This document shows positions 1 to 64,000 of a stretch of DNA of 64,000 nt, piece after piece. Made by a program: the position numbers and the translations under genes. Source of the DNA: Catajapyx aquilonaris. Taxonomy: Eukaryota. The stretch is from the NCBI GenBank assembly GCA_000934665.2, contig JYFJ02001494.1:1-64000 (forward strand), in the 5' to 3' direction. The notes under the pieces were generated by a model, which did not search any database, was not told where the DNA came from, and was given only the letters and a program-made list of their open reading frames with translations. Positions within the stretch are counted from its first letter, which is position 1. Every line of letters begins with the position of its first letter.

Positions 1-87
1 TCCTCTCACATCTGACGGCAGTGAGGTTGTAAAGAAATTCAGCGATGTAAACTGCTTCTAACGGTCCATTCTCTCGTCGTTCCCCAG

Positions 88-1538
88 GCGAGCCAACAAT
101 GTTAGACGTGGGTGCGTACCCTTATTCTGACCCTAGACCTGACCTGTACCCTGACGTGTGGACCAACCATCACGGCCGCCCTCTGCTCATGTCCCTACCA
201 ATCGTGTTCATGTTCGACCTGGACCTGGACAACATCCGGTCACGACTGGACAGGGACGGACCGGGCAGCCTGTACATACTCGAGCGATACGTCCTCGCCC
301 TCTGCGACATGCTCAATTCGACTCTCCTGGTGACATACGCAGAAGCCGGTACGCAGGGCCAGTTCAGGTACGCCAACGGAACATGGACCGGTACACTGAG
401 CGACATCCAATCCGGACGTGTCCAGATGAGCCCCGTCGTATTCAACACTGACGATTCCCTGGAGGACTTCCTGCTGACCGTCCCCACCTTCTCAGAGCAA
501 CTCGTGTTCCTGACTCGCACACCAGGGTCCATCATGGACTGGGCCGTGTTCTTCCTCCCGTTCAGACCCTCAATGTGGGTCTTTGTCACAGGGGCCAATT
601 TGTTGGTCGGGTTCACCATAGGGCTTGTCCTGACAGTCGAGAAAGGTTCCAAGTCGGGCACAGCAGTGTTCGAGAGTGTCAGATACGTGGTTCGGTTCAT
701 ACTGGAGCAGCCCATGCCCATCAGGATGGGCGTCAACACAGCCTTACACATGCTCCTGCCCGCGTTCTTCGCCTACTGCCTGATCCTGTCCAACGCGTAC
801 AAGACCAAGCTCCTGTCCCTCTTGACCAGCCCGCATCCTGAGGGCGTTCCAGGAACATTCCAGGATCTACTGAACCACTACCCGCCTGGCGACCCTGACC
901 ACTACAGATGGGGCATGTCTACTCTGGAGTACCTGCTTCTGTACCGGATTGGAGACAGGTCTGGCAATCCTGATTACATCAGACTGGCCAATGAAGGAGA
1001 AGTGTTTGCGTCGCCTGAGGAATGCATGAGAGAAGCTCAGAAAGGTATATATATGGTTATAGGTTATTTGCTTGATCCAGACTAATATTCTGGAACCTTT
1101 CCAGTCAGATACGCCTGCATAAATCTCACTTTCTTCACACGTATTCACCGAATCGAGCTGTACAACAGGCAGGGTAAGCTGGAGGTGGACTTGTCCAGGG
1201 ACCGGATCGGGTTCGGACACGTCGGAGCAGCCGTTGGTCGAGGTGAGGTGTGGGCCAATCGGGTGCTGAGACTGGCCTCGCAGGCGCTGGAAGGAGATCT
1301 GCTTGGCAAGTGGGAGAGGGACGAGACCTTCTCATTCTTCATACGGGCCAGGCACACCATGGACACCAAGCCCGTGTCCGAAAGGGACATGGTGTCCGAC
1401 CAGCTGGTCGATCTGTCCAAGCTGGCGGTCGCCTTCAGCATCTGGGCCATCATGCTGGGACTGGCCAGCCTCGTTCTCGTGTGGGAAATTGTCACCTGTC
1501 CTGGACACAATCGACACCATCACGTATTTTTGCCTTAA
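88..1538 (+). CDS. Divergent ionotropic receptor (IR-1), 5' end outside the window; exons 88-1044, 1105-1538
   Basis: S1-like segment (NGTWTGTLSDIQSGRVQM), M1 (FFLPFRPSMW), pore (FILEQP), M3 (LILSNAYKTKLLSLLT) and M4 (VDLSKLAVAFSIWAIMLG). GT-AG junctions are in frame and at the same positions as in IR-3. Confidence 0.88.
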
Positions 1539-1784
1539 TAATAATCTGGTTTAAAATATTATTCCAGGAAATGCAGCAGCCTGTAAAAGAAGTTGGGTCG
1601 ATTTTTGCGTCCAGTATGAAATAAAATACATGTTCTACTACAGTATTTATTTGCCCACGTAATTAACGTATACACTACATTGTATGTGACGAGTGGTGGC
1701 TAACACTAAATACCATATTTTCTAAGAGACACTCTACCTTGGAATTACCCCCAGACAATGGCTACTCTCGGTACACGTGCTGTA

Positions 1785-3680
1785 CTAAAATAAGAATACG
1801 TATTGATGCCTCTGTCGAAGTGAATAATAATGAATGATGAGTTCAGCGGCCATGACCACGGCACTGACGATGGAGCCTGCTATGAGGAGGTAGAAAGGAC
1901 CTTCCAAATTGTGCAACTTGAAAGGATCTGGACCCGATGCGTAACTGCCGCGTTTGTTGATTTTGGCTTTTGAAATGGCCCAGCTGTGCAGCCAGTGGAT
2001 TTCATCGGAGAGCCACTTGTACACCAGGCCTTTGTCTTGAAAGTTGAGCAGGACTTGATCAAACGCCGGCTTGTACATGTAGTCCTTCTGGAATCCGAAG
2101 CCCACCAGGGACATGAAGGCCGATTCGCTGCTCATGTGCACAGAAATGCTTCCGTCGACGCTGGTGAACTGGAAGAGGTAGTAGCGAGTGATGAGGCCTC
2201 TGAACCCAACGCAGGCTGTACGGTCCACCATGGCCTTTTCCATGCACACTGCATCATTCTTGAATATAACTGCTCGCTCGGCCAGACCCACAAACTCGGA
2301 AGAGTTTGAGTACCGAAATAGTTGAAGTAGGCTGGATTGGTCATTGTAGGACACTCCAACCTGGTAGTCAGACTTGGCCAGCTGGGTGAAAGTGGCCATC
2401 GGCACCTCCTTCAGGGGGGACACAACGAAGGAAACCATCTTCGTCTTGTACCCACACGACAGGATCATGACGGCAAAGACCCAGACGATGACAACCTGTC
2501 GAGTGGTGTCAGCCCGAGGGTACTTGGCCGCCTGCTCAGCCAGAATTGTGACCATGATCTGAAATGATCTGCCGAGAGTCATCTTGCCTCCATCAGACTC
2601 GGATGGCATGAAGAAAACGTAGACTCCAAGAGCGCATGCTGCCATGGTGCACATCAGGAGCATCCACATGGCAAGGGTGTAGGGTCGGACAATGGCCGTC
2701 CACGATGGCAGATTCTTGGGCGGAGATGTCACCAAAGTCACGTCGTCGAAGGAGTACGGCCAGCTGAAGTCGATCACTCGAAGTGAGTCGGGTGTGATGG
2801 TTTGAAAGAGGGACATGTTCACCTCTCCTGCAGCGATGGGACCCGCTGGTCCAACCAGGGTCTCATTCTGATATTGGATCTCGTCATTGTTTGAATAATT
2901 TAAGCATTTCCATGTCAAGTTCAGCCTCGAGGTGACCGCATCAAGTGTCTCGTAATAATGAATTGTCATCGAATTTTTCATCTTATTAGTTAAAAATTGG
3001 GCCTTGGTCCAATTCGACATCTGGCAGGCGACATTGACGCTCGAACCCTGCCCATTTCTGGTCCAGTCAGGAAACAGGTCCTCGATCTTATTCATCTGCC
3101 AAAATTGTTCCTCGAAGTACGACCCCACGGACAAGACCTCAGGTTCTCCGGCGTCGCAGTGAAAACACAGAGATCTGAAGTCAACGTACGTGTACTTCCC
3201 GAATTGCATCGCCTCCATTTCCACCTTGAACTTGAACTGACTGGTCTCCTCCAGCAGCATCGAAGAGAGAGACGACTCGCCCAGAGGATGAAGGAAGAGG
3301 AAATAGTCGTGCACTGTCCTCACTGCCACACTTTCCGACACAAACTTGGTCATGACTGACAGATTCTCTCGAGTGCTGGTGCTGATCAGGAACACGCTGC
3401 ACTGATGGTCCCTCTGTCTCACAGGCGACACTATTCGAGACCTGATGCTCTCGTTCTGAAGCCGCATTGTTGAATACGGACGAAACTTCCGCACCAAGTG
3501 TTTGTACACAGGTCCAAACGGGTCTATCGTTCCGTCATGTGCACAGGTCACGCTGCACTCTCGAAGAAATTTGGACACAACGTGGACTAGGGCGCGAGAA
3601 ATGGGGCTTTCACTCTCAAAGTCATTCGTGTAACGGCCCAAAGCAAATGTCATCAAACAAAGAAGAAACAAAAGCCTCAT
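1785..3680 (-). CDS. Intronless divergent ionotropic receptor (IR-2), 631 aa
   Basis: Single ORF with signal peptide, VIDFSWPY, IVRPYTLAMW (M1), ILAEQ, MILSCGYKTKMVSF (M3) and LHNLEGPFYLL (M4). Confidence 0.92.
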   Translation of the reverse strand: MRLLFLLCLMTFALGRYTNDFESESPISRALVHVVSKFLRECSVTCAHDGTIDPFGPVYKHLVRKFRPYSTMRLQNESIRSRIVSPVRQRDHQCSVFLISTSTRENLSVMTKFVSESVAVRTVHDYFLFLHPLGESSLSSMLLEETSQFKFKVEMEAMQFGKYTYVDFRSLCFHCDAGEPEVLSVGSYFEEQFWQMNKIEDLFPDWTRNGQGSSVNVACQMSNWTKAQFLTNKMKNSMTIHYYETLDAVTSRLNLTWKCLNYSNNDEIQYQNETLVGPAGPIAAGEVNMSLFQTITPDSLRVIDFSWPYSFDDVTLVTSPPKNLPSWTAIVRPYTLAMWMLLMCTMAACALGVYVFFMPSESDGGKMTLGRSFQIMVTILAEQAAKYPRADTTRQVVIVWVFAVMILSCGYKTKMVSFVVSPLKEVPMATFTQLAKSDYQVGVSYNDQSSLLQLFRYSNSSEFVGLAERAVIFKNDAVCMEKAMVDRTACVGFRGLITRYYLFQFTSVDGSISVHMSSESAFMSLVGFGFQKDYMYKPAFDQVLLNFQDKGLVYKWLSDEIHWLHSWAISKAKINKRGSYASGPDPFKLHNLEGPFYLLIAGSIVSAVVMAAELIIHYYSLRQRHQYVFLF

Positions 3681-4873
3681 TTTCGGTTATGTGCTCGTGC
3701 AAACGTCAGCCGCGATAGGACACTGTCTTTTGAATCATAGGATCCGGCTGCTCATTCCCTGTGAACTTATTGCAAACTTTTGCCAAATTGGAACAGAAGT
3801 GTCATTATAGCTTCTTCGAAAACAACCGTTACCTTGACTTATTATAGGCGCCTCATGGGCATTAATGTGATCCTATAGCATAGACGTATTTCCAAGAAGA
3901 GAATCAGTTACTTCCCAAGTATTTTTTTGCAACGAATGTGCGACTACGCAGCAGGTAGGATTTAATACGAGGTAACTGCACTCTAGCGACATTGCTCGTG
4001 TCAACCAACTTGTATGCCACTTTTTGATTGATTTCGGATTAAATAATACAGGCTCGGGCACAAAAAATGCCACTTTATTTCTAAGTAGTAATTGTCGGAT
4101 TCCGTTGGAAATGTGTGGTGAATGTCATATGGCTTGTTACTTACAATAACTTTTTGTTTCTTGGTATACGTTCCCAATACGTGGTTCATTGATTGGCGGT
4201 GATTATTGCGCCAAAGGGAAGGGGTTTTCTCACTGGCCCCTTCATTTTGGCCCACACTTTGTACATGCAGTGCTCTCTCATTACCACTCTTTCCACGGAG
4301 TTGACTGGAATTTTATTGATAGCCAGAATAAAGGTTAAAGACCTTTCTTTGTTACAACACAGAGAGGAAAAATTGAGACATAAATATTATAGTGATTGTT
4401 AGAGCTTAAAATCGCAGTATTTTTAGATGCGTAAATTATTTCCGACTGGTCAATTTTTTTAGTTTTGTTGTGGCGCAATCACTTCACGATGTAGATTAAA
4501 ACAACATACTGTATGTACAGTGCCATCATTTGGTTGGATAGCTAGTCTAATTGCTACTGTCAAGGCATCCTTGACATCAGCAGGACGTGTGGGCATGCGA
4601 CATGGCGTGACAAATGAACATAACGCCGCTAGTGCTGGTGTTAATAAGGTGTTTCTTCACATGAATTTGTGATCATTGATCACTATCAGATGTCTGTAGC
4701 TTAGGTTAGGTGTGCTTTCTTCGCCATATCTGCGCGAGTCGTTTGCTGCTAAACTTTCTACATTAAATCGTGACATACGTTAGAAACTACTTTTGTTTCA
4801 TTTGTGACGCTTTTAGTGATTCGCCTATAGGGCACGTACCGCAGGCTACAGGAGTTTTAAGGCATTCCTGATT

Positions 4874-7219
4874 GTGGTGCACTTGGTGACCATTGTGATA
4901 ATCGGTTGTCACGCCCATTCTCCAACCTTCAACAACAGCATGACCACCGAAGAACTACTGGTGACAGGGCTTGTTCGCGACCTGCTCTCTCCTGATTGCG
5001 GATTAGTGATGGCTAGTGATATTGGTGACATAGGACGCGTAATTTCCCATGCGGCAGCGACCCAATGGGCTTCATATAGGCCGGTGATGTCCTTCAGAAA
5101 AATAACCGATCCCGAACCTGTGACACCCGTTTCATTCACCAATTGGTCTCCCCTCTCTGGTGAATGGACCAGACGTCCATGTACTCTACACGTGATTATC
5201 CCAGAGTCACCAACTGGCACTGCTGAACTAGTGCTTTATCTCGCCAAGTTAGTGCGACTGGACAACCTGCGTCACCGATTCCTGATTCACCTGACCAGGC
5301 TCCCAGTGACGGACGAATTGGTGACTCATCCCGTCCAAGGCATACGGCTTAAATTGGTGACACATTACGAAGAAGCTGGACACCGACTAGGACTATCAAC
5401 AGTGTGCTTCTTCTGCCGAAATGGTCACTAAAATCAGCATATTCACTTTTTTTGCACATTAATCACGTGTATGTCCACATTGGCAATAATAATTGGTGTA
5501 GACTTTCATAGATCCTTAATGTCATTCAGTAGGCCTAGCGGTTGAATTTGTAGAATTACTTTTCCTTCCTGAAAGACAGTCAACAAAATTTTAGAACATT
5601 TGCAAGTGCCTGGACATGCACTGACCAAGTCCACAGTCCAAAATGGTCCAGATTGTTTACTCCAGTAACCAGATCGCATGGACTGTGGCATGTGCCAATA
5701 AAAGAACCATTGTTAGCAATATAGAACTGGTTCCCAACTCATTGTCTTCCAGGCGAGCCGACACTACTGGACCTGGGTTGGTACCCAGGCAGTACCAACT
5801 CTTCGGACATGTACTACCCCGACGTGTGGTCCGACATGCATGGGGGCCAACTGCGCGTTTCGTTTCCCGACTGGTTCTCGCACAAGCTAGACCTGGAGGA
5901 ACTCCGGAAACGGTTGTCCCTCGAAGGAGAAATCACCACCGCGACTATTCCGCACTTCATGTACAGCCTGTGCTTGCACCTGAACTCCACCATTCTTGTG
6001 ACTCTGACCCAAGCTGCTGGTGCAGAGTACGAGGTGAAGCAAGACAACGGTACGTGGGCAGGACCGATCAGGGACGTCCAATCGGGCAAGTCGCATTTGT
6101 CCGGAATGAGCTTCATAACGGAACACACCAGCGTCGAATTCGAAATGTCTCCTTCGCTCATACACGAGGCAATCGTGTTCGTGACACACTCACCGCGACC
6201 GATCGTAGGATGGTTCGCTGCAGTGGATCCCTTGAGCCCTCAACTGTGGGTCGTGTTCATGGGCACCAACATGATGGTCGGAGTCATTCTGGGAGCGATA
6301 ATCATGATTGAGCAACGGGACCAACAACAGACGATGTCTGGCAACATGTACGAGGGATTAAAGTACGTGGTGCGATTCATATTGGAGCAGCCCATTCCAA
6401 TAAGGGTGGCCCACATGTCCGCAGTTCACGTGCTGCTCCCTTTCTTTTTCTTCTTCATACTGATCATGTCCAATGCGTACAAGACCAAGCTGCTGTCAGT
6501 GCTGGCCAGTCCTGAGCGAGAGGAGGTGCCAGTGACGTTCAAGCAGCTTCTGGACTGTCCGCCCGGCCACCCTGGTTATTACGAGTGGGCAGGGACGATA
6601 GTGGAGACGTTAATTCTGAGCAGGATCGGCGTGATGACAGGGACCGACGATTACGTCAAGCTGGCTGCTGCACACACGATGCCGAATACCCTGAAGTGCA
6701 TGGAGGCCGCGCAGAAAGGTATATACCAGCATGGCTTCGTTTATTGCCACGTTTAATATCTGCGTTTCAGGTCATCAGTTTGCGTGCATCGTCCTGTCCA
6801 TATTCATGCGTCGCAACCTGCCCTCGTTCTACGACCACCGGGGCAACCTTGACCTGTCCGTGTCCCGAGACCAGATCCCGTTCGGACAGTTTGGAACAGG
6901 GGTCGGTCGAGGTGAGGCGGTGTCCCCTCGAGTGTTGTCCTTCGTCAGAAGGCTGCAGGAGGGAGGTCTGATAGAACTGTGGATCAGACACGAGGAGTTC
7001 ATGGCCTTCATCGGGTCCAGAAGGGCCATATTCGCAGAAAGGCCAGTGGCCACGGAGAAGGACTTGATGGGAGAGCAGATGGTTGATCTGACCAAGCTGG
7101 AGGCCATTTTCGCCACCTGGGCCCTCATGCTGGGCCTGGCGTCCATCTTGTTCTGCTCAGAACTTGTTTCCACCAGTTCGTCATCCAGCAATAGACAACA
7201 AGGAACTTACTTGCCGTAA
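4874..7219 (+). CDS. Divergent ionotropic receptor (IR-3); exons ~4874-5423, 5753-6718, 6771-7219; true start unresolved
   Basis: Spliced frame reads CFFCRNG|EPTLLDLG...YPDVW...FILEQP...SNAYKTKL...AQKG|HQFAC...; close paralog of IR-1. No in-frame ATG precedes the hydrophobic leader, so a small upstream exon is likely. Confidence 0.85.
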
Positions 7220-7960
7220 AGCAATGCTGTGTCATGTGGGGAAAACCCGATAAACTTTAGGCTAAACAGAGTTCGAACCATCTGACAAGAAAATTGAAAG
7301 AAAATATTTTTCACGAAAAAATTGCTAAAGTTTAGTCCAATTTTATGATCCCGGATTATTGTAAGTAGCTCAGACAAAAGATGCAGCCATTTCTTGTCTA
7401 ACCATTTCTGAGAGGGCCAGTGAACCACTCGAATGTAAAGCGTACCAAATTCAAGGCGTACCAAAGAGTAAGGGACCTAAGGAGTACTTGATGGGAGTGC
7501 TGCCACTGCGTATGTATACACCGGAGTACCAAAGAGGTTAACCCCTTGGTGAAAACGCTTTACAATCAAATATTCCTTTACAACTTTTCGAATAAATTCG
7601 TCTAGTGATGATTTGCCGATCATTACTTTTGTAGACACGGCAATATATTTGGCGAATAATAAGTTGTTAGTGATTATTGTTGTGCAGACAAAGTTCGGTT
7701 ATTTTGCCATAAAGTGTGTTTGCCAAATTGCCTTTTCGCCACATATAATGATCGCCATTATTTTATGGCGCGTACTCCGCGTTACGTCAAGAACATAATT
7801 TCCGCAGGTATCGCCTTTTCCTTCTTTTTTTTAAATTTTTATTCGTGCCTCTTTTCCCCCACCGTCCATAAACTGTACATCAGCAATAGTAGTTCACATA
7901 CAGTGTCTCTCATGCACTGTTGCACCCTAGCATTGCAGTGGATTCATTGCTCTTCTTCAT

Positions 7961-8623
7961 TCAGCCTACAAATTTGTCCACATGTTGATTGCACGGCTCG
8001 GTCTGAAAATAAAACGTGAGTGTCATTCTGTAATAATTAATAAGTTATGCATCGCGCATAATATTATATGAATGAGAGCTACGCACCTACGCTGATCGGT
8101 GAAAGAGAAATGTTGAGATGGGTTGTAGTAATAGGGAATAGTTCCTTACCGTGGTGAGTTCCTTCAAAGCCTCTTCCATGACTGACACTTCCGGGTTATT
8201 CGTCTTCTTGAGGATTGGCATGGCGCATTTGTAGTAGTCCCAGCCAGCTCTGATGGCGAGAGTGATGGGGAACGCGTTTGGTTGTCATAATAGGGTTGGC
8301 ATGTCGGATTACGCTGTGCACGTACAAAGAGTGACTTACATGCAGTCGAGAAGGGTGAGCTCCTCTTCCGTCATCTTTCCCTCGCCTTCCTCGTGCGCCT
8401 CCGCAGCTTCACCCGCTGCGTGGATGCAGACGTCGAGCTCTCCCTGTTCGTCGTCGGCTCCAGCCAGGGACAAGCACGAAGACGCCACAGTAGTTACTAA
8501 TGGCCGGGTATAATAATATTATATAACGAGAGACGGCATCAGGGGTTAGGGCTTCAAGGGTTAATATTACTTGCACATATTAATAAGGAGACGCTGGAAG
8601 TGGCGATGACTAGCGTGGGACAC
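7961..8623 (-). CDS. Secreted 4-Cys family member 1; exons 8623-8571, 8496-8340, 8249-8150, 8002-7961; start exon not found
   Basis: ...CPTLVIATSSVSLLICAITTVASSCLSLAGADDEQGELDVCIHAAGEAAEAHEEGEGKMTEEELTLLDCIAGWDYYKCAMPILKKTNNPEVSVMEEALKELTTTEPCNQHVDKFVG*; intron phases 1/2/0. Confidence 0.72.
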
Positions 8624-9490
8624 CTGTTTATTTTATCTTTTATTTTGTCAAAGGACTCAGATGAGTACTCAGAATATTCACATACTTTCGGTGAAAAAAA
8701 TAAATCGTGGGATTTTTTAAATGCAATATTTCAGAATTTTAAAACAAGCAATAAGCAAATAAATATATTATAATTATTATGGCGTCAATTACTAACGAGT
8801 TTAGAGGCACTGTATACATGCCAAAGTTCAACTGAAAGCACAATCATATACGAGTAATGTACTGGAGAAATGTGATGCGTTTAAACTAATAAGTAGAAGT
8901 GCGCTTTTTGGAATGCATTATTGTTATTCTTCCGCGAATGGGATGGATTATTCTAACAGAAAGTGTGGCCATGCAATTGGCCTACATTAATTAGGCTTGG
9001 AATTTTTTTAGATCCAAATAACTTATTATTAAAAATCTGAAATATGCCATTTTTAACGACATTTTTCTCCTTCAAAGTAATCGTTTCAGGTCTCATCAAT
9101 AAATTATAGCACAAGAATATTGTTTTCTGAATCGATTTGTTGAATTGGGACATGAGTATTTCGACTGACTAAATAGTGTTAAATTTCAAAAATGCATTAA
9201 CTCTATTGAATTACTCTTATTGCGTGCTTTCATTTGACTTATACTGTAGGTAAGTCATGTGTATAAGCCTACCTCTGTGTTCTTCTGTAATAAAAGAAAT
9301 ATTCTAGACATCATTTCAGTACATGTCGTTGTTTTCTATAGCCTGCATTTGTGACGAATTCTATTGAAAAATCGTAAATTTAGCAATTTAGTGAGGTCAC
9401 TATTAAATTTTCACCGACATTCTAAGAGTTTGAGTTAGATACAACGAACGGTTTTGACATGAAGACCACACATAATCCGACAAAATATTT

Positions 9491-9661
9491 CTGCCGTCAG
9501 ATGTAAGAAGACCGCAACTCAAAAACCAGTAAGGGTGAAAGTCGCATGTATGCCCTGCACTAATCCCCCCTGACTCAGAGGGGATTTGTGCAGGGCGTGC
9601 ATGCGACTTTCACCCTTACTAGTTTTTGAGTTTAATACGGTCTTCTTACATCTGACGGCAG
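9491..9661. mobile_element. Palindromic MITE, family P
   Basis: Near-perfect fold-back ctgccgtcagatgtaagaagacc...ggtcttcttacatctgacggcag; other copies at 46598-46762 and (end only) 1-21. Confidence 0.85.
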
Positions 9662-9893
9662 ATTCGTATTTGTATGCAACACCGAGCCTACTGTTTTGGT
9701 CTTTACAAAACGCTCATTCACCAGCCAGCAGTCCGATATGATGGAGTTATACCAGAAATAGTTCTGGACCGACACAAACTCGACAAACTTACTAACATTA
9801 ATACCGATATGGTTAAAATGAGATCATTTGAAGACCTCGGGGGAAGAACAATCAGGTGAAAATGAGTATTCAAATTTTAAATTTCGAAGGCCC

Positions 9894-9896
<3 letters not shown>

Positions 9897-9959
<63 letters not shown>

Positions 9960-10270
9960 TGTAATAATTGTGGGGGTAGTGCTCACCCTCAGGGTATCTG
10001 CACGGACCTTTATTTATTCTTTATAGTACAATCGTACATCGGAACCTTTAACGAAGCGTCCCGGGCCCACGGGTAGGGTGACAGGAGGGGATGTGCAAAG
10101 TGCGTGGTCGGTCCCCGGGTGGTTTAGTCTAAGGAAATACCACCCAAGACGAAGCCAGAGACGACCTAAACTCTGCCCGAGATGAAGGGGGTGTCCCCGG
10201 GCTGGGATCGAACCCGGGAGCCTTAACATCCGTGGGCGCATACGTTACCGCAGCGCCACTCCGCCTCCTC
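9897..10270 (-). mobile_element. tRNA-derived SINE, family A, with (ATT)n tail
   Basis: Reverse-complement homolog of 49186-49561; B-box GGTTCGATCCC; flanking direct repeat cgaaggYccataa. Confidence 0.85.
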
Positions 10271-11336
10271 CGAAGGTCCATAAGATTATAATCGCAACAC
10301 CCACTTCAATAATAACTTATGATCATTACTCCACAACCACGACCAAACCATCATATTCTACACTATAATGAAAAGTATTTTCCGAGATATGTAACTCATT
10401 TTTTGACACAAAGTGGACCTTGATCGTTCTTCCTCCGAGGTCTTGATTTTACAGACATCCCAATGTACATGATATTGCAAAGATTTTTCCAAGTACCCAC
10501 AACTTAAAAGTAAATTTACAATACGACTGGATTTAACTGAGTTATAGTGTGATGCTATTTAGGATAAATGGCCTTATAAGAAGCTGATAGTGTCAAAAGA
10601 ATACATATCGTACCTAAAAAGAGTATCCAGGTTTTCATTGCGAACTTTCCGAGGCAAAATCCAATCAGGAAATGAATCAAGGTCATGCTTTTACCAGTAT
10701 TTATTGTTTTTACTAGTTATGTAAAGGAAATAAAATAAACACTATGTCTACAAATCTCCAGTGTGACTGCTGGTTAGTGCAGCTTCTATTCGCTGTCGAT
10801 AGACCTACACCGGATATATCTCCTTCAATGAGTAGTAAAGTGCGCCTGAACAATGCAGCTTATCTCTTGCTTCACAACCTATTGTGAGCGCATTACGATT
10901 AATTCCGTATAGTCAACTTTGCAGCAGTTGAAACTTCCTACAGTGCTGCACCTATAGAATACATGCTGGTGTTACAGTGTACGAGATGTTTCAAATAATG
11001 CTGTTTCATGCTAACATCTATAAGCAATGTTTATTAGTCTGAATAACTGCAACAACAGTCATGGATATCCAACAATGCAGTCATTCCGATGATTGTCGCT
11101 CTTCGCCTGGGATGCAGTCGAGTTATTCCTTTTCTGTGTGGTGCCGCATTCACATTATGATGTGCATCTCGCACCTTTGCTGTTGGGGGCGAAATGCAAA
11201 GGAGAGTGTTTAGCAGCAGACACATTGACTTATAGAACAATTCCAACAGCGCTGTGATGTAGAGAAATATTAATAATAAGTCCATTCATGAATTCGTAAA
11301 TATTTTGAGGATTCTTGGGGTTAATTCTCTCATTAT

Positions 11337-12277
11337 TCAAATCCAGAAAAAATCATCATTGCAGAGCAGCTATCTATGATATTGCAAAAATGTGTCGTTT
11401 GTGCAGCATTGTAATAAATGTGAAATTTTTTACTGGATCTAACACAAGGAGAATGGTCAACTCACTTTGATAGTGGCCTTGACGTTTTCCAGTTTCTTCA
11501 TTACCTTCTCCTTGTACTCAGATCTCTTCAGCGCATTGTATTCCTTTTCCAGGCAGTGCAAGTAGTGCTCCTCGTCTCTGAAAACATGGTCAAAAATATT
11601 ATTACGAACTCATTTGAGGGCGATTATTCAAGTGAAACAGCCAACAAAGCACATTTCGTGATAATAATTACGCGCAGATGTAAATTTCTACGAGTTCATG
11701 ATCCTTTTCCTGTTCGGCAATCCTTCTTGACTTCAGGTAACGTTCGTAACAGTCATGTACGCTGCCTTCAACCATCAAACACACTGTAAAATTATTGCAG
11801 GAGGAATAAAATTAACGAATAAATTCAAAAAAATCATCGAGCGACAGCAAGATAATTGTAGCAATTGCAGAAATCATACAACTGCATAAATTCCATGTCG
11901 CAATGTGTTTATAATATTTCTACCTAACAGTGTAAATCTTGAATATATTGAAAATCACTTCTCCAGGGTGTTTCACTGTCACAATATCCAAGAAGATATA
12001 GAAGGGCAGTAGTTATGGGATACAGCGAGAGAAAGTTATGGGTTTTGAAATGGATAACAACCCATTATAATGACCACATTCACTTGGAGTGATTATTATT
12101 GCTTCTCTTTCAAATGTTTTCTGTGGCAAAAAATCCCAGATATTCATCCCACAATATTCGCACTACACCGATGTGCAAATAACAATGTGAACGCAAAAAG
12201 CTGCTGAGAAATATCGTATAGTGAATGTTGCATTACTCACCCAATAAAAATGCGAGGATGCCTGTGAAACCCTTCAT
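11337..12277 (-). CDS. Secreted 4-Cys family member 2; exons 12277-12241, 11783-11672, 11577-11466, 11369-11337 (last exon tentative)
   Basis: MKGFTGILAFLLVCLMVEGSVHDCYERYLKSRRIAEQEKDHELVEIYICADEEHYLHCLEKEYNALKRSEYKEKVMKKLENVKATIK(LLCNDDFFWI*). Confidence 0.8.
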
Positions 12278-12690
12278 GATTTCACTTTAGTGTGGTAAAT
12301 GACATACATGCAATTCAACAAACAATTACTGCAGATAACTAATATCTACAGAAATATCCAATGCGTAATTGGTTATCTATCTTAATTTCCGGTTACGCAA
12401 TGGGATAACAACGGACAGACAAAATGCAGATTTATTTACGCTGATGTGAAGCGTGCTGGTGCTCGATAACGATTATGTATAGCTATTATCTGGTACTCCA
12501 GTAAATTTTGCGTCGATTGCTAAATATAAGGACCCAGTATATGTCTTGGTAATAAAATAATGTGCCTTGAAAATTGCTGATATCGTGTCATTTATTTATG
12601 AAGGCCTTACAGAACAAGCGCATGCTTTCGAATCGTTTTCATCGTGACAATTTTAAATAGATCTTGTGATATATTGTGACGTCACTCAGC

Positions 12691-13379
12691 CTAGATCAGG
12701 ATGGTGTCTGCACATCGGTGCTGTTGGAATCAAAAACATAGTATTATAATGATAATGCGTATGCTTCGTTGCATATTTAACAACACTTGGAGTATACTCT
12801 ATAGAATGTCTAGATGATAAGTCAATAAGTGTGCACAATATGAATTGCTCCTGATCACGATATTGTGTGACAATGTGGCCGATAGTGGATTGATCAGGTC
12901 ATTATTAGTGACTTACTCTGATCACATTTTTCTGGTAATGGAGCTGGTTGAGGACTTGACCCTTGTACTGAGAGTTTGGAAGTTGGTCGTACTCGTTTTG
13001 CAGGCACTTCAAATAATGCTGCTCGTCACTTGACAGAAAAAAACACAATTATATGTAACAATGCTGAGGACCACATGACTGAATATAGGTCAACTATACT
13101 ACGAGTATGTGTGCTTGTACTCACGCGCAAACGTAAATATCTCGCAGCTCCGGATCAGATTCTTGTTCGTCGACATTGCGAGTCATGAGGTAACGTTTGT
13201 AACATTCTTCCACGCCGCCTTCCACAACAATCGCCATGGCGGCTATTCAAAGCAAAAACACTGGCACTGTTATGTATATAGGCCTACCTACAGCATAATA
13301 ATTGCAGTTACCCATCATGTTAAAACATTACGCTCATACTAACCCACAGCAGCAAAGACGAGGATATAGAGAACTTCAT
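12691..13379 (-). CDS. Secreted 4-Cys family member 3; exons 13379-13340, 13242-13125, 13028-12917, 12720-12691
   Basis: MKFSISSSLLLWVTAMAIVVEGGVEECYKRYLMTRNVDEQESDPELRDIYVCADEQHYLKCLQNEYDQLPNSQYKGQVLNQLHYQKNVIRHRCADTILI*; the exon 1 frame/donor is ambiguous. Confidence 0.8.
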
Positions 13380-14410
13380 GTTGATCACCTGATGTGTGTA
13401 ACAAAGGTATAATGGGTGTGGACCAGTTGTCCACAATATTGTGTTTTATTTGCCGCGACTTCCCTTATTAAAACGGAGTGTCACTTCCGGTTACCTCATT
13501 GGCCTAATGACTAATTGATGAGAATATGAGACGGTTAATCGTTTCTGCCAAATGGAACTTATCCTTCGTGATGTGCTCAGTGATGTCATCAATTGCTGCG
13601 TATGATGGTCAGTCGGTGTGCTCATTATTGCAAAGTACTGCTCATTATGTAAAAGCAAAAGGGTTGAATTAATGAACTGTCTAATCATATTTATTTAAAA
13701 TGAGCACTATACTGGAAAGGGGATGATCGCATTGTTGTTCGAGCTTGCTAGATATAGTCTATATTTTTGGCAAAAAAATCAGGACTGCAGTGCCTGGAAC
13801 TTTCCGCCACCGATAGTACTATTCGATAACTATTTTAGGATTCAATCCACAGTTATTTAACATCCGGTTGCTCATCCCGCCGGTTTGTTGTATCTAAACA
13901 TTGTCGGCCCAGCCCGCAAAATTTCATGTCTAGGATGAACCCCCATCCACACAAGGCGATATTGGGACTAATAAAAGTTCAAGGTCATGCCTACACACAC
14001 ACACACACACATCCAGCCTCGATTGCTGATTGGGGAGAGTTACGCGAGAATACGCCAATACCGAAATAACTAGCAAGAGTATAGCAACACAGTATACAGG
14101 CTGCAGCGATTATAGAAATATCACCGAGGCGATCCTCACTTCCTAAATACGAATATCGCCATTTCAAATTAAGTTACTATTTATAAACTTTTATCCTGCT
14201 CTATATGTTTCGTCACATAAGTAATATATGAATTTGTGATTGTCATCGTTACCTGGACTTCAGTTTTGCAATAGTTGACGAATTAAGCTAATGCTCTTCC
14301 TTATCAATCCACCTGCAATACAACAAATTAATAAATGTTCAGCATTGAGGAATTCATCACGTTTTATTGCAGCGGTGATACATTGAGTAGTCACTTGGCT
14401 GAATGGTCTT

Positions 14411-15336
14411 CTAACGCTTGAGGTACTCGCTGCAGTGTATCTGAAAGTGAGTAAATATTTTTAAAATCATGTTGTCGGAGAGCCCTTCTTCTTCAGATGT
14501 AATATTGGCACCGAGCAATGCATAGCGGGATAAAAGCCTATATACTTATGCTCTGAACATTCCTTCGTTTACAAGTAGTTGCAGATTATCTACCAAAGAT
14601 TACTATTCATACGTATAGTTTTTGTACGATATAGCCAACATGAGTAAATCACGACCGTTGAATCCTGGTTAGACAAGTGCAATCTGGGCTAAGCCGATAT
14701 GAAGTTGGACAAGGTGTATAAATCCCATCCTTATTCTTGTCACACCACGTAACGGTCGTCACGTATATACACACCTCCAGCTGGACGCGTTGCTTTCTGA
14801 TCTGGTAACGAACGCTGTCTGGGACTGCCGAAGGATTGGCTTCAGCTGCTTCTTCCATGCAGTTCAGAAAGCCATCCATTAACCTATAGACGAAATTGCA
14901 TTATCAGATGGATGAGCATATAAAATCATCGGTAAATGGAAAACCTCGAGTTAATTGCAACCATTTACTTACTGGCATCCGGTCCTTGTCTCCAGGCGAG
15001 TGTCTTGAGCGCGACTCATTTCGTTCTGAAATCGCTGAGCGCATTCCAGCATCATGTCTCCATTCGCTTCCAGCAGCATCACGGCTGGAAACACATTCAT
15101 TACAGACTATTGGGTACATCATTATTTATTGCTTATAATATATTTCTTTACAGTGACACTAAGAAACAATGCAGCTTCTCTGTGGTAAAAGCAGCTCAAG
15201 AGTTGGCAAAATTCTCGAGAGGTCAACCGAGTTTAGTACGACCGGAACTAAATTAGACAAAAGCACCGTTGCCAAATAAGCAAATTATTGTAAATAATTC
15301 ACCTGCAACAACGATAGCAACAACGAGCAGCTTCAT
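14411..15336 (-). CDS. Secreted 4-Cys family member 4; exons 15336-15303, 15084-14973, 14883-14775, 14440-14411
   Basis: MKLLVVAIVVAAVMLLEANGDMMLECAQRFQNEMSRAQDTRLETRTGCQLMDGFLNCMEEAAEANPSAVPDSVRYQIRKQRVQLEIHCSEYLKR*. Confidence 0.88.
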
Positions 15337-15638
15337 CCTGACAGGATTCAATATTCAACACTGACTCTTTCAGATAGAAGGTTTTTTTACTCGTATATAC
15401 ACGGCACATCCCGAGGCACCACGTGACTGCGTGGGATCAGCCTTTATTTTTAAATTGTCGCGTGGCACAGGCTGGAATTATCAATAATAACTGGTTAATT
15501 TTATTTTTGGAAAAAAGAGTGAGCGGAAAGAGCGGAATAAGTGATAGGCCCCGAGTACAAGTAGACCCCTGCGAAATCATAGACTGTGATTGGTGACTTG
15601 AGAGCCGTAACCCGCACACTATACACTCTCCTTCCAAG

Positions 15639-16401
15639 ATGAAGCTGGCTTGCATTGTTGCACTACTAGTCTGTGAGTATAATAATTATATGCCATCTCT
15701 GGCAAGCACACTATAGCAACCAAAGGTCATCTGAAACTCAGAACAGTCACATTCGATGTTTTAGAAAATAATTCTTCAAGCATTACAGTGGACTGTTCAG
15801 AGAAGTGACTGGACAATGAATGAGACGGTGGATTGATCTGTTTCAGTCGTGACCATCGCTGAGGTCAGCGGGTCACTGGATGACTGCTATCGTGAGCTGC
15901 GACGGGAACGCAACTGGGCCGAGAGGGAATCGGACGGTGAGCTGGTCAACATCTACGTGTGCGCGTGAGTATAGACGATACATCGCTGAAGAATATTCTA
16001 CCAGTAGTTTCAATTAAATGGTTTAAGTGTTCAGGTAATTTGAAGAGGGTTTTGTGCATTTCCAGTGACGAGATGCAGTACTTGAAGTGCGCCGACCGGG
16101 AGTTGGCATTGCTCCCAGACTCTGCGTACAAGAGGCGTGTGGCCAACCAGGTCGAAGAGAACAGGGGTGTACTCCGGGTAAGACCACTTACTTAAAAATT
16201 GCAGTATACATGCAATGCACCGTACGACTCGTAACTAACATATTTATTGCAAGTTTAGGACTCAATGAATGCTTTGATTCGACGTAATAATATAGCAGCT
16301 ACCTATAATAGTTTCATAACTCGTGACACATTATACGTGATGTAACGGCCCAATCTTGATGTCCATTGCAGGAAAGGTGTGGTCACCTGATCAACATGTA
16401 A
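15639..16401 (+). CDS. Secreted 4-Cys family member 5; exons 15639-15672, 15847-15964, 16066-16177, 16372-16401
   Basis: MKLACIVALLVFVTIAEVSGSLDDCYRELRRERNWAERESDGELVNIYVCADEMQYLKCADRELALLPDSAYKRRVANQVEENRGVLRERCGHLINM*. Confidence 0.88.
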
Positions 16402-16787
16402 GGCACTTATTACGACGATCATGCAACATCCACGAGACAACAATGGTGTAGCTGTAGAGTTCAACCATGTAACCCTGAAATAAAGACGAGGAAAGCTCAC
16501 CGTCAGCGTGTCATTTATTTCCATATTCAATACTACATGCATGATTGCTGTAGTACACTAATCAACAACTATTAACCTATAATCCCTTTTAGAGACTCAC
16601 AGTTAGTGTTCACCACCCTTCATATCCCTGTAGGCCTATCAGGATATGAGATAATTATGAACCTAACAGATAAGCAGTATCCGAGAGAATTTCCTGGCGG
16701 CCCAAAAATACGTAATCGCCTCATTCGCCATCAGGCAAGTTATCCGGACAACCCACTGCCAACGACCACCCTCAACAATAAGTCGCA

Positions 16788-17158
16788 ATGACGTCTATCT
16801 GGATCATACTCATTGTGGCAGGTAACAATCCTCCAGTGTTGTGATTAGGTCCTATACTGATTTCCTTTAGAGCAAATTATTTGTTTGTATAGTTGCAGAA
16901 TAATTCTGGTGTTTTCGAATCACAATAATAAAATTGTCACGGGGATTGCTAATGACTTACAGGTGCGATGACTATCGGAGCTGATAGCTACATGAGTTGC
17001 ATGGAACAATACCAGATGGTGTTGCGAGAATCACGAGACGAAGGGAATTCATTGGACACCGAATCTGGATGCAGGTTTGCCACCTTTTCCAAGCGGGAAT
17101 ATAATATGGGGTCAGACAGCGCATGTTGCCCCTTTTGTGCCTTACACAACAAATAGCC

Positions 17159-17204
<46 letters not shown>

Positions 17205-17450
17205 TGTATACATGGTGTTTCCATAGGCTTCTCCAGGAGTTCATAGACTGTCTGGATGCCTCGATGTCTGAGATGAGATCAAATGAGATTCCTCATGACC
17301 TTCACTATCAGGTGGCAGCGGCCAGGAACATTCTCACGGTGGGTATATAATTATGTGATGCCTTATTAGTGCACAAATGAAACCGCCCCCTTGCAACACC
17401 TCCATCTTCAATAATTTCAGATCAACTGTTTAGGCCGTGGTTTAGGCTGA
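16788..17450 (+). CDS. Secreted 4-Cys family member 6; exons 16788-16821, 16963-17074, 17227-17338, 17421-17450
   Basis: MTSIWIILIVAGAMTIGADSYMSCMEQYQMVLRESRDEGNSLDTESGCRLLQEFIDCLDASMSEMRSNEIPHDLHYQVAAARNILTINCLGRGLG*. Confidence 0.88.
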
Positions 17451-17695
17451 TTTGCCTCATCGGGTTCAAGATGACGCTTGATGTGCATAACACGCGCCAT
17501 GACTTGTGCAAATCCCATATGCTGCATTTTATAATATTAAATCACGCAGGTAAACACCAATAAATATATCGCAAAGTTGTTGTTAAAATGTAATTTTAAT
17601 CATTTAAAAACGAGGCTGTTGCCAGTTGGTAGGTCAGGCATGTGTGTATAGTCACAGATGACAGATGTCTTCTTTTTCTGTGACGCCACAATTTC

Positions 17696-18263
17696 TTAAT
17701 CCATCAGGTACTCCAAGCAATGTTTCTGAAACAAGATGCAGCGTGGTGTGATTGGGTGTTCTTTTGTTTATTGTTACTACGCCGAACATTTCAAGTCCGT
17801 GAAATCATTCCATTACCTTAAGAGTATGGCGCCCTTTCTTGAGCCGGTCTGGCAACCCTGGAGGAATATTGTCAGCATATGGATGGTCCACAGCAAACTC
17901 CGAGCAGACCAGCAAGCGCTGGGTGGCCCTGATTGAATAATAATAACAATAACAATAATAATAATAGGCTCAGAGTGATACTGAAAAGTGTGAACCACAG
18001 TAGCTACCTGCAGAGTGATTCAACTTCTGATATGTGGTTCAGCTCCTGTTGGTACGCCTGGACGCATATTGCTAGTTCCTCATTTTCTTTCTCCTGACCC
18101 ATCATCACAGCAGCTGTCACAACAATACAAGTTTATTTAAATTATTTTAACCTTCATTGGAAGACAATACACACTTAGCCTATGATGTCTGCACCAGAAT
18201 GGCAGCATGGATGAATGCGAATGTCAGACCTGCGATGTAGAGGACAGCCAGTACTTTCAACAT
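17696..18263 (-). CDS. Secreted 4-Cys family member 7; exons 18263-18230, 18113-18008, 17928-17817, 17725-17696
   Basis: MLKVLAVLYIAAAVMMGQEKENEELAICVQAYQQELNHISEVESLCRATQRLLVCSEFAVDHPYADNIPPGLPDRLKKGRHTLKKHCLEYLMD*. Confidence 0.86.
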
Positions 18264-19180
18264 CTTGGCCCTTTTGTCTCGAATATATTGTGGACCTTGA
18301 AACAATACAGGGAGTGCTGCCACGGAGACGCGTCCATTGTTGTGGTGCGTTGCTTATTATTTGCAGGTTTCGTTTTCTGGTGCCTCTTTTACTTTGAACT
18401 GGATTTTGTAACCCCTTCGTCAGATTAGAATAAGTTTTATTGCAAATTTGGTTTAGGGCATCTAACACGTCATTGCACCGGAAGTTTGGATGGAATTACC
18501 AGTGCCAAATGGAGTTGCGAGTTTCAAGGCGATATAGCAATGCAATCACATCTCACATTATTTATACCTCCGAACTTTTTTTCAACTTCCGCTGACACTT
18601 CCTGTGTAATTTATTGTCGCATGTACTGTACGTACTGTAGATGCCCTTCATACCAAACGTACGGGTCAATAATGATGGCTGTGTCTAATATTACAGCTTG
18701 ATAGTGTGAAGTATTTTAATCATTTTTGCTGTGGAATAAACTCCAGTAGTCATGTTTGAATTATTCTGTTATGCAGCATTTTGAGTAGTTCATTCGCTAA
18801 ATTATAATATGTCAGAATTGGTATGACTTTTGGTCGTCACTGTTCGATAAAAACCTAGGAGTACCTCCTATTAATTCATGGATTGATATTATTAATAAAA
18901 TACACTCCAGAAATAACTAATAAATATATTTATTGACGAATAGCCATTTATTAATTATTATAAGCTTACAACATACTTGTGCATATACCCATTTAGAAAT
19001 GTGGTGAGGTGTCTGTTGCTGAAAAAGTAGATACCTGGGAAGGAAAAGGTGCTGCTAATGGAGGCAGTTATGCGCCCCCTCCCCTGAAAAAAAGGTGATT
19101 AAATGACACTATTGTAAGTACTGTTGCTCTGCTTTTATTTCGATAATGAGACAGACTCTGAAATAATCATGAAGCCATGT

Positions 19181-20268
19181 TTAGCGCACGTGTCCTTGGC
19201 ACTGGGCCTGGAAAGAAATTAAACAAAATTATTATTTTCAAGAGAATCAGTCGAAAACTGCAAGTGACGAGTAGTAAGACGTTAATTGTGATTAACTGAC
19301 CCTGAGCTCCTGCCGTCCTTCTGCGAGCTTCTCCCTGAGGCCTGCTGGCACATCCCAAGAGTTCATGTTATTGGCTGCTGCTTCCACGCAATCGAAGAAT
19401 TCCTTGGTCACTCTGCCAAGAGAAAAAGACCAATATAAGAATTTATTTGGAGCAGGACTTGAAAAATGAATTCAATAGTACGATTTGTGGTTATTTTCCC
19501 TGCTGGATTCAATAAACGATGTAACATTGATTTACGGACCACAATGTGGGATTTTTTTATGGCTTAAAAGAAGAAGTCACCGTGGCATCCAAGCATAAAC
19601 ATAATATCATCAATGGCTATTATGCTGATTCAAATGGAATTTAACTTATTTATTCTAAGAATTCGCCGGAATTTTCATTACACTACCTGCAATTGCTGGC
19701 AATAATGCTGAATACCAAATGGTGCCGTTTTTTCCGAAATTTAAATAAATACGTTCCCTATATTAATGAGAACATGACAGGTCGCAATGAATGACTCCTG
19801 AATCTTAGAGAATTGGAACTTGGTGTAAGATGAGTGTACGTTATGCCAAAAAAATAAATAGCCTGTGAGAAGCTAATTCCACCAAGGAAATCTCACGGGT
19901 TGAAATCCACTAGAAACTATAACAGGATGATTTTAAAGTTTGCCGAAGTGGTGACTTATAGATGACACAGAACTATATATTATATCGGAGGGGTTAAAGA
20001 CAGTACCGGCAAGCGGCTGAGATGCTGGACACTTGGTTGACGGCAGATTCGAATGTGCGGACGCATTGCTGCATCCTAGCCATCTGACCTTCGGCTTCGA
20101 AGGACACAGCGGCTGGAAGAGGAAGAATTATTATGAAGGGTTATTCATATTAGGTGGCACAAAAGAAAAGTTGGACAATATTATTAACGAAGGAGATGAT
20201 AGTTACTTGACTTATGCAGCACAATAACACTTACCGATCAGGCAAAGGACGAGAAGGACCTTCATCAT
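19181..20268 (-). CDS. Secreted 4-Cys family member 8; exons 20268-20235, 20112-20007, 19412-19301, 19207-19181
   Basis: MMKVLLVLCLIAAVSFEAEGQMARMQQCVRTFESAVNQVSSISAACRVTKEFFDCVEAAANNMNSWDVPAGLREKLAEGRQELRAQCQGHVR*. Confidence 0.88.
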
Positions 20269-21394
20269 GTTTAGGCTATGGCTATTCACAGTCTAAAAAA
20301 TCTGATTGCTCAATAAGCTTTATATAGTGTGCGACATATCATGTGACCCACAAAGAAAATGTCACAAAATCTGGGAGGATGGGACTATAGCAGGGGATAT
20401 CTGCGAATAGCGTTTCGCAGTCCGGACGGAAGCTAATGGCGATTGTCGTTGCGATTAGTCCGACGGCGATAAACCCGTCCGGAAGGTCCGCTCTATATCT
20501 AGCAGTTCCAGAAGCCACTAATTCCTCGTTTAATCGAGGTTCTAATAATTGATACATTGGACATAGCGGGTGGTCCGTAGGGATTATGACCAATCTACAG
20601 TCCCCCGCTGTCGTGAAGAGCTGCTATCATGTTAATAACTTATCATTGCTATCAAGAATGGAGAATCGCAACACTTTTGCATCCGGAGTTAATGTTTTTT
20701 ACATTGACGAATGCTGATGACATACCCTTTCAATATTATACTCAACCTAAGCAGCCTCAGGGATGAAATACAAGTTTCATATAATATACGTACACGGTAC
20801 ACCTCAGTATACTGACTGAATAGGTGCCGATAGCCGATGACACTTCAGCATAAATTTATTCACGTTTCATAATGTCATTATTTGAAATGTGTAGGTCTAC
20901 ACTTGTGAGATTTGAATTATAGCCTACCTATATAAGTAAACACTTGAAAGTATACCCGCGTTCGTTATTCACTGATCATCCACCACTTGACGTGTCGACA
21001 GCTATAACTTCTGCTCGACACGTCTTTCACAAGAATACTTTTTTGGGGGGCAGCACTATCCAGGTTACTTGGAAAAGGTACATAATTATTATACATACAT
21101 AAATGACAACATTATTCCCTGCCAATACAATACTGTAGGTTGAAAATTGATACATCTTGTTCAACCACTAAAATAGCCTGAAAATTACTACACTTTTCTG
21201 GAAAATATCTGCCAGTGATTTCAGCATTTGTCATATTATGATATAATTATTTTGTTAACACAAACAACATCATTATATGCGTCCACTCAATATGAAATAA
21301 TCAGAGTCGAATGTAATTTTGTTTAAGAAATGTTAAAGGCATTGATGAAGTTTGATGTTATGAAGGTGCCAATATTTTGCACCACTCTCTTATA

Positions 21395-21830
21395 CAGGGT
21401 GTATCTGAACTCAGTGCCCCGACATATATGACTGCCTTCCTAGCCACCAGAGGATCAACTTATGTAGAGGAGTCATTATGTCTGGGCAGCCTCATTACTG
21501 AGATACACTCTTTAGCGATTTTTGCCTAATCGCTCCTTCTGACTTTTAAATAGAATTTTCTGGTGCAACTAGCCAAAGAGGCCTTACCACCTGTGGGCAA
21601 CAAACCAACAAAGTCCGGCCACCAGACCTTCCAGAGCCTTCTGACTGGGGCAGGGTTCGATGGGTGGCCTAACGCCCTAACCGACAGGATATTTTGTACT
21701 ATACATGTTTGCGGCCAATTATCTCCGTAATGAGGCTGCCCAGACATAATGACTCCTATACTTAAATCGATCCTCTGGTGACTAGGAAGGCAGTCATATA
21801 CGTCGGGGCACTGAGTTCAGATACACCCTG
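21395..21830. mobile_element. Tc1/mariner-type MITE
   Basis: ~110-bp TIRs starting CAGGGTG, flanked by TA. Confidence 0.85.
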
Positions 21831-22879
21831 TATAGGCGTTCTATACAGTGTTGAGGAGCGGTTTGTCATCCTGGAAAGTATGCATCCTGACCTATAAACT
21901 GTATACTTCGCCGCATGGCAGCTGGTATTGGGGTGCGTAGTACTGTAGGTATTGAACAGTTATAATAATAATAATAATAATAATAATATAATAATAATAA
22001 TAATAATTTTCTTTGACACACGTGGATCTGGAACTATTTTGTCGCTATAAAACTCAATATGATTGAAACGATAATTGTAAAAAATTCTGCTCGGGAAGAA
22101 GACTTCTGGTCATTTCAGAGGATTCGAAGGGTTTTCGATATATATTTCTTGGTACGAAATTCAGCCTCTCTTTGTAATAATTTATTATTATTGAATTAGG
22201 CGCCGTTTATAATCGTATGGTAGCACTTAAGTACTCTTCTCCGTTATGAGTCGGAGTATGTATTTTGCATTTACTGGGCACTTTTACAACGAGCTCCGTT
22301 TAAGTATACACGCCCCCTCTAGAGAATTAATTTCATCCTTGGAGTTAATTGTAGTTTTCCAGCATTGGATACACATGCACAAAGAGTGGGATCTGACATT
22401 TCAAGCTGTTATAACTACGATTATGTTGCTTATTCTGGCGACTGTTTCGTCATTACATCCTCAGGAAACGCGCGGCCGGGTGATATCTGAGCCTTTGGTT
22501 AATCATGCGCAAAACATCATTCAGCAGGTCAGGCCAAGCGCGATGACCTTGAAAGATGATTACAAGTGCCATAGGGTCATTAGCTTTTTGAAGTGAGCCG
22601 GCACGTGCCATATTGCAGTTTATGCACAAGATTTCATGAAAAGTGCCTCATCAGTCATCAGGAAATAGAGAATAGACAGGAACCGGCTGTGTTATCAAAT
22701 CGACTCGGCAAGCATTTTTTAAAAAATAAAGATGGGGAGGGGTGGGGGGAAGGAAACACAAACGTGTGGACAGCCGCTGACAGCACAACACATGACTCGA
22801 TATTTGGTATTGGCTGACACACACCAGTTGCTAAAAAGCAGTCCAATCCTAATTAGAAGTCTGAAGAAGCTTCGCCACT

Positions 22880-25003
22880 ATGATTGTGACGCTGTTCTTC
22901 GTCGCTTTGATCGGTGAGTACCTACTACTAAAAATCACAACTGAGTTTTTAAGGCAGGTTGTCCGAAGTGACCGTTTTGGGCCATCACTTGATCGTTGCA
23001 ATGATGTCAATTGATTCAAAGAGTATCAGTTGGAAGTATTACATCTTCCTTGCATCCGGCCTACTGCTTTAAGTGGGCAGACTATATTCAAAGGCAAGTA
23101 AATCGAGTGCCAATTATTCGTGGCAACAGAATGTGACGACATCTTTCCGACAGGAAAGGATGTTCATGTGACATTCAGATAGCGACGTAATTCATCTGCC
23201 CACGTACAAGTCATTTTGTAACGGAAAAGATGAACGTGCTGGCTATACACTCCGTTTTTTACACGAGCAACACTCTACTCCACGGTGCACAGGTCGTAAG
23301 CTCGAAACTCTTCCAAAAATATTAGTATCTACACCATTCCATCTACTGTCCTTCCATATGTCAAAAAACGTTCGGGGAAATTTTATGCTGACACTCTATA
23401 AGACACAGGAAGAAGTTAATATGAGAAAAAGGGCATCTTGCTAAGGTTCTGACAGTAGTAGCTAAAGCAACATGGCACATTATTATTTGTCCAAAACTCT
23501 TTTTGTAAAAAACATGCAGAACATATCGAGCATGGCAACAAAGACGACACTTAGTCTATACTGCAACATGGCAACATCGCAGATCAGAGCGATTGTCGTG
23601 TCGATGTTACTACTGTTGATGAAATAATATTTTAAAGAAATATTGACTATAGTTTCTTACTTATAACTAATTATTCCTAATTCCTAATTATTATAATTAA
23701 GATTTATTCCGACCGTGCCAACAATAATAAGGGCCTTGCATACGAGGCAAATGCATAATATATTGTAAATACGGACAGCTAGGGTAATGCCACATAATGT
23801 AATGACATCGTGTAAAATAACTGCTACGTCACCATTGACTCCTTAGGAAGTTGAGACAGCTCAAGTAACCTCTCCCATCGCAATTCTATATAAATTGCTC
23901 GAAAGCAAACTGTGCCCCATAACACATAATAATAATTATAGCCTATAATAGCTTTGATGGTTTCATATCCAGTTAATGTCCAGAGCATTCGTGAATATAT
24001 TTACTGCAGTTTCCCCGTTTCTGGAGGTCGAAGGTGACATCCAGGATTGCATGAAGACACTCAGCGACGAGCTTGGTCCCATCTCTCATGATGGAGACAG
24101 CGTGAATATCCGCACCGTCTGTCGGTAAGACACTCGCAGACATAACAATATAATAGTTTTCTTATTATTATTATGGCTCCATATATAATTTTGCATGATC
24201 ACCGCATTATTCGTGTTACAGCTTGGCATTGTTAACTCCTGCTGGGCCGGTTGTTTATTGCAGGATTCAGGAGAGATTTTTCGAGTGTACTGACCAGCTG
24301 AGTGACCAGCTGACCGAGTCTCAACTGATGAGTCTGGAGCCCCTCCGAAGAGCCCATCTGGTCGGTATATATAGCGGCAGTGTATTGTTCCCAATGCATT
24401 GTTGATGTTTTACTCTGGAGAAGGGAAAGGGAGATCGGGGTGAGACAGTTGTATGCAAACTGAAAAATCCATACTATAGTTTAAAATGTGGGACATCACC
24501 TAATATTCTGAAAGGCTTACCTCACGTCAAGAGAGCTAACTAACTTTTAAATGTTAATGTGCGTGCAAAATGTCAATTATTTTAATAAGATTTACATCAG
24601 ATTCAGCATGTTTGCAGCTGCAGGCAATAATAATTTCCCTTGTCTAATAATAATTTATGGATAAAGTCATGCAGTGTATACAGGTACTGGTTTGGATGTG
24701 CAATATGATCATCAAACAGTTGCGGAATTCAAATATTTCATACTAATATTATTAAATAAGGTTCACAATTACTTGCCCATCCATTAATTACATTGCAATG
24801 TACAATATACATCATTAGTTTTCTGCTACAGCCGAGTAAAAATTTTGAACTTCAGTTTGCAAACAGGCGTTGCAAGCTAATGATGAATATAAGGACATTA
24901 TGCTGCAGTTATACACCTTATTATTCTTACTCATTGATTTGAATCCGCGGTTATACATTTTCTATTATAGGAAGTATGCGGGGGCACATCAGATGGCAAC
25001 TAA
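22880..25003 (+). CDS. Secreted 4-Cys family member 9; exons 22880-22913, 24010-24124, 24264-24360, 24971-25003
   Basis: MIVTLFFVALIVSPFLEVEGDIQDCMKTLSDELGPISHDGDSVNIRTVCRIQERFFECTDQLSDQLTESQLMSLEPLRRAHLEVCGGTSDGN*. Confidence 0.84.
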
Positions 25004-25971
25004 GACTATACGCAGACACTACAGTCACCAGACAGAAAAACTGCAAAAAGACATAGGATCTGAGACGGACGATCGAATAATCCAATCAGATGTATACGAG
25101 TTCACAACATAATGTGTGTCTAACACACATTATTATCCATGTAAATGATTGAAAATTACTTCATTACACCATACTCATCTTCTTGCTAGCACACTCAGGA
25201 ACTAAACTCTTCATACCCGCTAAATAAATGCTGCAATTAAATGGTTGTCTATTCCTGTTCAAATAGACTATATCATTCTGTTTCAAGTTCGGACATAGTT
25301 GGCCAAACGACCCAATAAATCAGACAATCACAATAGCTACAGATAAGCTTAATAATTGCTTCCTGCCTCTTTCTTTGAGTTACATAACCAGTGGTTATCC
25401 TAATAATTGCGTCAGTTAAAAAGTTGCATTTAATCGCTGTAGTTTAAAATTTAATTATGATAAAGCACCAACATACAGTGGTCATTTTTTATATTTAATA
25501 GTACATATTTGGAGAGAAATTGTTCTCGTGACATAAGCCAACAGCAGTGATGCCCTCGGCATTATTATTCAGGGAGGGACTAATCATGACGCAGAGGACT
25601 TTTATTAATAATACGTTGTTCTCCATAATATAAAATTGAACAAGGGTCCCAAAAAATGATCTCTACATTACTGATAATATTCGTGGTGCCTATAATAATA
25701 TGCCTGGATACACTCATATGTGCAGCTGAATGTGCTGAATGTGCAGCATCACCTGCCTTTAATCTAAAGTGTAACACTATATACACGATACCGCAAATGA
25801 CGCACGTGCCTCAAAAATATCCAGCCTACGACAATGGCACATCTCGACACAGTAAGTACCTGCTCGTTATCATCGCCATTGAAACGCAGGGGGAAAAATA
25901 AAAAAAACCGAATAAGCCTTGACTCGTGACCTGCAATTGTTTTTTTCGTTGGCGACAATTCCTCTCGGGAC

Positions 25972-28252
25972 ATGAAGGGACTTTGCAGCCTCGTTTTTTT
26001 CGCTCTCTTTGCAGGTAAGTGCCGCGTAAAGTTATGCAATAATTATTGTGTACCTACTTTTATGGGCGATGTTTTATTATTATTATTAATAGGGTTGTGT
26101 TATGGAAGCGGGATGGACTCGTCGATGCAGGATTATCTCTTGGTCTTGTCGGTCATAAACGAGGACTGCACAGAGCCACTCAAGAACCAGATGCGATGGA
26201 CCGCCTTGGAGACGGACGTAAAAAAGAAAACCGAGTTGAGCTGCAGGTCAGATCAATCATTACAGATTTGCTCCATACAATTTTTTTTATATATTATAAA
26301 TATTATGACAATAGGAGGGTTCGAACACGGATTGTTTCACTCGTCCTTGGGGTTTTCAAGTCGGAGAAGAGTGTATACACTCTTCTCCGACTTGAAAAAC
26401 CCAATGATTGCTTTCATCATGCTCCAATACATTAGTATACTAATGCACTGGAGCATGATGAAAGCAATCACTCAGCGATGGATAACTATAACAATAATTA
26501 GAGTCTTGTGGCGTCAGAACCTGCTCCAATTGTAGCAACTTTAGATATTATTCCAACATGGACCAAACTCTAGGTGACAAAATATGATGGCGTTTATCAG
26601 ACTTGGTGATTTCCGGTACCTTTTGTTCTCGTGGCATCCCAAAACTTACAAGATATCTTGCTCTGCACCCCCAAACCTGAGACCTTCCGGGCAGGGCTCA
26701 TTATACTGTACATTGTCGCGAATTAAATTTCTGCACACTAATTTTAATCATAAGCATCACAAGACGAGAAAATGTCGTTTACAGGTATACGGTGGTCAGG
26801 GAGATAAAAAGTGGGTCCGCGAGTAAAAGTGTTGTGATTTAGTTGGGACGAAGACGCTGTTGTGATTTAGTTGGGACGAAGACGCGTCTACAAATTCGGC
26901 CCTTTTGACCACTCCCAACACTCCCCGTGACGTCACAGAAGGTCTATTACGTCATGCTGCTCTGCCATTCCCTCTACTTATCCCTTTCCAATTATGCTTT
27001 TTGTGGCATTGTTTCGGGGAGGAAGTTTCTATCCTATCATCGCACGTCATATCTAGTTTCATTTTTTAAAATGTCATTCACATCCATTAGTTATTTTGGA
27101 AATCTTGTCTTTGTTTTGTGAAGAATGATGAGGATGATGCCTATTTAGGCTGAAGGGGTTCCTCCCTCCGCGGCGTTTTATTACGTGCAAGGCCAGGAAA
27201 TGATTGCAACTAACATTATTTGACACATACTGCATTTACAGGATAACAAAAACATGAACATGATCATTCCAGGACAGACTGCTGATGCATTGTTGTATAT
27301 ATTTCCAGGGCTGAAAAGGCTTTCTTGGACTGCGTCGATGCTGTCATGGAATACATGCCCGCCGCCTACAAGGAGAAACAGATGCAATCTTTGGCTTTCA
27401 GCAAGTACCATTTGATGGTATGTTCTCTCTCTCTCTCTCTCTTGCTATTGCCCATCTTTCTTTCAAAGAAGGCACTATATATCAGCAAATAATTTAACAG
27501 TAATTATTCAAGTACAAGTAAGCCTCGATTTAAGGCTTTTCATTTTACGACCATTTTTGCTGGAATCGTAAAACGAGGCCTACATGCATTAATCCCTTTT
27601 GCATGGCCAGCGTGCATGGTGAATCACACAACACCAGCAGGACATCCAGCATCCAGTGACTAGATTAATTCGGATCAATATTGCAAAATTAATACTGAAT
27701 ATTATTATAACTGGCCGCACTATTTATGGAAAGTGGTGCTATCGCAAACTATAGATAAACGAATAGCGCCCAAACTTCCGGGTGGTCATTATTTCTTCCC
27801 CCTACATTGTTATATGTTATGACACACCCCGTGGCGTGATGTAAGCTTCGTAGTTATGTCACCAGCAGCAGGCCTATACTTTTGAATGAAAATATTGGCT
27901 TTCCATAATGCAATCCACATGCTCCAAATTGCCCCAATTGAGCATGAACTGCTGATACAGGTTCATATGAGTCACGAGGGATACAGACATGCACATTGTA
28001 AGCCCATAAAAGGCCTAAAGTTTTAACGAGTAATAATATTAATAACTATATCTTATTTTCTCTCCCTGTCCCTGCTGGTTCCAGGCCCCATGCGACGAGT
28101 ACTTCAAGGATCAGAAGCAGATTAAGTTCTCGATCAAGGAAGTGGATTTCATACTGAAGGAGGGATTCCGCGAGGTTGGCGAACTCGAGATGCGACAGAA
28201 GAAGGCTATGGTTCTCAGCCAATTCATGCAAAGTACTGGACAGAGCCAGTAA
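25972..28252 (+). CDS. Secreted 4-Cys family member 10, N- and C-terminally extended; exons 25972-26014, 26093-26246, 27309-27417, 28085-28252
   Basis: MKGLCSLVFFALFAGLCYGSGMDSSMQDYLLVLSVINEDCTEPLKNQMRWTALETDVKKKTELSCRAEKAFLDCVDAVMEYMPAAYKEKQMQSLAFSKYHLMAPCDEYFKDQKQIKFSIKEVDFILKEGFREVGELEMRQKKAMVLSQFMQSTGQSQ*. Confidence 0.84.
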
Positions 28253-30569
28253 AATAATATTAGAAACCCGCCCAGGTCTAGGGAGGGCGAAGAAAGCAGT
28301 TAAGAGGAAGTGAAGGAAGGAGACAAATGTAACACACTCATATTTGTCAAGTCTTAATAAACAAATGATAATTAACTGTGGTACCAAGTAATATATTATA
28401 TAGAGAAGGCCTAATGGCTTGAATATTATTACCATGTGTGATGGACTGCACCCTATAGGGTGTATGTGCAAATAGCCGATTTTGTAGTGTGGGCCCATCT
28501 CATAAGCTTTATGCTTCTTACTTTCGAAGTGAAATAACTTGACCGGACTGCAATAGCATAAGTACACAACTGGTAGTAATATATAGTCGAGGGAGAGTCA
28601 TTTATCTACAGCACCGTGCAAAGTGAACCTGATCTAGACCCGGCCTACGACTTAGGATGAAAGGGCAAGTTCTCCCAGGCCCGAGCAGATTGTAGATAAA
28701 CCGACCACGAGGACACGAAGAAATCTTGTTGACATCAACAAAAGGGCGTAATATTTTCATCGGTCAGTTTGGGTTCCTGATACAGGATACTCGGATGACA
28801 CATCGCGCTGTGTATTGACCCTTTTAGACGCAGACCCTTGGCACCCCTGGAGTCTCAATGATGGCAGATGTTACACTCGAGATAACAGGTGTTCCCCACG
28901 GGTGATGTCCTGATGGTGGGTTAATCTGCATAGTGAAGCTGTTATCACCAGCAGAGAATGGTTTGACTGCTTGCTCGGCACTCCAACCAAGCCCTAACAA
29001 AGTGATGGCTATCATATGGGACAGCAGACCGCAACTTCCTTGCAATCCACTCTACATTTATTATCATCAGCAGAACTCTAAAGTCTGAAGCATATGGCGC
29101 CAGGTGGCTGAACTTTGTCCGTCCAGGAGATGCCATGTTGTCACAAAAATATTTTTATTTCTTATTCATTTACTTATTTTTGGTGGAAATTGAGGAGTCG
29201 CCTGAGGGATAAGCGATATGCAGCCAACAATGTCGTTTTCGTCGAGGTCACCACATTTACCCGTGGCCCTACTCTGAAAATATGTAGGCCTGCAGTGACG
29301 TCGCGACGATCCTGGGCTATTTATAGGCTAGAGTGTCAGAGTCCACATTCCGATGAAAGGTCGCCCCGGGATGAATCCAGTGCAACATCTGTCACTAACA
29401 TGTCAACGTTGATTTGTTTTGAAATCATCTCAATGACAATATACTATTGCTGGCGACGTATTTGAATACGTCAATAGAGTTGTGACGCAAAGTTATTATG
29501 TCTAGTTCCTACATCGATACCATTAGAATCTAAATATGGGATAGAAATATTTTGGGCAGATTATATTTACCCCTGCTGTTGCGTTTAAAACCAATTCAGT
29601 GTCAGCCAGGTCCTTCCCAACAATCTGGTTGACCGTGAAGGCCATTTATTCATTGATTAATCCAACATCAATAGTATACCTAATATTTTCTTAACCCATG
29701 AACGCAACTGCTTACGTATAGTAATAGGCATTAGAAGCCTTCTGCAAAATGTCGCTATCTGAAATGAACACCGTAATAATAATAATAAAAAATATATTAC
29801 ATTGCACCTCATTACAAATTAGCAGATAATTATGTCGCGGACGGCATCAGGCGCTCCGACAATGACATCAATTTTATGTTGCTCCGATTGTTGCTTCCCA
29901 AAGGGTCTCTTGCTTCCGTTGCCCAAATGCGCCCTACCAAAGTCACAAACAGACCCTCACTTTGCAACAATCTGAGCCATCTTAAAAAATGTACTTCATG
30001 TACATAGCATATCATTAATATTATTATTCGTCATTTACGTAAGTAATTATTGTATTTACACCAAATGCAGAGGAAATATGATCTGAATCTTTCGCACTCT
30101 CTTCCCTGATAACGTTCTGAATAAAGTTCTTGTTTGTTGCGCCACTTCTATATAGCCACGAAATCTCAGCACGTGTTTGCCAACCTCTAATTGTTTGAAC
30201 AAGCAGCATCTGGAGAAGACAATTAAAAGTCGAGTGGTCGCTGTGTTTGCGCATCAATGGGAAAAAACCAATATCAGTGGAAATGTCGCAATAGATACTT
30301 GACGAAATATTTTTTGTCGCAACCCAATAGTCCAATCAATGCACGTGAGGGGAGAAAAAAAAGCGTTTCAGACACAAACTGATAAGCAGCTTATCGCCTG
30401 TGGAAACGCACACAAACAAAAAAAAAACCGGCACAAAGAAAAGGATGTGGAGGCCAATTATTATTATTGTGAGAGGCCGCCTGGACGGAAGCGCGTATCG
30501 TGATTGGCCGATCAAGAAACAATATTTTGAGTGGAAAAACCAGACGTCGAGCCAGAGACAAACCAAACC

Positions 30570-33500
30570 ATGGCGGCGTGGCTGCGGATCTGCATCGTGG
30601 CCCTCTCAAGTACGCATCACCTCTCTTCATATATTATTATTATTAGCATTATTATTACCATGTCCTGCTGTAATCAGCGCGTGTACCGAGTGACCTTTCA
30701 ACCTACTTTTTCCTCAGTCGTTGTTTGTGTCCGCGGTGACCTCTCGACCTGCGTTGGAGAACTGAAGGATGAACTGGATGTGGCGCAGTCTGAGGACAAC
30801 GTCTACTTGAAGAACAAGCATGCCTGCTGGTAAGTGGAGTTGTAACAGTAGTGCCGTAGGATTCTTGGGTGCTGACGACGTCGCACAATATAGCTTTACA
30901 ACAATGTTGGTATATGAATCAACATTATTAGAGGCCAGAGGCGTCAACACTCAAGTTCCCTTGCCGAGAATGCCACATCAATCTGGAGTGTGGGAGGTAA
31001 CACTCTGATCTCACATTGCACCACTCATGATTTAACCCTAAAACCTATACGGCTTGTTAGCTAATAATATTATTGTTTCGAATAACAAATTACGGCTTCA
31101 GTGTATACGACAGGGTACAACCGTAGCAGGTTGGGATAAGGCGTCCGACTGCTAATCGGGAGGTCCTGCGGGTTCGAATCCCGGGGGCGGCAACCCTGAC
31201 CACGGTCTTTCTAGGGTAATTCCGGGGTCGCTTCCGTATATAATAGGCCACAGCCGCTTCCTTCCTTCCTTCCCTATCCTTGGAGGTTGAAAGGCAGTGC
31301 TTGCCCAACCTCTTTAATATCAATTAAATTATAAAGTGTACGACAGGGTACAGGCAGATAAATTACTTTACGCTCTCAGCACATCCTCATGAATATAGCT
31401 TCAACACTATTATTGTACCTCCACTTATTATATACTGTACACAGACTAGCTATAATATGTTGTATAGTATACAATAGTTATATATTTTCAGTTCCGCAAG
31501 AAGTGATGTAGCCTTTTTTTGCCATTGGCGACTTGCTTATCAATGGCGACACGACGGTGACGCCATATGGCTCTTTATAATAATAGCGCCAAAGTATCAC
31601 ATCCCATTAAGCCATTAATGGCAACGACCGATAGACTTATAATATTGCATGGGTGGGTTATAGTTCACACATGCAAAATAATCAAAACCCTCTCTCTTTA
31701 TCAACTGGAATTATACCTCCAGCGATCGAGTGATGTTATAATCGTTCAGTACACATTATCTATTCTATAGCATACCCATTTTTGGAGTTTCAGTTTCCAG
31801 TCTTACCTTATTTTGCTTATACCGCCATTTAAAATATTGAGACATGAATGGAATTCTGATTTTTCTCCGAATGCTGCATCCTGCAGGACTTCCATTGCAT
31901 GAACATTCTTTACGGTCCATTGTATGAAAATAATGCGACGAGTATTTTTAATTAATATCAATCGCTGTAAGTATAGGCCCTAATGAACAGCACTTTATAA
32001 AATGCAGTCACGTATCCTATATAACTGCCTAAATTCTCGCGATACGGCAGATTAGGCTGATTTGCACCACTGTCACCTAATCGAACTTGTCACAAAAGAA
32101 TCACCCCGACTATACAAACTGTGCCGTGACGTGTAGCACATGCAGGGACGGAACATTATCACGTAACCCTGCGCCTGCAGTATATTATACTTGTTGGATG
32201 TACGTAATGAAATGAGACATGAACTACTACAATAATTATTATGTTGTATACTGACTCTCTTATATGGGACTTAAGTCTGCTACACACGATGAGCGTTGGT
32301 TGTACTCAGCAGCGAACTTTACTTCTTGAACCAAGAAGGACGTTGACATCAAGTTTAATTCCGATTGCGACTTAACTTACATATACACAAAATCCTTAAG
32401 TGTGGAAATTGCACATACTCGCATGTCAATCAAAGCCGTTTTTTTTTGTGCGTGTCTTAATTTGATGATGACAGTTCCGTTAATGACGCCTTTCTGACAC
32501 CAGCTCCTGATAAGGGGGTCGCTGATTTTCGGCTCCTTTGACCTCCCTTACCCCCATGCCACTCACGCACATGCTCTCCCTGGGCCGGGTCCTCCATCCC
32601 TCTGGAAAGTTATATGTGTAAGACCAAAAAAGGACGTCACGATGCTGCTGAACCCCTTCCAAACATCTTTTTTCTTGAGAAATGTCATTTTTTTGTGATA
32701 TTATGTGAAGAGTATGCTTGCTGTAACGAGGTCTTTGCGCTGATGTCAAGATCGACTGACCCCCTCTCCCGTCATCATGGTCAGTCAAGCTGACCTCAAC
32801 TCCCTGTCACATTCCCTGACACACTTCGTGGACGAACTCTAAAATGCTCTTTGACACAATACTCATAAATGAAACATTTCGATTCTCTCTGTCTGCTGGT
32901 CTCTGTCTGTATGTTGTATAGTAGGTAAATTATGTAAGGTTGTAAACGAAATACATAAAAACATTTTCCTGCTGGCACCACATTAGTTGCGCCAATGGAT
33001 ATTGCAGAATTCTCGGCAGAATTGTTTCCACGCAACCCTGTTTGGCAGTATGCATAGCGAACCGCGTGATATCTCATTTATAACCTATAAGTCATAAGTG
33101 ACTCTAATTATTACATACCGTTTGAAAAAAGGCAAGGCATTCACAGTATAATAGTTACTTATATATGAATTAAGTAGTTGTGCTTATAGTAGGCCTACAC
33201 AAACAAATAATATTGTGATATGACATATAGTACGCGTATATTAAAACAATGATTCTCTGACCGATTCTACAATACTATTCCTTGTATGATGATAAAATCA
33301 TGAACACTGCTTCAACAGTGATATCCATCGAAGAATAACAAAGCAAAATTATGTTGCAGCATAATATTATTATAGCCTATACTCATTCCAGGTATAAGAC
33401 ATTCCATTCTGAAGGACACGAGAGCCCCCTGCTATAATTATCATGTATATAGGCCCATGCTTTTTATTATAGGATTCTTCATCATCAGGTATACACCACC

Positions 33501-34870
33501 TTCACAATATATTAATTTCTGAAAGTACAACCATACTTTCTTTCTAATACAGTATAATTATAGTCATAGTGATTGGCAGAAGAGATATGCGACCATATTC
33601 TATATGTTTGGCTGCATTGTATAGTTGTATAAGATAAGTCGGAGGAAGATGATGGGACTGATGGGGAAGACGCCCCAATCTTTTACTTTATACATAGGAT
33701 ACTGTTAATCTTAGCTAGTAGTACCGGCTGCTAGTACTGTGTGTATATCACCAGTGGTTTGTACTACGTAATAAATTATTGGGTTGCAGATTGCTGTGTC
33801 CTATACTACAATAATTATAATGTAGTATTAATTTTCTGCTTCCACCATTGGGCGATTTTGGGACATGCATATACAAATATAGGGTGGATTAATCACTATG
33901 CACCACGGACGGCATTAGTCACGGCGCCAATACTATGTGGCGCGGTTTTTGTCCTATCTCATCCTGGGTAAACAACATACTGGTATTTACCGGTACAACA
34001 GAAACCACATTTTGTTCTCTGTTTACGCATTTCTGCAATTTAAGAACATAATAAATTATGAATGCAATATAAACAAAACCTGAACAAAACCATGTAGACC
34101 TGACGCTGACGTATAGGCTATACAGTACTACGATCAGAGTCTCATTTGGCTGATTTATGAGGGGTCATAATTGAAGAAAATATATGAATCTCATTTACTG
34201 TAATTATAACCTAAGTCAGATAAGTCATTTGAAGAGAATATTTTATCAATAATTTATAATGATTAATACCCGACTGTCATGAAAAGTCCTCCCTCAGCAA
34301 GCGTATAGGGCCTACAGCTTTGGAAGTGGTATCAATATTTTGCCCGTGCTTTCTACATTTGCAAACCACTTGTTTTTTTTGGAAATAGTGCCGAGGGACT
34401 TTGTGAAATGCAAAAAACCACACGGAATGCCGACGACGGCGGTTCCACGGAATTCCTAATTCCGCCGTTCCGAGCGAGCGCCACCTGCTTGGCCGCGGCT
34501 CGCTTACTTGTGCACTTTACCGTCGGATGTCGCTTCGATTAATGATATCTGTTATAATTAAATAGTCAAAATGAAATGGGGGAAAACATTTTTGGGTGAA
34601 CTTTGCCATAAGTAATATCCACATGTTCTCCTCTTCATTCCAGGGCTCAAGAACAGTTTTTCGATTGCCTAGAAAGTGACCTGGAGGCGAAACCTTCATC
34701 ACTGGGCAAGATATTAGAGCAAAGGCAGTTGAAAGAAGAGCGACAACGTATGAGGGTAAGTACAGTACCAGTTGAATTGCTTCAACTGCCTTAAAAATAC
34801 TATTTCTATTATCATCTATGTGAACGATTATTTTGCCTTTCAGATGTGGTGCAAGAGGAACCTCGAGTAA
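30570..34870 (+). CDS. Secreted 4-Cys family member 11; exons 30570-30609, 30718-30829, 34644-34755, 34844-34870
   Basis: MAAWLRICIVALSIVVCVRGDLSTCVGELKDELDVAQSEDNVYLKNKHACWAQEQFFDCLESDLEAKPSSLGKILEQRQLKEERQRMRMWCKRNLE*; intron 2 is 3.8 kb. Confidence 0.82.
31120..31338 (+). mobile_element. tRNA-derived SINE, family B
   Basis: tRNA-like head (anticodon arm ccga-ctGCTaa-tcgg, GGTTCGAATCCC), AT-rich tail, and TSD tacgacagggtaca (31106-31119 / 31339-31352). Confidence 0.82.
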
Positions 34871-35233
34871 AATATTTATTGCACGTCAGCTTCAGCTTCA
34901 TTTAATTTAATTTACAAAATGTATGTTTAGTTTCACGGAGCCCGCCGTTATCGGTGCAAACATCATGTGTCGCAGTTTATGTATGTTCATTACGAAATAA
35001 ATAGATACTTTGCCAAATGAGTGAGTCGCATACTACTGATGTAACGCCCTTGATCAAGGACAGGCGGGCCTGGACGGAAGTGATAGCGACACTGTTGCGT
35101 AACAAGCCTTAGCTTTTCGGAGTGTTTATCAAAATTGACCCACATTGCAAGCATTTCAGCAAGTCGAGATAAGTCGGCTAACTGGACCAGATCGATCTGC
35201 GATTTCCGCTTCAAATTTTTGCACGTTGACAAA

Positions 35234-37006
35234 ATGAAGATTTTTGCACTCATTTTCATCGTCATTGCTGCAGGTAAGTGCTTAACCGATTGAGACCCAG
35301 TGAAATTATTATTATTATTATTGGAGCTGGATTGAATCCAGGCACATTTTTTCAGTCAGCACTAATTATGGCTAAAGTGTAATCCTAATTAAGCAAATCC
35401 CCATTAAATCTGATCTCAACTAAAATATTAACGAATATGAACTTCTTTTTTTTTGCAAGGACGGGTTCAAGTGCTGCAGTGTTGAAAAACTCAGTCAAAC
35501 ATTAAGCGTAAATAGTGATGTTTACAAATTGCATAATCATATGCATACAAGTATCTCCCCCATTTTATTTAACAATATATTGGCGAAACATGGTTATCCA
35601 CGAAATGTGAAAGTTAAAATGTCACGACCTGAATATTAATGTCTAAATTTAATGTTCTCCATTAATTATTCGGTTCAAATACTCGGAAATATTGTTTAAT
35701 GAGGCGATGGAAAATGCTTAATAATAATAACAACGAATTATTATTTGCACGACTTAACGTCATTTTATGAGCTTAAGCGACTGGAAAGGGCTAAAAGCTT
35801 CCCTTTGTCAGGTTGAAACATTAAAATTAGATTTGAATGATATTAAATAACACTTATTCGTTTGAACTTTAACAACAATGGGCACAAGCAGTTGGGAGTT
35901 CCTCTCGCGAGGAATAAACTACGGATTCAAATCCCTTTAAATGACATCATATAGCTTATGAACCATACGTAGGCTGTAATTATTATGTTACAGCCAATTG
36001 TCGTTCCAATTAAATCCCGATTCGGCCCGATTGCTATGTTCGCATTATTGGCATCTCTTGCAATATTCAACGGCTGAAACAGTTTAATATTATTTATTAT
36101 CTCTGGCCTCTTCTTTTCCCCTTTTCCGCAGTAATCAGCTTGTGCAATGCTCAAGGCAACATAATCAGCTGCACCAATCAACTGAGGAGAGAGTTGAGTT
36201 GGGCCGCCTTCGAACCAGACACTACTCGAAGGAATGTTTATGCATGCAGGTCAGTTACCAAGATAGTGATGATTTTTTGTTTCCATTATTTCATTGCCAT
36301 CTTTCTAAACCAGTCCGGTATATAATAATTTATTCCCCACTTGCAAAGTGCAGTAGTTATCCGCGTGCCATATTTTCCCGCTTTTCATTTAAACATAGAT
36401 AGCGTACCATCTGGCACTAAATATAGTTTTAAAATGTTTTTTGGACAAACACATGCAACCATCAGCACTCTATCAAGGCGAAAATTAGGGAGAAAAATTA
36501 TATCTCCATCTGGCTGATTGTTACAAAAACAAGCATGTCTGGTACTTTCATGTTATAATTATGTGATATTATTATTATTATTGAAATGGTTGGATTTCAG
36601 AGCTCACGAAAGCTACTTCAGCTGCGTGGAGAGGGCGCTGAGCCAAACGCCATACGCATACGACAGGGAGTCTCAGAGGCGCCAGCTCACCGTCAGTAAG
36701 AACCAAATGAGGGTCAGTATATGTCTTATGGCCTTTGAATATTTTCCCGCACTGATAGAATATGAGGCCCCTTCTCGGACAGATGCCCTTGGCGGTGACC
36801 AAACTATGTTATACGTAACCAAGGGTAAATTCTCCGGGAGGATAATATATACGAGATACGCAGAGGTTGCACACTCTAAGGGTATTGGGAGGGCATTATA
36901 GTAATTATTATCGAGTATAGGTGACCTATTTGGTACAGTGACAATACAATATTATGTTTTATGCTTACAGATCCGCTGCAAGAAGTATGTCAACGGTTCC
37001 GGATAA
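35234..37006 (+). CDS. Secreted 4-Cys family member 12; exons 35234-35273, 36132-36249, 36601-36712, 36971-37006
   Basis: MKIFALIFIVIAAVISLCNAQGNIISCTNQLRRELSWAAFEPDTTRRNVYACRAHESYFSCVERALSQTPYAYDRESQRRQLTVSKNQMRIRCKKYVNGSG*. Confidence 0.88.
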
Positions 37007-38064
37007 AATGTGGAAAAAAATCGCATTTTGGGCCTGTATAGGGATTGGTAGACTGTTCTAATTTATACAGTATATAATTATGTACCCTGTGGTTGTGATA
37101 GTAAAATAAATCAGCACAGTTGCTTGTTACAATAACCATGTTAAATGAACGGAGAGGCAAATGACTCAAGGCAAATGACTCAAGGCAGTGTCTCATTTGA
37201 TTACGTTTTTTATGGTAGAATATTTGGGTGTTCTTGTATGCTGGTAGTTTGAATAACGAGAGTACCAACCGATACACATTCTGAGTCCTTTTTCGCCGTG
37301 GACACTCCAAGCCTGCGTGTCGCAAGGCTCAATCAGCCGAGGTATGTTCAACTACTACGATATAACTTGAATCATTTTATTATTGGTGCGACTGCCTTTG
37401 AATTAGTTACATTGTCGAGAATATGGAAATAGTGGAAATGTGATGGAGTAGTGTTGTCAGTGTGTGACGCCGTAAATGTTCAAGTCAGATTTAATCCTTG
37501 TTGTACTCATCAAGCTCATTGTGCTTAAAATTGACCTGAAAACAGTAAGTGCTCCAACTGCAACCACTGGTCATAGGTCACCTTCCAGACATAATTCAGT
37601 GCATCTTTTTCATTCTCCCAGCAGGCCCCCCCAACACACGCCAGCAGTCTCCAAAACTACCCTAGGCAACATGACGTCTCGGAAACCTTACACCCTTCAT
37701 CTGAGTCACCCTTAATTTAATGCGTGTGGAATCATATTCCGAACATTCATCTGCGCAACTTTTCCTTGTTTGAAGACAATAAAGCCTAGCTGGCCAGGTC
37801 TTCGAATAAAGAAAACATGATAAGACGTGCGTCTCCGTGCTATACGGTGACATCACTGTCTGGTCGTCCAGGATCCCAAGCATTGTCCAGCCGACTGTCC
37901 TTCAGGCAACAAGCGGTAGGTTTGTGTTAGAAGAAGGCGGCAGCAAACGTATCGGGTTCCTGTGATTGATAGGTTGTGGTTGTGTTGCTGCTTTTTTTGG
38001 GATGGGGAAGTGGTTTCAGGCACACGTGACCCCTGTGACCCTTCGTTCCGAAAGAGGTGATCTG

Positions 38065-39369
38065 ATGGACGCGCCGGCAGGGAATGGCCAGGAAGGCGCA
38101 GGACTGGAAAATCATCCGGCGACAAGACAAAGTACGTCATACACACACCGCTGCACCCATTCCAGCTTTTCATAGCAGTGCGAGGGATAGTTTGTTGTCG
38201 CTACAACCCAATCCAAAAAGGCCAAAGTTTGAAAAAACACACAGAAACTGACCTGCAAAATACAAAAAAAAAATTAATTTCGACGTATATTTCGCATGGC
38301 CCGACCCCAAATGAGTGACCAGTTATAACGATCGTTTCTATACCCACGCACTTGCACCTATCATATATCACAGAAGCGCCTTTCAGATCCAGCTATAGTC
38401 ATTAATAATTTTTGAAATGTCACTTTCTGGCACTGTGTAGCCTATATACAGTACATACTAATTTGTCGTCGACGGTACTGGTACTGTCTGCCTTGAAAAA
38501 AATGATGAGATGTTCCGCCTAAAAAAATTCTGGCATTCTACAACCATCACTAACTCACCCTGAACTTAAAGTCTATGTGCATAAGATAGTACAGGTATAT
38601 TACAGGTCTGATGGTTTTATAGCGCATTGCTATAGCTTTACCCAGTTTTGTTTGAAATTTTGTCCGACTATGGGACACCGGGCAGGCAGGTCGTACACCG
38701 AATTTGGCCGAGAAATGTCTCCTGTCAGGTATTAGCAATTATTTCGCTATTCCAACGTAGGTTTCAGAGTTGTTTCAATGACCAATTAATTATTATTTTC
38801 AGCTGTAAGATGGTAAAATACGAGGTATAATAACATACAGTATACTTTCCAACACATTCACATATAGGCCTACGAGTTGTCAGAAAATAATATGCGGTGT
38901 TTCGGTCCAGCGATCTTATGAGATTGCGAAGTTACACCATAATAATAATTATCAATTGCTTCGTGCAGGGATGTCCAGGAGGCCCAGGGGTCGTCGAGGT
39001 CATTCGATGTCGAGACGCAACTACGTAGAGCGTAGCCGTGTCCAGAGTCTGTCCGAGGCCTTCTCCTCCCTGAAGCTTTGCCTCCCGAATGTCCCGCCGA
39101 ACACCAGACTGACCCAGCTGGAGATCCTGATGATGGCAATGGCCCACATCAACCGGCTGACCAACACCCTGGCCCAACTCAAAGAAGAGCGACCATCTGC
39201 AGGCGTCTTCTCGGATGCCCTCACCAGCATCAGGACTGATGAGGACGCTTACTCGGACTACTGTCCCCTGCTTCCACCAGAAGCACTGGCTCAACAGCAG
39301 CAGGCATCCTGTTTCCACAACGCCGACGACAGCAGCATCAACAACAGCAACAACCAGTATGGCCAGTAG
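38065..39369 (+). CDS. Diverged TCF23/24 (MyoRb)-like bHLH paralog; exons 38065-38131, 38969-39369
   Basis: RRNYVERSRVQSLSEAFSSLKLCLPNVPPNTRLTQLEILMMAMAHINRL; phase-1 intron and upstream DNA homologous to the neighbouring bHLH gene. Confidence 0.8.
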
Positions 39370-41185
39370 AAAAGCATTGTCTGCTCAGCACATATCCCGA
39401 TGAGGAGGAGGATAAGAATGATGGTGATGATGATGACGACGACGATGTTGTTAACATAAACTGGGACTAATAAACCCCTCTGATAAAAACCTCTCGACTG
39501 CTTCAGCTTCTGCAATATCCAGTTTTTACTGAGCTAATCTTGTGCTTATGAGGCATTACTCACCAGTGAGATTGACTTGCACATTGTGAGCCCTCGTATA
39601 TTAACTTTTTTCACTTAGGCTTGTTGACTATCACCAACTTTTCATATCATGTTTTATTACTTTTGATAATATATTCAGTTATTGTCACACACAATAATTA
39701 TATTCTGACTGCTGGAACCTCAGGTCTCGTTAGTAAAGTGTTTGGCTTATTAAAAATTATTCATTAGCTATATGCCCCAGTCGTAACTTTGAGAATTTTA
39801 TCCAAGTTAATCATGTGGGCAGCAGGAATGGCGAGATCAGGAAACTCTGGTGCTGGTGAGTATGCACAGTACTGTAAACATTTGACTCGCGATTTGAATG
39901 GTGGGTTTGCAGATTGAGTAGTAACCAGGTAAAAGCATGGCTTGACTCGAATCTATATAGCAAGGCAGTGGGGACAACATTTCAAACTGGGTGACAATAT
40001 TATAGGCAACCTATACAACTGGCCAAAATGTAGTCATTTTACGAGGTGTCACAGTATTATTTATGTCGTCCTGATGGCACAATATTTAGCGACACGATCA
40101 TCAGCCATCCACGTGTCTCTGTGAATGTATCAGCATTTGAGAAAAATATTATTACCACTCTGTACAGACTCTTACTTCCAGGCGGTTAAAAATGTAGCTG
40201 AAGTGAGTCTGATCATTACTTTTCCTCTTCCCAAAAAAGTGATTAGATGCGTGAAACTAATCATTTCCTGTCAGAGAGGGAGAGAAAAATACGCCGCCAT
40301 ATTTTTACGAGGCCTCACTTTTCACTCTCATGCCTACTTACGACTATTATCGTACATTGTGGCTCATTTTTACAATTAATTCATTAGCATAGGCTATGTG
40401 ACAAAAATGCGACATTCATTTATAGTTACAAAATATATGATATGACCTTATAGACTAACGATGACACAGACAGTGTCGAGTTATTTTATTTTAATTGAGG
40501 TATAATCCAAAGCCTTGTCATATAACGCTGTCTGATCATATAAGCACTCTCAATCCTCATTTGAAAGAGTACAGTTGCAAGTAATATTTATTATATTGCA
40601 CCAATTACCAATATATTATTGAAATGATTGTCCGGGAAGATTTTGGATGGTTTCGCAAGCGGGAAAGCAACAGAACCTGTCTGAGATTGCCTTCCTTGCA
40701 TGAAGTCATCATCACACTAACAAGAACCCTGATAACTAAGAACCACTAAGACAACTTCTTAGGCACCAAACTATAAGGGGGCACCAGGGAGGGCACCAGC
40801 CGCCTCAGAAACCGCGGACACCCGATATAATAATCTTCTCACCCAATTTGTGAAACTAGACACCGGATATTACTGTGAGCTATTTTCCTTCTTGTCTGAC
40901 AGCAATAAAGTCTTTATACCAGCAGACCATCGAAATCCTAACAAGAAGTGTCTCGCCTTCCGGTGACATCTATAGCTGGTGGTCATCTCTGGCACCACAT
41001 TGTCCAGCTGCTCCCCTTCAGGCAAGGGTTCCCTTGCTCACGGATCGGTACACCGCGTCATATATACTACATATCGGGTTCCGTGATTGATAGGTTATAG
41101 TTAGAGCGGGTTCCTTTTTCCCTCTGGGGTGTGGTTTGAGGCACACGTGACCCAGGTGACCCTTAGCTCCGAAAGGGACGATCAG

Positions 41186-43665
41186 ATGGTCTGGCTTGCA
41201 GATGCAGAGGGTGGCCAGGGCTCCTCAGGAATGGACCAGGCCCCGACAGGTAAAGTCATGTTCACTTCAAGCAGTACGTACCTCTTCTATACTGCCGGTA
41301 GTTAAAATCTTGTTTAGTGTAACGCCTGAGGTTTCCTTAACCGATGCTCAAACAAGGAGTCCTTAGAATTTATTTTAACGGAGTCATAGTATATTATTGT
41401 TATGCCACGTCCTATACTTCCAAGATTGGTCAATTCCTAGCTGTTGAACTCAACACCAACATTTCTTCAACCCACGATCTGACATAATATTATTCTATCT
41501 GCATTCAACAAACGTCTATCGGCGCGAGTTGGTGCGAATTAGCATAGCGCATGTTAGATATTGTTTTATTAAGCTGAAAATGGGTTCGTGCGCCACTGCA
41601 GCATATATTATGTTGGCATGGCACATTTTTCAAAAAAAAATTTCACTATCTTGAAGTTTTACCATCACTTACATGAACCTGCCATTCACATAATATTACG
41701 ATACATAAGGCTAGGTTGTGCACAAGTCCGCACAGTCTAACGGGCTCTGAGAGGAGGGAAAAAATTACCCGGCAATAAATTTAAATGTCAGTTTTTGTTA
41801 TTTAATATCTAGGTCACTTGTAATTACTGTACATTTTGTCTTTAAATGCCAGTTTTTGAAATGAACTCCCCACCTGCACCCTCCTTGGTCTGTGAACTTT
41901 GGAGGTGTGGAGCATTCTGCTGCCCGAGGTGATCAAAGGTAGCGACATGTCATCTAAATGTAGAGGAGCCAGGGCATACCTTCACATCGGGTTCATAAAA
42001 TAATGTTACTGGCTCTTGGAAAGTTACCATGTTGCTAATGAGGCTTCTACCTGTTTTATTTTCACTGAAATTAAATTAAAACTAATAATATTTATTATTA
42101 TTATTATTAAGGGGCGGCCAATACGAAGAGGAGGCAACGAGGTCGTACGTCCTCGAGGAACGCAGCTCGAGAGCGCAGCCGCGTCCAGAGCATCCAGCAG
42201 GCCTACCAACGACTGCAGAGCTGCCTCCGGACTGTTCCGCTGGACACGAAGCTGTCCAAGCTGGACACCTTGGTGCTGGCCATGTCCTACATCACAGAGC
42301 TGAAGGCCACTCTGACCCAGGCGGACGCCAGCAACGCGAAACAGTCACTCACACCCATGGAAGCAGCAGCAGGAGCATCCACCGCCACTCACCTAGTCGA
42401 GAACGGGCCTCCAGAGGGCTTGATGCGTCCAGTCAAGGTAAGAAGAAGCCGCTGATGGTGATGATGATATCCAACTCTGAACAGAAACAGACATACTCGT
42501 AATATAGCCTATCGCATCATGCTGGCGTCCATGGATCACAAACGCAATCTTGATGTTCCCCTGGAGAGAACACACCCCAAAAATGGCATTGTCCGAGTAT
42601 ACACGAAGAGCAATCGCTGCATTGTTTCTCGATCCCTGGCTACTTGGCAGGTCAAATAAAAATAACTATACAGCAAGGTAGCACGTCGTGCAGTTTAAAT
42701 GAGTCATTGCATATTTGCATAATTTGCTGGCTCTGCTGCTGCTGCTGGGCAGCACATGAACCACAAGTCAGCGAAGGACTGCGGCCTGCGGCTTGTAATT
42801 TCTGATCCTCATTGGTTGGTATCATGGTCTTAGAATACTCAGGTCTGGTCACTCCCTGTTATCGCCTGCCGGGGCGTTTTGCATGAGGTGCTCACCTGAG
42901 AGCGCCATGAGACCTTTCTCGGAACTATTATGTGGCAACCCTATACCGGACTACGCTGAACTTTATAGGTATATACAAAAGGGAAGCGCTATGTGCGGGC
43001 CCAACATTGCCGCACCATGTTGGGTCCCCCAATGTAGCGCTTCCCTTTTGTACCTATAAAGTTCATCGTAGTCCGGTAGGGTCGCCACATAATTGTTCCG
43101 TGAAAGGTCTCATGGCGCTCTCAGGTGAAAACGCCCCGGCAGGCGATAAGATAAGACTTTAGGGATAGTGTCCGTGGGCTGGTTGGTATATATATCGTTG
43201 ACTAGCAGGTGTGGCAAAGTTACACGAAGAAAAGGAACATATATGGAAGGATCTATTGAACATTGTTTCTTGCATGAGAAAATATTTGCTGTCGGCCCGG
43301 GAATAATAAAACGTGAGATCTCAGTGGTAGAACGTGGGCCTAAGCGCATCAGATACCGCCACACGCTGCGCTGCGCCGCGTCGCGTCGCCTCTCCAGTAA
43401 TATATTATTTGAGGATCTTCAAATATTTGAACATAGTCTACAGCCTTTTACACTCCTCAGTTCCTGGAATAAGTCAAACAAACAAATTATTCGTATAACG
43501 CCGTGTCGTTGAATGTTTCAGAAGTGGCCAATGAGATCCCGCCTATACTCCTCCGTGTCCACCACCGAGTGCGCCACATGCTCCTGCTGCCTCCAGTCAC
43601 CACTGGCTCAGCATCAACATCAGCATCACTCAAACGGACACACGGGCAGCCGGCACGACCAATAG
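41186..43665 (+). CDS. TCF24: bHLH transcription factor, TCF23/TCF24 (MyoRb) type; exons 41186-41249, 42112-42437, 43522-43665
   Basis: [49 protein letters not shown] plus the family C-terminal motif [15 protein letters not shown] spanning a phase-0 intron. Confidence 0.88.
42859..43149. mobile_element. Fold-back element in TCF24 intron 2
   Basis: Long imperfect palindrome ttatcgcctgccggggcgtttt...aaaacgccccggcaggcgataa. Confidence 0.75.
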
Positions 43666-45049
43666 GCCACAATCGCTACATGCTAGATAAGAAACTTGTC
43701 CAGTTGTCGGTATGGAGTCATCATCGCGACGACGACGCGTCGCGACAACCTTCTTCTATTCTTCTAGGCGTCGACGATGCTGTCCCCACTGACGCATAGA
43801 AGGATAGACGATGCTGGACACCAACTGCCTATACTAAAAGGAGCCGTCTGATCGTTCTCTCGTTTTCCATACATTAGTCTATTACTGCAATATCAATACT
43901 ATAAGCCATTATTACGGCTTAACTTATCAAACCATATAAGTTGTGAAACTTCTACAATCTGCTTTCATCACTGATTATTATCTTTATGTAATGATGATGA
44001 TGATGGGTATATATGTGTACTACGTATGCGTGTATTATTGCTGGCTGCAATAAGCACTGTATTATCAATAGTTCCAGCGGAAAAACTTTTTCGACACTAC
44101 TTTACGGAACCAATAATTAGATACAGCCAGTATTTTATTATTTATGACACGTTGCAAGTGGATACACGTTGATAATAATACTGTATGTTATTTTCATTCA
44201 AGGACACAAGGATTGTAATAAGTGCCTTTTTCTCAACAAATTCTATTATTTTGACATTTTCAGTCCTGCGACTTACTACAGTATATGCCCTACATATCCG
44301 CAGTAACATGAATACCTTAAAATAGAAGAGAATAGCTATTCCTTTCCAAACGAGGACAATGCAAAATGACATAACTTGTATGCATAATTATGAGCAACCA
44401 CATAATATAAAGGTATAGACTGACTTCGACATTTGTCACTATATATTTTAATTTGTGAGTTTCTACGATGACTTCGAATGCAATGATGCATTATTTTACG
44501 CCGCATCGACTTTCCATTTAAAAATGTCTGTTATTGTACAGTATAATTATGCTGTAGGTATATATATATATAAAGCAGCCGAGTGCACATCCCCAGCAGT
44601 ACGTAGGCTATCTATAGTTTTGGAATTTACGGATCGTGGAATTTCATTGCCGGTAAAGTTTTGGACGGCCAATAAAAATAATAGCGCGCCACTACAGTAC
44701 ACACTACTATAATCCTGAATAATTCTGCTCTGGAAATAATATTTTAGTATTATACGAGTATGTGGCGCTGTATGATTCCACGATTTAAAACGCACTGCTG
44801 CACATTGATATGGCCATGGAACTGGTATCTCACCAGTCACCACGAGGACCACGAGATCCAGCAGTCTAGATGCATGTTGGGAGACTTCCTGATGCAGGCG
44901 GCCAAAAGGATCGATGGTGGACAATCAAGGGGACGGAGCTTGGCTGGTATTAATAGGGGCGGATTATAGCCTACCCAGTCCAACAATGGGCAGCTAGTGG
45001 AGGAGAATGGAGCTGGAATGACTGGGCTCAGCATCAGCTTCTTCATAAT

Positions 45050-45318
<269 letters not shown>

Positions 45319-46597
45319 CGGTTTGACACCGACAGAATAAGCACGACGATAGCAGGACGGCGGTTATTCATTGCTGCTTACAACAGGTTGCCTATCTTTC
45401 AAAATGGATGCTGTGGTACACTATGAGCAAGTTTTTCCCTTGATAAAAAGAGCAGTGCATCACTCCACACAGTATCTTCATAATTAATTTTTGTCATTAT
45501 CGGAGGCCACAAGTTGGCGCATGTAAAACGCAATGTATATAGGTATATTTTTCGGATCGCAAGTGCGTATATAATACGACGAGGTATATGTCCCAAGTTC
45601 CACTGGCGTAATACTGTCAGTAAATTTTACGTAAGTATCAATACACTCAGCACTAACTAACAGTAAGCACCGCTGCACTGGTATATCACTACAAGTTTAG
45701 GGAAAAATATGGTGAACGCTTGTACAAAATGGGAGAGGTTCCCTAATTGAATCGTAATAGAATCAGCAGTTAAGCAAGCGTGCAATGTGACATTGTTTCA
45801 CACTCAGCCTCTTGGAAAAATGATACACGTATTTTGGAATAGTTAAAATCCATTCCTTCTCGTAACACTAATAGGCGAATGATAGCTACACTTCTTGTCA
45901 TACATCCTTTCAGACATGAGCAAGCATCATGCAGGGAAATACCTGTATAATTATATAGGGTCGTCCCGACTCGACGGGGACGTTATTTTCCGGAGAAGAA
46001 ACTTTCTGTCTCCGTATTTCTCCATATCAATCAAGCAGCTGGCCTTATGAGCATCACTCCGAGCAAGACTCCGAGTTTAATCACCTGTTATTAAGTACTA
46101 ATGATATACCTGGGCACCTGCAAATTGCACAGCGCAATATTTCTTTTCAACAAGTCTTATTCTTGAACAGGGAAGCACTGCAGGGTCCCAGTGAAAGAGG
46201 TGAAAGCGGTGCAAATAAGTCCAACAGTCGCGATTTTCACGCTCATATCCTGCAACTTCGGCAACCATTGACCAATGTTTCTGGTCAAGGTCATCATGTT
46301 AACTAACGGTTTCTCCCTCTACATTATTTTATCTCCCCTACATTTTCGAATTCTTGTGGCTCAAGGGATATGCTGACGGCGCGGCGGTTGGCTGGATTAT
46401 AGTAACAAACACCCTGGTCATACAGACATACAGTATACATCGTCGATATCCACCTACGACTTCTCCTGGGGCCCTCGAACCCGCAGGACAGGTCATTAGC
46501 CTATCTACTACGTCTCTATTTACAAGAAAAGAGACATCAAGACGGGTGACATGTTGCAGTTGGAACCACGGTTTCAAAATGAGTAGGACAAATATAG

Positions 46598-46762
46598 TGC
46601 CGTCAGATGTAAGAAGACCGTAACTCGAAAACCACTAAGGGCGAAAGTCGCATGCACGCCCTGCACTAATCCCCTCTGAGCCAGGGTGGATTAGTGCACG
46701 GCATGCATGCGACTTTCGCCCTTACTAGTTTTTGAGTTACGGTCTTCTTACAACTGACGGTA
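46598..46762. mobile_element. Palindromic MITE, family P
   Basis: Homolog of 9491-9661. Confidence 0.85.
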
Positions 46763-47374
46763 GTAATAGTGCTCAGGCAGTCAGGCGATACCGAAACATC
46801 AGCACTTCAGGGCGGAGTTGAATGGAAATATTATGGATCAGCCTTCACCTTGCAAGTTCTGGTGGTTGCTCTGATCCATTGTTTAATAATGGCATGAAGA
46901 GACAATGCTTGGTCAGCGACAATTTACGACATATGATGGAGACGGATCTCTCATTATGCATTGAAGGCACCACAGATAAACAGGATAGTTTGTGATTGTG
47001 ACACTCATTTAAAATTGAGTTCACCTCCAGGTTCACCTCGTTTCAGAGACTCGACACTGATGGTTGGAAGCATGAATGACACGTGTACGACAAGGAGGAG
47101 GCAGTGCTTCCTTCGGTGAAGGGAGCCTGTACACACTCGATTGGCCCTTCAACGTCTTCTGCTTCGTCGCAGCTGCCGACACCATTTCCGTCGGCACACT
47201 CCTCGAAGACGAAGGATCATATCAGTCTACAGCAACCAAATTTTATTCATTTGAATCCTTTGGGAACTCCTTGGGAACCAAAATAATTCAACATTGCACT
47301 AACACTCTTTTGGCCATGCTTATACTTTACGTTAATAATCCCGAAAGAGTGTTGCAACAAGTTTGCACTATATA

Positions 47375-48096
47375 CAGGGCTATTCATAAGTCTTGACCCT
47401 ATTTTAAAAATTCACCAAAAATACACTACACAACAGATAGTTGTAATTAATATACCAAAGGAGCGAGAAAGGATCCAAGTTTTTTTTACACACATTACAA
47501 ATGTTCATTGTGTCCTCCTCTGGAGATGCGGCACACATCTAGCCGATACTCCATTTCGCCCCATACGCGAGCAAGCATGTGACATGCTTGCTCGCGTATG
47601 GGGCGAAATGGAGTAAATTTTTGTTAGGTCAATCATTGAGAGTTTGTGACATCCATGGTGATGCGGTGGCGAAGTTCCTGGATATTTAAAGTGAGTGGAG
47701 GCACAAAGACAGTGTCGTTCACAAATCCCAGTAAGAAAAAGTCGCGAGTTAAATCGGGTGACCAGGGTGGCCACCGCATTAACACCTCATCATCGGGACT
47801 TGTGCGTCCAATCCAACGTCTCGGTTGAAGTACCATCGCACCTGGGTATGGAAATGAGGTGGAGCACCATCTTCTTGAAAGAGGTAATCCTCCATGTTCA
47901 TTTTATAATGTATAATTTATCATTTTCTAACTACTGCCTCCTAGCGGCACAGCAAGGCTACAACACGAGAGGGGTTTGCTGTAAAAAAAAACTCGGATCC
48001 TTTCTCGCTCTTTTGGCATATTAATTACAACTATCTGTTGTGTAGTGTATTTTTGGTGAATTTTTAAAATAGGGTCAAGACTTATGAATAGCCCTG
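47375..48096 (-). mobile_element. Internally deleted Tc1/mariner-superfamily transposon
   Basis: ~110-bp TIRs (CAGGGCTATTC...), TA flanks, and transposase remnant RRWIGR...WPPWSPDLTRDFFLLG (ORF 47633-47836). Confidence 0.9.
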
Positions 48097-49185
48097 TATA
48101 ATAGGACTATACACCGTATAAAATAACACATGGATAATAATGTCAGTTGCACTTACTGTATAATATTGTGTTTCAGCAACCAAGCTTTGACTTGAACTCC
48201 TTATAGGAACCTAATTCAACATTGCATCGACACTGCTTTTTTCGCGTCACAATAATTACTCTCACGGGCATCCTTCCTCAATTTAAATCCAATCCCGACG
48301 AGGCGAGGGTAGCAATAAGTTCGCACTGCAACGTCCAAACATCCCTCGCAAAGCTGGAATGCACCGATTGCACTATTGCCAAAATGGTTTCCTTAAAATA
48401 TAGGGGATAGTTCGGGGATAGTTCTCAGCGTGTCATGCCATCATCTCTGTTGCCCTATACCCAGTTTGTTGCCAGGTTGTCTGAAGAATGCGGACTGCCC
48501 GATGGAGGAGGACCATGGTGTTCGCTAAAGCTCCTAGCTGGCACACAAATGTAGTCCGCAAGGGGCCGGCACACCCATACACACATGCACAGACAGGGTC
48601 AGGAAAGTGATGAGGAGTCTCCTCAACTACTATATAAGGAGATGTAACTATCGGCTAAAACCTTCCCTACATTATGCAAACAGCTAATAAGAAAGACATC
48701 CATATTATGCTATACAAAATTCAGTACAGTATTACCGTAAATCACGGGGATTCCACGTATTTTGGACCTTCATAATAATATCCGCTGACAAACTACTTGT
48801 ACCGTATAGTTTGTTGAACTTGCTGCAGAAACTTGTCATTCCATTCCTTCGAGATAAACCTTGCCAGAAATTTATTATTCTAAGGCCAGTGCTCAAACAA
48901 CTACTGATCTGTTTTTGCTGGATATTGGCTGCAGGATACAACTATCTTGCAGAGAGGTCTGGCCTAAAAACTCTATTCCAATAATGTTATGATGTAATGA
49001 ACATAAATATGAACTATAATAATGATTATAATAAGAATTATCCAGGTATGCTTCATCTTTAGCTTATCAGTTAAGTGACGCAATGAAGTATGATAGACAA
49101 TAATAATTGGCTAATATTCATCTTGCATCACTTACCCATTTTTATGCAGAGCACTTTCACTATACCGCGTATACCTATAGATATT

Positions 49186-49505
49186 AGGGGAGACGGAGTG
49201 ACGCTGCGGTAACGTATATGCGCCCACGGATGTTAAGGTCCCGGGTTCGATCCCAGCCCGGGGTCACCCCCTCGTGCAGAGTAGTTGAGCGGTCATCGTC
49301 TCTGGCTTCGTCTTAGGTGGCATTTCCTCAGGAGTTCACAAAACGACCACGGATAAGACATTGCACTGCACTTTGCACATCCCCTCCTGTCACCCTGCCC
49401 GTGGACCCGGCTTTCATTAAATAGGCACCATATGTACTGAACAACTCAAAAGACAATAAAAGTCCACGCGATATACCCCGGAAGGGGTGAAAGCATTACC
49501 CACAA

Positions 49506-49561
<56 letters not shown>
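49186..49561 (+). mobile_element. tRNA-derived SINE, family A, full length
   Basis: tRNA-like head with GGTTCGATCCC, (ATT)n tail, and 16-bp TSD tatacctatagatatt (49170-49185 / 49562-49577). Confidence 0.9.
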
Positions 49562-49565
<4 letters not shown>

Positions 49566-51699
49566 CCTATAGATATTCTCTAACATTTGTCACTTCTTGT
49601 GCTGAAATGAGGCGATACTCAGGGGGTGATCACACTGCGTAGCATGACTTGTGAGGGCAATATTTTAGAGGGTTGTCTATAGCCTCTTTTCCATTGGCCT
49701 GGTGTAGTCATTTCCAGCCACCGCACCGGACTCTTTCAGTGGGGTTAATGACTGATGAATCTGGGTCACCTAATGTGGTGGACAATTTCGCAATGCTTTT
49801 GCATATGGGGAAAAACTTTTTCGCAGGGATACAGTGCATGGCATTTTGACAATCACCCTTGACGAGATTGCTTTAGATCATGGACGGACGTGGACACCGA
49901 GACACTGTGGACACTTCTGGGGAGATATTATGGATTGCAGGACAGAACGAACGCTCACGAAGGAGTAGTCTTCTACTATTCTCATGAGGCCCAAAGTCAG
50001 ATGTACCTGTCCAAAGCCACAAGTAACTCGTACTGCGTATAGAGGCACCTCAAATATTCTGAATGGAATAGGGGGGGTTACGTTGCGTTGGCATTGTTAT
50101 AGGAAGGACCGTGGGCTGCTGCACTCGGTCCACATCCGCAAACTCGACGCAGATCGTCGCAGATATCACCCGTGGAGTTGGGGGCTAGGTGATAACAATA
50201 AGGAAGTGAAGAACAAGGATGTAACAACGACATACTACTGAGGCCTGCGTCGCGTCCTGGGCTTCCCCTATCCGAAAGGAGAAGACGATATACCCAGGGC
50301 CTATATGTAACCCAGCAGGACTCTCTGAAAGAGTGGGCCAATGTGCACAGTATACACGTACGTTACAAACGCGTGGGGCATACGTAACTTACTTATTCTG
50401 AAGCCACACGCTCATGGAGAATGAATTTTTATTCCCTATATCATTCACCTTAACGTAGAGTGCTGGCTGCTGTATAGCACCAGAATAGGCCAGAATTCCT
50501 TGCTCGATTCTTTTTTGACAAGTTACATACGTATATAGTGTACAGGACATAATAACACAGTCGTACGGATAGGTGATGGGGCCCAACACGAGATGATTGT
50601 TTTGGACAGTGTATATCACAATAAATTATTTCATATTGTTGATTTTTATCCCTTCAACCATCATGGTCACATTCACTTCTCGTCATTAGCTGATGCATGT
50701 GCTTCTATAGGGTGAGGGATCCATCACTTTTCACCCTACAGCCAACTATTTAGTATTACCTTTTCCGTCAGCAACATGCAGAAAGAAAGCAGCAAGAAAG
50801 GAATCATACATCATATTATGTAGAGTGTATGTGGACGACATGCTCACTTCATGATCTGCTACACTTGGAGTGTTTCAGCGACACTTATCCACACCTATAC
50901 GGTATATCAGCTAGATTACATGCAAGATTGATTATATAGGGACTTGTTCAAGGCAGGCACAAAGCAAGCCTGCTATCGGTCAAGCAAGGTGTGACCGGTG
51001 CTTGCTGCTTAGCACAATCTGTCAGTATATACCTCCATATACCTGTGGTGCACATTCCTGGAAGCCAGACATGATGTGCAGGGGGCAATGGCACGTGACT
51101 ACGTCAGGGACTAGTGTACCAGCAACTATCGTATTTGGCCGATATTCACATTAATTTGAACCTGTGTTCATAAGCACACCATATGCACTGAAGCTGCATA
51201 CGTCACTTTTCACGTGCTTAATGCTGACATTATTGAATATACGTAGTAGATGGCTAAAGAAGTATATTTTACTATGGGATAATTTTCCTTCCCTTACCTC
51301 GACTTAAATGACGCTGATACACTTGGAAGTTGGAACACTCTGTATGTATTCATCAGGACACTGTATACGTCAGGTGCTATGTGGACATGCTTTGTCTATC
51401 TCGGCAACGTATTTTTTCATGTCTACAATTAATACTGACGAACTGTCCATCCTAATGATACTGTATGTAGTACACCAACACCATTTGCGACTCATTCTCA
51501 GGATAATATTCACGGTTAGTTTTAATAACATTATGCGCCGAATTATACATACCGTACCTCAGCAAAATAATGGTGTGTTGTTCTATTGTTATAAATCGAT
51601 CATCCATCATTTATTGTCCCAATAACCTCACAGGATACAAAATGATATTAAACATTAAAGACCGAATATCGAGCAATATGCTTCTTCTATACTTCGTTT

Positions 51700-51749
<50 letters not shown>

Positions 51750-51772
51750 TATCGTTGTTGTTGTTGTTGTTG
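51700..51772. repeat. (CAT)n-(GTT)n microsatellite
   Basis: Directly visible. Confidence 0.9.
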
Positions 51773-51866
51773 AATCAATAAGCACATGTAGTTGCGAGAA
51801 AGTTTGAAAGCGACTTGAGTACCGTATACTACACTTCACGTGAGAGCATGATAAAGATTTTATTAG

Positions 51867-52097
51867 TGATTATCGTCAGCTGCCTGCTTTGAAGGAAGGT
51901 ATAGTAGTTAGTGAGCTTGAACAATTGGAAGTGAGATATGAGTAAGTCACATAATACATTATTTTAATGTATGATGTGACTTACATGATGTATGATGTAG
52001 ACTATGATGTGAATTACTCACATCTCACTTCAAATTGTTCAAGCTCGCTAAATAGCCTACTATACCTTCCTTCAAAGTAGGCAGATGACGACAATCA
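51867..52097. repeat. Imperfect inverted repeat, probable old MITE
   Basis: tcgtcagctgcctgctttgaaggaaggtatagtag...ctactataccttccttcaaagtaggcagatgacga. Confidence 0.7.
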
Positions 52098-52544
52098 TGC
52101 ATATTCAAGAACAACAATAATAATAATTGGCATGGCATCAAATAACATGCGTACATTTCCGTCCTGTAAAAAAAACGTCACTGTCAGTTCTCTGTCACAA
52201 CTTTGCAAGAAAAATATGTGTGTACTCGTGGGACCACATAAAAACAACGTATGTCAAGTGGTTGAGTTTCCTGGAGTAGCGTGAGGCAAGGTCAAACGCT
52301 TGAAATGCCGCTGTTTGTATTTACTGCGTTGCGCAACACACAGCTTATTCAGCGGACCCCCATGGTCAGTTAGATTGATAAGTGAGCAAGCAGCACCAAG
52401 GTGAAAAGTAGATTGGGCTCTAAGGAAGGAAGGAAGGAAGGAAGGAAGGAAGGAAGGCAGGTGGTGCTCTGCTGACAGGTTCATTTCACAGAGATCAGTG
52501 TGGTCACAAGGTCCGGTGCCGTACGTCATCCTCAGCAACCATAT

Positions 52545-55500
52545 ATGGAACTGGTGTCTCCCCACAAGGACCACGAGGTCCCGCAGCCAAAATGCATGCT
52601 GGGGGACTTCCTCATGCAGGCGGTCAAACGGAAGCTGGACAATCAAGGGGACGGATTTTGGCTGGTCAGTCTATAGTAATGCATAATATTACGTATAGGC
52701 CTACTGTGCACGGTATATATACATGGTTTATACAGTATAGCCTTAATTGAGCTTATATTGGCAAAGTCACTGCAGACTGGATCATTAAAAGGTGATTCAA
52801 ACATGTCAAGCATCGACATGACGACGAGATTTTTGTTGCTTTTATTCAGTGTGTTATACTGGGTAAAAGGAATCGCTGTGGTCGTGGTATTGTTAATCAC
52901 ACTTTCTACTTCCCATTACCAAATTAATAACAATGACACTAAATTTTGCATATAATAATTTTAAGATCGTGTCACATTCCTCACTCAAGAGCAGGCTGCT
53001 CACTATAGTGCAGGTGGCATGTGCTATTTACATTAAAGGAAGATGTAATTTGCTGAAGGTCAGTATTGCATATATAGCTTTAATCAAGGCTAAGCATCTT
53101 GTGACAGTGTGTGAGAGAGAGATCCACCCCCTCTATCCCTCTCTCCCTCTCTCCCTCTCCCCCCCCCCGACCCCTTCGGCTGTGAGACCGATCATATCGG
53201 GTTATAATTGAATTACCGTCGTTACCTAACCTGTCAACACAGTTATTTTCCTATGATGTTGACATCACCAATTTAACCTTGGGTTAAACATTCCCTAGAG
53301 TTCTCCTCACCAACAAAAAAAATCGTTGCTATATGTGACTGGTGAAATCATCCGAATAATATTCTAATACATTGATTTACCAGCTCATTGGTATATATTA
53401 CATAACCTCAAGCAAAGGCCATATTGTAGTCGTCACCGATTAGCTCTTGCCGATTCGAGTTTGTATGAACCCGTTGTGTAAGTTCCACCAGAGTGACAAT
53501 TTTATTTACCTGATGCATCACTGCAATATTTTTGCAGCAATATCGCAAGGCCACATTTCGGGAACATCGAGGGTTTACAAAACATCTTGCAAACAAATTA
53601 TTAAGTTCTGTATCATATTAACATGGCTTTTCATGATTGATTGATTCAACCATGAAACCAATCAGTCGTGGCTTTTCATGAAGGATCACTGTTAATTAAA
53701 TCAAGTCGTGGAATGCCTATTCACCACGTAGGAAAGGATGGCGGTTCTATTAGTTATCTATTATGTCTGTGTGTAATTAGAGCTGCCCAGTGACACCGGT
53801 GGCCCCTCTTTCAACCCCACCAATAAACTTATTGTGAGATGACAGTATAGGAGACTCAAATTTATTGGCGCCAATAATTAGTGAAGTGGTAAAAAGGAAA
53901 AGGAAAGCTGGAAGATGAAAACAATCTCGAGATTTCCATATGTGCTGAATGATGAAGGCGAAAATAACAGTGAGAATACACGTTTTTAAATGTAAATTAC
54001 AACGTTTACTATGCAAATACTCGTATCAGTGCATAGAGACACCATTTTCTGCTTTATCTCCAACGTGTATAAAATATCCTGCTGTAGGCCCTATATAGTT
54101 CTATTTCTTCTATACAGGGTGTAAATGAATTCAGCCGACAAACTTGTAGGGGTGATAGAGGGGACCAAGACAAACATATTTGACATAGGAAACCGTGTCC
54201 GGAAACGCCATCTAGAGGGGGTTCATAGACGAGGAACGGGTGCGCTCAGACGCGTCAGGCTGGCGGCGTTAGCGAGCGTACCGTTTAGCTGCTAGGTGGC
54301 GGGTGGATTGTACACAGCTTTGCAATTCACCATAACCTGGCAACAACAGAGCCACCTAGCAAGTAAAGTCAGCATGCTAGGTAGCGCGCAGATAATAAAC
54401 AACAACTCTGTTGTTGCCAGGTTATGGCGAAATGCCCAAAGTTGTGTACAATCCGCCCGCCACTTAGCAACTAAACGGTCCGCTCGCTAACGCCGCCAGC
54501 CTGACGCGTCTGAGCGCACCCGTTCCTCGTCTATGAACCCCCTCTAGATGGCGTTTCCGGACACGGTTTCCTATGTCAAATATGTTTGTCTTGGTCCCCT
54601 CTATCACCCCTACAAGTTTGTCGGCTGAATTCATTTACACCCTGTATACACCTCTTCAATATATTACTGCCAGATGTTCAAGTGACGCAAACCCTCTATA
54701 GAGTACAATAATGAGAGATCCAGCAGTTAAGCTTCGTTCATACCCTTACGAACGCCCTATAGCTTCTTTTCCCCTCAGGACATGTGACAATACCAGCATA
54801 TTGCAGGTGTAGCTCAGCTTGTTATTAAATTGTCGTCAGCAATAAATCTGACAATAAGAATAATATGAGCAAACCGAGTTTCAAGTTGTAGTCTGCTTCA
54901 GTGACAGTGGAACCGAACCTATACTGCATCTGTTTATTTACTACTGACCCGTGCACCAGGCACATGTGGTGCGCTTGACTCGAGGTCAACTCCCAGTCAG
55001 ACGCGGCTCAAAAAAAGACAACATTATGTTATGTGTCGTTCGAAACATTGTTTAAATCCGCGTATCATATATAATGAACGAATTGATTTTGTAACAACTC
55101 TGTGTGTATTTTTACAAGTGTGCGTCATATATTGAACAGAACTGCCGGATCGCATACCTGCAGGGAGTTGTTTCGAGTTTTAAACGCAGGGGTCATTATT
55201 AAAATAATTAACGGATAATAAGTCACGTTCTGCTCATCGGCCTTCAGCTCAAATTACCAGGCCTATTATTATATATAAACACAGTCATTCTTGAGAAATC
55301 CCCGTGAATGAAGGGATTAACTGCGTCAATTTGTAGGAACCATTATGAAAGGCCAACCACGTCCATTTGAACGAAAGTAATACATACCGGTCATTACGAA
55401 CATATGGCAATGTGCTAGATAGAGAAAAAAAATAAGTAGGACGCGCCTATGTGGCTCCGAGAACGAAGGCTTTTGGCGGAAAAAATGCTCAATATATTAT

Positions 55501-58500
55501 GTGAACAATGAAAAAGTGCAAGTTATAGTCGCAAAAGGGTGAGAATTAAGACGTGACATATGGAGGTCACGATTATTATACAAATTTGCATTTTAAAACT
55601 CGAAATGTTGCATGATTGGCAAGTGCGGATGCCTATACTTGAGTTGCTTCATGAATACAGTACAAAAATTAGGTTTTACTATACATTGTCGATGTTGCCC
55701 ATTGCAAAACCCAAACCTACGTGCTGCACTATGTAGAACGTATTGCGCAATCATTTATGCCTTTATGTACCACTATTAATGACAACCTGCTGAGTACCTT
55801 GAAATATTCTCCTTATTCTGCAACAGCTGTATCAGTATTAAGAATTTCATTTCCACTTTTAACTAGTTGCTGCTGGGCACAGCCTATAAATAATTTTAAA
55901 AACATGAAAAGTTGTGACATTTTTTTGCAACAGTTGATTGTCACTATTTTACCTTTCACTCTAATGTGTATACCATACACATTATTATGCATATTTTCTA
56001 TCAAAACCTCGTACCCGGTGCCAATTATTGGTATCCTACAGACTGTTTTGTATTTGCACCATTTCGGGTTGCAAAAGGTCCACTGCATCTTTTACCACTT
56101 TTGGCAACTTTGCACCTTCACTTCCTTCCTTGACTTACTCCTCATCAGTACTGTATACTGTTTGGCTATAATATTCACGTGCCAAAATACTAGCCGAAAA
56201 TAAAGTCGCGAGACGAAAACCCCCTGTATGTAGCACAAACCTTTCAAATTTCTCATCCAGACGGACCTGAGCAACGACCAGCAGCTGCGTTACTCCGAGC
56301 TGGAACCTTTGACCCGCCGTGTGGGCAGCGCCCTGACCAGAATGGGCTTCGGAAGACAGGACGTCATGATGTACGTCTCCAACAACTCGTGTCTCTTGCC
56401 GGCCATCTTCCTCGGGGTCTGGAGACTCAACGGCGCCCTGGGGCCATCCTACCCGGAGGACACTGTCGGTCAGTATATTAATGAACCAAATCATCATAAT
56501 TATGCTTCGAGGTGGAACCCATCAGGTATTCCAAGTGTTTCGGACTAGCAGTTAGCCTGGAGATATACCTAAATATCAGCTCCTCAGTAACGAGTAAAAA
56601 GGAAATACAAAGCCTTCATCTTAGCTTACAATAAGGAGTTCTGGTGGTTGCACATAATAATCAGCTGCATTTTACGGCATATGGACACCACCGATGAACA
56701 GGATGGTTTGTGACTCTATTTTGTTTGAGTTCACCTCGTTTCAGAGACTCTGGTCGGACGAATGACGGACACCGAGTGTCGGTTCATAGTTTGCGACAAG
56801 GAGGTGCTTCCGTCGGTGAAGGAAGCTTGTACACGCCTCGATTGGCCGGTCAACATCTTCTGTTTCGACGCAGTTGATGGCGCCATTCCCGTCGGAACAC
56901 TCCTGGAAGACGACGGATCGCGTCAGTTGCGCTTATATATTATTTGTGATACAGTTAAGGCCCATTCACACAGTCCGTCGGCGGTTTTGGTTTTTGGTCG
57001 CGTTGACACTGCGGACCAATCATGACTCATGTAAACAAGCACAACCCATTGTTTAGAGCATGTTTACATGAGTCATGATTGGTCCGCGGTGTCAAACGCG
57101 ACCAAAAACCAAAACCGTCGACGGCCTGTGTGAATGGGCCTTTAAACCAAGCTTTCACTTGAACTCGTTGGGAACCAAATTCAACATTGCAGCGACACTT
57201 TTGGTCAACCTTTCCCTATAGGGTTGAAACAAGTACTCGAACGCATGATAACGCCCAAACATCAGTCTCAGCAATGGACTATACACCATACACATAGCTG
57301 ACGGATATACCACTACTTGTTGAAATTAAGCTTTCTCTGCTTGTAGTCTAAACTCCATCACATAATACTGTATGTTTTACCAGATCATCTGGCGAATATC
57401 ACCGTTCATTTTGCCCGACTTTGGCAGGTTTTCCGACGAAAGTGGACTACCAAATGGACGACCTAGTGAGCATCGTGTGCACCGGTGGTACCACGGGGGT
57501 TAGCAAGGGGGCGGCACACACCCACAGGAGCCTCCTCAACTTCCTCACACATCACAACTGGATGTAAGTCATCGAAATGTTTTCAGCAATTGCCACCAAA
57601 ACCGAATCCACTAGAGTGACTATAGACCCTATAATTACTCTTCAGTGAAAGTACTGTAGGCCTACCCATCATGAGAGGTCTCAGGCACTCCCCACGAGTA
57701 GTGTTATCGGAGTAGGACGTATACATCAGTTTAAATTTAAATTTAACTGTTTAAGGAGGACTGCCCGGCATAGCCTTTCATCCTTGTGTAGGACGTATAC
57801 AGTAGGAGGTTTCAGTGTTACATACTTTGGAGGAAGAAACAGACCACAAAGTAAAGATCGCATGAGCTTATCCTGCCTTTATGGCGATGACACTATATCA
57901 GGAATATTACTGGCCACTAAGGCGCGACAATGGGATGGAATTAACACGGTTGGTTTTGATCAAACATTCAAGGACATTGATTTATTTGACACGAGTATCA
58001 CTAATATGCTTTTAAATGTATACTCGAGTGATGGCGCTAAATGTCGTTTCAGGCTCTCGAAGGTAAGGAACGGGACAATGCTCCTGACCGTCAAGGTGTT
58101 CCACCTGGGGGGAACCATCTTCCCAGCCCTGGCCCTGGTCCGAGGCTGCCACATGCTACTCATGTCCATCTCCAACTCGGACACCCTCACCAGGGGGTTA
58201 CACCGGTACAAGGTCAGTGGTCACTTCTTGCTTTGAATGAATTACAGTGCACGTTATGGAAGAATCCCATATTATCCATTACCGGTACTCTAAAAATTAC
58301 TCCCCACGCCATAAATGACGTCGCCTAACCCCCCGCCTATAAGCTAGATTTGATGAGAAAAGCCCGTCGTTAGTGTGCGTGACATTATGTTAATCGCAAT
58401 GTGTGGCTTCATTACATGGTGGGACGTGTGGTGCTAAAGGGATGCTTGTCATTTCCAAGAACACCGCTTTACGATCCTTGACCGAGCCAACCACACTGGT

Positions 58501-61500
58501 CAAATGTTTTGTGATAAAATTACGGTTATTACAGTTAATAACAACAACAACTATACAACAACAACAACAACAACAACAATAGTTAACTTGATGTCGTCCT
58601 CGTGAGTGAGATTCGAATAAAGGAAATATTTCAGATACCGGTATTTTAAATAAATATGCGGAATCCTTGCCAGCCAAAATGTTGACTCGCATTGGCATAA
58701 TCTTCCAAACATTATACACTGATATTATTGTGACTTGCAGATATCTCAGTTCAGAAATCGACATTCTATTTTCCATACTTTCCTCCAAGCAAATTTCACG
58801 TATAGTTATTGATAAATAAACCACAGTCATCAATTTACGCTATAATTGATCCACCGACGGATATTATTTTACACCAGACAAATATTATGCACATGGTGTA
58901 ATAATATGAACCTTTTATGTTACACTATGTACAGTATATATTATTCTGTTTGAATGATTATTTTCTTAGCCCTCCCAGATCTTATCTTTACGAAGGTGTG
59001 GGATCTTTCTACCCCAAGATATTTTATTTCAAAGCATTGGCTATTTGGCCGTGAAATTTTCAAAGTAACTTTGCCAAAACTATACATGATCAAAATAAAT
59101 AAAGGCATATTTGACACAAACAACATCCCGATCGGAGCCGTGGACATCTGATGCAAAGTGGTACCGTATAGCTAAATGTCTGCACCTCCCTACTGTGGTT
59201 TTGTTGTCTTTGGGAAAGTTTAATTTTACAAAAAAAAAATGTTGCAGCCAAGCGCTTTTTGAGCTGCACTCATTCATTTACTTTTTCCCGCTCGCTCCTT
59301 AAGATGTCGCCTTTAATTTTGGTCCCTTATTTGACAATGTAATTATGAGAACGGAATAATCTGAATGACGACAGGGTTATAAGAAATCCCGAGTTGCATG
59401 TTGTTTCTCTCTCTCCCCCTATTCTTATGCAATAAGTCATATAATTTTTGTTCTCTTGTAAGTCTCGTCCCTCTAATAGGATTATAGTCTGCTAATGACA
59501 CCACAATATATTGCTTGATATTGAATGTATAAATGGCCAGCCTTCCGCCCTGCTGGGCTTCCCGACCACCCTGATGTGGACCGTGACTGACCCTAACGCG
59601 GACAAGTACGACTACAGCTCGGTGGAGTCCATCATGACCGGGGGCGCCCCCATTTCCGTCGCCCAGCAGGAGAAGCTGAAGGAAGTACTTCCCAACCTGC
59701 AGGTCATTCACAAGGTTCGTGTTTTAAATAACTTTTAATGCAGCTGGATAGAGGGCAAAATAATATATTACAGCATGATGTGAGCTTGGTGGGGAATGGA
59801 GCTGACTTCGGCTGACTTTGTTCAAATCATCTCGAGAAATCTTTGTATATACACTGTCACCCGCGGCATTAATATTATTTTTAAATCCGATCTAGATGTA
59901 CGGGATGACCGAATGTCTCATCGCCACCGCTACCTTCGATCCGTTGTCCGTGACGTCGGAGGACCAGGAAGTACCCCTGCACAAAGGTATGCATTACCTT
60001 GATCTGCAGCTGTGCCATGGCCCTATTTTCGAAAATTTAGGCAAGGGAGACCTTATTCCCGCACGGGAAACGAGAGTTATTGACTCCCCATCAGATCTAC
60101 TGGCATATTCAAGAAAAACATTTAGCCCTACTGTAGTTCTCCGTAAGTCCTCTTATATAGGTTGATTCGAACATAAAGCAAAAGTTCCCCTGCACTTCTG
60201 AACTAAAAACAGCTTCTCCTCTTCATAATAACCGTCTCTCTAGTCCTGCATGGATGACAACTCTGACAAAAATACAGGAATACTCCTATAGAATACAAAC
60301 ATTCCAAGTGGAGCATTCCGACGCGACGATTCGAACCCTTCACACTAATCATTATTTCCTTGGGCATAAACTCAAGAGTTCTTGTCACAATGTCTTTTTG
60401 TTGAAACTCTCGACAGTGACTCGATCACTCATCGTTAACTCCTTACAGGTACACCCGACAACAGCGTTGGAAAGCTTGTTCCCAACATGAAAATCAAGGT
60501 AACATGAGTTATGCAGAAAGCTGTTGACAGACATCCGCTTAGAAGATCATAATTATTATAACCACCAAAATTATTGGTGATTTCAGATCGTGGATTCGGA
60601 GACCCAGAAGGTGTTGGGGCCGGACACCCCTGGCGAGATATGGATGTCAGGACCGTCACTCATGAAGGAGTATTTTAAGAAGCCAGAGGTACGCAGATTT
60701 GGTCCCCTGTATACCTAATCAGGCAATCATGGTCGCGTCACCGGCACACACAAATGGATTGAAATATTATCTGCTATAGTGCCATTGTTCTTATTTGATA
60801 TACACCTCGGGAGAGGAAACACGTTACTAAGTTGGTGTTGGCAGTTCCCCGGCACACAAAAATGCGAGATGACGATTATACATGTATTGCCATTATTATT
60901 GTCCGCACCATCAAAAACACCAATTACTCCACACAACTACTGTAATACACAATAACTACTACACTACCACATTTGCATTATTATTGGATTATTGGTAGAC
61001 TGATTTACGATATTTTTCATGTGAGAACTATAGCCATGTGAGATGAAAAGTTCACCGATCGGACTTTCATTATTATTTTTTGAAATGAAATGAAGAATTT
61101 AGCCCATTCATTATTTTGGTGCATAATTATGTGCCTTTATAGCAAGGAGCTGCAAATTGAAATCAAACCTGATTTTGACATCGACTTTCTACGTCAGTTG
61201 CCCAGCAGATGCTTCAGCTTACAAATAAGCTTACTACAAGTAAATATAATGTAAACGTTGTTTCTGATGGTACAGTGAATGTACTGTATTTATTATATGT
61301 CAATATGTCGTACAGTGTCAGCCTGGAACCCCAGAAGCAATTACATTAATCATAGGCCTACTGCATAAAAGGTCAGTGACATGCGGATCATTGCAGGCGA
61401 CTGCCGAAACCATTCGAGACGGATGGATCAAGTCCGGAGACTACGGGTATTACGACAAGGACGGGTTCCTGTATGTGACTGATCGCATGAAGGACACCTT

Positions 61501-62417
61501 CAAGTATTGGAACTACCACGTAAGTTGCATTGCCCGTGCCGGAAACGATTTCGTCCAGATAGGCCATTGTCGGGGTCAGACGTCAAGACGTACAAGGAGT
61601 ACTACAGTGTCATGGGAAGAAGGGTGCTGGTGCTGGGGGAACTATACTCGGATTGTGTGGGCTTTTATTTAAACAAAAACAAACATTGGCGCACTATATG
61701 ATTTATGGAAAGTTTCATTTAAAAGTAGGCATATAATTTTAAAAGAACAAGCAAGGTCGTTTGAGTGGCGAATGTAGAGTACACCAGAATACTTCAAACC
61801 TTGTCACTGACCACAATAATTAAATTACTCGCATGACGAGGCTGCTGAAGCCAAATGACTCCACGCGACATAAAGTAGTATAGTCCTCTGTTATACCCAT
61901 GACCTCACTGAGAAGTTTGAATAATAATCGTGCTGCAACAGTCCCCTCTGAATGTGTTGCGACCACTTGACAACTTTATGGATTGATTCGACGCAGATAT
62001 CACCCGTGGAGTTGGAGGAGGTGATTACGAAACACGAGAATGTCACCGAGGCCTGCGTCGTGGGCATCCCCGATCCGGAAGGAGGAGACACCATACCCAG
62101 GGCATACGTCGTCAGGAAGAATCCCAACCTCACCGAGGACTCTCTCAAGGAATACGTGCGCGGTGCGTTAACCCACTTGGGCAGTGCTTGGCTCGCACTT
62201 TTATACCCCCAACTGCATGCTATACATGAACACAGTTAATAATTCTTATACATTTGCATTCTCTTCCTCATCCGTCTTTATAACTTCAGCTCGTGTGGCC
62301 ACGTACAAGCAGCTTCGCGGAGGAGTGTCTTTCCTGGAGGAACTGCCGAAATCCCAGGCGGGGAAAGTGTCCCGCCAGCAGCTGCTGCTCAAGATCAAGG
62401 AAGGAATCATTATTTAG
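52545..62417 (+). CDS. 4-coumarate-CoA-ligase/luciferase-like acyl-CoA synthetase (ANL superfamily); exons 52545-52664, 56261-56468, 56745-56921, 57428-57563, 58053-58212, 59541-59714, 59896-59986, 60449-60498, 60587-60688, 61397-61519, 61997-62162, 62290-62417
   Basis: P-loop [62 protein letters not shown] and LPKSQAGK; all junctions GT-AG and in phase. Confidence 0.92.
54115..54644. mobile_element. Tc1/mariner-type fold-back MITE in intron 1 of the acyl-CoA synthetase
   Basis: CAGGGTG termini, TA flanks, ~230-bp near-identical inverted arms. Confidence 0.88.
56959..57140. mobile_element. PIF/Harbinger-like palindromic MITE
   Basis: GGCCCATTCACAC...GTGTGAATGGGCC termini in TAA/TTA-like flanks; not seen at the homologous position of the pseudogene copy. 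Confidence 0.72.
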
Positions 62418-62789
62418 CTAATAATGTATAGGGGGCATCGATTTATTCAGGCCTTGCAACTTGGCTTCCATCAACTGTGCACTTATCCAACCAGTACTAC
62501 TAAGTGTAAACACAAAGGAGCAGACCTATATGTACAGAGCCCGCCAAGCACCACCCCTGGTATAGCCTATACGGGGCAATATGTTTCAGATAGTTACTCC
62601 CAGACTTTCTATATGAAGGGGTCGCAGGAGACACATCTTCAAAATAACAAAATTAGTAGATTAGCCGCTTGTTAAAATTTGCCAATAAACTTGTTGACGA
62701 GAATGGCCAAATCTTTTTCCCCACTAACCAAACCTGTATGCACTATCGCTGGATGCTCAACAAGGTAATATCAGTATTAACCACTGGGT

Positions 62790-63029
<240 letters not shown>

Positions 63030-63079
63030 CACTGGGTTTCGAGCCAAACCCGCCATAACCCGAACTAATGAACTTCAAT

Positions 63080-63244
63080 GGCCAAGGGGGTAACCACTTC
63101 GGTACTCCAGTGTAGCACACCTACACTGGTACTCTCAGGTACTCCCAAGCACTCCCTGGTAGTCCTTGGTACTCCCTGGCACTCCTTGAATTTGGTACTC
63201 CAGTGTACACTTTATACAGTGGAGTGGTTACCCCCTGCTGGCCA
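63080..63244. mobile_element. Short TIR element with internal GGTACTCC subrepeats; diverged inverted copy at ~7415-7549
   Basis: ggccaagggggtaaccact...agtggttaccccctgctggcc. Confidence 0.6.
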
Positions 63245-64000
63245 ATACAGCGCTTGACGACAGCCTTTTAAAGCGAATTTCGTGAAGAGGTTCTGCTCTG
63301 TACACATGCGTAGTTCCAAGACCCCATCTGCCTGGTTGACTATTTGGCTACAAGCACTTGTCCTCAAACATCTCCTAATGAAGCAAAGTATAGTCTGTAG
63401 AAGCAGCTGCTATATAAGAGGAAAAGTTAGCAATGAAGCAGCAGTCCTTATGATATATGACACTGCAATTATTTGCAAAGCAAGTAACGCTTTGAAACAG
63501 CCCCAAATGGAAATGGCTGAAAATGAGCTGGCACTGTCTACATAATCTGCAATATTGAAAACGTTCCGACAGAGTTATGCGCCTTTAGTGGCACACACTC
63601 TTTCTCACATTACAACAACTGTCCCTTTCCACTGGATTTCATCGATGGGGTTAGAAACTGTCCGTATAGCAACCGTAGCAGAAGGCAGATCGGGGTTAGC
63701 ATTCCACCAGCCACGAAATAAATCAGTGCATTACTTTGTTGGCTGAATAAAGAACATCTTCCGAATAATCATACCCATTGGCTACTGCGACATCAATTAT
63801 TCAAATTAAGACTGTTAACCGTATTATGATAATATTATGGAGTCTCCCGTGTCACGACCAGTATTATTATAATACTGCACTAATAAGTTTGCCTAACTTT
63901 GAGCAGGTTATCAAGTATATGTGCCTGATGGTAGAAAAATACCCAGCAGGTTGTAGAATTTAGTTGTATGGAAGTGGAGACCCTTCCTTCCCAAGTGAGG

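What the first reader, a model, noticed from the sequence alone, without database searches (positions are those of the whole stretch)
7961..37006. Hidden array of 12 paralogous genes encoding an unassigned family of small secreted 4-cysteine helical proteins
Seen: twelve genes on both strands, each with four short coding exons and intron phases 1/2/0. Exon 1 (34-43 nt where the ATG is found) encodes a signal-peptide start. Exon 2 ends one residue after Cys2. Exon 3 is exactly 112 nt in 8 of 12 genes. Exon 4 begins xxC (xxxC in member 1). The mature proteins share C-x17-27-C-x8-C-x26-31-C, usually with F/Y three residues before Cys3, and are otherwise highly diverged and rich in charged, helix-forming residues. 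Knowledge: this spacing fits neither classic six-Cys odorant-binding proteins (C2-x3-C3) nor chemosensory proteins (C3-x2-C4). Inference: a lineage-specific, disulfide-stapled helical-bundle family expanded by tandem duplication. Candidate roles are soluble chemosensory carriers, protein pheromones, immune/cytokine-like factors or gland secretions. The ORF track misses nearly all of it.
Basis: partly seen in the sequence, partly recalled or inferred. Interest (0 to 1): 0.9.

Follow-up and report, generated by a model that had tools for sequence, protein, structure and literature searches.

The report
Arrayed genes for small secreted proteins
An arthropod genome segment carries about a dozen neighbouring, very diverged genes, split into tiny exons, that encode small secreted helical proteins held by four fixed cysteines; the family matched nothing known in the tests possible here and its function is still unknown.

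Summary
Ten give complete four-exon reading frames. Intron phases are 1/2/0. Exon 1 is 34-43 nt, and exon 3 is 112 nt in 8 of 12 loci. All 36 donors are GT. The cysteine framework is C-x17-27-C-x8-C-x26-31-C. Leave-one-out profiles recover 12 of 13 loci. Codon-position bias, and DNA similarity confined to exons, argue for old, constrained coding genes.

AlphaFold2 on the exon-2 and exon-3 peptides gives two helix-loop-helix units, so the mature proteins are probably four-helix. They are about 70-80 residues long and mostly acidic.

Exon-level searches of Pfam, the PDB and 1.84 billion proteins found no relative. This is weak evidence for two reasons. Spliced full-length proteins could not be submitted to the tools. 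The lineage is also poorly sampled: a neighbouring receptor gene found no close relative either. No RNA run was listed, so the junctions are untested.

The spacing fits neither odorant-binding nor chemosensory proteins. It resembles the inner four cysteines of the saposin fold, which is an untested lead. My best reading is an unassigned secreted family of helical binding proteins, with function open.

The parts
7961..8496 (-). g01: exon 2 8340-8496, exon 3 8150-8249 (100 nt), exon 4 7961-8002 (begins xxxC). Exon 1 not resolved (weak candidate 9023-9050).
   Evidence: AG/GT at all junctions, spacing C-x27-C-x8-C-x28-C, polyA signal 117 nt after the stop. Not recovered by leave-one-out profiles, so membership rests on architecture only.
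11150..12277 (-). g02: exons 12241-12277, 11672-11783, 11466-11577, 11150-11179. Complete 96-aa ORF.
   Evidence: Both exons rank first in leave-one-out.
12691..13379 (-). g03: exons 13340-13379, 13125-13242, 12917-13028, 12691-12720. Complete 99-aa ORF.
   Evidence: Its exon-2 and exon-3 peptides were folded.
14411..15336 (-). g04: exons 15303-15336, 14973-15084, 14775-14883 (109 nt), 14411-14440. Complete 94-aa ORF.
15639..16401 (+). g05: exons 15639-15672, 15847-15964, 16066-16177, 16372-16401. Complete 97-aa ORF. Head-to-head with g04; the two ATGs are about 300 nt apart.
16788..17450 (+). g06: exons 16788-16821, 16963-17074, 17227-17338, 17421-17450. Complete 95-aa ORF.
   Evidence: Exon 3 ranks first in leave-one-out; exon 2 ranks third.
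17696..18263 (-). g07: exons 18230-18263, 18008-18113, 17817-17928, 17696-17725. Complete 93-aa ORF.
   Evidence: Exon 2 ranks first (E 0.049); exon 3 is not recovered.
19181..20268 (-). g08: exons 20235-20268, 20007-20112, 19301-19412, 19181-19207. Complete 92-aa ORF.
   Evidence: Exon 3 ranks first; exon 2 is not recovered.
22880..25003 (+). g09: core exons 24010-24124 and 24264-24360 (97 nt). Tentative exon 1 at 22880-22913 (intron 1096 nt) and tentative exon 4 at 24971-25003. An in-frame ATG at 23976 would give a three-exon alternative.
   Evidence: Exon 2 ranks first in leave-one-out; exon 3 ranks ninth. PolyA signal lies 219 nt after the stop.
25972..28252 (+). g10: exons 25972-26014 (43 nt), 26093-26246, 27309-27417 (109 nt), 28085-28252. 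157-aa ORF with a 52-residue tail after Cys4.
   Evidence: Exon 4 has a strong pyrimidine tract, begins xxC, and has a polyA signal 103 nt after the stop. Exon 3 ranks first in leave-one-out.
30570..32029 (+). g11: decayed copy. Exon 1 30570-30609, exon 2 30718-30829, and an exon-3 remnant at about 31970-32029 that runs into a stop. A SINE-like insert lies between them (about 31050-31320).
   Evidence: Exon 2 ranks first in leave-one-out (E 0.043).
34263..34870 (+). g12: exon 3 34644-34755 and exon 4 34844-34870. The exon-2 candidate 34263-34345 has no acceptor. No exon 1 was found. Possibly a pseudogene, or incompletely modelled.
   Evidence: Exon 3 ranks first in leave-one-out; the exon-2 candidate is not supported.
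35234..37006 (+). g13: exons 35234-35273, 36132-36249, 36601-36712, 36971-37006. Complete 101-aa ORF.
   Evidence: Both exons rank first in leave-one-out.

Best explanation
This is an old tandem array of real protein-coding genes in an arthropod genome: 12 genes plus one decayed copy.

Each gene has four short exons. Each encodes a precursor of about 92-101 residues (157 in one gene). The precursor has an N-terminal signal peptide and a mature, mostly acidic protein of about 70-80 residues.

The mature protein probably has four helices: a helix-loop-helix from exon 2 and another from exon 3. It carries four invariant cysteines. Cys1 is near the N-terminus, Cys2 and Cys3 are nine residues apart at the centre, and Cys4 is near the C-terminus.

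Shown here: the gene architecture, the cysteine framework, coding constraint, and helical propensity of the two halves.

Inferred: secretion; nested disulfides (Cys1-Cys4 and Cys2-Cys3) that staple the termini together and close the central turn; and a saposin-like leaf topology that lacks the outermost disulfide.

Most likely mode of action (my own estimate, about 0.3): a disulfide-stapled extracellular helical bundle. It would bind small hydrophobic or amphipathic ligands, lipids or membranes, possibly as a dimer. The scaffold residues stay fixed while the surfaces of the paralogues diverge to different specificities.

The stated confidence refers to the family-level description, not to the mechanism.
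For: - Architecture repeats in 13 loci with 36 of 36 GT donors and 36 of 37 AG acceptors.
- Ten loci give complete ORFs although pairwise identity is only 10-44%.
- Leave-one-out profiles recover 12 of 13 loci through at least one exon, ranking above all other of the 2797 six-frame ORFs.
- Differences between paralogues follow codon positions 3>1>2, for example 58/40/24. pS is 0.69-0.81 against pN 0.36-0.48.
- DNA similarity between g02, g03 and g05 is confined to exons, give or take 7 nt.
- A polyA signal lies 41-125 nt after the stop in 11 of 12 loci that have an exon 4.
- The N-termini read M, then a basic residue in some members, then a hydrophobic run, then a small residue at -1. That residue is G in most (by eye).
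- AlphaFold2 gives helices 2-18 and 22-29 for the exon-2 peptide (pLDDT 87.6) and helices 2-15 and 20-36 for the exon-3 peptide (pLDDT 89.6).
- Net charge is -12 to +1 in the 10 members computed.
- NK-lysin disulfide positions 66-138, 69-132 and 97-107, and the two disulfides of human granulysin, give a spacing of C-x27-C-x9-C-x24-C for the inner four cysteines (passages of PMC7597936). The family here has x17-27 / x8 / x26-31.
Against: - No transcript evidence exists, so no junction is experimentally confirmed.
- No signal-peptide predictor was run.
- No saposin, or any other family, matched the exon peptides in Pfam at E<=10 or in PDB sequences.
- The central spacing is x8, not the x9-10 of saposins.
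- Helical amphipathicity is only weakly above shuffled controls: z is -0.1 to 2.8, and at least 2 in 3 of 12.
- A monomer of 70-80 residues is small for a ligand cavity.
- No shared promoter motif was found.
- Sequence alone gives no support for g01.
Confidence: 0.6

Rival explanations
1. The proteins are soluble chemosensory carriers that play the part OBPs and CSPs play in insects. They would work together with the neighbouring ionotropic-receptor genes.
For: - The proteins are small, acidic, helical, disulfide-stabilised and secreted.
- They are tandemly arrayed and very diverged, as OBPs are. Passages of PMC4145409 report OBP identity that can fall below 10%.
- Three intronless Lig_chan (ionotropic-receptor-like) ORFs lie directly upstream, at 51-1082, 1788-3686 and 5725-6753.
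- Non-insect arthropods lack OBPs, and other carrier families have been proposed for them (PMC4145409, PMC5381604).
Against: - The cysteine pattern fits neither OBP nor CSP.
- Mature size is 70-80 residues, against 100-120 or more for CSP and OBP (passage of PMC4145409).
- No PBP_GOBP or OS-D match was found for the exon peptides.
- Adjacency to receptor genes may be chance.
- There are no expression data.
Confidence: 0.15
2. The proteins are rapidly evolving secreted effectors of a gland (saliva, venom, seminal fluid or similar). Their surfaces would diversify against targets in another organism or in the other sex.
For: - Divergence is extreme on a fixed cysteine scaffold (10-44% identity).
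- The array shows tandem expansion together with decayed copies (g11, perhaps g12).
- There is a precedent: aphid bicycle effectors evolve fast, match nothing by sequence, and yet have saposin-like folds (abstract of 10.64898/2026.03.27.712717).
Against: - Synonymous sites are saturated, so the divergence may simply reflect age and positive selection cannot be tested.
- There are no expression data.
- The gene structure (four exons) is unlike the many-microexon bicycle genes; that feature is recalled, not tested.
Confidence: 0.2
3. The proteins are immune effectors, that is, membrane-active antimicrobial proteins of the saposin-like kind such as NK-lysin, granulysin or amoebapores.
For: The cysteine spacing and size resemble the two-disulfide saposin-like protein granulysin. 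Multigene arrays are common for antimicrobial peptides (my own knowledge).
Against: - Net charge is -12 to +1, mostly acidic, whereas NK-lysin-type effectors are cationic (passages of PMC7597936).
- No kappaB-like motif occurs within 300 nt upstream of any of the 11 ATGs.
- No saposin profile match was found.
Confidence: 0.08
4. The proteins are secreted signalling ligands: peptide hormones, protein pheromones or helical cytokine-like factors that act on receptors.
For: They are small, secreted, helical and disulfide-stabilised. Their size is close to CHH/ITP-type hormones of about 72 residues (recalled).
Against: - No dibasic processing or amidation sites are conserved in position (by eye).
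- A dozen paralogues at 10-44% identity is unusual for hormones.
- There are four cysteines, not the six of CHH/ITP (recalled).
Confidence: 0.07
5. These are not functional genes: either a chance pattern or an array of dead pseudogenes.
For: - There is no transcript evidence.
- No annotated protein matched any exon.
- Three loci are incomplete (g01, g11, g12).
Against: - Ten intact ORFs persist at 10-44% identity with invariant cysteines.
- Splice sites are canonical throughout.
- Substitution is biased by codon position.
- PolyA signals are present, and similarity is confined to exons.
Confidence: 0.05

Closest known systems
Saposin-like proteins (SapB domain; NK-lysin, and granulysin with two disulfides)
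   Same: - The domain is about 75-80 residues of four to five helices.
- One cysteine lies near each terminus and a central pair lies about nine residues apart.
- Published NK-lysin positions give C-x27-C-x9-C-x24-C for the inner four cysteines.
- Human granulysin keeps only two disulfides (passages of PMC7597936).
   Different: - The family here has no outer cysteine pair (C-x2-C and C-x5-C).
- The central gap is x8, not x9-10, and the last gap is x26-31, not x24.
- The proteins are mostly acidic.
- No SapB_1 or SapB_2 match was found for the exon peptides.
- Neither the full-length fold nor the disulfide pairing was tested.
Insect odorant-binding proteins and chemosensory proteins
   Same: They are small, secreted, acidic, helical and disulfide-stabilised. 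They occur in tandem arrays with very low identity between paralogues.
   Different: - There are four cysteines with different spacing: no C-x3-C, and no pair of small CSP loops.
- Mature size is about 70-80 residues, not 100-120 or more.
- No profile match was found for the exon peptides.
Aphid bicycle effector proteins
   Same: They are secreted, evolve fast and match nothing by sequence. They turned out to have saposin-like folds once custom alignments were given to AlphaFold2 (abstract of 10.64898/2026.03.27.712717).
   Different: There are no CYC motifs here. The genes have four exons rather than many microexons (recalled), and the proteins are much smaller. Nothing links this window to a gall-forming or plant-feeding animal.
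Spider candidate carrier proteins (Ccp family)
   Same: They are a taxon-restricted family of small proteins with a signal peptide and a conserved cysteine pattern. They show species-specific expansions and gave no usable structural template (section 17 of PMC5381604).
   Different: No Ccp sequences were available here, so no comparison was made. The paper found that family only in spiders, and the short introns here (about 80-600 nt) are unlike spider genes (recalled).

Membership tests
Classic insect OBP (PBP_GOBP) | A conserved six-cysteine pattern with three interlocked bridges, including C2-x3-C3 and C5-x8-C6.
   The family has four framework cysteines spaced x17-27, x8 and x26-31, and no C-x3-C.
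Classic insect OBP (PBP_GOBP) | Match to the Pfam family profile. | tested here: inconclusive
   No match at E<=10 for 12 exon-3 and 12 exon-2 peptides (one exon-2 row was out of frame). Queries were only 27-52 residues long, and the full-length spliced protein could not be scanned.
Chemosensory protein (CSP / OS-D) | Four cysteines forming two small independent loops, in a protein of 100-120 residues (passage of PMC4145409; the x6 / x18 / x2 spacing is recalled). | tested here: not met
   Spacing is x17-27 / x8 / x26-31. Mature length is about 70-80 residues in 9 of the 10 complete members.
Saposin-like proteins (SapB) | Six cysteines in three nested disulfides, spaced C-x2-C-x27-C-x9/10-C-x24-C-x5-C (from disulfide positions in PMC7597936). 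| tested here: inconclusive
   Only four cysteines are present. Their spacing resembles the inner four, and the outer pair is missing, as in human granulysin, which keeps two disulfides.
Saposin-like proteins (SapB) | A compact bundle of four to five helices, about 75-80 residues long. | tested here: inconclusive
   The exon-2 and exon-3 peptides each fold as helix-loop-helix, and the mature length fits. The whole protein was never folded. Fragment fold searches gave only generic hairpins.
Saposin-like proteins (SapB) | Match to the SapB_1 or SapB_2 profile, or to solved saposin sequences. | tested here: inconclusive
   No match for exon peptides in Pfam or in PDB sequences. These were short queries only.
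Saposin-like proteins (SapB) | Nested disulfide connectivity (outer with outer, inner with inner). | not testable with these tools
   This needs a full-length model or disulfide mapping by mass spectrometry.
CHH / ITP neuropeptide family | Six conserved cysteines in a helical peptide of about 72 residues (recalled). | tested here: not met
   The family has four framework cysteines. No profile match was found for the exon peptides.
Spider Ccp family | Sequence similarity to the Dysdera Ccp proteins. | not tested
Only the main text of PMC5381604 was read; its supplements were not opened.

The most novel reading that the evidence does not exclude
The array encodes a previously unrecognised family of soluble carriers with a saposin-type fold. 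They would serve the neighbouring ionotropic receptors in a poorly sampled arthropod lineage. That would make them a third, independent solution, beside OBPs and CSPs, for ferrying chemical cues to receptors.
Probability: 0.08. Interest if true: 0.8.

Novelty: new variant of a known kind. Interest (0 to 1): 0.42.

Why it matters
If the models are transcribed, this is a whole multigene family of secreted proteins that ORF-based and probably homology-based annotation would miss, because no coding exon exceeds 168 nt and the paralogues share only 10-44% identity.

Families like this often underlie lineage-specific biology: chemical communication, host manipulation, reproduction or immunity. Its position beside a cluster of ionotropic receptors gives a concrete hypothesis to test.

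On present evidence it is still one of many unassigned small secreted cysteine-framework families. The claim of novelty is limited by the short queries and by the poor sampling of the lineage.

Tried and rejected
- RNA evidence: no RNA holder was listed for window 11000-20400. That used the only search.
- Whole genome: none is held for this window.
- Earlier scan notes: none exist for this genome.
- Word-indexed protein search with a 12-row exon-3 alignment (42 residues, each row padded with a few intronic codons to reach the 40-residue minimum), longer proteins only: none at E<=1.
- The same tool with the g05 exon-3 ORF, region 43-84: no candidate shared three words.
- Exhaustive HMMER search with the exon-3 profile against 1.84 billion proteins: 4 hits at E<=0.001. 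All are long proteins of 539-2051 residues. Three carry bacterial-type domains (BiPBP_C; a sub-threshold SH3_3; PG_binding) and one has no Pfam match. I judged all four spurious.
- Pfam on the exon peptides at E<=10: only single-member chance hits, namely ZNF512_zf-C2H2, PADR1_N and Myb_DNA-bind_6.
- PDB sequence profiles: 0 hits for exon 3. For exon 2 there were 5 unrelated hits at E 0.76-2.
- ESM Atlas with the g03 exon-3 peptide: no usable hit.
- Calibration with the neighbouring 631-aa receptor ORF. The exact sequence is not in the collection. No candidate scored E<=1e-10 in the word-indexed search. The Atlas places it among arthropod ionotropic-receptor clusters at 0.98.
- Co-folding of the exon-2 and exon-3 halves of g03 as two chains: no verdict (score 0.02). 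This is evidence neither for nor against.
- Fold searches with the two fragment models: no match at E<=0.001, only generic helical hairpins. Saposin A and D appeared among 45 weak rows.
- Shared promoter words, kappaB, GATA and TATA motifs in the 300 nt upstream of 11 ATGs: nothing above background.
- dN/dS: synonymous sites are saturated (pS about 0.7-0.8), so selection could not be classified.
- Rfam and tRNA scans of the window: nothing found.
- Literature searches found no description of this cysteine framework, but they were word searches, not sequence searches. The terms were: saposin-like / four cysteines / arthropod; candidate carrier protein / CCP / OBP-like / cysteine; orphan / secreted / four conserved cysteines / tandem / arthropod.

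Full report
**Setting.** The window is eukaryotic, and no whole genome is held for it.
- Left of the finding lie three intronless ORFs with ligand-gated ion channel domains: 1788-3686 (-), Lig_chan E 3.4e-13; 5725-6753 (+), sub-threshold; and 51-1082 (+), which has no Pfam match and is grouped with them only by visible similarity to 5725-6753.
- The ESM Atlas places the 631-residue ORF among arthropod ionotropic-receptor clusters at 0.98.
- To the right lie two intronless bHLH ORFs and a multi-exon AMP-binding gene at about 56-62 kb.
- I therefore treat the source as an arthropod. I did not try to narrow it further.

**Checking the observation.**
- A BLAST search from one seed ORF found three clear paralogues.
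- A rule-based scan looked for AG|exon|GT units in phase 2 with an aromatic-x-x-Cys near the start. It found twelve exon-3 candidates between 8 and 37 kb.
- Matching exon 2, exon 4 and exon 1 units were then located for each candidate.
- Assembly inside scripts gives 13 loci.
- Ten are complete four-exon ORFs: g02-g10 and g13. They are 92-101 residues long; g10 is 157. Exons 1 and 4 of g09 are tentative.
- g01 lacks a resolved exon 1.
- g12 lacks exon 1 and has no acceptor for its exon-2 candidate.
- g11 keeps exons 1-2 only. Further downstream, beyond a SINE-like insert, it has a remnant of exon 3 that runs into a stop.

- Intron phases are 1/2/0.
- Exon 1 is 34-43 nt in the 11 loci where it was found.
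- Exon 2 ends two bases after the Cys2 codon in 13 of 13 loci.
- Exon 3 is 112 nt in 8 of 12 loci.
- Exon 4 begins xxC, or xxxC in member 1.
- Spacing is C-x17-27-C-x8-C-x26-31-C.
- F or Y lies three residues before Cys3 in 11 of 12 loci.

**Is it more than chance, and are these genes?**
- All 36 donors are GT, and 36 of 37 acceptors are AG.
- A polyA signal follows the stop within 41-125 nt in 11 of 12 loci that have an exon 4.
- Because the first profiles were built from the members themselves, I repeated the test leaving each member out.
- In that test 9 of 12 exon-3 peptides and 8 of 13 exon-2 peptides ranked above every non-member among 2797 six-frame ORFs. Their E-values ran from 1e-11 to 0.05, against about 0.1-3 for the best non-member.
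- Twelve of 13 loci are recovered through at least one exon.
- g01 is recovered through neither, and belongs only by architecture.
- Between paralogues, differences fall on codon positions in the order 3>1>2, for example 58/40/24. Synonymous sites are saturated (pS 0.69-0.81) and pN is 0.36-0.48.
- Nucleotide similarity between g02, g03 and g05 is confined to exons.
- Intact ORFs, invariant cysteines and signal-like N-termini at 10-44% identity mean long-maintained coding constraint.
- What is missing is any transcript. No RNA run was listed.

**What the proteins look like.**
- The N-termini read as signal peptides: Met, a basic residue in some members, 10-14 hydrophobic residues, then a small residue (mostly Gly) just before the mature start. 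This is by eye; no predictor was run.
- Mature parts are about 70-80 residues. Net charge is -12 to +1 in the ten computed. Apolar residues make up 33-46%.
- AlphaFold2 was given only unaltered exon translations with the paralogues as the alignment.
- It predicts helix 2-18, loop, helix 22-29 for the mature exon-2 part of g03 (pLDDT 87.6).
- It predicts helix 2-15, loop at a Pro conserved in about half the members, helix 20-36 for exon 3 (pLDDT 89.6).
- So the mature protein is probably four helices. Cys1 lies at the start of helix 1, Cys2 at the end of helix 2, Cys3 inside helix 3, and Cys4 just after helix 4.
- Amphipathicity is only weakly above shuffled controls.

**Comparison with known families.**
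- The spacing fails the OBP and CSP signatures, and the proteins are smaller than either.
- No Pfam family matched the exon peptides consistently at E<=10.
- PDB sequence profiles gave nothing relevant.
- The exhaustive profile search gave four long proteins, three of them with bacterial-type domains, which I regard as spurious.
- These negatives are weak for three reasons.
  - The queries were 27-52 residues long.
  - Spliced proteins could not be submitted.
  - The collection holds no close relative even of the neighbouring receptor, so the lineage is poorly sampled.
- 'Lineage-specific' is therefore untested.

**A lead.**
- Published NK-lysin disulfide positions (66-138, 69-132, 97-107) give C-x27-C-x9-C-x24-C for the inner four cysteines of the saposin fold.
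- Human granulysin keeps only two disulfides (passages of PMC7597936).
- The family here has one cysteine near each terminus, a central pair nine apart, four helices and 70-80 residues. That layout is the same one.
- Aphid bicycle effectors show that fast-evolving secreted insect proteins with no sequence matches can hide saposin-like folds (abstract only).
- This remains a resemblance. The central gap is x8, the proteins are acidic, no saposin profile matched, and fragment fold searches returned only generic hairpins.

**Function.**
- Nothing here measures it.
- I favour an extracellular disulfide-stapled helical binder of hydrophobic or amphipathic ligands or membranes (about 0.3).
- Next come a gland effector (0.2), a chemosensory carrier in the strict sense (0.15), an immune effector (0.08) and a signalling ligand (0.07).
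- Acidic charge and the absence of kappaB-like motifs count against a classical antimicrobial role.
- The lack of conserved processing sites counts against a hormone.
- The receptor neighbours are suggestive for a carrier, but may be coincidence.

**Verdict.** The family is unassigned within the limits of what could be tested. The decisive tests remain to be done: spliced transcripts, full-length profile and structure searches, and expression.

Noticed in passing
window 51-1082 (+), 1788-3686 (-), 4820-6753 (+): A cluster of three intronless ORFs of divergent ionotropic-receptor type lies directly upstream of the array. The first is cut by the window start. The third is split into two ORFs (4820-5428 and 5725-6753), by an intron or a frameshift. 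Only 1788-3686 passes Pfam's cut-off.
   Followed up: partly
window 38809-39366 (+) and 42111-42452 (+); 38005-38080 and 41126-41201: Two intronless bHLH ORFs (HLH E about 1e-13). Each is preceded, about 0.7-0.9 kb upstream, by a copy of a 76-nt element (79% identical) that contains a CACGTG E-box. This looks like a duplicated gene together with its regulatory element.
   Followed up: no
window 30830-32029: The decayed family copy g11 has a tRNA-like, SINE-like insert (about 31050-31320) between its exon 2 and a remnant of exon 3 that ends in a stop. ARAGORN and Rfam call nothing there.
   Followed up: partly
window 54111-54648, 47371-48100, 21391-21834, 46595-46765 and 9486-9632: Several inverted-repeat elements that look like MITEs. 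Arms are 84-212 nt long and 88-98% complementary. Copies of one of them lie at 9.5 kb and 46.6 kb.
   Followed up: no
window 9893-9975, 17158-17205, 21960-22030, 45007-45353, 49453-49606: Long (ATT)n/(ATG)n microsatellites. One lies inside intron 2 of g06.
   Followed up: no
window about 56200-62240 (+): A multi-exon gene for an AMP-binding enzyme (acyl-CoA synthetase / luciferase type). AMP-binding matches lie at 56234-56545 and 59499-59735, and an AMP-binding_C match at 61952-62236.
   Followed up: no
window 15336-15639: g04 and g05 are head to head, with their start codons about 300 nt apart, so they may share a bidirectional promoter.
   Followed up: no
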